A stretch of DNA of 64,000 bases, taken from the NCBI GenBank assembly GCA_003693705.1, contig RBZT01000680.1, forward strand, positions 1 to 64,000. The letters run 5' to 3'. This DNA is from Polymyxa betae A26-41. Taxonomy: Eukaryota; Protista; Endomyxa: Phytomyxea. How positions within the stretch are numbered: position 1 is the stretch's first letter; each line of letters opens with the position of its first letter. This document shows positions 1 to 64,000 of the stretch, in pieces. The translations under genes were made by a program, and so were the position numbers. Under the pieces are notes generated by a model. It ran no database searches. It saw nothing but the letters and a program-made list of their open reading frames with translations, and had not been told where the DNA came from.

Positions 1-1239
1 CACACACGAATTACAGCTCGTTATCAACTCTGATTTATTCCAGCTCGAATCCCAGGACCCAAATCCAGCTCGGTCCGTACGGATGCCGTACGGACCTCTC
101 GGGGGTCGAGCCTATTAATATTAAGGTACGTCGTCATACTTCCATCAGGTTCGCATCTTTGTTATGCATCAGATTTATGCTTCCGTCATCAGGAGCCATT
201 GCGTGCGCAGTTCGTCAAACTGCGTACGCTGTTTTTGGGAATTCAGAGTTGTATATTATTATTTTAATAAACCTGATACAGCCCAATTGAAAAGAATCTA
301 CCAAACCGGGAATTATCGGTAAAATTTATTACGATTGTGTGGTTAAGGCGGAGGCTAAATTCGCCATCGGGAGGGAGGGAATAAGGATCCTGTCCCCTCA
401 ATTCGCCAAAGATCTAGCTTCTGGACCTCCCTTTGATTCGCGAGTTTGGTATTTCGACTCCAAATCTCTTTCAATGTCTTGGCTTGGGTAGGCAACGGGT
501 GAATCGATGTTGAAGTTTCGACTCGTTTGAAGAATGATTCAAGATAGAGGCGCCGAGGTCGGGTGATCACCCCAAGGCCCGAGGCTTGCGCCAACCTGCT
601 GAGGTGTTAACACACTGGTGCTGTTTGAAGGGTACAGTGTCTCTAGTCCTTGAACCACTGGGATCCCAGTTGGCTCTTGGGCTCCACAACCGCCACGCGG
701 CAGCCGCACTTCTCTTGACTGTACCATCAGCACAGCTCACGCAACGCGGCATTTGGCTGTGGCTTTAAAACAAAAATTAAACAACTGTGTGAGACTCGAA
801 CCTAGACCCTGACCGTAACATCCTCATCTTGAATCTCTTGGTCTATGATGGAACCTTTGAATCTTCATCCTTTTACCCATAATCTCGATACTTGCCGATT
901 TCGTTCCTTCATTGCCAGATCCCAATTAAGACCCTGGCGATAACAGTAAAGTCTAAGTCTTCGATATTATATCCAGTAATAATTTTTGTTAGATTCCCAT
1001 ATGGTTCTCCGCTTGGGGAAGAGGGATATTCCACCATCAGTTATGAGTCTTCATTTGAGGAAGTGTTGAGTGAAGACCCCTCTGCCAATGATTTTGAAAA
1101 CGACTGCAGGAAAAAGCCAAAGTCGCAATGATTGCTGTTCAGTTCAGGCTGAAAAACATTTCAGCTTCCCAATTGATTAGGAAAATACTGCCGACAAAAC
1201 AACATTGCGATCAGCAATTTAATATTTAATTTCAGGTTC

Positions 1240-1763
1240 AGGTGCGTCTTTTTCCACATCTATGTACTGATCGTGCTGATCGAACAGGATATTTTTGCAG
1301 AATAATTCACGCTCGAATAATTCGTGCCATACGCTTAACACCCACCGTTTCATATCGAAAGGCAGCTCGGCCCTTTCCTTCGTTGTTCCGGATTCGGCTG
1401 TGCCATAAAATGAGGAAACGATTCTTTAGAAGCTCAAGAGCCAGTTCGACTCTGATCCATGAACGTCACTATAATGATTCTCCAGGGGGTCTTGGGTGTC
1501 ATATTTACTGTGTCATGCAACGCTGGAGCAGCTGGTTCCTGCATCAGAGACCATCACCTTACCAGCAGCAATATTAGCGGCAACAAATTGGCCAAATTTC
1601 GAGCGGTTATAAACACCTTCGTCGTTTTTGGATCTGAGGCGTAACGCATATTCTCTAGTGCGATTTTCAACGACAATCTGGGCATTAATTGCTGGGAATT
1701 CCTTCTTACAATACCAAACTCAACGTCCGTAGTCTTGATATCTCGAATATTGATCCATCCACC
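1240..1763 (-). pseudogene. PIF/Harbinger DDE transposase remnant (DDE_Tnp_4-like), cut by an LTR just before the first catalytic Asp
   Basis: Minus-strand fragments VDGSIFEISR / WYCKKEFPAINAQIVV / NDEGVYNRSKFGQ / MVSDAG; near-identical wording to the Harbinger transposase at 50534-51259 (NDKGVYNRSKFG, IVADTGY); many stops and frameshifts; left limit approximate. Confidence 0.7.
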
Positions 1764-2011
1764 TGTAGCAGGTTCTTTCGCTCCGTTGCTAACTTGGGTC
1801 AGAAACCAGCTATGAACAAATAGAAGTGGTATGGTAATGAAAAGAAAACCGGTCTAAAACTGAACTGCAACGCCAGTGGATGGCCGACATCAATACCCAG
1901 GCTGCGCTAACGAAACTGCGAACGCCGTTACTGCCCCTGAGACCCCAAACCCGACAGCCGCTCCGCCACGGGTCGGAGGGCGCGGGCGTAGCCTTTTGGG
2001 GTCGCGCTACA
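1764..2011 (-). repeat. 3' LTR of a decayed Ty3/Gypsy element
   Basis: Termini TGTAGC(1764)...GCTACA(2011); on the minus strand a polypurine tract AAAGAAGGGGG directly precedes it, downstream of integrase remnants. Confidence 0.75.
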
Positions 2012-2389
2012 CCCCCTTCTTTAAAAGGTGCCTTTGGTGCGTAGGGTTTTCTTCATTCTCGCCCCTCGTCGGGGTCGTCCGGCGGTCACTGCTCGTCTGT
2101 CGTCCCAATCCAGTCGGTCGCAGTGGGGGGAAATAGGCAATCCACTTTAAAGACGCAACCTGTAGTTATTGTTGGTGAGGAAATTGACAGCGCGCCCGGA
2201 AACCGACGCTATTGACTCGAGCTTGCGGGTCCGTCGTGTGAGATCCGGTTCGCTGCTTGAGCCGGAGCGCGGGCAGCCTCCAGACCCATACCAACTGTTC
2301 CTCGCAGAACTCGACCTCGTTCCGGTTGGCCTTATACGTTGTGGCGTTCCGGGTCATCATCTCCTTGTCCATCGAGAATTCTAGTTCTT

Positions 2390-3529
2390 GCGTCTAGCTA
2401 CAATTCGAAGTGGGCCGAGCAGTTGTGGGCTACGCCCCGCATACAAAAATGTGCGCTGTATCATCCAATCAGTTTTGGTCCTTTAACGCGAAACTTGTAT
2501 TTCAGCGTTCCGCTCAGCTCCCTACATCTGATCCAATATTTCTTAATTATGTATGTTTAATTTCAGATAAGTCGAATGAGATATGTCTCTCTTTGACTGT
2601 GGCAGATTTCGAATGTACGATTTGGCTGTACTTCCCATTCGACGATGTCACAATGTTGATCGTCTTCTCCATTGTCGGACAGAGAACAATCGAGTTATGG
2701 ACAAACTCCGTCCGTTGTAGATTTTACAAGCCAAGACATGATCATTCCCCTCGGACGAGACACAGCAAATCAGGAAAGAATAGATTTCCGAAGAGAAAGG
2801 TTTATTCAATTTGACCTATTCGCATTCAAAACCGGACTTGATTCTTCTTTGTAAATTTGCGCTACTTCCAGCTCAGGGAGAATCCATTTTGGCTCCTGAA
2901 ATTTCTTTAATCGAATGAAATATTTTAGCAAATTATAGAATACACAGAGAAATGATCAAGTAATCCTCCTCAACTGACATTAAAGTCCGGAAAAGTTTTT
3001 GCATGAAAGCGATGTCTTCTACCAGTCTGGAGGATATTATTCAGTAAGTTATGAGAAGCTTCCGCAGGGGCAATCGTGTCCAAATGAGTAGGATCCCGAT
3101 AACAAACTGCCCATTAACGATCGATTTTCTGTTACATAAAATTTTATGTTTCTTCAGATGTCACCGGAACTATCCAGGTTCTCGCTGCTGGTCATTGCTG
3201 TCAAAGCCATCCACTCCGAGTTGACGCCGAGGCAGCTTTGACCATCTCGTCCGTGTCTGACTATATGGTAACGCCAGTTCGCTTTCATTCTTGTTCTTAT
3301 GGCATCAATTCCACAGGCGATCTTATTCCGTTATTCGATTTTTTGTCATATAGTTTTTTAAATTTCTCGAAAAGTGACGGTCCATCGACGTGCATCGGCG
3401 CGCGACGTATTTTTGGAAACGTTTTTGAAAACGAAATAGTGAGAACAAAATTGTCAGCAATAGAGCACACTTTCTTGTATGCGTGGCGCAGCCCCACTGC
3501 TCGGCGCACTGCGATTTTTAGCTAGACGC
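2390..3529. mobile_element. Non-autonomous TIR DNA element, 1.14 kb, 8-9 bp TSD (MULE- or Merlin-like)
   Basis: About 70 bp imperfect TIRs beginning GCGTCTAGCTA; TSD CTAGTTCTT at 2381-2389 and 3530-3538; no recognisable transposase inside. Confidence 0.8.
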
Positions 3530-3686
3530 CTAGTTCTTGAGCCTTCTTTGAACGGTACTGGGCCGAATCGCGCTACCCATGAACTTCCTTGTGCTCATTC
3601 ATCAGCTCGCTAGGCGGAAGGATGAGTTCCTGCGGCATCCGAGGGTCGCGTCCACGTTCCAGAATTATGGCGTCACGGCTAAAAGC

Positions 3687-4150
3687 TAGGGCTCCGATCG
3701 GTAGTATCGGTTACCGAAACACGAAGTTGTAAAAAACGGAACGGCAGCAACTTTTTCTGTTCAATTTTCTAAATCACGCAGGCCGATCATTAATGCGTTG
3801 AGCGTCTCTGATTTCATGGAGTGTCTGCGAAGCCCGACCACATCTGGACCACAGTTAAATATCTTTCAACCGACGCTGATGATCCAGGAATGGAAAGAAT
3901 GTCCTTGTCAACTTTGCTGAGGTTCGAAAACTGTTTCGAATTGGGTTTCCAGAATACCATGGGATCGTCTGCTGGATATTCACAGCGCAAGCTCAGATAC
4001 TTATCCACTTCATCCATTACCTGTGCTCTGCTACAGAATGGGCGACTATAAGGTTCGGTAATTTTCAGTACCCGGTCGGATAGCTCCCTAGTACCGGTAT
4101 CCGATACGACCAATGATACTCGCGTAGTATCCGACCGAGTCGGAGCCCTA
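3687..4150 (-). mobile_element. Internally deleted hAT element (464 bp) retaining only the C-terminal dimerisation-domain coding remnant
   Basis: TIR TAGGGCTCCGA at both ends; TSD GCTAA(A)AGC at 3678-3686 and 4151-4158; DEVDKYL...FWK...DILSIPGSSASVER. Confidence 0.85.
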
Positions 4151-7100
4151 GCTAAAGCAGGATGAACGCAAGAATGGTACACTATGGAGATGCAGTCGGT
4201 CAGTTCGTTCGTGTCGGTCTGGTTTTCGTTGCTCATGACATCGAGTCCGTGCGGGCGTTCCAACGTAGCATTGCCTTTCGGGAGATAGGCCATGGTCGTA
4301 ACGAGCTTGAAGCCGAGAGTCCCCGCCATTAATTGGAACAGCCGAGAGCGGTAAGACTGTGCTCGATCAGATGTAATTTGGATAGGAAATTAATCTTGAC
4401 AAAAGTGCGTTTGTAATATTTGTCGCAGATTTGAATTTTACTGGTATACAGCGTTCAGACCTGGGCAGACGCAAATAACAGTCAGGATGTACGTGAAGTT
4501 TCGGACGAGCGTGCGATTCAGCGGCCCGTAGTGATCGACGTGTATGCAGGACCAGGCGGGAAATACTTTAGGACTCCTCAAAACAAACTGTCTGTTCGGT
4601 CAGGTTTCCGGATCTTCGCTTGCTGACAAACCAAACAGCTGCTTACGAACCGGGTGGCATCATCTACCATCGATAGCCAGTTGGCAAATTTCGACAAAAT
4701 CTGGGCCGCTCGCTCTTGACCGAAATGTGCTGCAGGCTTTTGTGAGTGCGCAAGCTGCAAAAACGCGAGACTCATTCCCCTAAGGACACGATCTGAGATA
4801 CCGGATTCGTTTCCCGTCTTGAAAGACCTCTGGGGGGCTCACAAACGTCTTATCTTCCTGTTGCAGCCGCTTCTACTCCGTAATGTCCACAGTGTCGGGC
4901 GATTGCTCTTGTCCTATACCGTAGAATCTCTAATAGGTAACTAAACCTTTCATGAATAATAATTTCTCATACATAGTTTATAAACTCACTGAGATTGAGT
5001 GGAATATCTGAGCAGAATTCCAGAAGCCAAAGAAGCCATTATTTGAACATCAAAGAATTTTTGATGACCAAGTCGAGCATGACAGAGATTGATTTCGTCA
5101 TGGCGGGCAGGGACGCCACCTGGAAATGAGTGACTGTGTTGACGTCGCCACGAATCATTGACTTTTTTTCATTCCATTGCCCTCGACCTCAAGTGCAATG
5201 GTTTCACCATTAGCTCTGACCATTAAAAAAACGATTGGCACAAAACTCCATTATCGCACCATTATTGACAGCTTGCTTCAAAGAATATATGTTTTTGTAG
5301 CCAAGACTTGGAGCAGACAGAACACATACAAATTCTCGTCGTGAACTGGAAGGGTAAATCAAAGCGCGAACAGGAAGATCGCCCATCACTTCACTAGGTG
5401 CTTGCTTGTTATCAGCTTTAACTACTGCCAGGTACTTTGACACAAACTGCATCGAACATTCAAAATAAGCATTGTCGGAATCACTGACAGGTATATTGAT
5501 CGAGCTGTCAGATGAGGAAACCTTAACTGCTGTGTGGTGTGGCTGTCTCAAACAGTTTTAAATTTGCATTTTTGATGTGAGGATGGAGTTCCGTATGTTC
5601 CTTCCAACATTTATCTTCCATATGGCCGCGTCGGCGATAATATTAAAGTCTGATTCCGCATGTTGTAAACGGCTCTGTAACGTGACAAAGGTTAAGTTTT
5701 GAACAGATGGAAGGACTGCGATATTCTCAATGATTTATGACGTGCAATTAATAATCCACCAACGGCCGGGCTGCGCCCTCCCAGATTCTTTCGCAGTTTC
5801 TAATCCCTTATACAGCTCTACTTATTTTATTTGTTTATCTGTTTTCCAAAAAATTTGTTTATCTGTTTTCAAGAGAATGCGCCAACACCCTTTTCTATCT
5901 CTCTATTTTTCTCTCTTGTTCTCTAACTCTCTCATTCTGGTGTTCTCTTATCTTCTGTTTGGCCTACTTGTCTAGGGACTTAGTGCAATAACGTGTTAAA
6001 ATAATCTATTGAAGAAGAACCAGATGGGGCAGACATTGAATAACGCCAGATTCGGAAGAAAGTGCGGAATGAAGACCTGCTGTCGATTGCAGCACTTGAA
6101 AGCCATTTTTCTTTGTAAAACAAGCAGAGGGAAAACAGGGAGAGAAAGAGTTCCAGTCAATACATAAGAAATTTGATATTTGCTTTTTACAAGAGTATAA
6201 GTAATGCCAATTGGAATATTACCATAAACGTAATCATTTCGACATGAATGAAAGTGATATTCAACAAAAATTCATCGTCCAAAAGTCACCGGTTCTGAAA
6301 AGTACCACTATCAAATGAGGATATAGTGCCGCAAATACCTGTAATGATGTCGCCTGCTTGCAGGCAAAACCGAATCGTCAATTTGAAGCAAATGCTGGGG
6401 AAGGGCAATTACTGGGCAAGGGTGCTCTAAACTGATACAATCTGGTCTTTGGTCACCAACCCAAAGGACTTTAAGCAGAATGTGGGGTTCAATCAAGCTT
6501 CTGAGCAAATCTGAATCGAAACCCGGGTTAGTCCATTCTCCAGGAGGCTGGTGCCGAAAATACAGCTGGCGAAATATAATCTCGCAATGTCAAAAAAATC
6601 ACCCAGATCGGCACAACGGACGGATCCGAGCACAGAACGTGGGCAGGTAGAATTTCTTCTGTTCAAATCAATTCACATAAACGGCGCCAATATGGTACTA
6701 GCATGACCTTGATGATCGACAGTTGCTCTGTCATGAATTTCAAGCCGACAGTCATTACCTTCACTCTGACTCAACAAACGATGTCGGGCGTTAGAAGACT
6801 CTTGATCGCTTGAACCTATCAACAGTCGACAACTTACATTTTGCTTTTTGGGAGCTTTTTGAAAATGTGGATAGCGGTACGGAGTCTCGATGGTCTTGTT
6901 CTGAGCCAAACGATGCGACTGGACTGAATCGAAGGAAGGGAGATGATCTCCAATGACTGCGGTTAGACGATTTTGGATTTCAACCATATCGCGCAAAATG
7001 TCATCAAGAACGTTAAGATCAACCTCGCCTCGACCGGCATGGTCAGCAACTGCACTGGATTCGCATATAGATCTGCATTCCTCTAATGATAGCGTTAATT

Positions 7101-7758
7101 GAAAAGAAGTGCAGACAGTGAAAAAGGACAGTACCTCCAGAGTCTTTTGTAGCACTCTAAACTTTTCATTATATTGAGCCCCACATGAATCATCCTCGCC
7201 TGAAACGCCAGCGTCTTCTGTGTTACTGTAATTCCGGCTAATAAGACTAGGGTACTTTCAGCCGGGGTCTAAACGTTGTTTTCAAGATTTTAAGCCTTGA
7301 GAATCTTTCTTTACAGACTAAGCGAAAAGAGCTAAGGAACCTAATTCGAGTATGATTTACTAATCCCGATTGGTATACGTGGTATTTAATACCATCTACG
7401 GAGTTGGGAGTCAAATTTTGCGCTCCATACTAATTTTCCTTACATAGTATTATATACCATCTAAGACCTGAATTTTTAACGGTTGTTGCCCTAACTTCTT
7501 GTGATTAATTTTTGAGATAGATTCGCGGTCTTTTGACCAATGCTCCTAAACTTGTCTGAATTTTGCAATCACCGTACAAAAGTGCGAGATTTTTCGTTGT
7601 TTCTGTCTACTATACCGGGTAACGTAACGTAAATGTAACGTAATACATCTCCGGTTCAATTATGACTAGAAGTAGTGATATATTACTGTGTACCAATCGA
7701 TCTTTACGTCGTTGTTTGACATTGTTTGCCGTCGGTCTAGCACTCAATTGACTCGAAT

Positions 7759-10729
7759 ATGGCGACTCTGGATGATTATTTTTCTGTTGACGATGACTCT
7801 TGTTCTGAAGACGAGTTCGATGTTTCTGATGAGTTAGATTGGCAATATATGACTGCAGCTCAGCTCACGAACTTTTATTTCACAGACCGTCCAGTTGACG
7901 GCGAGCTACTCACGGCAGCAGTTGGCGAAATTAAGAAGGTTTGCGTTAATGCCAAACGAATCATTTCTCCCATCTCTAGAGGCTTGATAACACTGAGCGA
8001 TTGTGCGAACTATTTCTTGGCCAGCATTTGCCCATTAGTCTTTGAAGCAGCTGAATAAGGATCTGATGCGGAAGATCCGGTGCTTGGAACTGACCAGATT
8101 TGTTTTATTCGCACCTTAGCGGCCCTATCAGTATACAAATGCACGCCTTCAAATCTGTTCGACGCCAGCAACAGCAAATTTTTCCCAGTCGCCAGTCAAC
8201 TGGACTATGCAGTCTTCAAGAAAGTTATCAAATCCCTGAAGCAGAAACGCACTGATGTATCTGAGTCATTGCATTGGGTTGTTCAATTCGGCGCTGACGA
8301 ACTTATACGAAGAGCGGAGCGCTCTTTTACTCAGGCGTCGTGCCGCGTTGCCCTCAGTCCACGTCAGACCATTTTGTCGCTGGATGATGACCAGTACCGG
8401 CTTCGATTTGTGCTTTCTGAACAAATGGGCTTTGTGAGAATCAACAATCCCAAGAAAGCATTCGGCATTGTGTCCACGAATGCAGTTTCTCTGGTTAGCT
8501 CCATGGTTCTGGGAAAGCGTCTGATCGGAAAAGCAGAAAGTTTCGATATCGTCGTTCGAATCATCTTGATGTGGATGCAGGGCGTTGATATTTCGGAGCA
8601 CGTTCGAACTTCTGACGATTTGATCTGCCTGGATAGAGGATATTTCGGCACTTCTTTGATCGCATTCTTGATGAAATGTGGGTTTGCCCCCATTGGGACT
8701 CATAAGCGTGTTAACTCTTACCCATTCACTTTCGGCGACGCCAGGAACCGTAACATCCGGCGATTGATTGAAGAGGTGGGCTGCAAAAGCATTTATGTGG
8801 CGAAGAAAAAGTTCCACGATCGACATCTATTCCCCTTTTCATACCGATCGGGAAAGGGCCGTGTGGCTTCATTGATTTGTTCCAATCCGCGCCTAGGTTG
8901 GGGTTGGCGGGTGCTTAAAACATTGCTGACCTTATAACAGACGTGTAGATCTATCGGAACAAACCCGCCATGATGACAGCACCAGATTTGCATCCCCTTA
9001 TTCGTAATACAGGGAGGTTTCGAATGGCATGCTGTTCGAGCAGGATCTTCTCTTGTGACTTCAACAGTCGCCTATGAAGAACTCTGTCATTATAGATCTC
9101 AAGCACAGCCTGAAGAGCAAATCACATTTTCTGCAATTGGAATGCAAGCGTTCCAGGAAGACACCTCAGCAATTGGAGACGTTTCTTCCCTGTGAACCAA
9201 ATCTGCAGCAGAATTGAAGCAGATGCTGCGTGAGCGATCGATGCAGCTATCCGTTTATATGGAGGCATTGATTGAGCGCCTGCTGAACGCCCCACTTCGT
9301 CCGGTAAACGTAATCACACGCCTGATGAAAAAATGGTTCATGAAGCGGACCAACAATTCGTTCCTAAAGCTGGGAGGTGCCAATGAGATCTACATTCTTC
9401 GAGCCATTCCAGCATTTTTCGCCCTGTTTGGAGAAGGATTCAATTTGTCGGGGTTTCCTGTGCAAAAAGGCCTTTTAAAGTTGAATAGGCATAATTCGCC
9501 GTCGTTCTTGGCCACCTCCATTGATGGCTGTGCAGTCTTCAAGAATTCGAATGATGAGGGCCAGCGTCTGAATTCGTGTCAATCATTGAATTCAAAACAG
9601 CGACGACTGCTTCCACTCAGGCAGAGGCCAATGCGAGAATGTCATCGGCCTAGTCTCTAGAACAGAATCCCAACCGACGTCTGTTCCGAACTCAGATAGG
9701 AACCAACTTGATTCAGCTCCTTGTCTGGACGCCTCAGTACAGGGCTCAAGTTTTGCATCACGTAGCGACCACTGGAGTTCCATGCTGTCTCTTCGTGGTA
9801 GCCATCTTGTCCACCATCGTTTATGCGGTGTTTGTCGAGTTCGCTGACGATCTTTGTTGGTTTATGAAGAGTATTTGAAGCGAGAACTGTACTCAGCTTT
9901 GACGCAATTCCACAGCTCTCCAAACGCTTATTTACCTGCATCGAGCGACTTTGGTCACGCCGTTGATTTAGACACTCCTCTGATTTGGAAGAACATGGCT
10001 AAGGCTTTCGTAAGGGATGGGCTTCGCCCACCGGCCTCTGATGTTGTGCCATATTGTGTCTCAAATTGGAATCATTGTAAAGGCGGCCAGGACGTCTGCT
10101 CAAGAATCTTAAAGAATGTCAAAGTGGATTTCCGGAAACTCACCCCGAAAGGATTCATTTGGATCCGGTTCATATTGACCGCGCTGTTGAATGATCATAT
10201 GCTGCTACGAATGTTGGAGATTGAGCCCGACCTTGATAGGTTTGACTCATACAAGGCTCTTAAGCAAGCTTTGAACCATCGGAGATCGTTCTTTCACTTC
10301 TTACGGGACTTCTTCGATGCCTGGCGGCCTGACTTGACATTTGTACGCAGGCGTTCCGATGTAGCATTGTTTACACAGCAGCAGGATCTTGATGAAAACA
10401 ACAATGGAACAGAGAGCCAACCTATGCCAAAACCTCCCTAAAGGAACCGTTTGTAATGGCTGCAGTCCGCCGAAGGTATGCGGCGTCGATTATCCAGCGA
10501 CCCACACCATCGTGGCTCGAGACAGAAACGCTGTTTTGTTTTGTGCCAAGAAACCACAACTGTTTTCTGCAAAGCATGCGATGTTAACGTATGTGGAAAC
10601 CCTGCCTTTGGATTGCGAAAGTCCTGCTGGGACAAGCTCCATACCCGTCAGAATCTGGAAGCAGTGGAGAAAGAGAAGCTTCCAGGCAACAAGGGACGTC
10701 GGGGACGATCAAATCCCATACAATTGTAG
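7759..10729 (+). pseudogene. piggyBac-like DDD transposase with embedded SAP-like and YqaJ/lambda-exonuclease domains and a C-terminal Cys-rich finger (disrupted)
   Basis: D1 ILSLDDD...NNPKKAFGI (~8383); D2 ICLDRGY...IGTHKR (~8632); YqaJ motifs QGGFEWHAVR..VTST (~9010), LGGANE, GLL..FLATSIDG (~9500), IEFKT (~9588), YRAQVLHH..TG..CLFVV (~9740); D3 WNHCKGGQD (~10091); RCFVLC..FCKACDVNVC..CWDKLH; several stops and frameshifts. Confidence 0.8.
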
Positions 10730-10874
10730 ATGGTATATAATAACATAGAATGGTCCTGGCAACGGGGTTCTCCTATAACAAACGCGATCGACAAAAGTGA
10801 GTTTTTTTCTACGAAAAATCACCGAAAAGCAATTTTTTTCTTGTTGGGGTTGCTTGCTATATGTGCACAGGTTT

Positions 10875-11089
10875 TTTTAGGTATCCGGACGAGAGAGCGA
10901 ACCACAAGTTAGGCGAACGAGGAACAGATACCGCTATTGACGGCCACGAAGGTAATATATGACAAGACACCCCATTGAAATTTCTGCCGCTAGGTCCGTG
11001 GCGCAGTCCGGACCCCAGCAGCCACGAGGTAGGGAGACCAAGCTCTCCCGACCTCTGGACTCTCACTCTTCTATCTCGCGTGCATTTGC
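10875..11089 (+). repeat. Ngaro split direct repeat A1
   Basis: Near-identical to 15079-15293 (TTTTAGGTATCCGGACGAG...CGCGTGCATTTGC). Confidence 0.92.
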
Positions 11090-11098
11090 ATCATCACC

Positions 11099-12170
11099 AT
11101 GCCTGTTACCCGGACCTCCAAGGCTAAAGCCCTTGTCTCCTCCAAGGCGCAAGCCTCCAGCCCTAACAGCATGGGGGATGCCTCCTGGGAGGCATCGGAC
11201 TACAACGATTCCTCCTCCCCTTCACAATCACAAACCGCAGCCAGCAACCACTCCTCCAGCTCCGAGAGTGCTAATGAATCCACCAGCAGCGATCCACCTC
11301 CTCCTTCATCCTACAACTCCCCCGCTCCGCCGTTCTCTGTTACCGACATTCAAGCCATCATCGATAAGAACAACGCGCGAATGGAGCAAAATTTTCTGAA
11401 GAGAAAAAAAGCCAACCGGGAGGCGGCGTAGAAAAGAGAACGCACCCTCCTTGGTGAGGTTGAAGCTCTGAAGAGAGAGCTTTCATCTAACTAGAAGACC
11501 AACCCTAATTATGGTGAGGCCTTCCTGGCTGTCAAGACTGAGGTTCGAGAATCCTAGACGGAAAGTTCGTTGATTACGCGACCCTTATGCCCTCCAACGA
11601 TTCATCGAAAGAAGACCTGCACACCGTCGTAATCCAAGGCGGCGATCAGCGCGTCCTCAAATCCGCCAACAGCCGCCGAGACGTCCCCAACCCCCTTGCG
11701 TGGTCCGAAGTCCATCAAACAGTCATCTACACCCTCGCCAAGAATAATGCCCCCCCGCTCGTACATCATCGCGATGCTACACCATTCATTGATTGTCCAA
11801 ACACGAGCCATGTCCTACCCATGGCGCGCCGTTTCAGAATACTATCAGCGTAAGCGTCGCAATGCTGAGTGTTCTCCAGGGAAATGCGCGATCCTCCTGG
11901 AGTATAACATGGAAGACGAATAGCGATTGAAGCTCAACCCCCGACTTGCCCATCGCCCCGAATCTGCTGGATCCGATCCAAAGCGCCGCCGGACGGATGT
12001 CAAGAACCGACTTCACGCTGGCTATGACGACGAAGGGCGTGAGCGATGCAAGGATCACGTCATGAAAAATTGCGAATTCGGCAACCGATGCCGCTGGAGC
12101 CATAAACCGCTCTCCAAGAAGGCTTCTGAAGCCAAGTCTTCTACTAAGCCCTCCAATTCCAACTATTACT
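11099..12170 (+). pseudogene. Ngaro gag-like ORF with CCCH zinc finger
   Basis: Ser/Pro-rich N-terminus, coiled segment, CKDHVMKNCEFGNRCRWSH; multiple stops. Confidence 0.65.
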
Positions 12171-13498
12171 TGACTATAACCACGGTAGATGCGCATACCA
12201 TTTTAACAAAAAACTTTTCCAGTTGCAGACCTATAGCGATAGATCAGAACCCTAGTCTAGTGAGCGAAGATACTAGCAAAACGAGCCCATACGACGACCC
12301 AGAAGCCGTCTTGCGATTCTCCCTACGATCAGATCGGGTTCTACTGATGGAACAAGGACTCGAAGTCCAACCATGTCTCAACCACAGCCGCTGGATTCTA
12401 GAGCTCCAGCAGCACCCAAAGCAGCAACCAGCCTCCCGGTGTTGCAACAGTATCACAGAAGGAGCAGATATCCGATACACTGGCCCGACCAATCGAACAA
12501 GAGGATGGGATTCACCGGAAAAGCATGACGATTCACGGCAAAGATTCTTCGCGACATTAACGTAAAGAGCACATGTAGGGGCACTTCGTCGGCCCCTTCA
12601 TGCGTGACTAAATTCCCTTTCCTCACTTCATGACCTGTCCAGTCTATACCGAAGCCAACCGCCTGGGTATTCGATTAGATGCGACAAAGAGGCAAAGCCC
12701 TTCGACCTGCCAGACATATATAGGATTCCAATTCGACACCGAGACGATGAGAGTCTCCATCCCTCCAAAGAAATTAGCTAAGGCAAAGGCAAAGATTTCT
12801 GAGTTCCTGCTGGCCAACAAGGCAACGATCACCCAATACCAGCTGCTAATTGGCACCCTAAACTACCTCGCCCAGATCATGCCGGCAGGCCGGACCTTCC
12901 TCTTCCACCTGCGCCAACAGGTCCGATCCTACACTATCAGGTTCTGCACCCAGCCAGTTCCCGCTTACGTCAAAGAGGATTTGCGGACATGGCTCAAGTT
13001 CATTGACTCCTGGAACGCATCATATGAGATTATTCCAGAATGCGAGAAGAATGCCTCTGATATAGGAGTATTCACCGATGCTTCAGATTGGGGAATGGGT
13101 GGCTGGAATGCCCAGACCCGAGAATGGTTTCAAGAACCATGGCCAACCACCCACCAACAAGAAAGCATCGGAGCGAGAGAGCTCCGAGCGGTCCTCGAAG
13201 CCCTCACACTTTGGGCCATGATTGGCAGGGCGCCACTGAAATTATCGACACCGATAATGAAGGCAATGTCCATGCAATGACCAACCGCCGCTCCCGAACA
13301 GACCCCGTCATCAACGACATTCTGAAGTCGATATTTTATGACGAGTTATCACACAGATGTCGCATCAAGCTCGTGCACATTGCAGGCACTACCAACACCA
13401 TTGTTGATGCACTATCACGTAACAGACACTGCACAGAGACCCTGAAAGGGAAACGCGTTCAGCGGGCTGAGAGGTTCTGCAGAGGAGAAGCCCCTTAA
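12170..13498 (+). pseudogene. Ngaro RT (catalytic core deleted) and RNase H
   Basis: ITEGADIRYTGP; LGIRLDATKRQSP...YIGFQFDT...LIGTLNY; RNase H FTDAS, ELRAV, DTDN, VDALSR; no YxDD present. Confidence 0.85.
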
Positions 13499-13631
13499 AC
13501 GCAAATCAATAAAAACGCAGAATATATGAGCAGGGCACTAATGAAACATAACATGAAGCGAAGAAGTCCCCCACGGACCTAGAATCGGAAGAGACACGAG
13601 AGAGGGAGACCAGACCCATCACACTGCTACC

Positions 13632-14827
13632 ATGAGTATAAAGAAGAGAACGCTTCCTTTCCACCTATCCAAGGAAGGGGCCAAGGCCCTAAAGAAGGCG
13701 AAGTCTATCCAGATCCGAGACACCGAGCGTGATCCAAACTACAGGAAGGACAAGTCCCTCAAGACGAACGAACTATCAAAGAGAGGTGAACAGTACCTGA
13801 AGGTCCTCAGGGATCGTAATGTCCTGGGAGACTCTGTCCTAGCCCACGAGAACCCAGGATTGGTGGAAGAGGCCAGACGAGAATTGGCTCAATCTCTCGC
13901 AACCAATTCCCTGAATGCATACATTTCCGCATGGAAGAATTTTACCAAATGGTGCGAACTTTACGGTGTTGACTACGTTAAGCCGTCGGAATCCGACCTC
14001 GTTCTGTATGTCTTCGACCAAGGCCGAAAACCCAAGGATCAGGGAGGCTTGAGATATCCAACACTGAAGAACTACCTAATGGCATCAGCCACTCTCTGAC
14101 CGCTGGATCAAAGCCCCTCAATTTGTTGGAAGAGATGCCATTACTAGAGGCAATGATGCGCCGACTCCACATCTTACACGGAGCCCAACAAGCCGACACG
14201 CGACGTCCTATTTTTCTATGGATGCTAATTAAGATGAAGAGATCCGGCATCATCAGGACCACCCTCGATATGACAATGCTATCGATCGCGCTACTTGGAC
14301 GCGAAGGACAGTACCGACTCGGGGAGATCACTGCCGACAACCACTCTTCCTCCACACACCCGACGCTCGGACAATGGACATACACACTCAGCGAAGTGAC
14401 CGCGTCCCTTACCCTCCTCGAAGGTAAGACCAACACATGGCAACTGGCCATCAAAGTCATCCATCCCATTGAAGACACCGAAGCCTGTGCCGCAAAGGCC
14501 CTTCAGAACCTGATTATCGAACGAGCCAACTGCAAGGCTACCGACCCACTATTCTCGGACGCACAGAACCGACCCATCACGCGAAAGGCGTTCACCACAT
14601 GGCTAAACAAAGCATTGAAGAGTATCGGAATCTCAGACGGACGATACAAGGGCCACAGCCTACGAATCGGTGGAGCCACAGAACTTAGTGAAATGAAGGT
14701 CGCTGACCACGTAATCCAAGCGATGGGCAGATGGCGCTCATCATGCTATACCCGCTACCGTCGAACAGACACAACCCAGATTCTGCAGACAATTAAAGCA
14801 ACCTACCGCAGGACGGAATGCAACTGA
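13632..14827 (+). pseudogene. Ngaro tyrosine recombinase (disrupted near 14097-14122)
   Basis: N-terminal SLATNSLNAYISAWKNF; catalytic YRLGE, GKT, HSLRIGGAT, GRWRSSCYTRY. Confidence 0.92.
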
Positions 14828-14995
14828 CAATAAAGGATTTCGGCAATGAACAGAACATTAATGAGCCGACTCAGTTTCGAACAGAATCCAGTTTATGATG
14901 AGAAACCAATCATAGAGACAGAGCAGACATAAAGGCAGTCGAGTAGAAACAGCTGAGCCAACGAGCGGGCGGGCAGAAAGGCCATGAAGGTTGGA

Positions 14996-15080
14996 GGGGA
15001 AAGGGCTGAGAAGATTCTCGAAACGAACGAGACCTTCGGCCCTTCCGGCCTTTCCACCCAACCGAAATGAGACATCAATT
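14996..15080 (+). repeat. Ngaro split direct repeat B1
   Basis: 85 bp, near-identical to 15362-15446. Confidence 0.92.
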
Positions 15081-15293
15081 TTAGGTATCCGGACGAGAGA
15101 GCGAACCACAAGTTATGAGAACGAGGAACAGATACCGTTATTGACGGCCACGAAGGTAATATATGACAAGAGACCCCTATAAAATTTCTGCGGCTAGGTC
15201 CGTGGCGCAGTCCGGACCCCAGCCGCCACGAGGTAGGGAGACCAAGCTCTCCCGACCTCTAGACTCTCACTCTTCTATCTCGCGTGCATTTGC
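15079..15293 (+). repeat. Ngaro split direct repeat A2
   Basis: Copy of 10875-11089, abutting B1. Confidence 0.92.
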
Positions 15294-15361
15294 CCCGTAG
15301 CCAACCAAGCCTAACCAAAAGGAATTGAATACCGATAAGCCGAATAATAATAAAAACAACC

Positions 15362-15446
15362 GGGGAAAGGGCTGAGAAGATTCTCGAAACGAACGAGGTC
15401 TTCGGCCCTTCCGGCCTTTCCACCCAACCGAAGTGAGACATCAATT
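15362..15446 (+). repeat. Ngaro split direct repeat B2 (right terminus)
   Basis: Copy of 14996-15080. Confidence 0.92.
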
Positions 15447-15514
15447 ACTATAATTTTTGTACCTAAAAAACACCTTGTGGCTAATGATTTGCTTTCAAAG
15501 TCGTACATGGTATA

Positions 15515-18016
15515 CCGTGGACTCTCTTATAATTTATAGGGTCGGTGGAGGGGTTTCGTATTAATTATAAGCGAGTATCAATTATATCTGCGTGACATTG
15601 ATACAGTAATTGCGAGAACTGCGGGGCGGTTCTTGACCCGGGTCAACGCTGCCAGAAATTGGAAGAATATCAGTCCCTTCCTCTCTCGCGATTGCTGCGC
15701 TGTGTCACCCGTGCTTGCTACATTTACAGAGCTCTCGTTGGCAGTTATGGATCGCTGTGATGTTTGTTCAGACAACGCTAGCGGGAATCATCGGTTAGTG
15801 GACTTGCTTTGCCAAAAATTGTCAGGATAACAGGTTTTCAGCTGTCCGGCTTGTGATCGACCCGTCCATCCGTTCTGTGGTGAACCATACGCAGCCGATG
15901 AAGAAGGATTTGACCAACGCATTTGGTGCTCGAAGTCTGGGAAGTGCATGCTTTCAAATCAACAGCAGCCAGAATCTGATTGGAAATTGCCCACTGATTC
16001 GGAGTTATCGTCGGATAAATCGTCCGATAGTTCATCCGATGAAAATCGTATCGTTGTCGTTAATGCGGATGTCATCTGGAAGTCCAAATCCAAATTATCC
16101 CATGAGCAACGATCCCAAATTTGGAAGAAGCATCAGGAAGCACCTGAAATGACACAGCTTAAGCTTGCTGAATGGGCGAAAGATGAGTTCCAGCTGGAAA
16201 AACTCACACAAGCCACGATTTCTACAATTTTAAAGGATTTTAGGAACTCTTCCTCGGGTGGCGGGAATTTGACGAATGAACAGGTCCACCAGATCTGGAC
16301 GAAAAGCAAGCAGAGCAAAATGAGCCAGAAAGACTTAGCAGATTGGGCAAAGAAGAAGTTCAATCTCCAGAACGCACCTTGTCAGGCGACGATATCTAAC
16401 ATCGTCAACAACAAACGTGCCATCTCTGACGCTTTGGATGATAAGACTCGCAATATCAAGCGAAAACGTGTCGTGAAATCCCCTGAGCTCGACAACATCT
16501 TGGTTGAATGGATTCTTCAACGCCAAGAAAACCGAGTGATCTTAACTTGACAACTGATCCAGAGGAAGGCTCACGAATTTGCTGATCTGTTGAAGTTGCC
16601 AGAGGACCAGCGCCCTAATTTCTCCGATGGTTGGATTGAGAAATGTTTGAACCGTCATGGTCTCAAGACCATGTTCTTTCCGGTGAAAGCGGTTCTGCCG
16701 ACACAGCAGCTATCGAAGTAGCTTTACCTGATCTTCAGAACGCAATCAAACAAATATCATCCTCAGGACGTCTTCAACATGGATGAGACCGGACTCTTCT
16801 ACTGTCTAGCGCCTGACCGGACAATTGCGACCAGACAGCTTGAGGGTATGAAGAAGGACAAAACCCGTATCAATATTGCTCTGTGTGTCAATGCGGACGG
16901 CACGGAAAATTAGAACTTCTGATTATCGGTCACGCCGCAAAACCTATAGCTTTCAACAACAAATCCGGAGAGCAGCTTGGTTTCTATTACCGCCACAACA
17001 AAAAACCTTGGATGACCTCGTTACTCTTTCAAGAGTGGTTGCAGGAGTTCGATTCTCGAATGAAGCGGCAACAACGAAACATCCTTCTTCTTTTGGATAA
17101 TGCACCTACTCACATGGTGAAGAATCTTAAACTCTTGAACGTAAAGGTATTTTCCTACCACCGAATACAACGTCGCGCATACAGCCGATGGATGCCGGGA
17201 TTATTGCTGCATTCAAGAAGCGCTACCGGTCGTTCCATTTACCTCATGCCTTAGATCGCGATGCTGCTGGGGAGAAGGATCTCTACAAAGTAGATATTCT
17301 AAAGGCAATGCGATGGTGCAGTGCGGCTTGGAATGCATTGACGCCGGACACCATTGCAAATTGTTGGTTGCACAATGGTTTGATGAATGGCGGGACAGCA
17401 TCGTCCTTGTCTGACTCGTTCGATGACAGTGAAATCGATCAGCAGTTGCTAGATCATATCGAGCATCTCAACATCTCTTCGCCTTTGTCCATCGAAGAGA
17501 TGGCAGGCCATAAGACGGACGCTGCTATTCATCATGCGTTTTCTGATACTGATATGGTAGAGCTGTTTTCTGAAGTTGCTGATCAAGAGTATGATGCAAT
17601 CGTAGATGCCAGCCCGGAGCCAGATGTAGAAGAGGTTTCTCTTGAAGACAATATCAAAGCTCTGAAACTCACTCTTAACCTTCTGGTTGATGAACCTATA
17701 GAAAATAAGGCTGCGATTCGCGAAGTCCGCAGAGTTTTACTCCGTCTCAGTAAGGAAAAAATGGAAAAAAAGCTTTGTAATCTCAAACAGAGCGATATTC
17801 GCTTTTTTATGACAAAATAAACATGATTTGAATGTGAGAAACCTGAAAGTCCCTTGGTATTTTTATGCTTATAATTAATGGTTCCTGAGGTTTTATCAAT
17901 TATGAAGTATAAGAGAGTATTAATTATAAGCCATAGAACACATTCGGTGGACGCGCTCATGATCAAATATAAGCGAGTATTATTTATAAGAGAACCAATT
18001 ATAAGCGAGTCTACGG
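15515..18016 (+). mobile_element. pogo/Tigger-family (Tc1/mariner superfamily) DNA transposon
   Basis: TIRs CCGTGGACTCTCTTATAATT / AATTATAAGCGAGTCTACGG; TA TSD; subterminal TATAAG(C/A)GAGTAT repeats. Confidence 0.92.
15948..17820 (+). pseudogene. pogo transposase: two tandem N-terminal HTH modules, CENP-B HTH, DDE_1 domain
   Basis: QxxLAEWAK..F.L...QATIS twice; LDNILVEW; FNMDETG; LLLDNAPTH; QPMDAGII; stops and frameshifts. Confidence 0.9.
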
Positions 18017-18299
18017 TATAATACCATCTACGGAGTCCGATCGGGGCTAATGTACTTGCTTTGTCGGATTGCAATCTTGAAAAAATAATGAATGAGAGGC
18101 GAATTGACATTGCACACACATCCTCTCTCCTGAGGTTAGGGCACCTCACATTGTTTCCGAACACCATGACTGAGAAAATCGGTATGTTTGCTTGAGTTCA
18201 GAGGAAAATATCATCGACCGATACTTTAATTAGGCAAGTCTGTTAATGAAGACCTTGTAAGGCTTCACAACCAGGGTCTTGGGTCTTATTTCATTTTTT

Positions 18300-19720
18300 C
18301 AAATAATACCGTACAAAATACTCCAGGAAGCGATCATGGTCCTTTAACGAATTGGCAAGGAAGTTGCTCAGCATGGCTTCGAATTCTGCTGTGATGCGAC
18401 ATCTTCTGAGAACCGAGAGCACTTGATGCACACTTATCTTCTCTTCGTTACCCAATAACAAATTTCTTCACCTGAAAAGTCTCGCTGTCTGTATTCTGTA
18501 GCCAAATTTAGAGCAGATGGCACCTGCTGTTGCCAGTAGGAAATGGCCTTGCAAACATGGGAAAACGCTTTTGGCAACCGACCACGAAACACAGTCGTCA
18601 TCCGCAGAAAAGCAAGAGGTTCCAGCAGCGGGGATTTCTCCAAAACAGTTGAGGCAAAGTCAATTTAATGCATTATCAAAATGGTCAGCCATACCTTCAT
18701 CTTACTAAAAATTATGTGCATGTAATTGCTGGATTCACCACTTGCAATTGTGAACAAGAGTGACAGGCCCCTTATTCTCCTTGGTTCCAAAACTGGTCGT
18801 GTTATGGGTGGCATCGATCGAAATCACTCTTTTGAAGTACAAATTCAAGCTTTCCCACATGGTTTGGGTCGGAATGATCAAAACAAACTCACCAATGGTG
18901 AAGCGTGATCAGATGAATCAGGAATATGGCACACTATTAGAACAATCAGTGATATCATCATTGGTTTGGGCTTCATCTGACCTTTGTAGAACAGAACGGG
19001 GATCCAGTTCTCTGCTGAAAACTTTTCAACTATTTGGTGGACAGCCAAAGCGTCATTCGATGGAACTCCGTTTCTGCGTTCCAGGCGAGCCTTGCAATTC
19101 AGTATGTCCTGGCGTGTTACCAGACGACAACTGGTGCTCTAATTAACGATGTGAACATTGTTTGTAAGCTGCCAATTCACAGTTATTTGCCTGCAATTCG
19201 CTTTCGCGAGTGCTACGATTGTTGAATTGGGCCATCATGTTTCGCAGGAGTCGCTCCACGGTTAAGCCCTGCTCAGTTCTCCATTCGATATCGTACTTCA
19301 TAGCTGCTCTCAATCAATTGTTGGTGGATGTCCGGCCGTCGGCTTGGCTACGTGTGTGAAAATCCAGAAACTCGACATTAACAGAACCGTTGGAGGAAAT
19401 TTGAGCAGTAATCAATGCTAAACAGTTGAAGTCCAACTTTGTCGATTTCGATTGCCGAACCGGGCGCTCCTTTCTCTCCCAAAGCTTAGTCCTGGCAGAT
19501 TCTTTCGAGCGGGAGCAAACGATATATAAAACAGTATCTGAATTAGCTGTTTTAACAGCACCTTTCCTATTGACAATTTACAATCATCCAGCGAATCTAC
19601 GAATTGTTCGAAATCGGTTCTGGAAAAAAAAATAAAATAATCTTTCTGAACATTTTTTTCGTGTTCGACATTAAGATGAATGACCATTTCTCTTCGTTTA
19701 GACAATGCGTGAGTGCCCAT
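18300..19720 (-). pseudogene. MULE/Mutator transposase remnant
   Basis: Minus-strand fragments HLNVEH..F..F, RLVTRQDILN, ISIDATHNT, DDC..SVFP; heavily degraded; limits approximate. Confidence 0.6.
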
Positions 19721-19789
19721 ATATCATAGAAAATCGCGGTTATTGCCAGAGGCAGAAACAGTTAAATGTTCAGCTTTATGTGTTTTGAA

Positions 19790-20380
19790 ACCTGGCGACG
19801 AAGGCTATCCGAATGTGAATACGTAAAAATCCAACGGAATCCGATTTTGAAAGGAGCCTTAAGGAAAATGACAGCCGTGAATATCCAGGAATGTTCGGCT
19901 CCCAGGATTGTGCCCATTTAATCCAGGACAAATTCCCGGTATTTTTGCATGGTTAAAATCATGATAGAGATGGAAACAAATCTATCGTTATGAGGACTGT
20001 TTCAGGTCATGATCTATGGATCTGTCCTGGTTCCAACAATGAGAGCAATATTGTTATCCGCTATCCTTTGATGGCAAAGTTTCTCAGAGGCGCACGTTCA
20101 GTACAAGGAGAATCGGAATAAATAATCCATTTCATAATTATTGATCGATGGGATTTACCCGAATTGTCCGACCTTTGTAGTTACCACTTCGCAGCCACAG
20201 GGTCTCAAAAGGAGATAATATGGTCAGCAGCAAGAATCCGATCGAAATGTGGAGCTTGCCTTTGCAGTCTTGCAGGCAAGGTCCGCCATTTTAAAGAACC
20301 CGTGTCGGCAGTGGGATCGGTTTAAAATGGTTTCTTTCCGGATTGCTTGTCTGATCCTCCACAGTAAATTCTCTGAAATA
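19790..20380 (+). pseudogene. PIF/Pong-type Harbinger transposase remnant
   Basis: DLWI..PGSNN; IDGIYP..TFV; QQESDR.VELAFAVLQAR; limits approximate. Confidence 0.75.
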
Positions 20381-21435
20381 TGAAAGTCATCACAATCTGG
20401 AAAATCTAGTCGACAAAAAATCTTTAGACCTGATATGAACGACGTCGGAACGTTTTCATTTTCAAACGCTTGGTGGAATCAACAACCTTGGCTACCAACA
20501 ATGCCGAAGACATCCCCTTTTAAACGATGAAATTGAGGAATTGAGGGGTCGAAAATACGACCACTAGATAATTTTCATTGGGTGATAAACAATCGTTGAC
20601 GACTATTGTGCATCCTGTGGTGAATGGGTCAGGATTTTGTGCATAGTTTGCAGTACAGCAGCCCGAGTTTCGCTTCTGCGTCCATTTCATTGATGTTTGC
20701 GGAAAACACACAAAACCATTCTTGCTTGCAAAAACATCTCCTGAACTTTGATATCAACCTAGGGCGTCAGCTGTTACGTAGCCGACCATGTCTCTAATCA
20801 AACAATATCCCAATTTATTTACCGTGCATTTATCTATGTTGCAACAATATATTGCTTACATCCAACTGGGCTTCTGCTTAGCTGGATCAACACAGGTTTT
20901 GATCTATTGAGCTGTCTCTTTTGTAGTGTTCTGGAGAATCATAAAAGTTTGATACAACTGGGCAGTAGACGAAAACTTCAGAAAAATGGCACGTTGACAG
21001 TCAAGAGTGCGATCTCAGAATTCATCGCTTGAATCCATCTAAACACGACTGGGCGTTTACCGGCATTTGATTGCGTGGAAGCAGCTCATTAAAGTGAGCA
21101 TAGTGTTGAAAAAGTACGCACCGACAGAAATTGCTCCGGATGTTGACTCTCTTTCCGGGTACTTTCCGTGTCCTGTATCCGGCCCCGTTTTGCCACTTTG
21201 TTGATAAAATACAAATATATATTCACGTATTGTCAATCTTTCAACGACTGATAATTCTACTGCAACGCCTAACATAATTGCGACATCAAGCAATGATCAT
21301 GAATCTGATCCACAAAACGACAGTTCTGATTTCGAGTATATAGACTGTTGGCAAATCCTGCGCGAATGCCCAAATTACGCTGCACTGGATGTTGCAACTG
21401 AATCAAGTAAAGAATCGACAGTAGATACTGCGATA

Positions 21436-21744
21436 TTGTTAGCAGAAAATGGTCCAATTGGTGCAAAGCTTGCCAAGCGGCAAGGTCTCGAGGAAGCAGA
21501 CAACGACATGAATACGTCAAATTTGCTTCAGGCGAACACTGAGCAGAACTACGCTCTACAGGAGCAGACGGCTGCGATGAAAGAGCAGGCAGCGGTCATG
21601 CGACGCCAGTCGGAAGCATTTGAAGAACAGAATGAGATCCGCCTCTTTTCGATGAAAAATGAAGACATTTCTCAATCTTCAATGGATTTCTTCTCTTTAC
21701 TGAAAGCCACGAAGTTGGCCGATTTGCGATCCCTTGCTCAGTGA
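21436..21744 (+). pseudogene. C-terminal part of a Pong/Harbinger accessory protein (NAM-associated-like)
   Basis: GPIGAKLAK motif followed by a coiled region ending EEQNEIRLF..MDFF; convergent with the Pong transposase. Confidence 0.55.
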
Positions 21745-22019
21745 GATAATCAATAAATCTATTCATGATCTTCCGATTCTCCAAATCTTGATTAGAAATG
21801 CTCTCTTAATTCACTGGTCCGCCGACAGTGCTTGTCTCGATTCTGCATCGATCCCATCCATTGCCAAAAACAAAAACAATCCATAGGCAGAAGTGCCAAA
21901 TTTCGGCCTCGATCACTACTGCCATTAATGGTTGTTTGAGCACACGATTCAGAAACTGTCGATTTCACGGTCTTGATGTGATCTTCTATGGTCATTTTTC
22001 TAAAAAAAATTATCTTATT

Positions 22020-23074
22020 GTGTAGGATGACACAAGCTTGTACAATATTTTACATCTTTAGAGTTGACCATGACCTATCTGGGATCGATAATATATGGAA
22101 TCTCCGTTTGTGAATGCCAAAGACACGTTCTACCTCTTCCCGTTTTGCTTCCTGTTTCTTCGCGAACAGATTCTTCTTGGCAGAATCTGGTTGACTGCAG
22201 TTAAAGACACAGCAGCTCCAAGATGGGTATATACCGTCAGCTAGAAAATAGTACTCATCGCATTCTGTTTCGTTAATTTCATTGGGATTACACTTTAGCC
22301 GGCCATCAAAGATGTCCTCGACTAACGGCGATCGCCCAAGAATGTTCAGGTGGTTCATGGAGCCAGGAAACCGAAACCTGGCGTACCAGATGCGCCAATC
22401 TGGGCCAAGGATTGCTTTTAAAACCATCGTGGGCAATCCCTTATCGTTGCCAACATATTGGCCCGCGTAGACTTTGGGGCAATTCTTCCGTTCGCAATGC
22501 ATATAATCGATGCTCAAAGCCTGCCCAACCCAGACTTGGTCGGCGTTCTGCTTCAAAATTGCCTGGATATCGTGCTGTGGGGCACCGAAGATATTCATCA
22601 CCAGGCACGAACAAATCCATGGCGAACTCCTCTAGACATTTTGTCGCAACGAATTTTGATATGAGACAGTATTGGTCAACGGCATCGGCAGATAATCCGT
22701 AGGCAATCGTCCGCAAGCTCGCCGTGATTTTTTGTAGTGGGCTGGGGCCGGGCTTGCCTAATGCATCAACCTGTTGCCGCATGTATGGCGAGTGCAAAGA
22801 CAGTTCGTCGAGGATCATTTTTGAATAAAGTGGATGGCATTCGGAATCGACGATCAAAGAGCTCTTCGCCATAAACAGGATTCGGAACAAGATATTGTCC
22901 CCGCATCCGCTGATGACCTTCAAGTCCACGAGGGCGATTGGGTTCCTTGCCGGGTTTCGATCCACCATGGGTTTTTCGAGATTTCGTTCGCGGTCCATGT
23001 AGATACTCGATCAGAAGATCAAATGTGTAAACATATGGAAGAGTGAATTTCCAACAGTTCATTGTTCGCATCAA
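22020..23074 (-). pseudogene. Pong/PIF Harbinger transposase
   Basis: FDRRFRM; SPLQKITASLRTIAYG; SIDYMH; FPGSMN; YYFLADGIYP; QEAKREEVERVFG. Confidence 0.85.
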
Positions 23075-23199
23075 ACAGCACTTGAAAAAGTATAGGTTTG
23101 GGTCAGTTGGCGGTGAAGAGGGTCAGTTTAAACCCTTTTTCTTTACAGACAATCACTGAGTGGCAGCAAATAGCAAAGGTTTAGGTTTGGGTCTTTTGC

Positions 23200-24800
23200 G
23201 GTGGAGATGCTCTAAACCTGCTCCTTGCTCAGCATGTTCGAAGGAAAAAATGTCGGGATCCGCAATACCGAAACACGCTCATCAGAGCAATCGACTGATT
23301 GGAGATCTCGAACACAGTGATTTATGCGGTCTTATGTCAACGCGCTCTTTAAAGGGGAACCGATAACGATGCCAGTAACTATGTCCCTTGATTCTGGATT
23401 AGTCCAATCAAATCGCTTTGATTGACCTGGCAGTTCTCCAACACGACGGAGCCATCAGTTGACTCTGGGGTATCTTCTTCCGGAAGTCGTTCAACAAACG
23501 CGAATCGCTTCAACGTACAGAGTAGTTCTTGTACTGTCGATTCTTGCTGCTGAGGTGTGATTTTTCGCCCTTGAAAGCAGGAAACGCACTCGCTGACCTG
23601 GTTAGATATATCTCTGACAACTAAAATTAGGCTCCACCAGATAGGAGTCGGAACCTCACGACTACGTTCAGATGCGGATGATTCCTCCTTTTGTGCCACA
23701 AGCTCCGATCTGCTTTCAGTCAAAAATCGTGCGACCCGTGACATCGAAGCCTCGCGCGGTGTAGACAAATTGGGACAGACTGCTCGCCTTTGATCAGTGA
23801 GAAGTTTATGACGACGCAGAAACGAAATTAAGGATGTGAGAGAGTGGTAAAATCCACAGCCAGCATTCTTGTAGACCTTCTGCATGACTATATCATTCTT
23901 GATGGAGCAAGCACCAAACCAACGTGATGGAGCAAGCACCAAACCCGAATTAAATTTTGGACGAACGGCTGCCTGTATGGGCGTCACGACACCTGATAAA
24001 TGTCCGGTCATGTTGGCAGCACCATCTGTTGAACATCCAATGAGTTTGTCTCCCAGAGGAGACAAAGCGCATCAAACAACTTTGTAAACACCTCGAGCAT
24101 CGCAAGACCGTTGTGCCGGCCAGAAAACGATATTGTAATAAGATGTAGGTTTTCCAGGGACATCTTTTCGTATAATCGGACTCGAACGTCGATCCAAGAG
24201 ACCTGCTGGAAATCATTGGAAGCATCAAATGCAACAGAGAACCCCCATTAGCTCTTAAGGATCGAGGCAATGTGCTCCAGCGAAATCGCACATGATGATC
24301 GAGCTTATGATGCACCATATAATCGCTGTAAACACCAAGTTTTACAACGTTGCACACATCTTTCACATCCTGCATTTCGTCGGACGCCATCGCAAGCGAT
24401 TGCCCACGTCCAACGAAACGAGTCGAATGAATAAACTGTTTAACCTGCTTGATCTCAATAACTTACCTGTCCGCATGGTTTTCGGTCCGTTTGAATGACC
24501 ACATCGCAATGGCACGAGTTTGACCGCCAATTTCATCTTCCTGCCAAAGCATATCCCCAATGATAACATCAACAATCTGTTTCCCTGATGACAAACGTCA
24601 TCGTAGAGGACGCTTGAATGACCAGGACGTGGATGATTTCTTTGTAGTTCCCTCGTGCGCAAAACGGACGCAAAAACGGCACCGCACGGCAGCCACTCCA
24701 GAAACAACCTGGTCACGGCCAGCAATGGAAAGGCACACTGGTAAAGGTATTTCTGCTGGAATGGTGTCATACTGGCAACGGTTTTGCACTGGCGTTGGGA
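23200..24800 (-). pseudogene. hAT-like transposase remnant
   Basis: CRFC..WSFKRP N-terminus; LIGCSTDGAANMTG..GVV; RVWCLLH (CxxH, duplicated in tandem at ~23900-23946); limits approximate. Confidence 0.65.
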
Positions 24801-25559
24801 AGCGGCCTCAGATGTGCTGATGAAAGCGAGAGTTCGATTCGGCCAGAGATGCGTTGAAGTGATTTGCTCACATGATGGATATAAGATGTGCTGAGATTCT
24901 CTCAGGCTCTTTAAACTGCCTGATTGCGCGGCCCTGATCAAAATTACAGTGCAGCTAAAATTGCGCCCCGGAGTTCTTTCCAATAATCTCTGTTCAGGTA
25001 TATGAGTGTTCTTCATACCATTAAAACATGGCTAAATATTTTATCGATGTTTAACAGAAGTCCGTGTAGTGTACACTAGAGATTCTGGTACCTTAGCCCT
25101 TCTTCGTTCACCTGACAGCACTAAATTGTCGGCAATTAAACCGAAACCAGTTCAACCCCAACAGGATGAAGGATGCAAGGTGCTGGATTGTAGTTTCCAA
25201 GGTTACGTAAGCTTTTGCGACGGAGACCGAATGATGGAGATTTTGGCAAAAATATGTTCGCTTTCAAAAAATATGAGAAATAAAACAAAATAAGAAATAC
25301 GGAATTTCTTCTGAGTGAAATAAACGGAACATACGGAGTCTATTAATAGATTTAGTATTAAAAAAGGAGTTCTGCTGAGATGAGGACCTGTCCGATAATT
25401 AGAGATCGTCTTTCCCTGATAGCACATCGGTGCGAACCATTACGCATGCAAAACGCGACTATATTAAACAGTATCTATTTATAGCTAACATGAGGACAAA
25501 GATGTATTTATTTTTTTAATGTATTTGAGATATCTCTCGTAGCGTAGACAACATCGCTG

Positions 25560-26398
25560 TTAACACAGATGTCTGCACGCTCTGAGCCTGATCCATTCGG
25601 TCCAGTATTTCCGAGAGTGTGCTAAGGCGGTATTGTTTACGCTGTTTTTCTCCGCAACGTCAACAGCCGATTTTGCCATCTCAGAAATAAAGGCTGCAAA
25701 GACCTCTATCCCAATCTCGTGATGCTCCTCCAGCGTCTTCGTCTTCGATGACGCTGGCATCTTCACTTTCGACGGCTACACCATTTTGAAAACGCCGGAG
25801 TTTTCTGCGCCGACTGTTTGAGGTTTTGTGTTGGCGTTTTACAACTGCCGACATGACCTTCTGGTGAAAACTGGGCCAAAAGTTCTGTCCCGTCTTCATG
25901 GTTTTCCTTCTCTTGTTCTTCCTCCAGTTCACGAGATACGGCCTCAACGTCGTAAGTCATCGTCGTCTAGCGCTGAAGAGGTTGGCTCAGCAATCGGGTC
26001 GCTCTTCATTCCGTCATTCGACTGATAATCAAATAATATTTTCAAGGCTTCTGAGAGCAAAAACAATACCTGAAAGTGTTCAGTCAGAACTTCGAAATAG
26101 GAGGGCTTTTCGGTAATTTTACATTTTCCTTTAGCCGTCGTGCAGGAACAGATTTTGCTCGGTCTTGAGTGAAATTAAAAGTTCGTACGAACGCACCAGT
26201 AAGCCATTTCCACCAGTTCGATGTTGCTTGGTTGCTGCGAATGTTTGCCTTTTTAGTCTCAGCCATATGGCTATATCGCAGCTCGATCAAACTCTCAGCT
26301 AACTCCTTAGTCCATGTTGCTCGATCCTTTTTCGCAAACGACAGGTTATCCTGTTGATAGAGATTTTTTAGAGGGAGTCCCCCTTGGCACGTTGGCAA
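25560..26398 (-). pseudogene. Myb/SANT (trihelix)-like Harbinger accessory protein
   Basis: WTKELAESLIELRY...WWKWLTGAF; acidic middle; C-terminal LEEHHEIGIEVFAA; near the Harbinger transposase. Confidence 0.55.
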
Positions 26399-27420
26399 TG
26401 TTTGCCATTACTGGGTTGCTGGTATCGACGTTATTGGTGAGATAAATTCCAACGATGTTAGAAAACCAAGGTGAAAAATTGCCTGGATGCATCACAGATT
26501 CTGGGCCAGGAGGATAATAACCTGGTATGTTGGGATTATCTGAATCATTCCGGATCGAAATGGGACATTTCCAGGTACAGTACATTTTGACGACGCTTTT
26601 AGCGTTTTCGGACGCTTCATAACAGCTATTAACGATCAAATAATCAATTGATGCTCCAATCAGAACGAATGGGAATCATAGATATTAAATTTGCTTAAGT
26701 GCAGTTTTAACAGATTTGACTGTACGACAGAAATTCAATAAAGATACCACTTGAACCAGCTTTCAGAGTTTTCGCGCCCTACCTATACTCAGACGGAAAG
26801 GTATTAGAATCACCCTCTCAGGAACGAACTAGGTTATTGGATACATCCATCTGTTCAGTCTGCCGCACCAGCAAGGCTCCGATGCTGTCCTCGGATCTTC
26901 GTCTTTGATGCCACCAAAGTTGAGACAAGCATTTGGCCCACGACCAGCAAGCCCTCTTTAAACTCCGTCCCGATCAAGACGTCACGTTTGCTCACGCTAC
27001 GATTGGATCTCCAAGGAATGACCTTTGTTTTTACAGATGGCGCCTTCTAGGCAGTGCCAGCGACATTCATGGGCTCTCTGTGATCAATCGCGATAATTCC
27101 CTTCAACTGGCACTGATAGCATTTTTATCCGCCGGTGGATAGATGGGCTGCGCATCCGCGAGCTTGTTTTCGGATGGTCGTAAGGCGTCATCGCTACTGA
27201 TCATAAGAAGGTCGGAACAATGCCAGTTTCATGCCCTCACCAAAACTTTCTATGCAAATCAATATAGATACTAAAGAAATCCGTAAATGTCAACCTCTGT
27301 TTCACAGTGAGTTTTCTGCGAATGTTGGTTCACCCGCAGTTTTCAAGAGTATCCGCAATCTAGCCCGATTTCCTGAAAACTCGCCGTCCGTTTTGGGAGG
27401 GTGACTTCGCGTGATCTTCG

Positions 27421-28656
27421 ATGGACGGTTTGGATGGTTTAGCGTCTTCTGACAGCTCTGATGGGGATGATAGTCTGGACCCCGAGATCTCTGACGCCAC
27501 ATCAGTTTCGGCTTGGTCCATCAGTGACTCTCTATCTGATTCTTGCAGCGATGAGGAGCTCTTTGATGATGAAGACGAACAAGTTATCGCCATTATTGCG
27601 GCCGCTATCGTTGCTGCTCAGTCATTTCGAGTCTTCACTGCAAATGAGTTGGCTAACGATTTCCAGCAGTCGGTAAAAAAACATTGCAGTTCGCGACGTT
27701 TTAGCAACCATGAAAACAACGCCGTCGTTGTTTAGAATTTTGACGAATTTTACCGTCGAGGAATTCGAGCTCCTATGCCAACGTGTTTATTGCTACCCAT
27801 GCTCGGTCGACTGGGAATCTCCGAATCCACTGGGGTCCCTCGAAGCTTTCTCCTCATCAGAGTCTACGTTCCTTCATTCTTCACCTCAAGCATGACAGCA
27901 CTGCAATGCTGGAAGCTTTTACATGGAACTGGGCGAAAAGCAGTGTTTCTGATGACGCTTCTTTTCATAGCGAGCTGTATAAATTTTGCCTGTGAAGACG
28001 AAATTCGTTGGCCAGATCCTGCAGAACGCGACCGTTTAGGAGCAGAAATCCCAGAGTTTCAAGGCTGCATCGGTTTTATCGATGGGACGCTGTGCAAAAT
28101 TCGAAGACCTCATAACGACGACATGGCAACAGTATGGTTTAACGGCCGTAAGAAAATATACGCCGTCAACAACACTGTTATAATCGATCACAACGCTCTG
28201 TTCATATAAATCGATTGTGGTTGTCCTGGATCATTTCGCGACATCAATACTTGGAGACAGTCGGAACTTCATCGCAATTGGCGTGCTTACTTCCGGCATG
28301 ATGACGAAGCAAAAGACTACGTACTTGGTGATCCCGGTTATATGGGTGAAGAAATGTACATTTTGCGACGAATTGGAAACAGTGAAATTCCAGATGACAG
28401 GAACATGAAGCCAATTGACGCCTACAGCAAGATGCATGCAGGATACCGCATTAAAGTCGAATGTGGCATCGGCGGTCTTAAACGAAAGTGAAAACGCATC
28501 TTGAAAACGTTTGACTGTACCAAACAGAAGTTTCCACATTTGTTTAAGCCTCCGCGGTGCTAACTAACTTTCTGCGCCGGGGCAAATGAATATGGAAGCA
28601 GATCTGGCGAAATGTATGACGACGAGAGCGACATCGGTTGGTTTGAAGACGATTGA
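27421..28656 (+). pseudogene. Harbinger (HARBI1-like) transposase
   Basis: Acidic N-terminus; IRWP; GFIDGTLCKIRRP; FNGRKKIYAVN; YVLGDPGY; RIKVECGIGGLK. Confidence 0.9.
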
Positions 28657-28749
28657 AGATCGACGGTATAAAGAGAATTGATTTAATCCACATTCAATAG
28701 TTTGCGGGCCTCAGCCTCAAAATGTTCCTGACTAATGAGAACAAGGCTC

Positions 28750-29480
28750 TTAGCTTCTGTTAGGTTAGAAAGACGAGCCCGTTTTGCTTTGCGATCGAGC
28801 ATTTCGGATTTTCGCTTCAGGTAAAGCTATCGCGCATTGGAAGATTTCTCAAAATTACAGCTCAAAGCGGAGATCGACTAAGCCTGCATCTCTAACGCCT
28901 GTGCTTTACCAGGGCGTTGTATTTCCACATCTGTGGAAGGTTCATCTTGTCGTTTCGAACGAGGCGTCGAAGAGGCTGAGGATTCAGCTGGCGACACAAT
29001 CGCCTGGCTCTGAGCCAAGATGTTTCTTTTTGCATGACCATCCGTTAACTTTAGCTGCTGCAAAAACAGCCTCTTGCTGCAAACACGCCTTTTTCCTCCC
29101 TTTTTCATTAGAAGTTCCGGTGTTGAGCTCTTTTAAAGTTTTCCTAACGGCATCTATAAGGCTTGTTTTATTTAAAGGCACAGTCTGGATAAAATTGTTT
29201 GTAATCGCCATGCATCTACAGTATAACAGTTTATCGATAAATTTAATAAACATGGAACAACTAATGGACTTCTCTCCAAACAGTGCTGGGAACCAGCTAT
29301 GTCGTCTTCGAATGAGACTCCGAATATTTCGCGAAGTGGTAATGATATGAAGACACCAGAGCGCTGATGCAAACATCATCAATCACAGGGCGGACAATGT
29401 TGGGTTTCGCGTTCGCAACTGGTACGGGATCCGGGTCGGAGCTGCTCTCCAGGTGCAAGAAGTGCGAATCCAACTCTGCC
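28750..29480 (-). pseudogene. Possible second Harbinger accessory ORF remnant
   Basis: Convergent with the Harbinger transposase; fragmentary frames; motif evidence weak. Confidence 0.3.
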
Positions 29481-30816
29481 ATTTTGCTTGAATTGGAACT
29501 AGAAAACAGTAGAAGAGCAGTACGAGATGGATCGAGGCGAGGGTTGACGCAGTCCGTGGCGAAGCTACCTGTGGAATTTAGCCATCTGCAGATTCGACGG
29601 TTTTTTGAGTTTCGCCGGCAGTTTTATTGGTATGGAGGCCCTTCCGCAATTTTCGCGCAGCCCACCATCAGGTTTGGCGAAACTCTCGGTGACTACCGGC
29701 AGTTTGATCCAATTTACGGATATCTTTTCTGTACGACTGTGATTCATTTTAACCAAGGTGTTTCCAGTAAAATAGTGAGATAAAATTATGGAGATCCCAA
29801 GAATAAAATTGCGAGTTGCTCGATAATTATCTCTATAAAGTTTATTGTCCGTCCGTCGGTTTAAAGTTTAATTATATCACTATAAGATGGATCACCAACT
29901 GGCTGACTGCTCTTATCGCATCGACATCGGCGGCCGTCCGAAGTTCTCTAGAAGCCATCGTCTGCTCTGCTCTTTCAGTAACATATAGCATGCAGATAGG
30001 TCCTTTCTCAAGCCCTCATCAAAGCGATTCACAATTAGGCGTAGTCAATTCGCTGGGGCGAATCTCGACGAATCCTGTCATAAGGGATGGTTTCTGACTG
30101 CTTGAAATGCTTCAAACGAAAGCAGGTCGTCATCGCTCGTGGTACATGTTGGATTTCTCGCTCCGGGAAGCGGCTACGATTCAGAACGATGTGAGCTAAA
30201 CACAATCAATAGCAGAAATGAATTGTATTATGGCCCGGAGGCATTATATATCACAGTATAGAATTAGGGCATTACCATATAAACCAAAACTCCGCCACGG
30301 ACTTCTCCGTCTTCAACTGTTGGCACCGTTGTCATCAGAGGGTTGCACCCTCCCTTCCTCGAGATGTCCAGTGGAGACGGCGCAGCCAGTCGCGGGAGTA
30401 TGACGTGCGCCACCAGAATTGGACTCTGTCTCAACACTTGTACACAGGAGATTGGATCGCTTACTAACAGTACATTGTGCTATGCCATCAATATCACTAT
30501 ATTGTCTCTCTTCTCAATATGTAGGACACGAGGAGTTCTTATCAGCAGCCATCGGAGTGGATACAAAAGTCCCCATAGAAGCAAACAAACACTGTTAGCC
30601 TAATACAGGATGGATGGAGTTTTTATTATATGATATCACAAATCATCATGTCTGTAAAGAGCTGTTGATACTTTTGATCAATTTTGGCCAGTAAGTTTGT
30701 TGGAATTCGATGTCACCATTTCTGCGCGGGTCTGGGCTGTTTCCCTGACGCGCGTGTCTGGCGCAGCCTCTAAACGCTCGCGTCTAGAAGAATTTCCCGA
30801 TGTCTACCGCACGAAA

Positions 30817-31160
30817 ATGACTTATGGAAAACGATCCAAAGACATTTCCTTCAATCTTCACTTTTCAATTGGATGTTTGGATATGGGGCCTACATGCTCG
30901 ATATTCAGTATCAATATCAGCACCTTCAGAAATTGGGACACGAAGAAGCAATACTACTGAAAATGGTATCACTTTGTGGACACGTTCACTGTATTAGATA
31001 TTTTACTCCCAACCCTGTCTTCGTTCCGTGAGAAGTATGATTCTATTTATCCATTAAGCTCAATCATGAATGATCCGAAATATCAAGTCAGCCGTTCCGG
31101 AAAGAAATACGTTTCGTCTTTCTCGTTAGGAAATCGCCAACAGGCAAGAAATATGTGCAA
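30817..31160 (+). repeat. Diverged copy of the N-terminal coding region of the pogo-like element at 36984-38372
   Basis: Aligns with 37292-37628, including the shared stretch GATCCGAAATATCAAGTCAGCCGTTCCGGAAAGAAATACGTTTCGTC. Confidence 0.8.
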
Positions 31161-31345
31161 GAAGGATACCTTATAAGCACCGTCGACAGATTTTGTTATA
31201 ACTTATATGACTTTACAGCTTATGGGATTCAAGTAAAGAGAAAAGCATAACTCCTTATTACTTCTGCTCGCATTATGCGAAGTGCGAAGCCATCTCAAAT
31301 TTCGCACCCTAATCGAGTATTGCCAATTTGCCTCTACCTTTAGTT

Positions 31346-32150
31346 ATGTCCCGTGTTCGTTTAACCAATGAGCAGAAGCAACCTAACTTCCAGTACAAAG
31401 CCAAACACCGTTCCATGTCTCATATGAGTCATATCGGACTCCCCAAATGGACAAAAAACGATTTCAAGATGGGGAAAGACCTTCCGCAAGCTCAATCTGC
31501 ACGTATATAAAAAAGCTTCTCATGAGCAGATGTCTGAGCATGAGCTGCCAGCCAAACGCCCAAGTATTGCCAAGGGTTCCGCTTTGGAAGAGACGTTAAT
31601 GACTTGGATTATACAATATCAATATCCTCCTGTAGCTTTGACCTCCGAGATTATCAAGGCTGAAGGAAGAGAGCTGACAGAAGGTCTTAACGTTGACGAG
31701 AGGCTTTTAAAAGAGTTCAAATTCATTGTTGGTTAAGTTTATGACACGTCACGGACTTTGCTCTTTAATGTTACATCTCTAAAGTAGCTCTGTGAACTCA
31801 GAGGAATTGAAGAGACATCTCCCTGAATTAAAAGAAAATATTGCCAAGTATACTCGAAAGGACGCTTACAACATGGACGAGACCGGAAATTCTTCGTTCG
31901 CTGAGTGTCGGAAATGTTCGACTACCATCAACCGGACAGTTTACGCTAAGCCTGCAGACCGTTCCACAGTTCGTTGATTCTACAACCGCACAAAAGCCAA
32001 GACCCGATTAACGTTGGCGCTCACCGCAAATGCCACTGGCAACCAAAAGTTGCTGCCATAGGTTAATGGACATGCTGCAAAGCAAAAGATTAATACAACG
32101 CTCAGTTAGGGTTTATTACCGGAACAACAAACACGCTTGGATGACTGGGG
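31346..32150 (+). pseudogene. pogo/Tigger transposase remnant
   Basis: RVRLTNEQK; LEETLMTWI; YNMDETG; KTRLTLALTANATG. Confidence 0.8.
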
Positions 32151-32899
32151 AGATTTTTCACCTAGTTTCTCATGATGTTCGATAATGACATGGTAAACAA
32201 ACCAGCTTCGCTTCTGTAATTTGCTTGGAAGTCTACCAATAAACAGGAAAAATGTTGAAAGAGAAAAAACACAATCAAGACCTTGAGCATCAACATCGCA
32301 AATAATGGACCCAAAGCACAGATCTAGCATCAACATCATGACAGCAATCATTTACAAATCATTAGCGACACAAATTCAAATCTGAATGAAAGTCAACAAT
32401 TCCTGTTTGACTTTCCCAGTTGGATAGTGAGTGTGTGTCATCGTCTTTGGTGGCTGGTTTACAATTGTGATAAGAATTCTGCTTTCCGGATCGTCCATGA
32501 GCTCGGTAACTGTCTTGATAATGTTGCTGAATTCGTGAAAGTATCCACAGGAATAACGATAAGATTTGAACGCCGGTTGTTACATTTTAGACTTTATCAA
32601 AAACGCCTGTCTCAAATGGGCGAGAAAGACCAGAGTCATTTCTATCTCATTGCCATCTGTATATTCTGTAGTCTGTTGGAGCACATAGTCCGAGCTATGA
32701 TCCTCAAGACTAATAAGGCTTTCACTATCGTCAATTCTTCTGTTTCTTGCTTCCAAGAACAAAAGCCATGTCTGCATTCTCCTTTTCAGAGGATGTCGTA
32801 GACCCGGTCAGCAATCTGAATGCGTTTTCAGGAATTGGCTTTGAACAGAGGTAATATAAATACAAAGGGTAACCATCGTTCTATAAAAGGCATGAATGA

Positions 32900-33564
32900 G
32901 TTGACCATAATACGTTTCAGGAGCTTCGCTCGCTGTAAGCTTATTCGGCTCGATAAATGTATCAACAGAACATATCCCGGAATATCTCACAGAATTCTTT
33001 CACGCCGCTGCTGGTCAGCATACTCGAATATCATGCTCAGCCATGTACTTGTGAAGGGCTTCGGTATGCTGCGGTCGCCAGCCGTAGTTTCCCTCGACAA
33101 GGGTTGGAATCGTCCTGACCATGAAGTGAAAGGGATAGGACAATACTACCAATAGCTGTCTCGGCCATCTGTCTGACCCCAAATGTACAGCAGGCTTCTC
33201 CCCGTGGGCCATTGGGTAATGGTATACCCTTTCAGGCAACTTGCTTTTCATCGGCGACGCGCCGGATGCCTGTTCTCGGCGACAAGAGTGTGATACCTTA
33301 TCGACCGTCAAGGCAAGATACGTATCGATGTACGGGGCCACGCGAGAACTTTTGTGGCTGCGCGAGCTCCTAAACGCGTTGGGCTCTCAGCAACGTGTGG
33401 CGTCATTTTTTCATGAAGTTGACAGCAGCACAGCCGCACTACCAAAAGATAGGTGTGGGCCGGCGTTTTTAAGCGCCTTGATGTTCGTTTTTATGTTTCA
33501 GCATTTTTTGCCATCCGATAAGATGCTCGCTGATAATCCAACGAATGCTTTTTTCGCCACGTAA
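32900..33564 (+). pseudogene. Ty1/Copia RT C-terminus and RNase H remnant
   Basis: SRRQECDTLST..RELLWLRELL; KRLDVRF; MLADNPT. Confidence 0.7.
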
Positions 33565-33941
33565 TTCCTTTGTCTCCGCGAGACCATTGGCAAGATAGGG
33601 GTCCATGGTTGAGACGGGGTGTTGGCCTGAGGGAGCGCCCGAGGCCTCGAGCCTGTAGTTAATTGCAGCGTTAATAACAAAATTGCTATCTCCCAGAATT
33701 CGATATCAATCCTGCCAAGGTTCTTCTCTTGGTCGGAGTTTAATAGCGCCTTACTCGATATTGAAACCCCCCTTTCGATAGGCAACATATAGCGAAAACC
33801 TGAAGAACGATAGTCTGAAGAAAATTCTTGTCTGAGGGACAATGCCAGAGCAGCGATTTTGGCCTCACTTTTACGTCAACGTCTTCGCCGACAGTCCTGG
33901 ATTAAATAAGCGAGAGAGTCACGCGCGGGGTCTGCCCAGCG

Positions 33942-34920
33942 ATGAGCTCCGATTATATCATGGTGTTTATTGATGACAAGATGTTGCCCGAGGGGGACAT
34001 CACAGTGGCGAAGGCCATATATCGGAATCTAGCAGGCCCTGTTCTTGATATTCTCACGAAGCGGCCAGTACGTTCGACCGAAACGTGGAGCGACCCGGAA
34101 ACTGATATCGGTTTCTGGTTGCGAGATCGAGAATGCATCTGGCTCACGGTTAACCATTGCCGTACCTCGAACTGTGCACTCGATGCTGGGTCGAGTTCCG
34201 GGCGCGGGGGAGCGTACGTTTTTCATCGGCAGCTCTGGCGGTCTGGCATACCACGAATGTTGAGCAACGTCAAGAACCTGTATGAATGGCTCCTATGAAT
34301 TGATCTCCGGGACTATCAGTCACGGAGGTGTCCAACCTTCTCACTAATGAACTGATAAAAGGTTGGATCTCGTTCCTGTCGCGAAACCTCAAGGCGGGCT
34401 ATCAGCTATGGGCCATGTTCCTGTTCCACATCGTGCTGATGCTGCGGTCGAAGGAAGGGCGCTTCGACGACTCCATCCCGTGTCTAGCGATGGTCAGCCA
34501 GACTACTGGAGATCGAATGACCGTCGGAGTGCTCTTCAAGGGCAAGACCGACGAGTCGCTTAAGTACCTGTTCATCCACCGGAATGATGAGATTCCGCAG
34601 CTGTGCATGATCCAGCATCTGCTGGGATGGATTCGCTTCTCCGGAAAGACCGAAGGATACTTATTCCCGGTCGCGAAGGGCATCCCTTGCCAGTGTGTGA
34701 CTTGTAATTCCAAATAGTGGGGAATTCTTTGGAAAAAAACAGATTTTTATTAAAATCTAAAATGCGATTTAAGGAGCGGTCACCCGTCCTGGTGCTTTGG
34801 GGATGAACACCATGCGCAAGACGGGATACATTCTGGCGCTCTGGGTTGAGGGCGACATGTCCAGATTATGCTGTTGGCTCGCCATAAGAGCCTCAATTTT
34901 GCGAAGCGACATTGCTCGGA
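33942..34920 (+). pseudogene. Crypton-like tyrosine recombinase remnant
   Basis: LMLRSKE; FKGKTD; LCMIQHLL..GYLFP; NTMRKTGYILALW; no RT adjacent on this strand. Confidence 0.6.
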
Positions 34921-35399
34921 ACGCTGACGATGATTGAGATCGCCTAACGTTAGGAGTATGTTCACTCAGATTGTACATTTTCTTTCAACTTTTTTAGTGA
35001 CGATTTGCTGCTGAGATCTAATTTAAGTTGCGCCAGATTTATATCCACAGCCCCAGTCCGGTCATGGCCGTCACGATCAATGCGCAGGATCATGCAGGTT
35101 TTCTCTTGGTTTGCGACCAAATTCGTCTTAAATTGGGAGTTCAGCTTGGATTGTGATTGCACAATCCAAAGAACGGACCTAGGAAGAGTTGAATGTTGAG
35201 GTTGTTGACAAAGTAACAATCATTGTGTGTATTTTTTTCATCGGTTTTGAGGCGTATTGAAGATATTTCGGCTTTTCGTCTGGGACTGTATGCAGTCCCA
35301 CAAAGCTTGATCAGGAATGACAAGGTCGCATTCTATTACGCCCCATCGAATTGACGTTCATGTATCGTTTTGTGCATGATAACTGCAGTAAACAATAGA

Positions 35400-36720
35400 T
35401 TTTTGGCGCAGTTGTAGGTTTGGTGGAAGTATCCTATAGCATTTTCTCTGTCGATAAATATTCCAGTACAATTTCGCAAGTTGTGAAAATTTCAAGTTGA
35501 TATCTAATGTTACTGTGCTTTGTGCGATTTTCCGTTCAGTTGTTGTTGCTAATGGCGATGCATCCCTGGTTTTTTCAAAATTTGGAGAGGTCCCTTGAGT
35601 GCAGAGCTGAATTCACCCAGAAAATTGCCTGAACCATTTTTCTTCCTTAATTAAAGCTGCACTGATATCGATGTACTCGATTTTAGTGGGGAAAACGATG
35701 TAGACGGTTGTAGCTTCGATTTCCAGACACTAGAGCCGCCGGCCATTTGGTCGACCTTCGGGTATCAGGGTCTCCTTCCCAACCGGCTTCAGACAATTTT
35801 GCTTGGTATTTCCCGCTGTATACGACACCCCAGTTTTGCTTTCCAGAAAGATTACGAAGAGATCGTTTTGCCGCCCGCCATTGCTGGGGCCGTTAGTGCT
35901 GAGTGTGAATAGGCGTTGTTAGGACGAGGGAAAGAAGTCCTGATACTAATGCGAATTAACTAAAGAAAACTGTGCTTTATCAACTCAACAAACAATGGAA
36001 CCGAAATAAGGAAGGTAAGGCGACGAGGCAGTGGTGATGTCCGGGCGAGTAATCGGGACGAGTATAGTTGACATCTTGCGGAGCGGGAGCAGAAGGGACG
36101 GAGACGTTGGGTCGGAAATAGGAGAAACGGGGACGCGGGACTGGGACCGGGGCGCTGGACTGGGGCCAGGTGATGGCATGAACGGGATGAGAGCCAGGAG
36201 GAGGTCCGGAGGACGGAGACGATTTCGAGGGGAAGAGGGAGACAGAGGAGGCAGGAGGTGAAGACGATGAGGAAGGCGTTGATCGTAATGCGAGGGGTGC
36301 GAGCGGGTCCGCAACTGTGTGGGCCCGAGGGGTTGGAGGCTCCGCCAGAGGCCGCGCCCGTTGGAAGATTCCAACGGCTTCGTGTCCATGCTCGTAGAGC
36401 ATGACAGGCGTCCTATACTAGTGGAGATATCTCGTCGACAGTTGGTGGCAAGCCAGCTGACGCTGCCGACAAGCTCCGCATTGGGAATTCTTCTCATTTC
36501 GTTTTCTTTTGATCGGTGTGTGTTTCCCCTTGTTGCGCTTTGAGGTCGTGACAGATAACCCAGAGCTGTTCTGTTTCGTCTATATTGCAGTGGAAGGCAC
36601 TGACTCAAAAAATAAGGTGTCGACGTCCAATACCATTGCAAGAGTTTTCAGAAGCGACAATAAATTCTCCTTTGAAAAGATATTTCTTCCTATGCTAGCC
36701 CCAGTATAATTGGCCTTGAC
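35400..36720 (-). pseudogene. Ty1/Copia RT-RNase H remnant interrupted by a solo LTR
   Basis: MRRIPNAELVGSVSWLA..RRDIS; WRAAKRSLRNL; NQGCIA..RTKHSNIRY..LEYLSTEKM..TKP. Confidence 0.75.
35917..36406. mobile_element. Solo LTR (490 bp)
   Basis: TGTTA...TGACA termini; 5-bp TSD GGCGT at 35912-35916 and 36407-36411; Copia coding sequence resumes on both sides. Confidence 0.85.
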
Positions 36721-36983
36721 TTTAGCTTAGGAACAAATGTATTGTTCATATAGCATACCCGCTGTGACTGGGATTCTCCTAAAAAACCTGTATTCCAGAC
36801 AAATTTAAGGATAGCATAGCAGTTACAGTGCCAGGTGGAGATGCTCGAACAAAAAATTCACCTGTTCTGGAGAATCGACCACTTCCAAAGGTTATGGTGG
36901 ATTTTTGATAACAAAAAAATCACCTTTTCATCCACGTTAAATATTAGAAAATTTACTGCGCAGACTGGGTTCACAAGCTTGTC

Positions 36984-38372
36984 ATGAAGAGATTTCTGCT
37001 CTCCAACCCTGCCAATCAACGATGGGTGGAAGCCCAGGAACGACCCAAACTAGGACGTACGAACTTCGATCACGTTGCCAGTTTCGTGCGTCACGAGATG
37101 TTTCCTGAGCTACATCTGCAGTCCTTGCAGCCGATTCTGCAGAGTACAATATCATCTAAGGGCAATGTTCCATATGAAATCGTGATCGAGGCGCGCCAGC
37201 GGCAGTTACATCGGCAATTAATGAACGAGATCTTAAATTCGACGATGGTCCGTAAAACGTCGGCACGCAATCATCTGATGCCTACCGGACGATGACATGG
37301 GAAAAACGATCCAAAGCCGTTTTCTTTTATCTTCACGGTTCACTTGGATGTTTGGATATTGAGCTTACATGCTGGATATCCAGTATCAGCATAAGCACTT
37401 TCAGTAATTTGGTAAAGCAGAAGCAATACTACGAGAAATGGTATCACATTGTTTACTCGCTCTCTGTATCAGATATCTTACTCACAATTCCGTCTTCGTT
37501 CCGTGGGAAAGTATGATTCTGTTGATCCATCAAGCTCAATCATGATCCGAAATATCAAGTCAGCCGTTCCGGAAAGAAATACGTTTCGTCTCTCTCGTCA
37601 GGAAATCGCCAACAAGCAAGATGTGCAATACGAATGACAATGAAATTTACATGCGCAAAGATACAAAAACATCTGGATCTGGAAGGAAGGTGAAATACGA
37701 AGAGCAAGAGTTTACAATGCAGCAAGTGATTGAACGTTGGGAAACGGGCAGTCCTCTGAGTAAATCTTTTGCAAATGATTTTCTGACAGTCAAATTCTGA
37801 CACGAAAACGAAGCAGACCGGACAGAATGGGAAGCTGAAAATGGGCGTCCACATTGGAAGCATCACACCAGGCGTCTCACAATGGTTCAGTAGAGTTATT
37901 TCAAGGCATCGTTTTCTATTCGCAAAGTTTCAATTTTTGTCAGTCAGTTCCCGTCAATTGGCTTCAGATTGGCGTAGAAGCTACATCCCTTACCCGGAAG
38001 CAAATGGCGTCTGTCGGAGTAAAGCGCTTGGCTAATGCTGACAAAATGTTTCTTAAATTCTATCCCAAGGATTCACATCTGATCGGCCCTACGAACGTCT
38101 ATCGTGTTGGACTAAATCGAGGAGAGGATGATACGAAGGGCTGCACAGTAATGGTCTCTTGCGAAATGTTTGAGTCCCGCATGATGGCGCCATACATTAT
38201 CATAACCGTAGTTCGCAACGGTACACTCTCTCGTCGATTTGCCATTTGGGACGGATCCAGCAAGGTAACATTTCATCCAAAACACTGGACGGACAATGAA
38301 GGGTGCTGCCTTTATCTAGAATGACTACGTTGTTGTTATCATGACTAGAAGCTGGGGCTGATTTGGGATGTA
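36984..38372 (+). pseudogene. Divergent pogo-like DDE transposase with long N-terminal extension, 3'-truncated
   Basis: LANADKMF; KGCTVMV; HWTD; LGLIWD. Confidence 0.65.
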
Positions 38373-39720
38373 GCCACCAGTCATTTCTCTGAGCAGGTTG
38401 TCAACAAAGCTGCTGCTTTGGGTATCACTTTGGGCCGATTTCCACCTGGCTGTACAAGTTTCATTCAAATTTGCGATTTGATGTACAACCAGGCGGAAAT
38501 CGGCCCAAAGTGATTCCCAAAGCAGCAGCTTTGTCCAGGGCTGCTTCTTCACATCTTCGTCTGCAGTTGTCTTGGGCACATACGCTGTAGGCTTAAGTTG
38601 GATCAGAGCGTGCTCTGACCCTGGGCCTGGACAGAAGTGCAAGGTTGATCGCAAGAATATCATTCAATGACTTGAAGGAGCGATAGAAGAAGTGGACTGC
38701 AATCTTTCGCTTGTTTCCCGTATCTCTAAAGCTTTTTTGACGTACGGCCAGGATTACCGTTCCCAAGATCAAACCGCCTTCTTGGAGTTTCTTATTAAAC
38801 ACGAAGCGAATGGGGTTTATAATAAGTCACCCTTAGAAAATCAGCAACGTATAAACTTTCAATGATCAAAATGTGCTATTGAAATCTAACAATCAGTCTT
38901 AACCCGTATTTTAATACAGTAGAAGCTTTTCTGTCAGTTTTGTGTTTTGAAAGTGCCCTAACAACTTAACAAAAAAATCACTATTTCTTGGCAAATATGA
39001 ACCACTTATAATATTAAGAGACTCACTTTGCGAAATCGGCCAAGGTGTATATATATTTGTTCAGTACGGTTGCGAGTACATACGCGACAAGGTGGAAGGT
39101 GCCTATTTAGTTGTCTGCTCAAATTCAAATTGTTTGGCTTTCTAGACGCCACCACGGAGAGGTTAGGCAAAAACGCACGGTGTTCGTCCTTCTCCAATCC
39201 AAGTACAGAGAAATCGGAGTCAGCCGATGAAGTGTTAGTATAAACGGTGATAGGGTCTCAGCAAAAACGCTCGAACGACAGGAAACCGTCCCTTTACAAT
39301 GTCCCAGTGCTTCTCAAACAAAAACCATTGCTTTCATCATGCGTAGCATTCAATATAGTTCTGCGTGATAAGCTCCAAACAGCTGTATCAGTTCCGAGAT
39401 AATTTGAAGTCAAAGTTTTGGAGAGCGTTAATGGTATCGTACAAGCAAAGTCAGAAATCTCACTCACGAAGCTTACTTTGATACGCAGGCAGCACCGATG
39501 ACTGTGCAGGGAGCAGGATTACAAGGAACGGTTATTGCAGTTAGAGTCAGCAAAGCTGCAATTCAGCAATGCTGATGCGACTAGAGCCGCAAAGACGACA
39601 ATGGTAGCAGATCGGATGAAAGCTGGCATTCCTTGGGAAGACATCAAAAAATCAATCAACTTAGTATTTCAATAAACTACCTACACAATACCCCCCAACT
39701 GTAGCATCTGCTTGTGGATC

Positions 39721-40662
39721 TTATCTCCAAACTGCCTCGGTTATTCCGATTTGATGCAACCTCGCAATCTCGGCGTCGTGTCGGTCAATCTCATGAGCTC
39801 GGCGTTCTTTGAATCTGGTGATTTTGTCGTCATCCAATCGCCGACTGTTAATCATGTTGTGAAGATCAAAGCTCGTCGTGACCCAGATGTCTTCCTGCTT
39901 GTTGATGCAAACCTGCAGACCACGCATTGACTGCCAATGTCCTTTCAGTATCCCGCTACCATGTCCAGAAACGACCCGTGCTTGTGAAAGCATTTTTGAA
40001 GGCTTCATTCTTGGTCAAATATTAAAGCAACATTCATCGAATATTGGCATTTTCGACTCCAATAAACCTCTCCTAGGAGCGCTGGGCGTCGGAACAATAC
40101 AACATGAGTGCGGTGGACGCAAAATGGAGACCCGAGATCGATGGCACACGATCCTTTATTGGTGATTGTAGAAAAGAAGTTGTCAGGAGTCGGTAGCAAG
40201 AAGACTGGTTTTGGTTGGGCGTGTGAGGCTTCACAAATTCGCAAGGCGTGTGCCTTGGACAGCACGACGAGGCCGCAACCACCTGCTGGCACGAGTACTT
40301 ACCGCGGACATTCGCGGTGGAGACTCGGCGATGATGGATTTTGGCTCCAAAATTATCGTGGCCACGACAATGAGTGCCGTCAGTTGATAGAATCCAACTC
40401 GAATCTCTGGTGGTCGAAATTGGCCTCTGCTGTCGCTCCCGTTCATCTGGCCAAAAAAATCCATTTCTAAGCCTGCAAGTTCATTGCAGCGATAACGCGT
40501 TTCGTATACAACGCAACAGTCCCATATCCGACGCCATTTGCCCGAGCCACTTTTCCCAACGACGACCCATTGCCAGAGTGCCTCATTCGATCTGATGCGC
40601 ACGACAACTGGACCCACACCTCCCTTTGTGGAATCGCAGAATTGTTGTGGAAAACAGGGCAA
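39721..40662 (-). pseudogene. Harbinger transposase remnant
   Basis: THVVLFRRP..GEVYWSRKCQYSMNV; GHGSGILKGHWQSMRGL; LHNMI. Confidence 0.7.
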
Positions 40663-42264
40663 TCTGAACCGCTAACAAACGATTAGATTCGCAAGCAATT
40701 AAACGGTTACAGGAAGCCAATAATTACCCTGTATACAATTTTCAAATGAGAGCAAATGTCTCCAAGCAACATCGAAGTTCTTGCTTGAAATCTGTGACAT
40801 CCAGGTAGGGGAGCAGTCGTAAGGCTCCCAGAACTTTGGGCAACTTGCAACGAGGAGCCACATAGCGAAGCAAAGCATGATATCATTCACAACGTGACTT
40901 TACGAATTTGTCCGAAATTTGAATTACAGCAATAAATCGCAACAGTTTATTGACCGACTGCTGTATCCTAATGGGGTTGCGACAATACTTAGCCTGATAA
41001 AAAGCATGTTGCATCAAGAGCAGCTGGCCAACTGCAGGCATTGATCAGCGTTTGCAACAGACCACACGAATCGATTCTCGTGTCATAATAAAGAAAGATA
41101 GTCTGCTACTTGAAGTTGGAAAGCGCGCCATCTTTAATTCCTTCGCACTGAGATTCTGCTTTAATGGCGTGCTTTTTTGGCATTTAAAGCAGGCGTTTAA
41201 GGCGTCGGAATGCGCAGCTTTGATACCCCCTATTGATTCGATGTCCAAACTCCCACAGTGAAATTGTCCGGCAGTTGGATAACTGGCTCTGGGCCCAGGG
41301 TGCCTTCTGCTTCTGTCATGTCATATTATTGAGAATATCGATGAGAAAAACATGGATCTCACTTTCCAGCTCCCTCGTTAACAAACTACGATTCTAAAGC
41401 AGCGAGATAGGTGATGCGAACGAACAAGCCAAACACAGCAGCGGCAACTGGCCAATACCATTCTGCTGGCCTGACCTAATGGTCACAACGAGTAGAAAAG
41501 AATGCATGCCGCTGTTGGAAACTGTGGAAGTGCCAGTGAGCCCAGTTTCCCGTGGCAAGCCAACGTGTGCTAAATTTTGGGGCATCGTTGTCCTTCCATC
41601 TTGTGAACCCGCAAGCTGAAACCACAAGTTAGTGGCAGCAATTTTTCCATCCGCCAGAGGCATGCTGGAATCACAAAGGGCAAACCACAATGAGTTAATG
41701 ACCCATCATGAAGATTTTCCCCAATACAGCTAGGGATGGAACCATCCCACAGCCCCAAATCTATATCGAATTCGCGTTCTGATCATGAGCTCTCCCTATT
41801 AGAAGGCTACATCATAAAAACAGGGTTTACTGACATCCACTTTCCAATAATAAACGGAAGAACAATGACACCCACTTTGTGGTTCTGTGACTGAAACTAG
41901 ACTTGAGAAGTGGGTGTATATTGTTTGAAATCTTTGGTCTTCCGCAGCAAGGCTTCAAATATCGCCTTTCGGCTAACATTGGATAAGTTGACTTTCTCAG
42001 ACCCTCTTGTTTCCATCTCCAACCACGCAGGGCGATGATGCTGCAAATTTCGAACGTGGCGGGAGATTTCCCCGGGTTCACCCCGGAACCTCAGTTTTGG
42101 AGGGTCATGGCGCAGCCTCTATTAACCCCCATCTAGAAATAAGGATACCTCCAGAAAGCTCGTCAGTAGAACGCGGTTTGTTATTCCACGGGGTTTTGAA
42201 ATTTTTCTCTTCTTAAGTTTTCAGAAGTGCGCAAATCGGACTATCATTTTTGAACTGAGGGAGT

Positions 42265-44615
42265 TAGGGGAGTCCAAAGTTCGGTTAACGGTTAACCGGT
42301 TCATCCGCATCGGCGATACCTCGGATCATCGGTTCGGTTAATTCACCGGTTTAACCTCGGTTTAACCGGTTAACCACTGAAATTTCAAAATCCAAATACA
42401 CGAATCAAACTCATTAATAACCGGTTAAAATTAATAAAGTCCAAAATAAACAAATCAAACTCCGTTTTATTATTTACTTGAAATTTCCAAGCAGGCGGTT
42501 CCATGAGCGGACTTTCATCATGATTGATATATTTTCGTCTGAGAGTGAGCTACGGTCGGCACTGACGGAATCTCCACTGTCAGAGAAAGCAGATTCTGAT
42601 GCGACCGATGATCCCGGCATCATTAGCACGTCCCGAGCTAAAAGACTCAGCTTGGGGAAACGTCCGGATTGCTGTTTCCACCAAATTACGGAACATTTAC
42701 AGGAGCGATCAGGCTTCAGCGTCATCATCGCGTAGTCCTCCACTTCGTCCGTAGAATTATCCTCAGGTCCGCTGGTAGCCGTAAACAAGTTAAACGATAT
42801 GTCGGCTTTTTCATCGGAATAGATGACATAATCGTACTCGGCAACCATAATGTCTCGAATTTTTAGCTTAATTTCTACGGGGGCAACTTGACTGCTCTGC
42901 CGTGGATCTAAAAATAATGTAATAGAGGCGGTGTCATTATTCAGGTTCTGTTGATATTTCTCAAGCTTGGTCAACATTGATGAAGCAGCTTGCTTGACTG
43001 TAGGAGTTGTAAATCCTGTTGATGTAGTTCCAGCAATGGTTTCCAGGCACAGTTTTTTAAGATGCTGATATATCAAAGGTTTCATAGCGAGAGTGACATA
43101 ATTTTTCCCACTTGCTGCGTTTGTACATTGAAACGCTTATTCCAGGAAATCTTTTGATGACTTCAAAACACGCCAATTCAAATCACTCATTTTCATAGAA
43201 TCAAGCCGTTCTTTAAACTCCGCTTGATTGCAAACCGCTTCAAGAATATCACGATTTTTTAAGCAATTATCAATCATCAAGAATGTTGAGTTCCAACGTG
43301 TTTCGACATCGATATTTGGCACATTTTGAATGAAGGGTCGTCCAAAGACAACGGTGAGATCAGCATACTTTTGACGCATAAGGCCAGCTCCTCTAATCAT
43401 CTTGAGAAGGTCTTTTAGCATCGAAATTTCACGCTTGATCAGTTTTGTAGCATCAACAACAGCTCGATTGATTACGTGACAAATACAGCGGATATGGGAC
43501 TCATCTGATGAAGGGGCAGATTCAACTGTAACGTAGTATTCAAGTATGCGCGGACATTTTTCATTGCAGGAATCATTTCTCCCCCGCTGTCAGACGTGAC
43601 AGCAACGACACGAGTGTGAAGCTTGAAATCTTCAAGAACGGAGATAATCAGCTCAGAAGTAGTATGCTGATTGTGAGGAGGAGGAAAATGTTTAAATTCT
43701 AAAACAGCATTTTTCAACACCAATCGGCGTCAATCCAATGAAGAGTAATCACAAAGTAGCCCCTCATGACCCTCGATGACCATCCGTCAAGCGTCAGAGC
43801 TACGCGTCCTGGAATGTCGTTGATTCTCGAGGTAAACTTGAGTAACGATTCCTGATATTGTTCATGTAACGCGCGTCCAAGCGTGCTCCGACTGGGAAGC
43901 GAATAATGCCGATTTAAAGACTTGCAGAAAGCAACAAAAGCATTTGATTCGACCAACGAAAAAGGCTGCTTGTTATCGACAATGAATCCGATAAGGTGTT
44001 TCAGAATTGAAGCTTTGGTGTTATCGTCAACTTCAAAGGGGTCGGCAACTTGACCTGAGGCGATCAAGATGCAGTGGTTTTCGTCGCCAGTTTTTCCGTC
44101 TTGCTCAATTTTGTGTGAAACGGCCAGATGACGCTTCAGTGTGCTAACACCGGTACTGGCTGCATATGATATATGATTTTTGGTACATTGAGTGCAGAAA
44201 ACTCGTCCATCTCGTCTGTTGTAATAAGACCACACCCACGAAGAGTATGCGGAAATTTTACGTTTACGACCTGTTTTCGTGTAGCTGCTGTGTGTAGCCC
44301 TTCATTCGACCCAGATACCTGTGACGAAGCAACAATGCCGCGCTGTTGGACGGCCGATGCAGCGCGGTCCTGAGATTCAGGCTCCGATTCCGAGAGACTA
44401 CTACTGGGAGAGAACCCACTGTAATCGGTCATTGAAGAACAGAGAAAGGAGATGAATGAGAAAGAAATCGATGAAATGCCGCATGCGCAGTTTATGAATT
44501 TTTTACCCGGCTAACCGATCGGTTAATCGGTTAGGAGAAAACCATGAACTGGTTAACCGGTTCGCGCGGTTAACCGGTTAACCGATTCTTTTGAACCGAA
44601 CTTTGGACAATCCTA
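42265..44615 (-). mobile_element. Full-length hAT DNA transposon (2.35 kb)
   Basis: TIRs TAGG..GTCCAAAGTTCGGTT; 8-bp TSD GA(G/T)GGAGT at 42257-42264 and 44616-44623; subterminal CGGTTAACCG repeats. Confidence 0.92.
42474..44432 (-). pseudogene. hAT transposase with BED finger (frameshifted)
   Basis: WSYY..CTQC..LKRHL..H; ALTLDGWS; TSDSG; RCICH; ETRWNST; SVASESAFS. Confidence 0.92.
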
Positions 44616-44834
44616 GATGGAGTATATCGTAAAATCAGGGGAATATTCGTCGAATATCCAGCGCCAGTCATTAAAACACGTCCAGAATCAGGCTTATATA
44701 ATTCCATACACTACCTCCCCCAAGGCAAATTTATGCAGGAAGGTAGAAAATTTGTGAAATTGCATATGTAGAAACACCAGTAAAACCGCCCGCATCAAAC
44801 CCTGTGGGATAAATATTGGTTTTGGAAAAAAGGT

Positions 44835-45084
44835 CTACTTACTAACAGGTCCACGCACTTTCATTAATGATGCGTCTATAATGGGTAAAAATGGGTGATT
44901 TGGATAATACTTCACGAAGTTATGGATAGCACTTGGCGAAAGTTTTTGGATAATTTTTCCTGGGCACCAGGTATTTTCTAGATCGGAAGGTCCTCTCCAT
45001 TGTACCTGGTATTCAACATCAGTACAAGTTGCATTTTGTCTAGCATCACGGATTTTCTCAACCTGTTGATTAGACATGTCATAT
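44835..45084 (-). pseudogene. Gypsy integrase-terminal chromodomain
   Basis: VEKIRDAR..EYQVQWRG...NTW.P; joins in frame to 48957 onward once element B is removed. Confidence 0.8.
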
Positions 45085-48000
45085 CCCTAGGCCACCGATA
45101 TTAGGAATGTATACATATTATCACTCAACCGGACTTTTCTATAATTTGCGTGAACTGGGCAATAAAAAGAATATATTCTTATTAGCTTGTCACAGAATAC
45201 TGAAACGGCAGCCGTCTGTTATGAGGCCCCAGCTGATTGTTTGTATTTTTGAAGATAACATATCTGTTTTAGGATCAAAAGGTACGCTCAGCAAGATCCA
45301 TTGCCTCTCTTGACCTATTCTCTTTCCAACTGGATCCCTGCGATTCTACATTGCTAATATGGCTGGACCAGAGAGGACGTTCCTGAATGGGAGATTGTTG
45401 ACGAAGACGAATTTCTTGATAGCGCTGGTGGCCCCCGTTATAAACAGTTCCTTCGAACCATTGTCGATCGAATTTCTAGAAACTATGCGAACCGTCGTGT
45501 GGGAGCGTCGCGCAGAGAAATGGTTTTGACCGTGATCGAGCCCGCTTTCCACAGACTAGTGTCATTCTTCAACTCCGCGATGCCAGCGAGCATTCAGCAC
45601 ACAAAAGTCGCTGAATATTCGCTTTATTAGAACTGCTTTAGTGATGTCAGCTTTGAACTGTTCTTCCGACCAAAAGTTCGAGATCATGGAGGGTCTTAAA
45701 CTACCAGTTTTGGATTACGGACGACTTAAATAACTGTTAGAAAGCACCCGAGCGTACTCAGCATTGGGGAGAACTGGGTCATGGACACGTGGATGACGCT
45801 CAAGGCGACCATACACCAAAATTCATGGAGCTTGAATGGATTCGTTTGGAGGAGAGCCGACGCCGCATTCTGGACGCTGACAACGCGTGGTTTGTTGTTG
45901 ATGATGACTTGATCAGTTCAAGAGCACAAGATGTTCAAGTTAAGACTTTGAGTCAGAGGAAGGCTGGCAAGGATTGACACACAGCTTATGTCTTGGCTGA
46001 TAAGCATTCTCGTATTGGAAAAGCAAGTAAGCTACGTGTGAGAGGTGCGAAACAAGAGGAATCTGTTGATTACCTGTTCAAGCTACTGACAAACCATCAC
46101 GCTGGATCTCTTCGAAGCTGTGGTGACTCAAGATCGGGGATACGGGAACCCTGAAATTGAAATGAAAACGGTTCAGAGCGGAATGGGGTGCACCCTCATC
46201 ATGCCGAATCACCTTATGAATCACCACCCCTATGCCTGATGCCTCAGAATCACAGCTTCAGGCATCGAAGCTGCTGCCACTTTTTATAAGGCAAGGAACA
46301 ACCAATCTACTTTCGAGATCGGCCAAAGTGATGATGATCCTGACGAAAATGATGAAGTTGATGATATTGACACTGACGGAATGGCAATCGGTTTGCATGA
46401 AGTTGAATCGAAACGAAAACACGAGGTCATTCTGATAACAAATCTGGGTAATGCCAGAGCATCTTTGCTTGGGGCCGATGTTTGGGCGGCTTCGAAAAAG
46501 GTCAAAGTTGCTGGACAATCTAATGCTGTTTCAATGCAGGTATTCGCTATTGCCGTTCGCGAGCGTGACGATCAGAAAGCCTGTAAAAGATTGAGGTTGT
46601 GCATCGCGTGGCCCAGTATTCTTTAATTTTTTCACAAATGGATGACGGTTTATAATGATCTAAGCAAATGCAATGCCAATAATACTTTGTTGTTTCCAGA
46701 AGATTCTGCTGTTACGAAGACCCGGTCACGTGTAATTATTGAAGAAGCAGTTGCGGGCCTATGCGCAGACTGGTTTCAGCTGCGAAGCTATCGTTGCACT
46801 GCCACTATGGCAGCATTTCTGATTCGTCTTGACACGTTCGCTCACAGGTTCATGTCGCGTTCTTGTTCAATTAATGTTACTGACGCTCCAGATTCCGATG
46901 GCATTATTCAAATGTTTGTGAAATCGTGGTTTCATCGACACTCATCCACAGATATTATGCGAAGAGGAACGAAAATGAAGCTCGAATTGTTGAAGCCATT
47001 TCAGACCTGAGCATTGTCGACCACATCTGTGAGGTTGGCTTGATTCGACACAAGACCCTTCAATGGGCTGCAGCTTCCCCTGATGGTATAGCGATGATCT
47101 CGATTCCTACTGGGGTTTTCCCTTGTGTTGTCGAGATCAAGAGCGAGATCGTTGGCTCCAGCGTTGACGCAGCTGTTGCTGTTCGTAACAGATACGGCAC
47201 GTTGATCTACTTGAAAGTTGAGGACGATGTTTGGTGGGAAGCAATTCCTAAAGAGCATCGGGCGCAGCTGCTGCATCAGGTATGGAGATGGGTGAGATTA
47301 TCATTGACGTGATCCTGTAACAACATGATCTACAAGTTTGTGTCTCTGAATTCAACTACTTTATCTACTGCAAGGCTCGGGAAACATCTCCAATCTATTG
47401 TGCAGTTGGGTACGTCACGTTTACTCAAAAAGATGCCTTCATCGGCGCTTTCACCAACGTGGGAAATTCTCCGCTTGACTGGACGCACACGGACGTCAGG
47501 CCCCATGATGTTGTCCTGCCGGCATGGATCGAAAATCAGACTCGGATATTCTTCGTTCGCATTATCGCTTTTGGAGAATGATTCAGGATACTGCTCAGTT
47601 GAAGGGACCATTGAAACCTGTCAAAGTCTCTAAGCACAGTGCGCAATCCCTTTATTCAAAGATGAAACGGGGAGTTGATGGTGCAGCTGACTATTTATCT
47701 CGAATATCATTCCCACTGGCAAACTTGCCTTCGAGGTTAAATTCGTGCTGAGGTCGGTAATTATGGTTGTCATCAACGCATGCATCGCATACAGAATGCA
47801 TAGATGACGAGATTTGGTTGATAGCGGTGATAAATTCCCAAACAGATTGCTGAATAATTGTTAACGATCTGTGGCGAGAGTCGAATATGTATCAGATTGT
47901 ATATTCAAGGCCGGTAAGGAATTGCTAGTCTCTGCCCCAACTGTACCGCCTCCAAACGCTGATGTTTCGACAAGTGAATCTACATAGGCACGCGGCTCGT

Positions 48001-48952
48001 TGACAAAAAAACAGGTGGCGTTATTGCAAGCAAAGATTCCAATCAGGGAACCTTTGAAATTTTTCAACTCTCAGGACGGGCAACTCTTACGAGATTCACG
48101 AGGCAATCACGTTCCCATTATGAACGCAACCGACCCAAAGACAAATAAGCCGTATACTCGTGGCAGAAGATGCGTTTCGTGCGTTCGGGAGTTAAATCGT
48201 ACTGTACCACCTGTCGCCAGTTTATGTGTGCATCCGTCCTAGGCACTCAAAGCACAGCCTGCGCCGTTACGCTCCACCGACGAAAGAAGTTGGCCTCGAC
48301 GAGAGATACAACTCGTCAAAAACGAAAGTATTCGATTTCGGATGAGCAACCATAAAATCGACTGCAACGTCGTCTGAAATTGTCAGATTCGAATGCAGAC
48401 CAGGAGGCAAATCTTGCAGATGATCGAGATCGAACAGTTGGCGATTCTAATGATCAACTGTCCGATTGTTATGCAGATATTGTTGACGGGGAGCATGCCA
48501 ACCACGTTTCTCACACTTTTGGAGTCGAGGCGAGTACACCCTCTTCACAATGGCCAGACGGGGCCAGAGAATCATGAATATTTTTCTTAGACCGGTTCCT
48601 AGCACGGCATCCAGGGCATGAAATCGCCACTATGCATCGTACTCGACATTTAAGTGACGAGCCTAAGAAGATTCAACGGCATTTTCTAACCTTAGATTTC
48701 AGAAAAAGGGCTTTTGAGATAATAAGAATATAGTCTTAATAAAGAAAATCTCCGATGTGAGCCCTATCAATATTCAAAATCAATTTATGAAGCAACCGAC
48801 AGGGCAACAGAGAATATGTTTTGGAACTGAGCTGGGGAGAGCATTGCAGCCATCACCCAAATAAAAACCGAGTTGATAACGCTGTTTACTCGCTTGTACA
48901 GCATTCCAAATTGCTATTCGGAATATATTGTTAAGATCTCCGTGGCTTAGGG
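45085..48952 (+). mobile_element. piggyBac-like element B encoding a DDD transposase-YqaJ exonuclease fusion (3868 bp)
   Basis: TIR CCCTA(G/A)GCCAC(C/G)GA(T/G)AT; TSD ATAT at 45081-45084 and 48953-48956; excision restores host frame IIKQLQYDMSNQQVEKI. Confidence 0.88.
45359..48355 (+). pseudogene. piggyBac-like DDD transposase with embedded YqaJ domain and C-terminal Cys-rich finger (disrupted)
   Basis: FVVDDD..RKAGKD (~45900); TQDRGY (~46130); ADWFQLR..TAT (~46770); MRRGT.NE; GL..AASPDG (~47080); VEIK; HRAQLLHQ; YSKMKRGVD (~47670); RCVSC/YCTTCRQFMC..C...H. Confidence 0.8.
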
Positions 48953-48956
48953 ATAT

Positions 48957-49585
48957 TGAAGCTGCTTAATAATAACATCAGTTATATCAAGATGTTTATC
49001 ACAATAAAACTGAATCCGATCACAATGTATTTGTTGTATCTCTCCAGTGAGCAAATTTTCAACTGTGAAAAAAGTCAGATGCATGAAAATCGACAATTAG
49101 ATGAGGTCCATGCCATACAAAATCGAGTATATTATCAGTTTTGTTTCTTGTAATGGAACAAGACATCGTCGCCAACATCAAAGTTAGGCAATTCCAATGT
49201 TTTGATTTACTATCTCGGTGAGATTGCCGCTCAGTCTCTGTAGCAGCTACAATTGCTTTATGCATATACCGGTACTGAAAACTATTCTGCCAGTTTTCAA
49301 TTGAATTTACAATTTGGTCTGCTTGAATATCATCAGAGCTAATAGCAAACGTTTTGTGCTATAAAAATTAATATCTAGAGGGTTGTCAGCTGGCCATCCG
49401 GTCATTACAGTGATCGGCCGGTGAAAAGCTAAACGACATGTGGACGATGGTTTATGACATACATGTTGCACCAGTTTTACAAAACAAGGCCAATCAGCGT
49501 AATCAGAGCGAAATTCTGATATTATACAAGGTATTAAATTTACAACATTACGATTCACAATTTTAATCGTGCCATTTGAGTATGA
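48957..49585 (-). pseudogene. Gypsy integrase C-terminal remnant
   Basis: YSNGTI..NR; DWP; VMTG..NPL; WHGP; HCDRIQFY. Confidence 0.8.
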
Positions 49586-49762
49586 GGCTGGTTCAAGTGT
49601 GAGAAAATGCGGGGAATAAATGCGCAATAAAGGAAAATGCGGTTGAAAAGTGCAGCGGACGGAAAATGCGGCGGCGGATTTTTCAAAGGGCTGCGCCAGA
49701 ATTGCGCCCACTGGGAGAATGGAGCTGCATTCTCTGCAATTATCCATTTCTGGGCGTCAGCC

Positions 49763-50501
49763 ATGTCGACTGAATCGGCCCCGAACCTAGCTCCTTCCAC
49801 TCCGTCTAGCCATGGGACGAGCAAGCGGGCAAGAGGTCGACCATCTAAGGATGAGAACCGTGAAAAACCAATAGCTTGGTCTAATGGTATGGTGGAGCAG
49901 TTGATGGAGCTGCGTTCTAAACAGTTTTATGATTTTTTCAAAGATAGTAAGCATTGTCACCGCATTTCAGATGGCTGGAACAAAATAGGATACGAAATGA
50001 CCAAAACAACTGGGCAAAACATCACCAAAGATAAGGCACGACAGAAATTCACACAATTAAACAAAAAATGGCGCCATCACAAGCCCGATGGAAAAGAATC
50101 TACCAAAACCGACAATGAAGACCCTGGTGATAATAATAAAGACGAAGGTTTCGAATGACTGCTGCTCAGGTCAGAGAGTCAATCATTCAGCTAGGGGTCA
50201 ACAATTGATCACTAATGTACAACCAACAAAAACTAACCTGATCGGCAATGGAATAGCATTGATGGGTCTGTCCTTGGAAGGCGGCCTTGCTGGACTTTCA
50301 GAAGGGCTCAATAATATTGCTTCCTCCTTATACTGCCAGGTGCCGGAAAAGACCAATGAAGAAATGCGGTCGCTCATGAAAGGAGTCAAGGAAGATCAAA
50401 ACAAAACTCGAGAGGCTCTTGAGCGGGTAGCCACCATGCTAGAGCGGGGTGCAGCCGTCCAGGAAGCACTTCTCGAATTTCATCGCTCTAAGAAAGATTG
50501 A
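49763..50501 (+). pseudogene. Harbinger Myb/SANT accessory protein with AT-hook
   Basis: KRARGRPSK; WSNGMVEQLMELR..GWNKI..KFTQLNKKW; coiled C-terminus. Confidence 0.75.
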
Positions 50502-50533
50502 GTGTAACTACAGCACATGCAGAATACTTTATA

Positions 50534-51259
50534 TCATTTTCGTTGCGCCCACAAATAAGCTCGAATTAGGTCACGACTTTTCTTAGCTGCCTCTCCAGCA
50601 ACTGCCACAGCTCCGTTGCCTGCGAGATTATCATTGGAGTCAATTTCAATTATAGGTTGATGGGCGTCTCCCTCCACCTCTACGTACACATCGTGCAGGT
50701 CGATAAGGATATTACGCAGAATAAGGCAAGCTCGAACAATTCGTGCCATACGCTTAACACTCACCTTTTCGTATCGACAGTCAGCTCGGCCATTGCCTTC
50801 GTTGCCTTTCTGATTCAACGGTGCTTTGAAAATGCGGAAACGGTTCTTCAAAAGCCCAAGAGCTATTTCGATGTTGATCCGAGTAATTGAATGAAGGCTA
50901 TTATAATGTTTCTCCTGGGAATCTCTGGTGTCATTGTCATACGGTGTCAATGCAATGTGTGAACAGCTGGTATCCTGTATCAGCGACGATCCCCTTACAA
51001 GCAGGAATAATAGCTGCAATAGTCCGGCCAAATTTCGAGCGGTTATAAACACCTTTGTCGTTCTCGGATCCAGGGAGATTCTTTCGAGGAAATGATACGA
51101 AATTGTGCGTAAAAAGTATGATGAATTTACGGCCAACCCTATTGTATTGATAAAATAATAAATCACCAGGGTCCACTTCAGTCGGGCCGAGTACATCTCC
51201 GTTCCGATCGCCGATAGTCCGTGACCATAAACTTTTGCGTGGTCTGCTATCCAACACAT
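50534..51259 (-). pseudogene. Harbinger transposase C-terminal part
   Basis: PGSENDKGV; IVADTGY; HSITRINIEIALGLLKNRFRIF; ACLILRN. Confidence 0.85.
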
Positions 51260-51389
51260 ACCGGTACTCTCATTGAATTGTCATTAGGTCACGTCATCCA
51301 TGATCGCCAGCGAGTAGGCATCGTAGAAATCGTCCAGGCCGGCTACCTCTCTCGAGCCATCGTCCAGGAAGGCTACCTTTTCTCCGGAG

Positions 51390-51683
51390 CCAAGTAGCAA
51401 AAGACATAATTTCCATTCCAGGATCTTCAGTGTCTGTAGAGCGGATCTTCAACTGCAGTCGAGAGGAGATTGGGCTACGCCGGTTTTCTGTGAAGCCAGA
51501 CACTACGCGCATTAATTTTCGGAAAATGTGCTTTGAAGGCTGGAAAAAATTCAACATCATTTTTTCCCTTTTTTTCAAATTGTTTTGTTTCGGTACCGGT
51601 ACTACCGGTATCGGACCCGGGTTTTCCGGTCGGTACCGGTAAAATGGCGATACCCGACCCGTGAATACCCGATCGGAGCCCTA
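51390..51683 (+). mobile_element. 3' end fragment of a hAT element of the same family as 3687-4150
   Basis: VAKDIISIPGSSVSVERIF; terminus GATCGGAGCCCTA identical to the TIR at 3687; CGGTAC/CCGG subterminal repeats. Confidence 0.8.
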
Positions 51684-54037
51684 AATATTGCATCTACGGT
51701 CGTAATGGCCCATCACTTCAGAGATGAAGTACGACGCGATATCCGTGACCAAAATTTGCGGACTGCCAAACAGGACTCGCCATTCCATCAGCGCTTCCAC
51801 TGTTATCATGGCGTTCGGGGTATGTGCTGGGGTGATTTTGATCATACCTGTCAGGTCTTCTCTCAAAATCGGATTCCATTGATAATCATGGGATCCGCTT
51901 TGGGGTTCTGGCATTACATATATCTAATCCATATGCAGCACTTTATTACGCTGCATCCCATGAACGGCTTCTCCGAGTGGCCTTGGAATTCTGACTCCAC
52001 CTCTGGTTGGGAGGCAGTGTAAACAAAGTTTACACAATTTCCTCATATATTTTTCGCAACATTTCCACCGGCAGAATATTTTTTTGTCGCTGCTTTATAT
52101 CCCAGGTGGCCACTGTTTCCCCCGCTATGCGCAATAACACATAACCGCGTCTTCAGATCTTCAATCTGATCAGGAATTATAATCCTGCCATCCTTCACAC
52201 TTCAATCCTTCTGTATTAACTTTAATAAAATCTTCTGTATTGAGCCACTTACTTTGTTCACTTCTGATTTCTTCTAAGTTTGGCCATTTAAAATCTCTTT
52301 GCAACGGCCTCACTCTCATCTCTCGTACGGTGAGCTTCTCTGCCGTATCATGAAATGGATCTGGCGCTCCCCATCTAGTCATAAGGTCTGCCAAACATTT
52401 TGTTCACCACTGATATGTTCAATATCGTAATTAAAACGCTGGAATTCTAGCGCCCATCTCTGCAACTTTTGGGCAGTATGTTTTGATACTTCTTTTGGTG
52501 AAAAAATCTGGACAAGATTTTTGTGATCGACAAACAGTTTAAACGGTCTCTTCATTTGTAATAAATAGTCTAACTTCTGAATTGTGTCCTTTATAGCAAA
52601 TCCTTCTTTTTCTATTACGGACCATTTTAATTCGACTGCGTTAAACCTGTGCCCTACAAATACTAGGGGCTCATGTCTCTGCAGCTCGACTGGTTTCTCG
52701 GCGTCTTTTATCGGAATCTGCGTGACCATCCCCGATGCGTTATAATCATTGGCATCAGTGAACATGCACTGAATTCGGTCCTCTCGCGGAAACCCGAGCG
52801 TCCCACTCTGCGCAACGGCCATTTTTAACTTTTCAAATGCCAATGCGTGTTCAGGGCCCCATCCAAACTTCATAAATCAGACTTGCCGTGCTGCACTTTT
52901 CTTCCTGCTCGGCATTTTCTTCATGCATTCCTCAAATATTTGCTGAAGTTTATATACTTTGGAGTTAAATTCTGGAATTGATCGGCTCATCCACTGCACT
53001 GCCATTCAGAACTGTTGCAGATCCCTTACTGTCTTCGGTTGTGGAATATTGAGCAATGCTTCTATCCGTGCGGGATCATGCTCTACCCCTTCTGATGAGA
53101 ACACTCTTCCACAGAATTTTACTTTATTAGCGAACAGGTCGCCTTTTGTAACATTAAACTTGATGTTGGACTTCTTTGCTATTTTAAGGGTTTCTTCCAA
53201 ACTGTTNNNNNNNNNNNNNNNGATAATCAACTTCTTATACATCATGTCTTTGAACACTTCTGACATTCTAGCCTGAAATTGTTTCGCTGAGTTCAGCGCT
53301 CCTTGGATGGATCTGAAAGGGTATACCGGTAGACTCCTCTATCTGTCATAAAGGAGAGCATCTCCCTACAGTCTTCTGACAACTGCATCATCCAGAAACC
53401 TTTGAAAGCGTCCAGCTTGAACAATATCTTCGATCCAGCCAGGTGATTGACAATTGCTTCCATGAAAGGCATGGGTCAGACCGTACTTTCGCATAGAGCA
53501 TTAACTCCACTCAAGTCTACAGTCATTCTACGGCCTCCATCTGGTTTCTTCACTACCAATACAGGCGATGCCCATTTATTTCTTCTATTAGACCGTACTT
53601 CGATAGTTCATCAGTAAATCTCTTTCAGAAATTCACTATCTTCTGGGCTATACTTCCTAGCCTTGCACTTGTATGGTGCTACATTTTGCTTCAGTTGGGT
53701 AACGAATGGAGTAACCTGCAGGACGGTCTGGACCAAGACTTTTCCACCAATCGGATTTATATTTCCGTATCAATNNCAGGCAGTCCATTGTCTGCAGCTT
53801 TTTTCCTCATTTCATTTAGGCTGCATTCAATCTCAAGCGGACATATTGCCCCAATGCCAACTTCCTCATCTGCTGGGCTTATCCGCTGCGCAATTTCTTC
53901 ATTGCGTTCTTCTAAATCTTCTGTATTGTCCAAAGACGTCACTTCATCTTCGTCTTCTATATTATCAATAGGCCTATTTTCGNNNNCTTCAATAAATCTC
54001 CTCCTAAGAAGATTTCGTCACTGGGTGCATCCCAGAG
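51684..54037 (-). pseudogene. Ty3/Gypsy pol remnant (RT, RNase H, integrase); contains N gaps
   Basis: WASPVLVV; LDAFKGFW; FCGRVF; FTDAND; EKEGFAI; ADLMTRW; HHCC; LVTD; YxDD region masked by Ns at 53207-53221. Confidence 0.88.
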
Positions 54038-55043
54038 ATTGCTGGGAATTTGGCCTTCGGATTGGCCTTCTCCGCGCACTTATTCTTTGGCCTTCTAATT
54101 GGCCTTCTCCGATGCAATTGGCCTCCTGGATGGCCTTCTGGATGGCCTTCTCCAATGTAATTGGCCTTTTGGTTGGCCTTTGCGCAATTTTGTTGGTTTC
54201 CTTACTATAAATCACAGTTTCCGGGTATTGATAACTCTCCTTCTTTTGCAATCTGTATAGTACGGAATCTTGATTTTAATGATATAAAAGGTAAATGTAA
54301 CATCGTAGATCGTAGCAATTGTAAAATTTTCATCTCTCACAAATCCATGGAAGATTCTTCGCTTGAAGTCGATACCATTCGGGAAGTTTCGTCGCTGGAA
54401 GTCGGTACCGCTGGCCTAAAACTAATCCAATTACGAAAATAGTGCACTGGCATCCAGCAATAAGAGTCCTTTTTGCAAACTCACCGGGGAATAGACCGCT
54501 GAGATATTGTACGTTGTGCTTTGCGGGCAGAATTTGGTTGATTGGATATACGAGCAGTCTAGCACTGCGACCATTTTCTGGTCTAATTATTTGGTTGTTT
54601 CTCTCGCGCTATCAAAAATGAGCGAATTAAAATCTCACGGTTGATAACACAGTTGTACTCTGCGATCAGCTAAAAGGTCGTCGTTGACAAATTGGGCAAT
54701 CATTGGATCTTGCCTCAGCATTTCTTGGTAATCTTCAATGGACCGACAAAAATGGTCTGAAGCCCGTCACCCTTCTCCATTAATCTCCGACGGAATCAAT
54801 GTAAAGGTAGAAATTCTTCTCATGCGAGGGCCGCTTTCATGATAGAGTTTAATCTGACAAACATTTCGAATTTTGATAAATTACAGTGTTTACTTTTTTA
54901 GAGATCATACGGAGTTTTCTGGGGTGAGAACATCCCCGCTGCTCAAATTGAAGCATACATCGAAACCACGTTCTGCAATTTCATCAGTGCTATATACCTG
55001 GAAAGATTGGTTAACTCTCAAAACCCTAAAAACGCTAAACCCC

Positions 55044-55315
55044 CGCATAGTTTACTGCGTCCTACTGCTCGTAAAACTGCGTATCCCCTTCCTATCTTTT
55101 CTTAAATCTTTCTTTATTTTATTCTTCTGACGAATTCTATCGCGACCCCACAAATCATCGGTCTCCTTGATTCCACGGTGCCGCCACGGTCTTTACGCAA
55201 TAATACATTAAATTTCCATTCTCTCTATATTTTCCTTCTCGTTTCTAACGTCGTCCGAACAGCCGCAGTCGGCGGTTCGTGTCGTCGTCCCGACGTCAAC
55301 TGGAAAGTTGTCACA
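55044..55315 (+). repeat. 5' LTR (first 5 nt missing)
   Basis: Matches 60394-60666; ends TGTCACA. Confidence 0.9.
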
Positions 55316-55589
55316 TAGGCTGATTCGACGTTTCCTTCCAGAAGCGTTTTGGTGTTTGACAAAGACACATCGTTTTTCGTTTATTGTTTTCACTTTGGTT
55401 CCGTTATACCGCTACGTGTAACGTAAGTCTTCTATAATTCTGCAATACTGCGCCTCTTGCTTGGTCAGTGCTTTCATCACGCATTTTTTGGTTCCGTTAC
55501 TAGTACGTGTAACGTAATTCTGCTTCATTTCAGTCTTTTGAGTCTTTCCTATTTATCACTCAGCAGTGAATTTTGTTGTTTTCCTCAAC

Positions 55590-56697
55590 ATGAATCGTTT
55601 CCAATTTTCTCTCGTCACCACACCAAAGCCTTTTATTTATGATCGGCCGTCTATCATCTCGTTTCTTCAAGACTGGAGTCAGTACAAGTCCGACGTCGCT
55701 CGTCTTAATTCGTCTCTTTCCAATGAGACTTCTGTCCAATATTCGGCCGTCCCAATGCGCGATTGCATTGAACCATCGCTCCTATATACATTATGCGTTT
55801 ATGAGATGGGACTTGCCGAAAAGAAGGTTTCAATAGTTCCTGATGATGAACTGCAAATTCATCTGAAGTCGCAAGTTGATGAAGTTGTTGCTGTACCGGT
55901 TGATTCCAAACTGCTGTTCAAATCTCTTCGTTTTGTTCATTATGATGCTCCAATGCGTCCATGACATTTTCGGTCACTGTCACTCAATCATCGATTCCTA
56001 TGGGTTGGCTTCTCTCTTCGAGGCGTACTCAGACCTTCGGACAAAACAGATCGACGCTATTATTTCTGCTGTGTATCCGGAAGCTTTGCGTAACTCTCTC
56101 CGCAACCGCCTAAATTTGGACAAGATCGATCACCGATCTGATTTATCAAAATTGTTCAAATTTATGGTTGAGACGCTAAGAAGCTTCCGTCTTTTTAATC
56201 CTGTCCCGACCTCTGAGTCACCTCCTGCGATTACACTCCCTGGAACGATTCGGCCGTCCACGTCGTCTGTTGTCCGGGAACCGCGTCAGTTGCGCTGTTT
56301 CCACTGTAAAGAGTCTCATCACGTCAGGGATTGCCCGTCTTGTACCCCGGACGAGGCCGCGCGCCTTATGAGTGATTTCACTGCGCGCATCCGCACTACA
56401 GTTTCTTCTCCGGGCTCGAGATCCGGACCTTCCGCAGGCCCCGCTCCGGTGACCCCATCTCGGGGCTCTGCTCAGCATCGGTCTTTTGCATCGCCTACGC
56501 TTGCCTCCATGGCCTCGGCGCGGCCTCCCTTACGGTCTCCGTCTGGGAACTCGTCCCATTCTGCCTCTGGTGCCGCTTTCTCTAGCGGGACCAGCACGAC
56601 TGGTGCCCGCGTTAGTCGCGTCTCCGCCGATACGCATATTTCTTCATACTGGAATAAGCCTAAAGTTCCGGTTTCTCCATGTATTGAAGTCATTTAG
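55590..56697 (+). pseudogene. Gypsy gag with CCHC zinc knuckle
   Basis: CFHCKESHHVRDC; one frameshift. Confidence 0.85.
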
Positions 56698-56799
56698 AGT
56701 ACTCCGCTGAATTCTCCCTCTGATCCGCATACAGCTGACGTTCCCCGCGTTAATCAAGTTTCTCGGGATTGTATTATTCGAAATTGAGAAAATAACGTT

Positions 56800-59700
56800 G
56801 GTGCGCGTTTACACTCGGTTCAACTCGAGATCAATTCCCAGTTTTTCGAGTTTTCGGCCGCATTAGATGACGGCGCCGACATCACTCTAATGGGATCCAG
56901 CGTCTGGGATTCTATTGCAGACTCCGGCCTCATCACCGAGAATGTTCAAGTGCCCTTCAAGCTAGCTGACGGTTCTCCGGCCGTCGCGACACGCGTTGCT
57001 TCCGTCGATATGCATCTTCATACATTGGCTGGTCCCGTGATAGCTCGGGGTCAGCAAGTGTATATTGCTGACCTCACTTTACCTGATATCCTACTTGGTC
57101 GGCCGTTACTTCTGTCACTGGGTATCGACGTCGAGCAGCAGCTGTGTGATCTTGCTGTGAGACCAGATGACGCTCCTGCTGCGCAATCATTCGATGACCG
57201 TGATAGTTTCGGATGCTTTGAATGAGGCTGTCGCTGCAGCCTCATTTCATGCTCCACCTTCTTTAATTCATGAACTTAATGCTCTGCTTTTTGACTACAT
57301 CGATGTTTTTCGCGTTAAGTTAGGGTAGAAATCACGAGTTTTCGTGTGAAGATGAGCCCAAAAGTCACGGTTAAGAGCCTTGCGGGGTAACCTGGCTCAC
57401 TCTAGAGCTGCTGAGAATCGCTGCGCGGGGGAGGCAACGATCCTGACGGCGACAACTCGTTTCTACGTACGTGACTGCTGAGCAGCTGTAGCGTTCTTCA
57501 GTGGCAGTAGCTACGATCGCTGGAGACGGCGGAGCCCAATATTTCAGTTTGATTACGGATTATTAAATCCATCTTCTTCTTGGGCTTCTCCGGCATTTTG
57601 TGTGCCCAAACCTGGCTCTAATCGATCTTTGCGTTCCGTGTGCGACCTCCGTATACCGATCTCCATGATGAAACGCCTTTCGTACCCCCATGCCGCAATT
57701 GTTATCGTTAGGCAAATACCTGTCCGAATCGAGCTGTTTCTTCACTCTTGATGTTTTCAAAGGTTTTTGGCAGATTCCGATTGCTGGAGACATCGAAAGC
57801 CAGTCAATGCTGACCCCAATCGGCATCTTCACGCCCAATCGTCTTCCTCAGGGAACGTTAATTCAGTTTTTATTTTTCAACACGTTATGGACACAATTTT
57901 TCGGCCATCTTTGTCGTGCCGTGAATTGGTGATTTGGATCGATGATCTCTTCGGTCACGCTCCGGACCCGGCTTTTTTGCTTCACATTCTTCGAACAGTT
58001 TTGCAATTATGTCGCCAGTTTCGCCTGAAACTCAATGCTGCACGCTGTAAGTTTTTCCTTCGAGAGGCAAAGTGGTGCGGAAAGATACACTTCGAAGGCG
58101 GTTGGAATCATGACCCTGCTCGTACTGCGGCTCTTCAGTCAATGGATGAACCGCGAACTGCCGCTGATCTCATGCAGTTTCTCTGTGCATGTACATGGTT
58201 TAGCCCACATATTCCAGATTTCGCGCGCATTATCCAACCATTGCGTAACTTGCTGGAATCTCTACTTAAGCAAAGTAAAGACCGATCCAAGAATTCAGCA
58301 CGACGTGTTCTTATTTCGTCTGATCTCTGGGATGATTCGGTATCTTCTGCTTTTACTGATATGTTGACAGCTCTGAATCATTCTGTGGCTTTGTCACATC
58401 CTACAGCTGGGATGGAACGTTGTGAGTTTCACGATGCTTCTGGGGACTTTTGTTCTATTATTATCACTCAGGTGTCACCGGAAGAGCTATCAAAGCCTGT
58501 CGCGGACCAGCGTCACGAGCCACTTGCTTTCTACAGCAAACCATTTTCCGGCCCCGCTGCTCGCTGGTCTGTGCCCGAAAAAGAAGCTTACGGTCTGATT
58601 GAAGCTGTTGACCGTTTTGATTACCTTCTTCTTTTTGATCAACCTTTCCGAATTTTACCGATCACCGGAATTTAACTTGTATTTTTAATCCGCAATGCTC
58701 TTCTGTTCCTTCAAAGCGTCCTTCTATCTATAAGTTACATCGTTGGAGTTTACTTTTGAGCAGCCTGAACTATATTATTGAGCATATTCCCGGCCATCTC
58801 AATGTCTGGGCCGATATGTTGACTCAGTGGGCTGCGCCTCGCATAATTTCACCGGTCATCCGCCGCGCCATGAAGGTCCCGGTTGGGATCGTGCAGCCCC
58901 TCCAGTCTGCGGATTTTGTTTTCCCGCTTCTGAGCATATCATCGAAGCGCAGCAGGCCGCGTTCCCGGACCCCGCCGGCTTCCAAAGCGGCCCGCACTTC
59001 TTCTCTCTGAATTCTACTGGTGTTTTCATTTCGGGATCCGACATTGTCTGGATTCCTGATGATTCTTCTGAGCTTCAACTTCGTCTAATGATTGTCGCCC
59101 ATTGCGGCAGCGCTGGCCACCGCGGCTCTGTGGCAACATATGACGCACTTTCTTCCCGATTTTATTGGACTACTATGCGAATTGACCTTGACCTTTTTCT
59201 TCAACAGTGTTTACATTGCCTCTCGAATCGAAGCGGAGCTACGGTGCCAAGGCCGTTTGGTGCTAGTCTTGAACCGCAATTTCGAAATGCAGTTATTGAT
59301 TTTGACTATATCTGGGATCTTCTCGTGATGGATATGCACATCTCGTCGTCTGTGATCGACTATCGGGTTATTGCGATTTATTCCCCACTCCGACACCCAC
59401 TGCTCGTCGTACGGCAGAGTCACTTTTGGATTGGTTCTCCCGTTTTGGTATTGCTCCAATTTGGGTGAGCGATCGAGGCACACATTTCCTGAACCAGACA
59501 GTTGATGAGCTTTCTTCTTTATTAGGTGCCCGTCATCATTTTCATTTGGCCCACTGTCCTTGGACCCATGGTGCTGTTGAGAATTTAAATCGACAAATTT
59601 TGTCAATTTTTCGATCATTATGTTCCGAGTTCCGTCTTGATTTAAAAGATTGGCCTTTTTGTATTTCTCTGGTTCGGTTTGCTCTTAATCATTCGGTTTC

Positions 59701-60330
59701 GCCGAACACCAAGCTGGCTCCCATTGAACTTATGACTGGCCTCCCGCCGAGCTCCCCTCTGGATACAATCTGGCATCCTTTAAGGTCTGAGTTCGTTACG
59801 GTCCCTTTGTCTAGAGATCATCTAGACAATCTTGTGTCTGATTTGCGAAATTCTTTATCGCAGATGCATCGCCATACCCTGGAGATCCGTAATCAGGCGC
59901 ACTTTCGCGCCAATCGACGCCGTCGCGCACCTTTGGCGAACTTTGCCGTGGGCGATGTCGTGTTATATTCTTCCCACGGCCCTTCTTCTGAACTTTACCT
60001 TCAATGACGTGGTCCAGCACGCGTAGTTGAATGTCGTTCCGAACACATATATTGTATCGAAAACCTGATCACATTGGAGCGCTTTGAATGCCATGCTCAA
60101 CGCTTACTGTTTTACTGTGACTCTTCTTTAAATGTTACACAGGACCTGAAGGATCAGATCGCGTTTGACGACAACGGCTATGAAGTTGAATCTATTCTCG
60201 CTGCCAAACGTGACAAGCGTATTTGGAAAATCCTTGTTCGCTGGCGCGGCCTTTCTCCCGATTATGATTCCTAGGAGACTTTGTCATCCTTGAAACAAGA
60301 TGTCCCGTCCATTTGAAAAACTTGCTGAAA
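56800..60330 (+). pseudogene. Gypsy pol: protease, RT, RNase H, integrase, chromodomain
   Basis: ALDDGAD; WASPAF; LDVFKGFWQ; WIDD; FHDAS; EKEAY; AHC..GH..CLHC; VSDRG; AVE; YEVESIL..LVRWRG. Confidence 0.9.
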
Positions 60331-60388
60331 TCTTCCGGCCTTCCGGAGGCTGCGACTCTGCTGGAACTGCTTCCTCGGGAGAGGGAGA

Positions 60389-60666
60389 TGTGACGCATAT
60401 TTTACTGCGTCCTACTGCTCGTAAAACTGCGTATCCCCTTCCTACCTTTTCTTAAATCTTTCTTTATTTTTTTCTTCTGACGAATTCTATCACGACCCCA
60501 CTAATCATCGGTCTCCTTGATTCCACGGTGCCGCCACGGTCTTTACGCAATAATATATTCAATTTCCATTCTTTCTATATTTTCCTTCTCGTCTCTAAAC
60601 GTCGTCCGAACAGCCGCAGTCGGCGGTTCGTGTCGTCGTCCCGACGTCAACTGGAAAGTTGTCACA
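60389..60666 (+). repeat. 3' LTR
   Basis: TGTGAC...GTCACA, immediately after the PPT. Confidence 0.92.
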
Positions 60667-61908
60667 CCACATTACCTTGACTATCAGCCAATAAATCATC
60701 GGCTCTCGCACAATGTCTTGTTGAATCAGCATCAACAATGTCAGTCCTGTACGAATTGTCCAGTTGATTGTTTGGAATTACAGCAGCTACAACGGCAACA
60801 AATGATCAATCAGAAACGGATTCTTGAAAATTTCGAAATAGATTCAGATTTTAATATCACACGAATTAATCCATATTTTCTTCATATTCAGCTCCGAAAC
60901 CAGTCAACGATTGTAAAAATCCTACCGTTGCTTGCATGATCATTTGTCTCCTGGCTGGCGACGTCAGGATATGGGTATTCCGGATACCGTCGAACAAGGT
61001 GCGCTATCTCCATTATTCGAAAAGATTTCCTATGCAGACGGAGCACATTTGAATGAAAACCCGATATAAATCACCAGAAAAAACCCAGCTTTGAAACTCC
61101 CATCCCCAAACCAATGTATTGCAGAGCTCGATAGTTTGAACAAATTTCGCCTCGATTTGTCGTTTGTACTCTAGAACCAGTTCTAAAGGTCCCAACAATG
61201 CTGTTACTTAAGAAACGGAAGATATATCTCGTTGAATTCGAGCTATGTTCAGCATATCTGCATGTTTTAAGCACAGAACTAGAGGGTTTTCGCGAGACAA
61301 ATGAATTCCTATAACGTCAACATCATCGAAGCCGTTATTGGAAGAGCCAGCTCTAGTTACATGTCAGAAAAGCAATCCATTCTGTTTGGAAACGAATAAT
61401 ACCGTTGTGATTGGCATTGTCAGGCTGCAAGGTTAGATCAGGTACCTGGTCTCCTGCTGTGTTGGTTTGAATTGCTGTCGATAACTGTCCTGCCATTTCT
61501 AAAGCTTCCAACATATCTACACCCATGACTTAGATATCGATGAGAGCAGAGAGCAAATGATCCACGAATTTAAACCAGAAATATTATCTCAGTTAATCTC
61601 TGATCAGTGATCACTCCCTACCTGGAACTCAAATGAGATATGAAAATTTGTCAAAAAATGCAAACTATAATTTAAAACAAGCGATGTGTTAGTCAATTAC
61701 CGAATTCAGAATCACTGCCTTCATTGATGCCTATGACTGAATTTGTTGGTTCGGTTTGATAATCATCCTCACGATCATTTTATCCGCTACGTACATTCGC
61801 TAATACCAGGTTCCTGGATTGAAAAACATCGTCCTGAGTGCCCGAGGATTCCGTGCCTGAGAAAATTTTTATCAGCCACAACTAAATGTTGGTAGGAATC
61901 TCCAAAAA

Positions 61909-63181
61909 TCACAAACATAACGTTACCAGCTTCATCATTTGCTGCTTCTTCAACCGATTCTGAACCATCATGTGTTTCAAACGCGTTCCTGAAAACAAAA
62001 CTGTGTAATCGTTTGGAATTAATCCAATGTCAAACGTTGTCATTTCGGAATGTCTAGGCGCACGAGATGGCCCTCCCTGACAAGATTGATAGTCTTGAAA
62101 TTTCCGCTCGGCATGTTTTCGTAGTTTGAAAACGAAATCTTTCAGATTAGGATGATCGCGCCCGATCGCTTCTTTAAATTCGCGATTATACCTCTCCAGG
62201 GGATTGTTTGTCCGGTTGGCCAAACTGGTATTGCTCATCATAATCCGGTGAATGTTCCACTCATCCGGGGAGACTGCTTTCAGCCATTGCCGTTTAAAGT
62301 ATTTCCAAAACTGCTGCATTTTAGATTGGTGTTCAAAATCGAGATCGAATTTGAATTCTATATACGCAAGTCCAACCGTTTTAATTTCTTCAGGAGGAAT
62401 GATGGTTAATGTTTGTAGCATATCTGTTCGCATCAGTTGCCTTATTAGGCCTTCGTCGAATTTGTATTTGATTAACTTGGAACGAACAGCCTGTTTCCAG
62501 TGAAACAGACATCCAATTATCGAGGTGCTCTGACCAATTACGCCTAAGAAAAGTTTATAAACAGTCCCGACAACAAATAATAGGGTTAGGGTTTTATTTA
62601 CTCTTAATGGAGTTTATGAGTGCCCGCTCAAAATCGCAGTAAACTTGAGCCGGAACAATTTTTGTCCCGATGACAGTCTGGATTAGATTTAACATCCAGC
62701 AATATAAAAATGACGACTTCGCAGTCATTAACACGTAAAAAACAGGAATGTATAGATCTGTTGGACGATCACGGATCATAAGAATTACGATTTGAGAGTA
62801 CGGCTGCGGTGTAGGTTTAAACGTTGCATCTATAAACAGATGAACGTTTTCGTTTTTCATCAAATTATAAAGGCCGGGAACTCCCCAGCCTGTTAGCCTG
62901 TGCCGCTTTACCCCATCAAACACTGGAGTGCTGAATACCAGTAATGGTCCAGATCCGTCAGATAGTAGAGCCAGGTCGAGTTCCTCAACATCGCGCAGCC
63001 TATCTGCTCTTAAACCGCAACATTTGATATACCGGAACCGTTCCATAACTTCTTGTTTCTTCATCATCCGAATCGCCCTACCAGAATATGTTTCAGCAAT
63101 CATTGTTGATACTTGCTGCCAAGCATCAGTTGCAGTTCGGTGACGTTCTGTTGTTGCCATTCGATCCTCCATCAATTTCAT
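61909..63181 (-). CDS. MULE transposase core, two exons (63181-62602, 62543-61909); about 404 codons open after splicing; upstream Zn-finger-like exon(s) probable
   Basis: LFIDATF (D1), VYCDFE (D2), GCLFHWKQA (CxxH, in frame only after splicing), NNPLERYNR (E); upstream FRCSKR..TCPGSITV near 63320-63385. Confidence 0.75.
62544..62601 (-). other. Spliceosomal intron (58 nt, GT-AG)
   Basis: GTAAAT...CTTTTCTTAG; removal joins IKS-VIGQSTSIIGCLFH in frame. Confidence 0.8.
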
Positions 63182-63810
63182 CTAAAGTTCAAATCAAATC
63201 CAAAGACAGTTATTCAAAAGAAATATATCTCATCTGTCACATCCAAAACGTCTGCGGTTTGACGAACACAGGTTTGATTCTCGGGCAAGCATCCCCTTAG
63301 AACCGTGCCATCAGGATTTACAGTAATACTGCCTGGACATGTCGTTGAGCGTTCCAAAGTGGGACGTCGCTTACTGCAACGAAAAAACTTGTGTCAAGTT
63401 GATCCTGTCTTATTATAAGAGTAAGTAAAGTTTCAGATTGGGATAGAAGGATTAGTAACATTTCGCATATTGGAACGTTAAAAGGCAACCGCGTTATACA
63501 GATTAGCTTTGAAAAACGATCGGACGGGGTACAGATGAGTCTTGGGATATTTATTTGATAATTATAAAAGATGTCAGAAAATAGCTCAGGTATTGGAAAC
63601 AGAATAACGAATATCATGAGTCTACGCACAAGATGAATCGTCACAAAGAAGGCCAATTCGAAGGCCATTAATTGCGAGACTTCCATGGAAGGTCATTCCG
63701 AAGGCCATTGCCTCTGTCAGAAGGCCAATTAGAAGGCCATTGAAAAGGTGAGCACGGAAGGCCAATACGAAGGCGGAAGGCCATTCCGAAGGCCAATTTA
63801 CTTTCTTCCT

Positions 63811-64000
63811 ATCCCAGAGAAGACATCGGTTTTTGCGAGCGATCAATTCGCCCGCTTTTGTCTTCAGTCTTATGTCCGCTGTAACAGCATCCGTGGACTC
63901 GATTTCGGTTTCGTTATCACCGAGTCTGAGCTTGACTGGTGGGTCCAACTTTTCTTTTAATTCGCCTTCTTCACTGCTTCTTGAGCGATCGTTCTGGGTA
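63811..64000 (-). pseudogene. Gypsy protease region, continuing beyond the window
   Basis: PPVKLRLGD..LKTKAGELIAR..CLLWD; contiguous with 54028 across the MULE. Confidence 0.75.

What the first reader, a model, noticed from the sequence alone, without database searches (positions are those of the whole stretch)
7364..48952. Two diverged piggyBac-like transposons whose transposase has a YqaJ/lambda-type exonuclease inside the DDD catalytic core
Seen: elements A (7364-18046) and B (45085-48952) show no obvious DNA similarity by eye but share a colinear protein layout. The order is acidic N-terminus, D1 (LSLDDD / VVDDD), D2 (LDRGY / QDRGY), a full PD-(D/E)XK YqaJ motif set (EW..R..T, G..NE, S(I/P)DG, E(F/I)K, Q(V/L)LH), D3 (KGGQD / KRGVD), then a Cys-rich finger. 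Both have CCC-type termini and 4-bp TSDs. Established: canonical piggyBac transposases have this D1/D2/GGVD layout, an insertion domain between D2 and D3, and a C-terminal Cys-rich domain, but no nuclease. To my knowledge YqaJ nucleases accompany ISL2EU and some Kolobok elements, not the interior of a piggyBac core. Inference: this is a distinct two-active-site transposase lineage. Nuclease catalytic residues survive in both distant copies, which suggests they were under selection while the elements were active.
Basis: partly seen in the sequence, partly recalled or inferred. Interest (0 to 1): 0.92.

Follow-up and report, generated by a model that had tools for sequence, protein, structure and literature searches.

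The report
PiggyBac-type transposons with built-in exonuclease
Two dead jumping genes in this window belong to a widespread, unannotated branch of the piggyBac family whose cutting enzyme carries a complete second nuclease, of the phage lambda exonuclease type, inserted in the middle of its catalytic core.

Summary
A (7364-18046) and B (45085-48952) are decayed DNA transposons with CCC...GGG inverted ends. Their 4-bp target duplications (CTAA, ATAT) are proven by uninterrupted paralogous sites. A is a 3.7-kb element swollen by two nested, unrelated elements.

The pieces of both map in order onto a profile of 34 full-length relatives (about 1000-1400 aa; Plasmodiophora, Chromosphaera, many metagenome contigs). 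That profile hits the solved piggyBat and piggyBac transposases in three colinear stretches (E 3e-10, 5e-7).

A confident AlphaFold model of an intact relative (pLDDT 86) matches piggyBac at Z 25.3 across residues 90-931. Its residues 460-799, between the second and third catalytic Asp, match lambda exonuclease at Z 15.1. Both active sites are near-invariant across the 34 relatives.

Open reading frames run straight through the junctions, so the nuclease is neither a separate gene nor a nested insertion. Pfam misses the architecture, and I found no paper describing it.

What the nuclease does is inference. The likeliest role is 5'-3' resection of the excision break or trimming of the 4-nt overhangs.

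The scan had already noted these same two elements in an overlapping window, not on other DNA.

The parts
7360..7363 (.). Element A, left copy of the 4-bp target duplication (CTAA)
   Evidence: three uninterrupted paralogs carry one 4-mer here.
7364..7404 (+). Element A left end: 10-bp terminal inverted repeat (TCCCGATTGG) and a subterminal quasi-palindrome with an 18-mer shared with the right end
   Evidence: (D5). Homologous to the left end of the C474 copy.
7741..8055 (+). A: acidic N-terminal region of the transposase (profile 15-101); ends in a stop
   Evidence: E 5e-7.
8059..8934 (+). A: piggyBac-type DNA-binding/dimerisation region and first part of the RNase H-like core, with D1 (LSLDDD 8374-8391) and D2 (CLDRGY 8626-8643)
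   Evidence: E 3e-64, profile 120-384. These profile positions align to D1/D2 of piggyBat.
8977..9192 (+). A: nuclease motif I (W..R....TST, 9019-9072)
   Evidence: This part of the profile matches the N-terminus of LHK-Exo 3syy.
9196..9657 (+). A: SAP motif (9208-9285), nuclease motif II GGANE (9373-9387) and motif III ATSIDG (9511-9528)
   Evidence: E 2e-23.
9558..9875 (+). A: nuclease motif IV IEFKT (9585-9599) and motif V YRAQVLHH (9738-9761), reached by a frameshift
9848..10438 (+). A: return to the piggyBac core after a second frameshift. Holds D3 (WNHCKGGQDV 10067-10096) and the C-terminal helical region.
   Evidence: E 2e-43. Profile 783-873 aligns to piggyBac 433-534, including KGGVD.
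10457..10726 (+). A: C-terminal Cys-rich finger
   Evidence: E 2e-14. This profile region aligns to the piggyBat Cys-rich domain.
10875..15446 (+). Nested, unrelated tyrosine-recombinase retroelement (split direct repeats, CCCH finger, RNase H trace, phage-integrase domain). Not part of element A proper.
   Evidence: D1, D2; Phage_integrase, E 2.6e-9.
15521..17918 (+). Nested, unrelated pogo-type transposon (HTH plus DDE_1) inside A's right subterminal repeats
   Evidence: I3; DDE_1, E 2.6e-19 and 4e-10.
18019..18046 (+). Element A right end: shared 18-mer and terminal inverted repeat (CCGATCGGGG)
   Evidence: Homologous to the right end of the C474 copy.
18047..18050 (.). Element A, right copy of the target duplication (CTAA)
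45081..45084 (.). Element B, left copy of the target duplication (ATAT)
   Evidence: (I3).
45085..45098 (+). Element B left terminal inverted repeat (CCCTAGGCCACCGA)
45891..45908 (+). B: candidate D1 motif (FVVDDD). Motif and order only.
   Evidence: The profile score is not significant.
46126..46143 (+). B: D2 motif (TQDRGY)
   Evidence: (weak, E 0.06). Conserved in the C998 copy.
46768..46806 (+). B: nuclease motif I (DWFQLRSYRCTAT). No SAP follows it.
   Evidence: The gap to motif II is about 50 aa, against about 100 aa in A.
46884..47309 (+). B: nuclease core with AASPDG (47070-47087), VVEIKS (47127-47144) and HRAQLLHQ (47256-47279)
   Evidence: E 1.6e-16; YqaJ, E 0.014, below threshold.
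47659..47682 (+). B: D3 motif (KMKRGVDG). The 89%-identical C998 copy reads KGGVD here.
47988..48352 (+). B: C-terminal Cys-rich region in two frames
   Evidence: E 2e-3 and 6e-5.
48939..48952 (+). Element B right terminal inverted repeat (..TCCGTGGCTTAGGG)
48953..48956 (.). Element B, right copy of the target duplication (ATAT)

Best explanation
Shown. A and B are dead copies of cut-and-paste DNA transposons from a deep, unannotated branch of the piggyBac superfamily. An intact element is about 3.7-3.9 kb. It has short CCC...GGG inverted ends, 20-23-bp subterminal palindromes and one gene of about 1000-1100 aa.

The protein has the piggyBac layout: an N-terminal DNA-binding/dimerisation region, an RNase H-like DDD core and a C-terminal Cys-rich finger. 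After strand 5 of the core, where piggyBac has its small insertion domain, the chain leaves the core. There it forms a complete lambda-exonuclease/YqaJ-type PD-(D/E)XK nuclease of about 340 aa. It then returns for the helix that carries the third Asp. In lineage A a SAP DNA-binding motif sits inside the nuclease; lineage B lacks it.

The DDD core makes piggyBac-style 4-bp staggered insertions. Targets seen are TTAA (two copies), CTAA and TTAC in lineage A, and ATAT (two copies) in lineage B.

Inferred. The nuclease is active, because its catalytic residues are invariant. It probably acts as a 5'-3' exonuclease on the 5'-phosphorylated 4-nt-overhang ends that piggyBac chemistry creates. My split is as follows.
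- About 45%: it resects the donor flanks after excision. The break is then repaired by homologous recombination from the sister or homolog, which restores the element, instead of by the seamless ligation of canonical piggyBac.
- About 25%: it trims the 5' overhangs on the excised element, so that non-TTAA 4-mers can be used as targets.
- The rest: some other role, or no catalytic role.
For: - Ends and duplications.
- Colinear mapping of A and B to the family profile.
- Profile against solved structures: piggyBat E 3.2e-10 and piggyBac E 4.6e-7, each in three colinear stretches covering D1/D2, D3 and the Cys-rich domain. Also LHK-Exo (6e-4), mimivirus R354 nuclease (0.011) and SAP domains.
- AlphaFold model of the intact relative P0001: pLDDT 85.8, pTM 0.80.
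- VIA alignment: piggyBac 6x67_C Z 25.3 (382 aligned, model 90-931); piggyBat Z 23.4; Tn5 about Z 16; lambda exonuclease Z 15.1 (203 of 228 aligned, rmsd 3.4, model 460-799); LHK-Exo Z 14.1. Foldseek gives the same order.
- ESM Atlas by shape: the three best matches are PF13843 piggyBac-derived clusters.
- Conservation in 34 full-length relatives: D1 28 of 30 aligned, D2 32 of 33, D3 34/34. Nuclease W470, G584, N587, E588, S635, D637, E658, K660, R709 and Q711 are all 34/34.
- Uninterrupted frames across both junctions.
- A TIR-flanked copy in Plasmodiophora brassicae is intact apart from one frame change, probably a short intron.
Against: - Pfam does not reach threshold for DDE_Tnp_1_7, zf-Tnp_2 or YqaJ on any window piece or own-genome ORF. 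PF13843 finds nothing in this genome. Only 3 of 34 relatives give even weak hits to each of these families.
- The fold evidence comes from a relative that is 42-47% identical to A's pieces, not from the window copies, which are broken.
- B's D1 and D2 are supported only by motif and order.
- Nothing here tests nuclease activity, polarity or substrate. The functional split is inference from piggyBac chemistry and from lambda exonuclease.
- The target 4-mers rest on six insertions.
Confidence: 0.87

Rival explanations
1. The DDD core is not piggyBac proper. It is an independent IS4/IS1380-like eukaryotic lineage, effectively a new superfamily, that shares 4-bp targets and CCC ends by convergence or very deep ancestry.
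For: Pfam PF13843 fails on the window and on the whole genome. Identity to solved piggyBac transposases is only 14-15%. Tn5 and bacterial IS4/IS1380 transposases also match the fold. Several target 4-mers are not TTAA.
Against: piggyBac and piggyBat stand well above Tn5 (Z 25 and 23 against 16). Sequence-profile hits go to piggyBat and piggyBac only, and include the KGGVD-type D3 motif and the Cys-rich domain. TTAA flanks two copies in this genome. The B-lineage copy on C998 reads exactly KGGVD. The best Atlas shape matches are PF13843 clusters.
Confidence: 0.1
2. The nuclease segment is a separate gene or a nested insertion of another element that merely lies between two halves of a piggyBac gene.
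For: The window copies are broken exactly in this region by stops and frameshifts. Seen alone, they would allow this reading. A does contain two true nested elements elsewhere.
Against: Continuous ORFs cross both junctions in two other copies in this genome and in many full-length relatives from other organisms. No repeats or duplications bound the nuclease segment. AlphaFold packs it as one confident chain, pTM 0.80. The same order holds in the two lineages, which share no DNA similarity.
Confidence: 0.02
3. The lambda-exonuclease-like domain is a catalytically silent scaffold or DNA-binding module that simply replaces the piggyBac insertion domain.
For: No activity was tested. Insertion domains at this position in other transposases are structural. 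The SAP motif points to a DNA-binding role.
Against: All metal-binding and catalytic positions of the PD-(D/E)XK site (E588, D637, E658, K660) and motifs I and V are 34/34 invariant at 18-37% overall identity. That is not expected of a scaffold.
Confidence: 0.08

Closest known systems
Canonical piggyBac superfamily transposases (Trichoplusia ni piggyBac, PDB 6x67/6x68; piggyBat, PDB 9c0f)
   Same: DDD triad in the same order and with the same motif types (LSLD.., D..Y, KGGVD-like). Best fold match, Z 25.3 and 23.4. C-terminal Cys-rich finger. Short CCC...GGG ends, 4-bp duplications (TTAA in two copies) and palindromic subterminal sites.
   Different: About 340 extra residues forming a lambda-exonuclease-type nuclease (plus SAP in lineage A) between D2 and D3, where piggyBac has a roughly 60-aa insertion domain. 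The protein is about twice as long. The Pfam model does not detect it. Targets include CTAA, TTAC and ATAT.
KolobokE lineage of Kolobok transposons (PMC9587614)
   Same: A eukaryotic DDD/E transposon with TTAA duplications that carries a PD-(D/E)xK lambda-exonuclease-like nuclease.
   Different: There the nuclease lies downstream of the transposase domain, not inside the catalytic core. Kolobok has RR...YY termini and a C/DxxH signature, and belongs to the hAT/P/MuDR-like group. Here the termini are CCC...GGG and the fold is piggyBac/IS4-like.
ISL2EU transposons (PMC4122938)
   Same: A DDE transposon associated with a YqaJ-type exonuclease.
   Different: In ISL2EU the YqaJ protein is a separate ORF. 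The transposase is PIF/Harbinger-like, with a THAP domain.
Lambda exonuclease, LHK-Exo and YqaJ viral recombination nucleases (PDB 3sm4, 1avq, 3syy)
   Same: The fold (Z 14-15, about 90% of the chain aligned) and the conserved motif set G..E, S.DG and E.K, plus an N-terminal W..R..T(S) motif.
   Different: Here it is a domain inside another enzyme, split by a SAP motif. It has no partner annealing protein. Its oligomeric state is unknown. Pfam YqaJ scores are below threshold.

Membership tests
piggyBac superfamily | RNase H-like core with a D, D, D triad and a KGGVD-type third motif | tested here: met
   Profile-to-PDB alignments place D1, D2 and D3 on piggyBat and piggyBac D1, D2 and D3. In the model they sit at the end of strand 1, after strand 4 and at a helix start. 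Conservation is 28/30, 32/33 and 34/34. The motifs are present in A and B. The C998 copy of B reads KGGVD.
piggyBac superfamily | Overall fold closest to solved piggyBac transposases | tested here: met
   6x67_C: Z 25.3, rmsd 3.7, 382 of 478 aligned. 9c0f_C: Z 23.4. The next family, Tn5, scores about Z 16. Foldseek gives E 8.5e-8. The top Atlas shape matches are PF13843 clusters. Tested on the relative P0001, not on the broken window copies.
piggyBac superfamily | Pfam DDE_Tnp_1_7 (PF13843) above its gathering score | tested here: not met
   No hit on any window piece or own-genome ORF. No hit in the whole genome. Among 34 relatives, 3 weak hits, best E 1.4e-6.
piggyBac superfamily | TTAA target-site duplication | tested here: inconclusive
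   A 4-bp duplication in every case. It is TTAA at two copies in this genome (C474, C607). It is CTAA at A, TTAC in P. brassicae and ATAT at B and at the independent C998 copy.
piggyBac superfamily | Short terminal inverted repeats beginning 5'-CCC and ending GGG-3' | tested here: met
   Seen in A, B, C474, C607 and the P. brassicae copy.
piggyBac superfamily | C-terminal Cys-rich DNA-binding domain | tested here: met
   Profile 920-990 aligns to the piggyBat Cys-rich domain. zf-Tnp_2 gives weak hits in 3 of 34 relatives. Cys and His columns are near-invariant. The domain is present in A and B.
Lambda exonuclease / YqaJ (PD-(D/E)XK) | Fold of the lambda exonuclease core | tested here: met
   3sm4_B: Z 15.1, rmsd 3.4, 203 of 228 aligned. 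3syy: Z 14.1, rmsd 2.9, 180 of 194 aligned. Both fall on model residues 460-799.
Lambda exonuclease / YqaJ (PD-(D/E)XK) | Catalytic motif set: acidic residue of motif II, D of S.DG, and E.K | tested here: met
   E588, D637, E658 and K660 are 34/34. Present in A and B. B's motif II is read only across a frameshift.
Lambda exonuclease / YqaJ (PD-(D/E)XK) | Pfam YqaJ (PF09588) above its gathering score | tested here: not met
   Best E-values are 0.014 (B piece), 0.054 (L007), 0.02 (P0050) and 0.0062 among the 34 relatives. All are below the 22-bit cut-off.
Lambda exonuclease / YqaJ (PD-(D/E)XK) | 5'-3' exonuclease activity that depends on a 5' phosphate | not testable with these tools
   The only hint is a conserved Arg (33/34) in motif I, which aligns to the N-terminus of LHK-Exo.
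SAP domain | Pfam SAP (PF02037) above threshold | tested here: met
   E 2.3e-7 in the own-genome ORF L016; 15 of 34 relatives match. A's own SAP stretch (9208-9285) matches the family profile but not Pfam alone. B has no room for it.
Kolobok (KolobokE) | RR...YY termini and hAT-like C/DxxH signature (PMC9587614) | tested here: not met
   The termini are CCC...GGG. The fold is piggyBac/IS4-like, not hAT-like.

The most novel reading that the evidence does not exclude
A widespread, so far unrecognised clade of piggyBac-superfamily transposons has a second, active nuclease built into the transposase core, and that nuclease changes the outcome of the piggyBac reaction. It would either resect the excision break, so the donor copy is restored by recombination and the cut-and-paste element becomes in effect replicative. 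Or it would trim the 4-nt overhangs, so the element is freed from TTAA.
Probability: 0.35. Interest if true: 0.85.

Novelty: new variant of a known kind. Interest (0 to 1): 0.72.

Why it matters
piggyBac is one of the best-understood eukaryotic transposases and a major genome-engineering tool. Its hallmarks are seamless excision and strict TTAA targeting. Here a natural branch of the same enzyme carries a conserved lambda-exonuclease-type nuclease at the insertion-domain position.

- It shows that the RNase H core tolerates a 340-residue enzymatic insert.
- It offers a natural test of how end processing shapes donor repair and target choice.
- It adds a third, independent case, after ISL2EU and KolobokE, of DDE transposons recruiting this nuclease family. 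That points to a general selective advantage.

The family is large. At least 466 clusters at 50% identity match at E up to 0.001, though the weakest may share only the nuclease domain; 200 match at 1e-10. It occurs in plasmodiophorids, an ichthyosporean, probably oomycetes, and many metagenomes. Databases label its members only 'hypothetical' or 'SAP domain-containing'. Naming the family would therefore improve annotation of protist genomes.

Tried and rejected
- Pfam on every window piece and on own-genome ORFs gave nothing above threshold except SAP.
- PF13843 against the whole genome gave nothing.
- The search for homologous proteins with P0001 returned only four proteins because of its word index. 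The exhaustive HMMER search was the useful one.
- A nuclease-only profile against solved structures gave only weak sequence hits to LHK-Exo, R354 and lambda exonuclease, E 1e-3 to 0.3. The nuclease identity therefore rests mainly on fold and motifs.
- The automated TIR/TSD scan gave one pair on L018 (CAAT) that does not enclose the gene. I rejected it as chance.
- The metagenomic copy L039 has clear ends, but its flanks read ATAT and ATAG, so its duplication is ambiguous.
- L038 ends before its right terminus.
- The look-up of sequencing runs returned coded organisms and no RNA holder. I make no statement on expression and did not use read laying.
Broken copies were searched piece by piece.
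- No intact copy was found in this genome among at least 20 loci.
- I could not search Repbase or Dfam, so an entry there cannot be excluded.

Full report
**What is at the coordinates**

The window is eukaryotic repeat-rich DNA; its longest ORF is 302 aa.

Element B (45085-48952) has 14-bp inverted ends beginning CCC and ending GGG, flanked by ATAT on both sides. It sits in the integrase/chromodomain part of an LTR retroelement. A diverged uninterrupted copy of that retroelement (L028) aligns to the left flank up to the ATAT. It aligns to the right flank starting from the ATAT, so the two alignments overlap by 4 bp. This proves a 3868-bp insertion with a 4-bp duplication.

Element A (7364-18046) has ends TCCCGATTGG and CCGATCGGGG, flanked by CTAA. 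Three uninterrupted paralogs of the surrounding short repeat (C834, C9, C559) carry a single 4-mer at the site.

About 7 kb of A is foreign. A tyrosine-recombinase retroelement with split direct repeats lies at about 10875-15446. A pogo element lies at about 15521-17918. A's own segments are colinear from terminus to terminus with a 3723-bp relative on contig C474. That relative has perfect CCCCGAACGG ends and TTAA on both sides.

**The protein layout**

I searched every stop-to-stop piece against a profile built from 34 full-length relatives.

- A's eight pieces hit profile positions 15-998 in strictly increasing order, with E-values down to 3e-64.
- B's eight pieces hit positions 286-1006, also in order. 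Only its nuclease piece is strong (E 1.6e-16); the rest are weak.
- B's G..NE motif exists only across a frameshift.
- B's D1 is motif-level only.
- A second B-type copy on C998, 89% identical in DNA, keeps QDRGY, ASPDG, VEIK and QLLH. It reads the canonical KGGVD at D3.

**One gene, or pieces of several?**

This genome holds at least 20 decayed loci of the family, and none is intact. Two of them have single open frames that run from just after D2 through a SAP motif, the nuclease, D3 and, in one, the Cys finger. These are 593 aa on C607 and 524 aa on C476.

An exhaustive HMMER search with the 593-aa ORF found 466 clusters at E up to 0.001 and 200 at 1e-10. Many are 1000-1400 aa long. Named members are a Plasmodiophora brassicae 'SAP domain-containing protein' and two Chromosphaera perkinsii proteins. 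The rest come from metagenome contigs, mostly 3-6 kb long. The nearest ESM Atlas cluster is eukaryotic, with oomycetes commonest.

The P. brassicae copy is TIR-flanked (CCCTGGC...), has a TTAC duplication, and is open apart from one frame change, probably a short intron. The nuclease is therefore an integral part of the transposase.

**What the domains are**

Pfam alone sees only SAP. DDE_Tnp_1_7, zf-Tnp_2 and YqaJ each give sub-threshold hits in 3 of 34 relatives. PF13843 finds nothing in this genome.

The family profile against all PDB sequences gives:

- piggyBat 9c0f at E 3.2e-10 and piggyBac 6x67 at E 4.6e-7, each in three colinear stretches that put D1, D2, D3 and the Cys-rich domain in register;
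- LHK-Exo (6e-4), the mimivirus R354 nuclease (0.011) and SAP domains for the middle of the protein.

An AlphaFold model of the intact relative P0001 (1074 aa; 42-47% identical to A's pieces and to the own-genome ORFs) is confident, with pLDDT 85.8 and pTM 0.80. Its matches are:

| Match | Z | Detail |
|---|---|---|
| piggyBac 6x67_C | 25.3 | rmsd 3.7, 382 of 478 aligned, model 90-931 |
| piggyBat 9c0f_C | 23.4 | |
| Tn5 transposase | about 16 | |
| lambda exonuclease 3sm4_B | 15.1 | rmsd 3.4, 203 of 228 aligned, model 460-799 |
| LHK-Exo 3syy | 14.1 | |

Foldseek and the Atlas shape search agree.

In the model, D258 ends strand 1, D341 follows strand 4 and D833 starts a helix. After strand 5 come a four-stranded segment (392-434), then the nuclease (about 455-800), then the D3 helix. 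This is the position of the insertion domain in piggyBac, as I know it from the published piggyBac structure; I did not compute that mapping here.

**Conservation**

In 34 full-length relatives that share 18-37% identity with P0001, D1 is kept in 28 of 30 aligned sequences, D2 in 32 of 33 and D3 in 34/34. The nuclease positions W470, G584, N587, E588, S635, D637, E658, K660, R709 and Q711 are 34/34. Both active sites have been under purifying selection.

**Targets**

Every duplication is 4 bp. In lineage A the 4-mers are TTAA (C474, C607), CTAA (A) and TTAC (P. brassicae). In lineage B they are ATAT at B and ATAT next to the independent, 5'-truncated C998 copy. Six insertions are too few for a rule. 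They do suggest a TTAA-like but relaxed preference in lineage A, and possibly ATAT in lineage B.

All lineages carry 20-23-bp palindromes just inside both ends. These are plausible binding sites for the Cys-rich domain, as in piggyBac. That is inference.

**How it most likely works**

Shown: a piggyBac-type DDD enzyme that makes 4-bp staggered insertions, with a conserved PD-(D/E)XK nuclease in the same chain.

Inferred from published piggyBac chemistry, which leaves 5' four-nucleotide overhangs on both the donor flanks and the excised ends, and from lambda exonuclease, which degrades the 5'-phosphorylated strand 5' to 3':

- About 45%: the nuclease removes the complementary overhangs of the donor break and resects it. 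Repair then goes through homologous recombination and restores the element.
- About 25%: it trims mismatched overhangs on the excised element, allowing non-TTAA targets.

Nothing here tests activity.

**Comparison and novelty**

ISL2EU encodes YqaJ as a separate ORF (PMC4122938). [quoted passage not shown] I found no paper that places such a nuclease inside a piggyBac core. Repbase and Dfam could not be searched.

I file this as a new variant of a known kind. It meets the tests for the piggyBac superfamily on fold, triad, termini, Cys-rich domain and 4-bp duplication. It fails the Pfam threshold and departs from strict TTAA.

The scan's earlier notes concern these same two elements read in an overlapping window, not other DNA.

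Noticed in passing
window 10875-15446: A tyrosine-recombinase retroelement nested in element A. It has a 215-nt direct repeat (10875-11089 and 15079-15293, 95% identical), a second 85-nt repeat pair, a CCCH finger, an RNase H trace and a phage-integrase domain. No reverse-transcriptase domain was detected.
   Followed up: partly
window 15521-17918: A pogo-type transposon (two HTH stretches plus a DDE_1 domain split over two frames) inserted among A's right subterminal TATAAGCGAGTAT-type repeats.
   Followed up: partly
window 44835-45077 and 48947-49096, minus strand: Element B interrupts the integrase C-terminus/chromodomain region of an LTR retroelement. Many diverged copies of that retroelement exist in the genome (28 matches).
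   Followed up: partly
window 7225-7363 and 18047-18300: Element A sits inside a short dispersed repeat with inverted ends (7279-7296 / 18066-18083). The repeat has 72-87%-identical uninterrupted paralogs on C834, C9, C559 and C265.
   Followed up: partly
L041:3736-7566 (P. brassicae GCA_036867785.1 CP145414.1, about 1123835-1127665): An apparently intact, TIR-flanked member of the family with a TTAC duplication lies among ordinary host genes. It is annotated only as 'SAP domain-containing protein'.
   Followed up: partly
L038:2830-2915 and 6235-6258; L039:3142-3217 and 7068-7162; L041:3745-3812 and 7322-7550: Every lineage has its own 20-23-bp perfect or near-perfect palindrome, repeated once or twice just inside each end. 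The sequence differs between lineages but the arrangement is the same.
   Followed up: no
L020:2052-5273 (contig C998): A second B-type copy, 89% identical to B. It is truncated at its 5' side, and its right end abuts ATAT in an unrelated flank.
   Followed up: partly
whole window: No ORF longer than 302 aa in 64 kb. The window looks like a graveyard of nested mobile elements, with no evident host genes.
   Followed up: no
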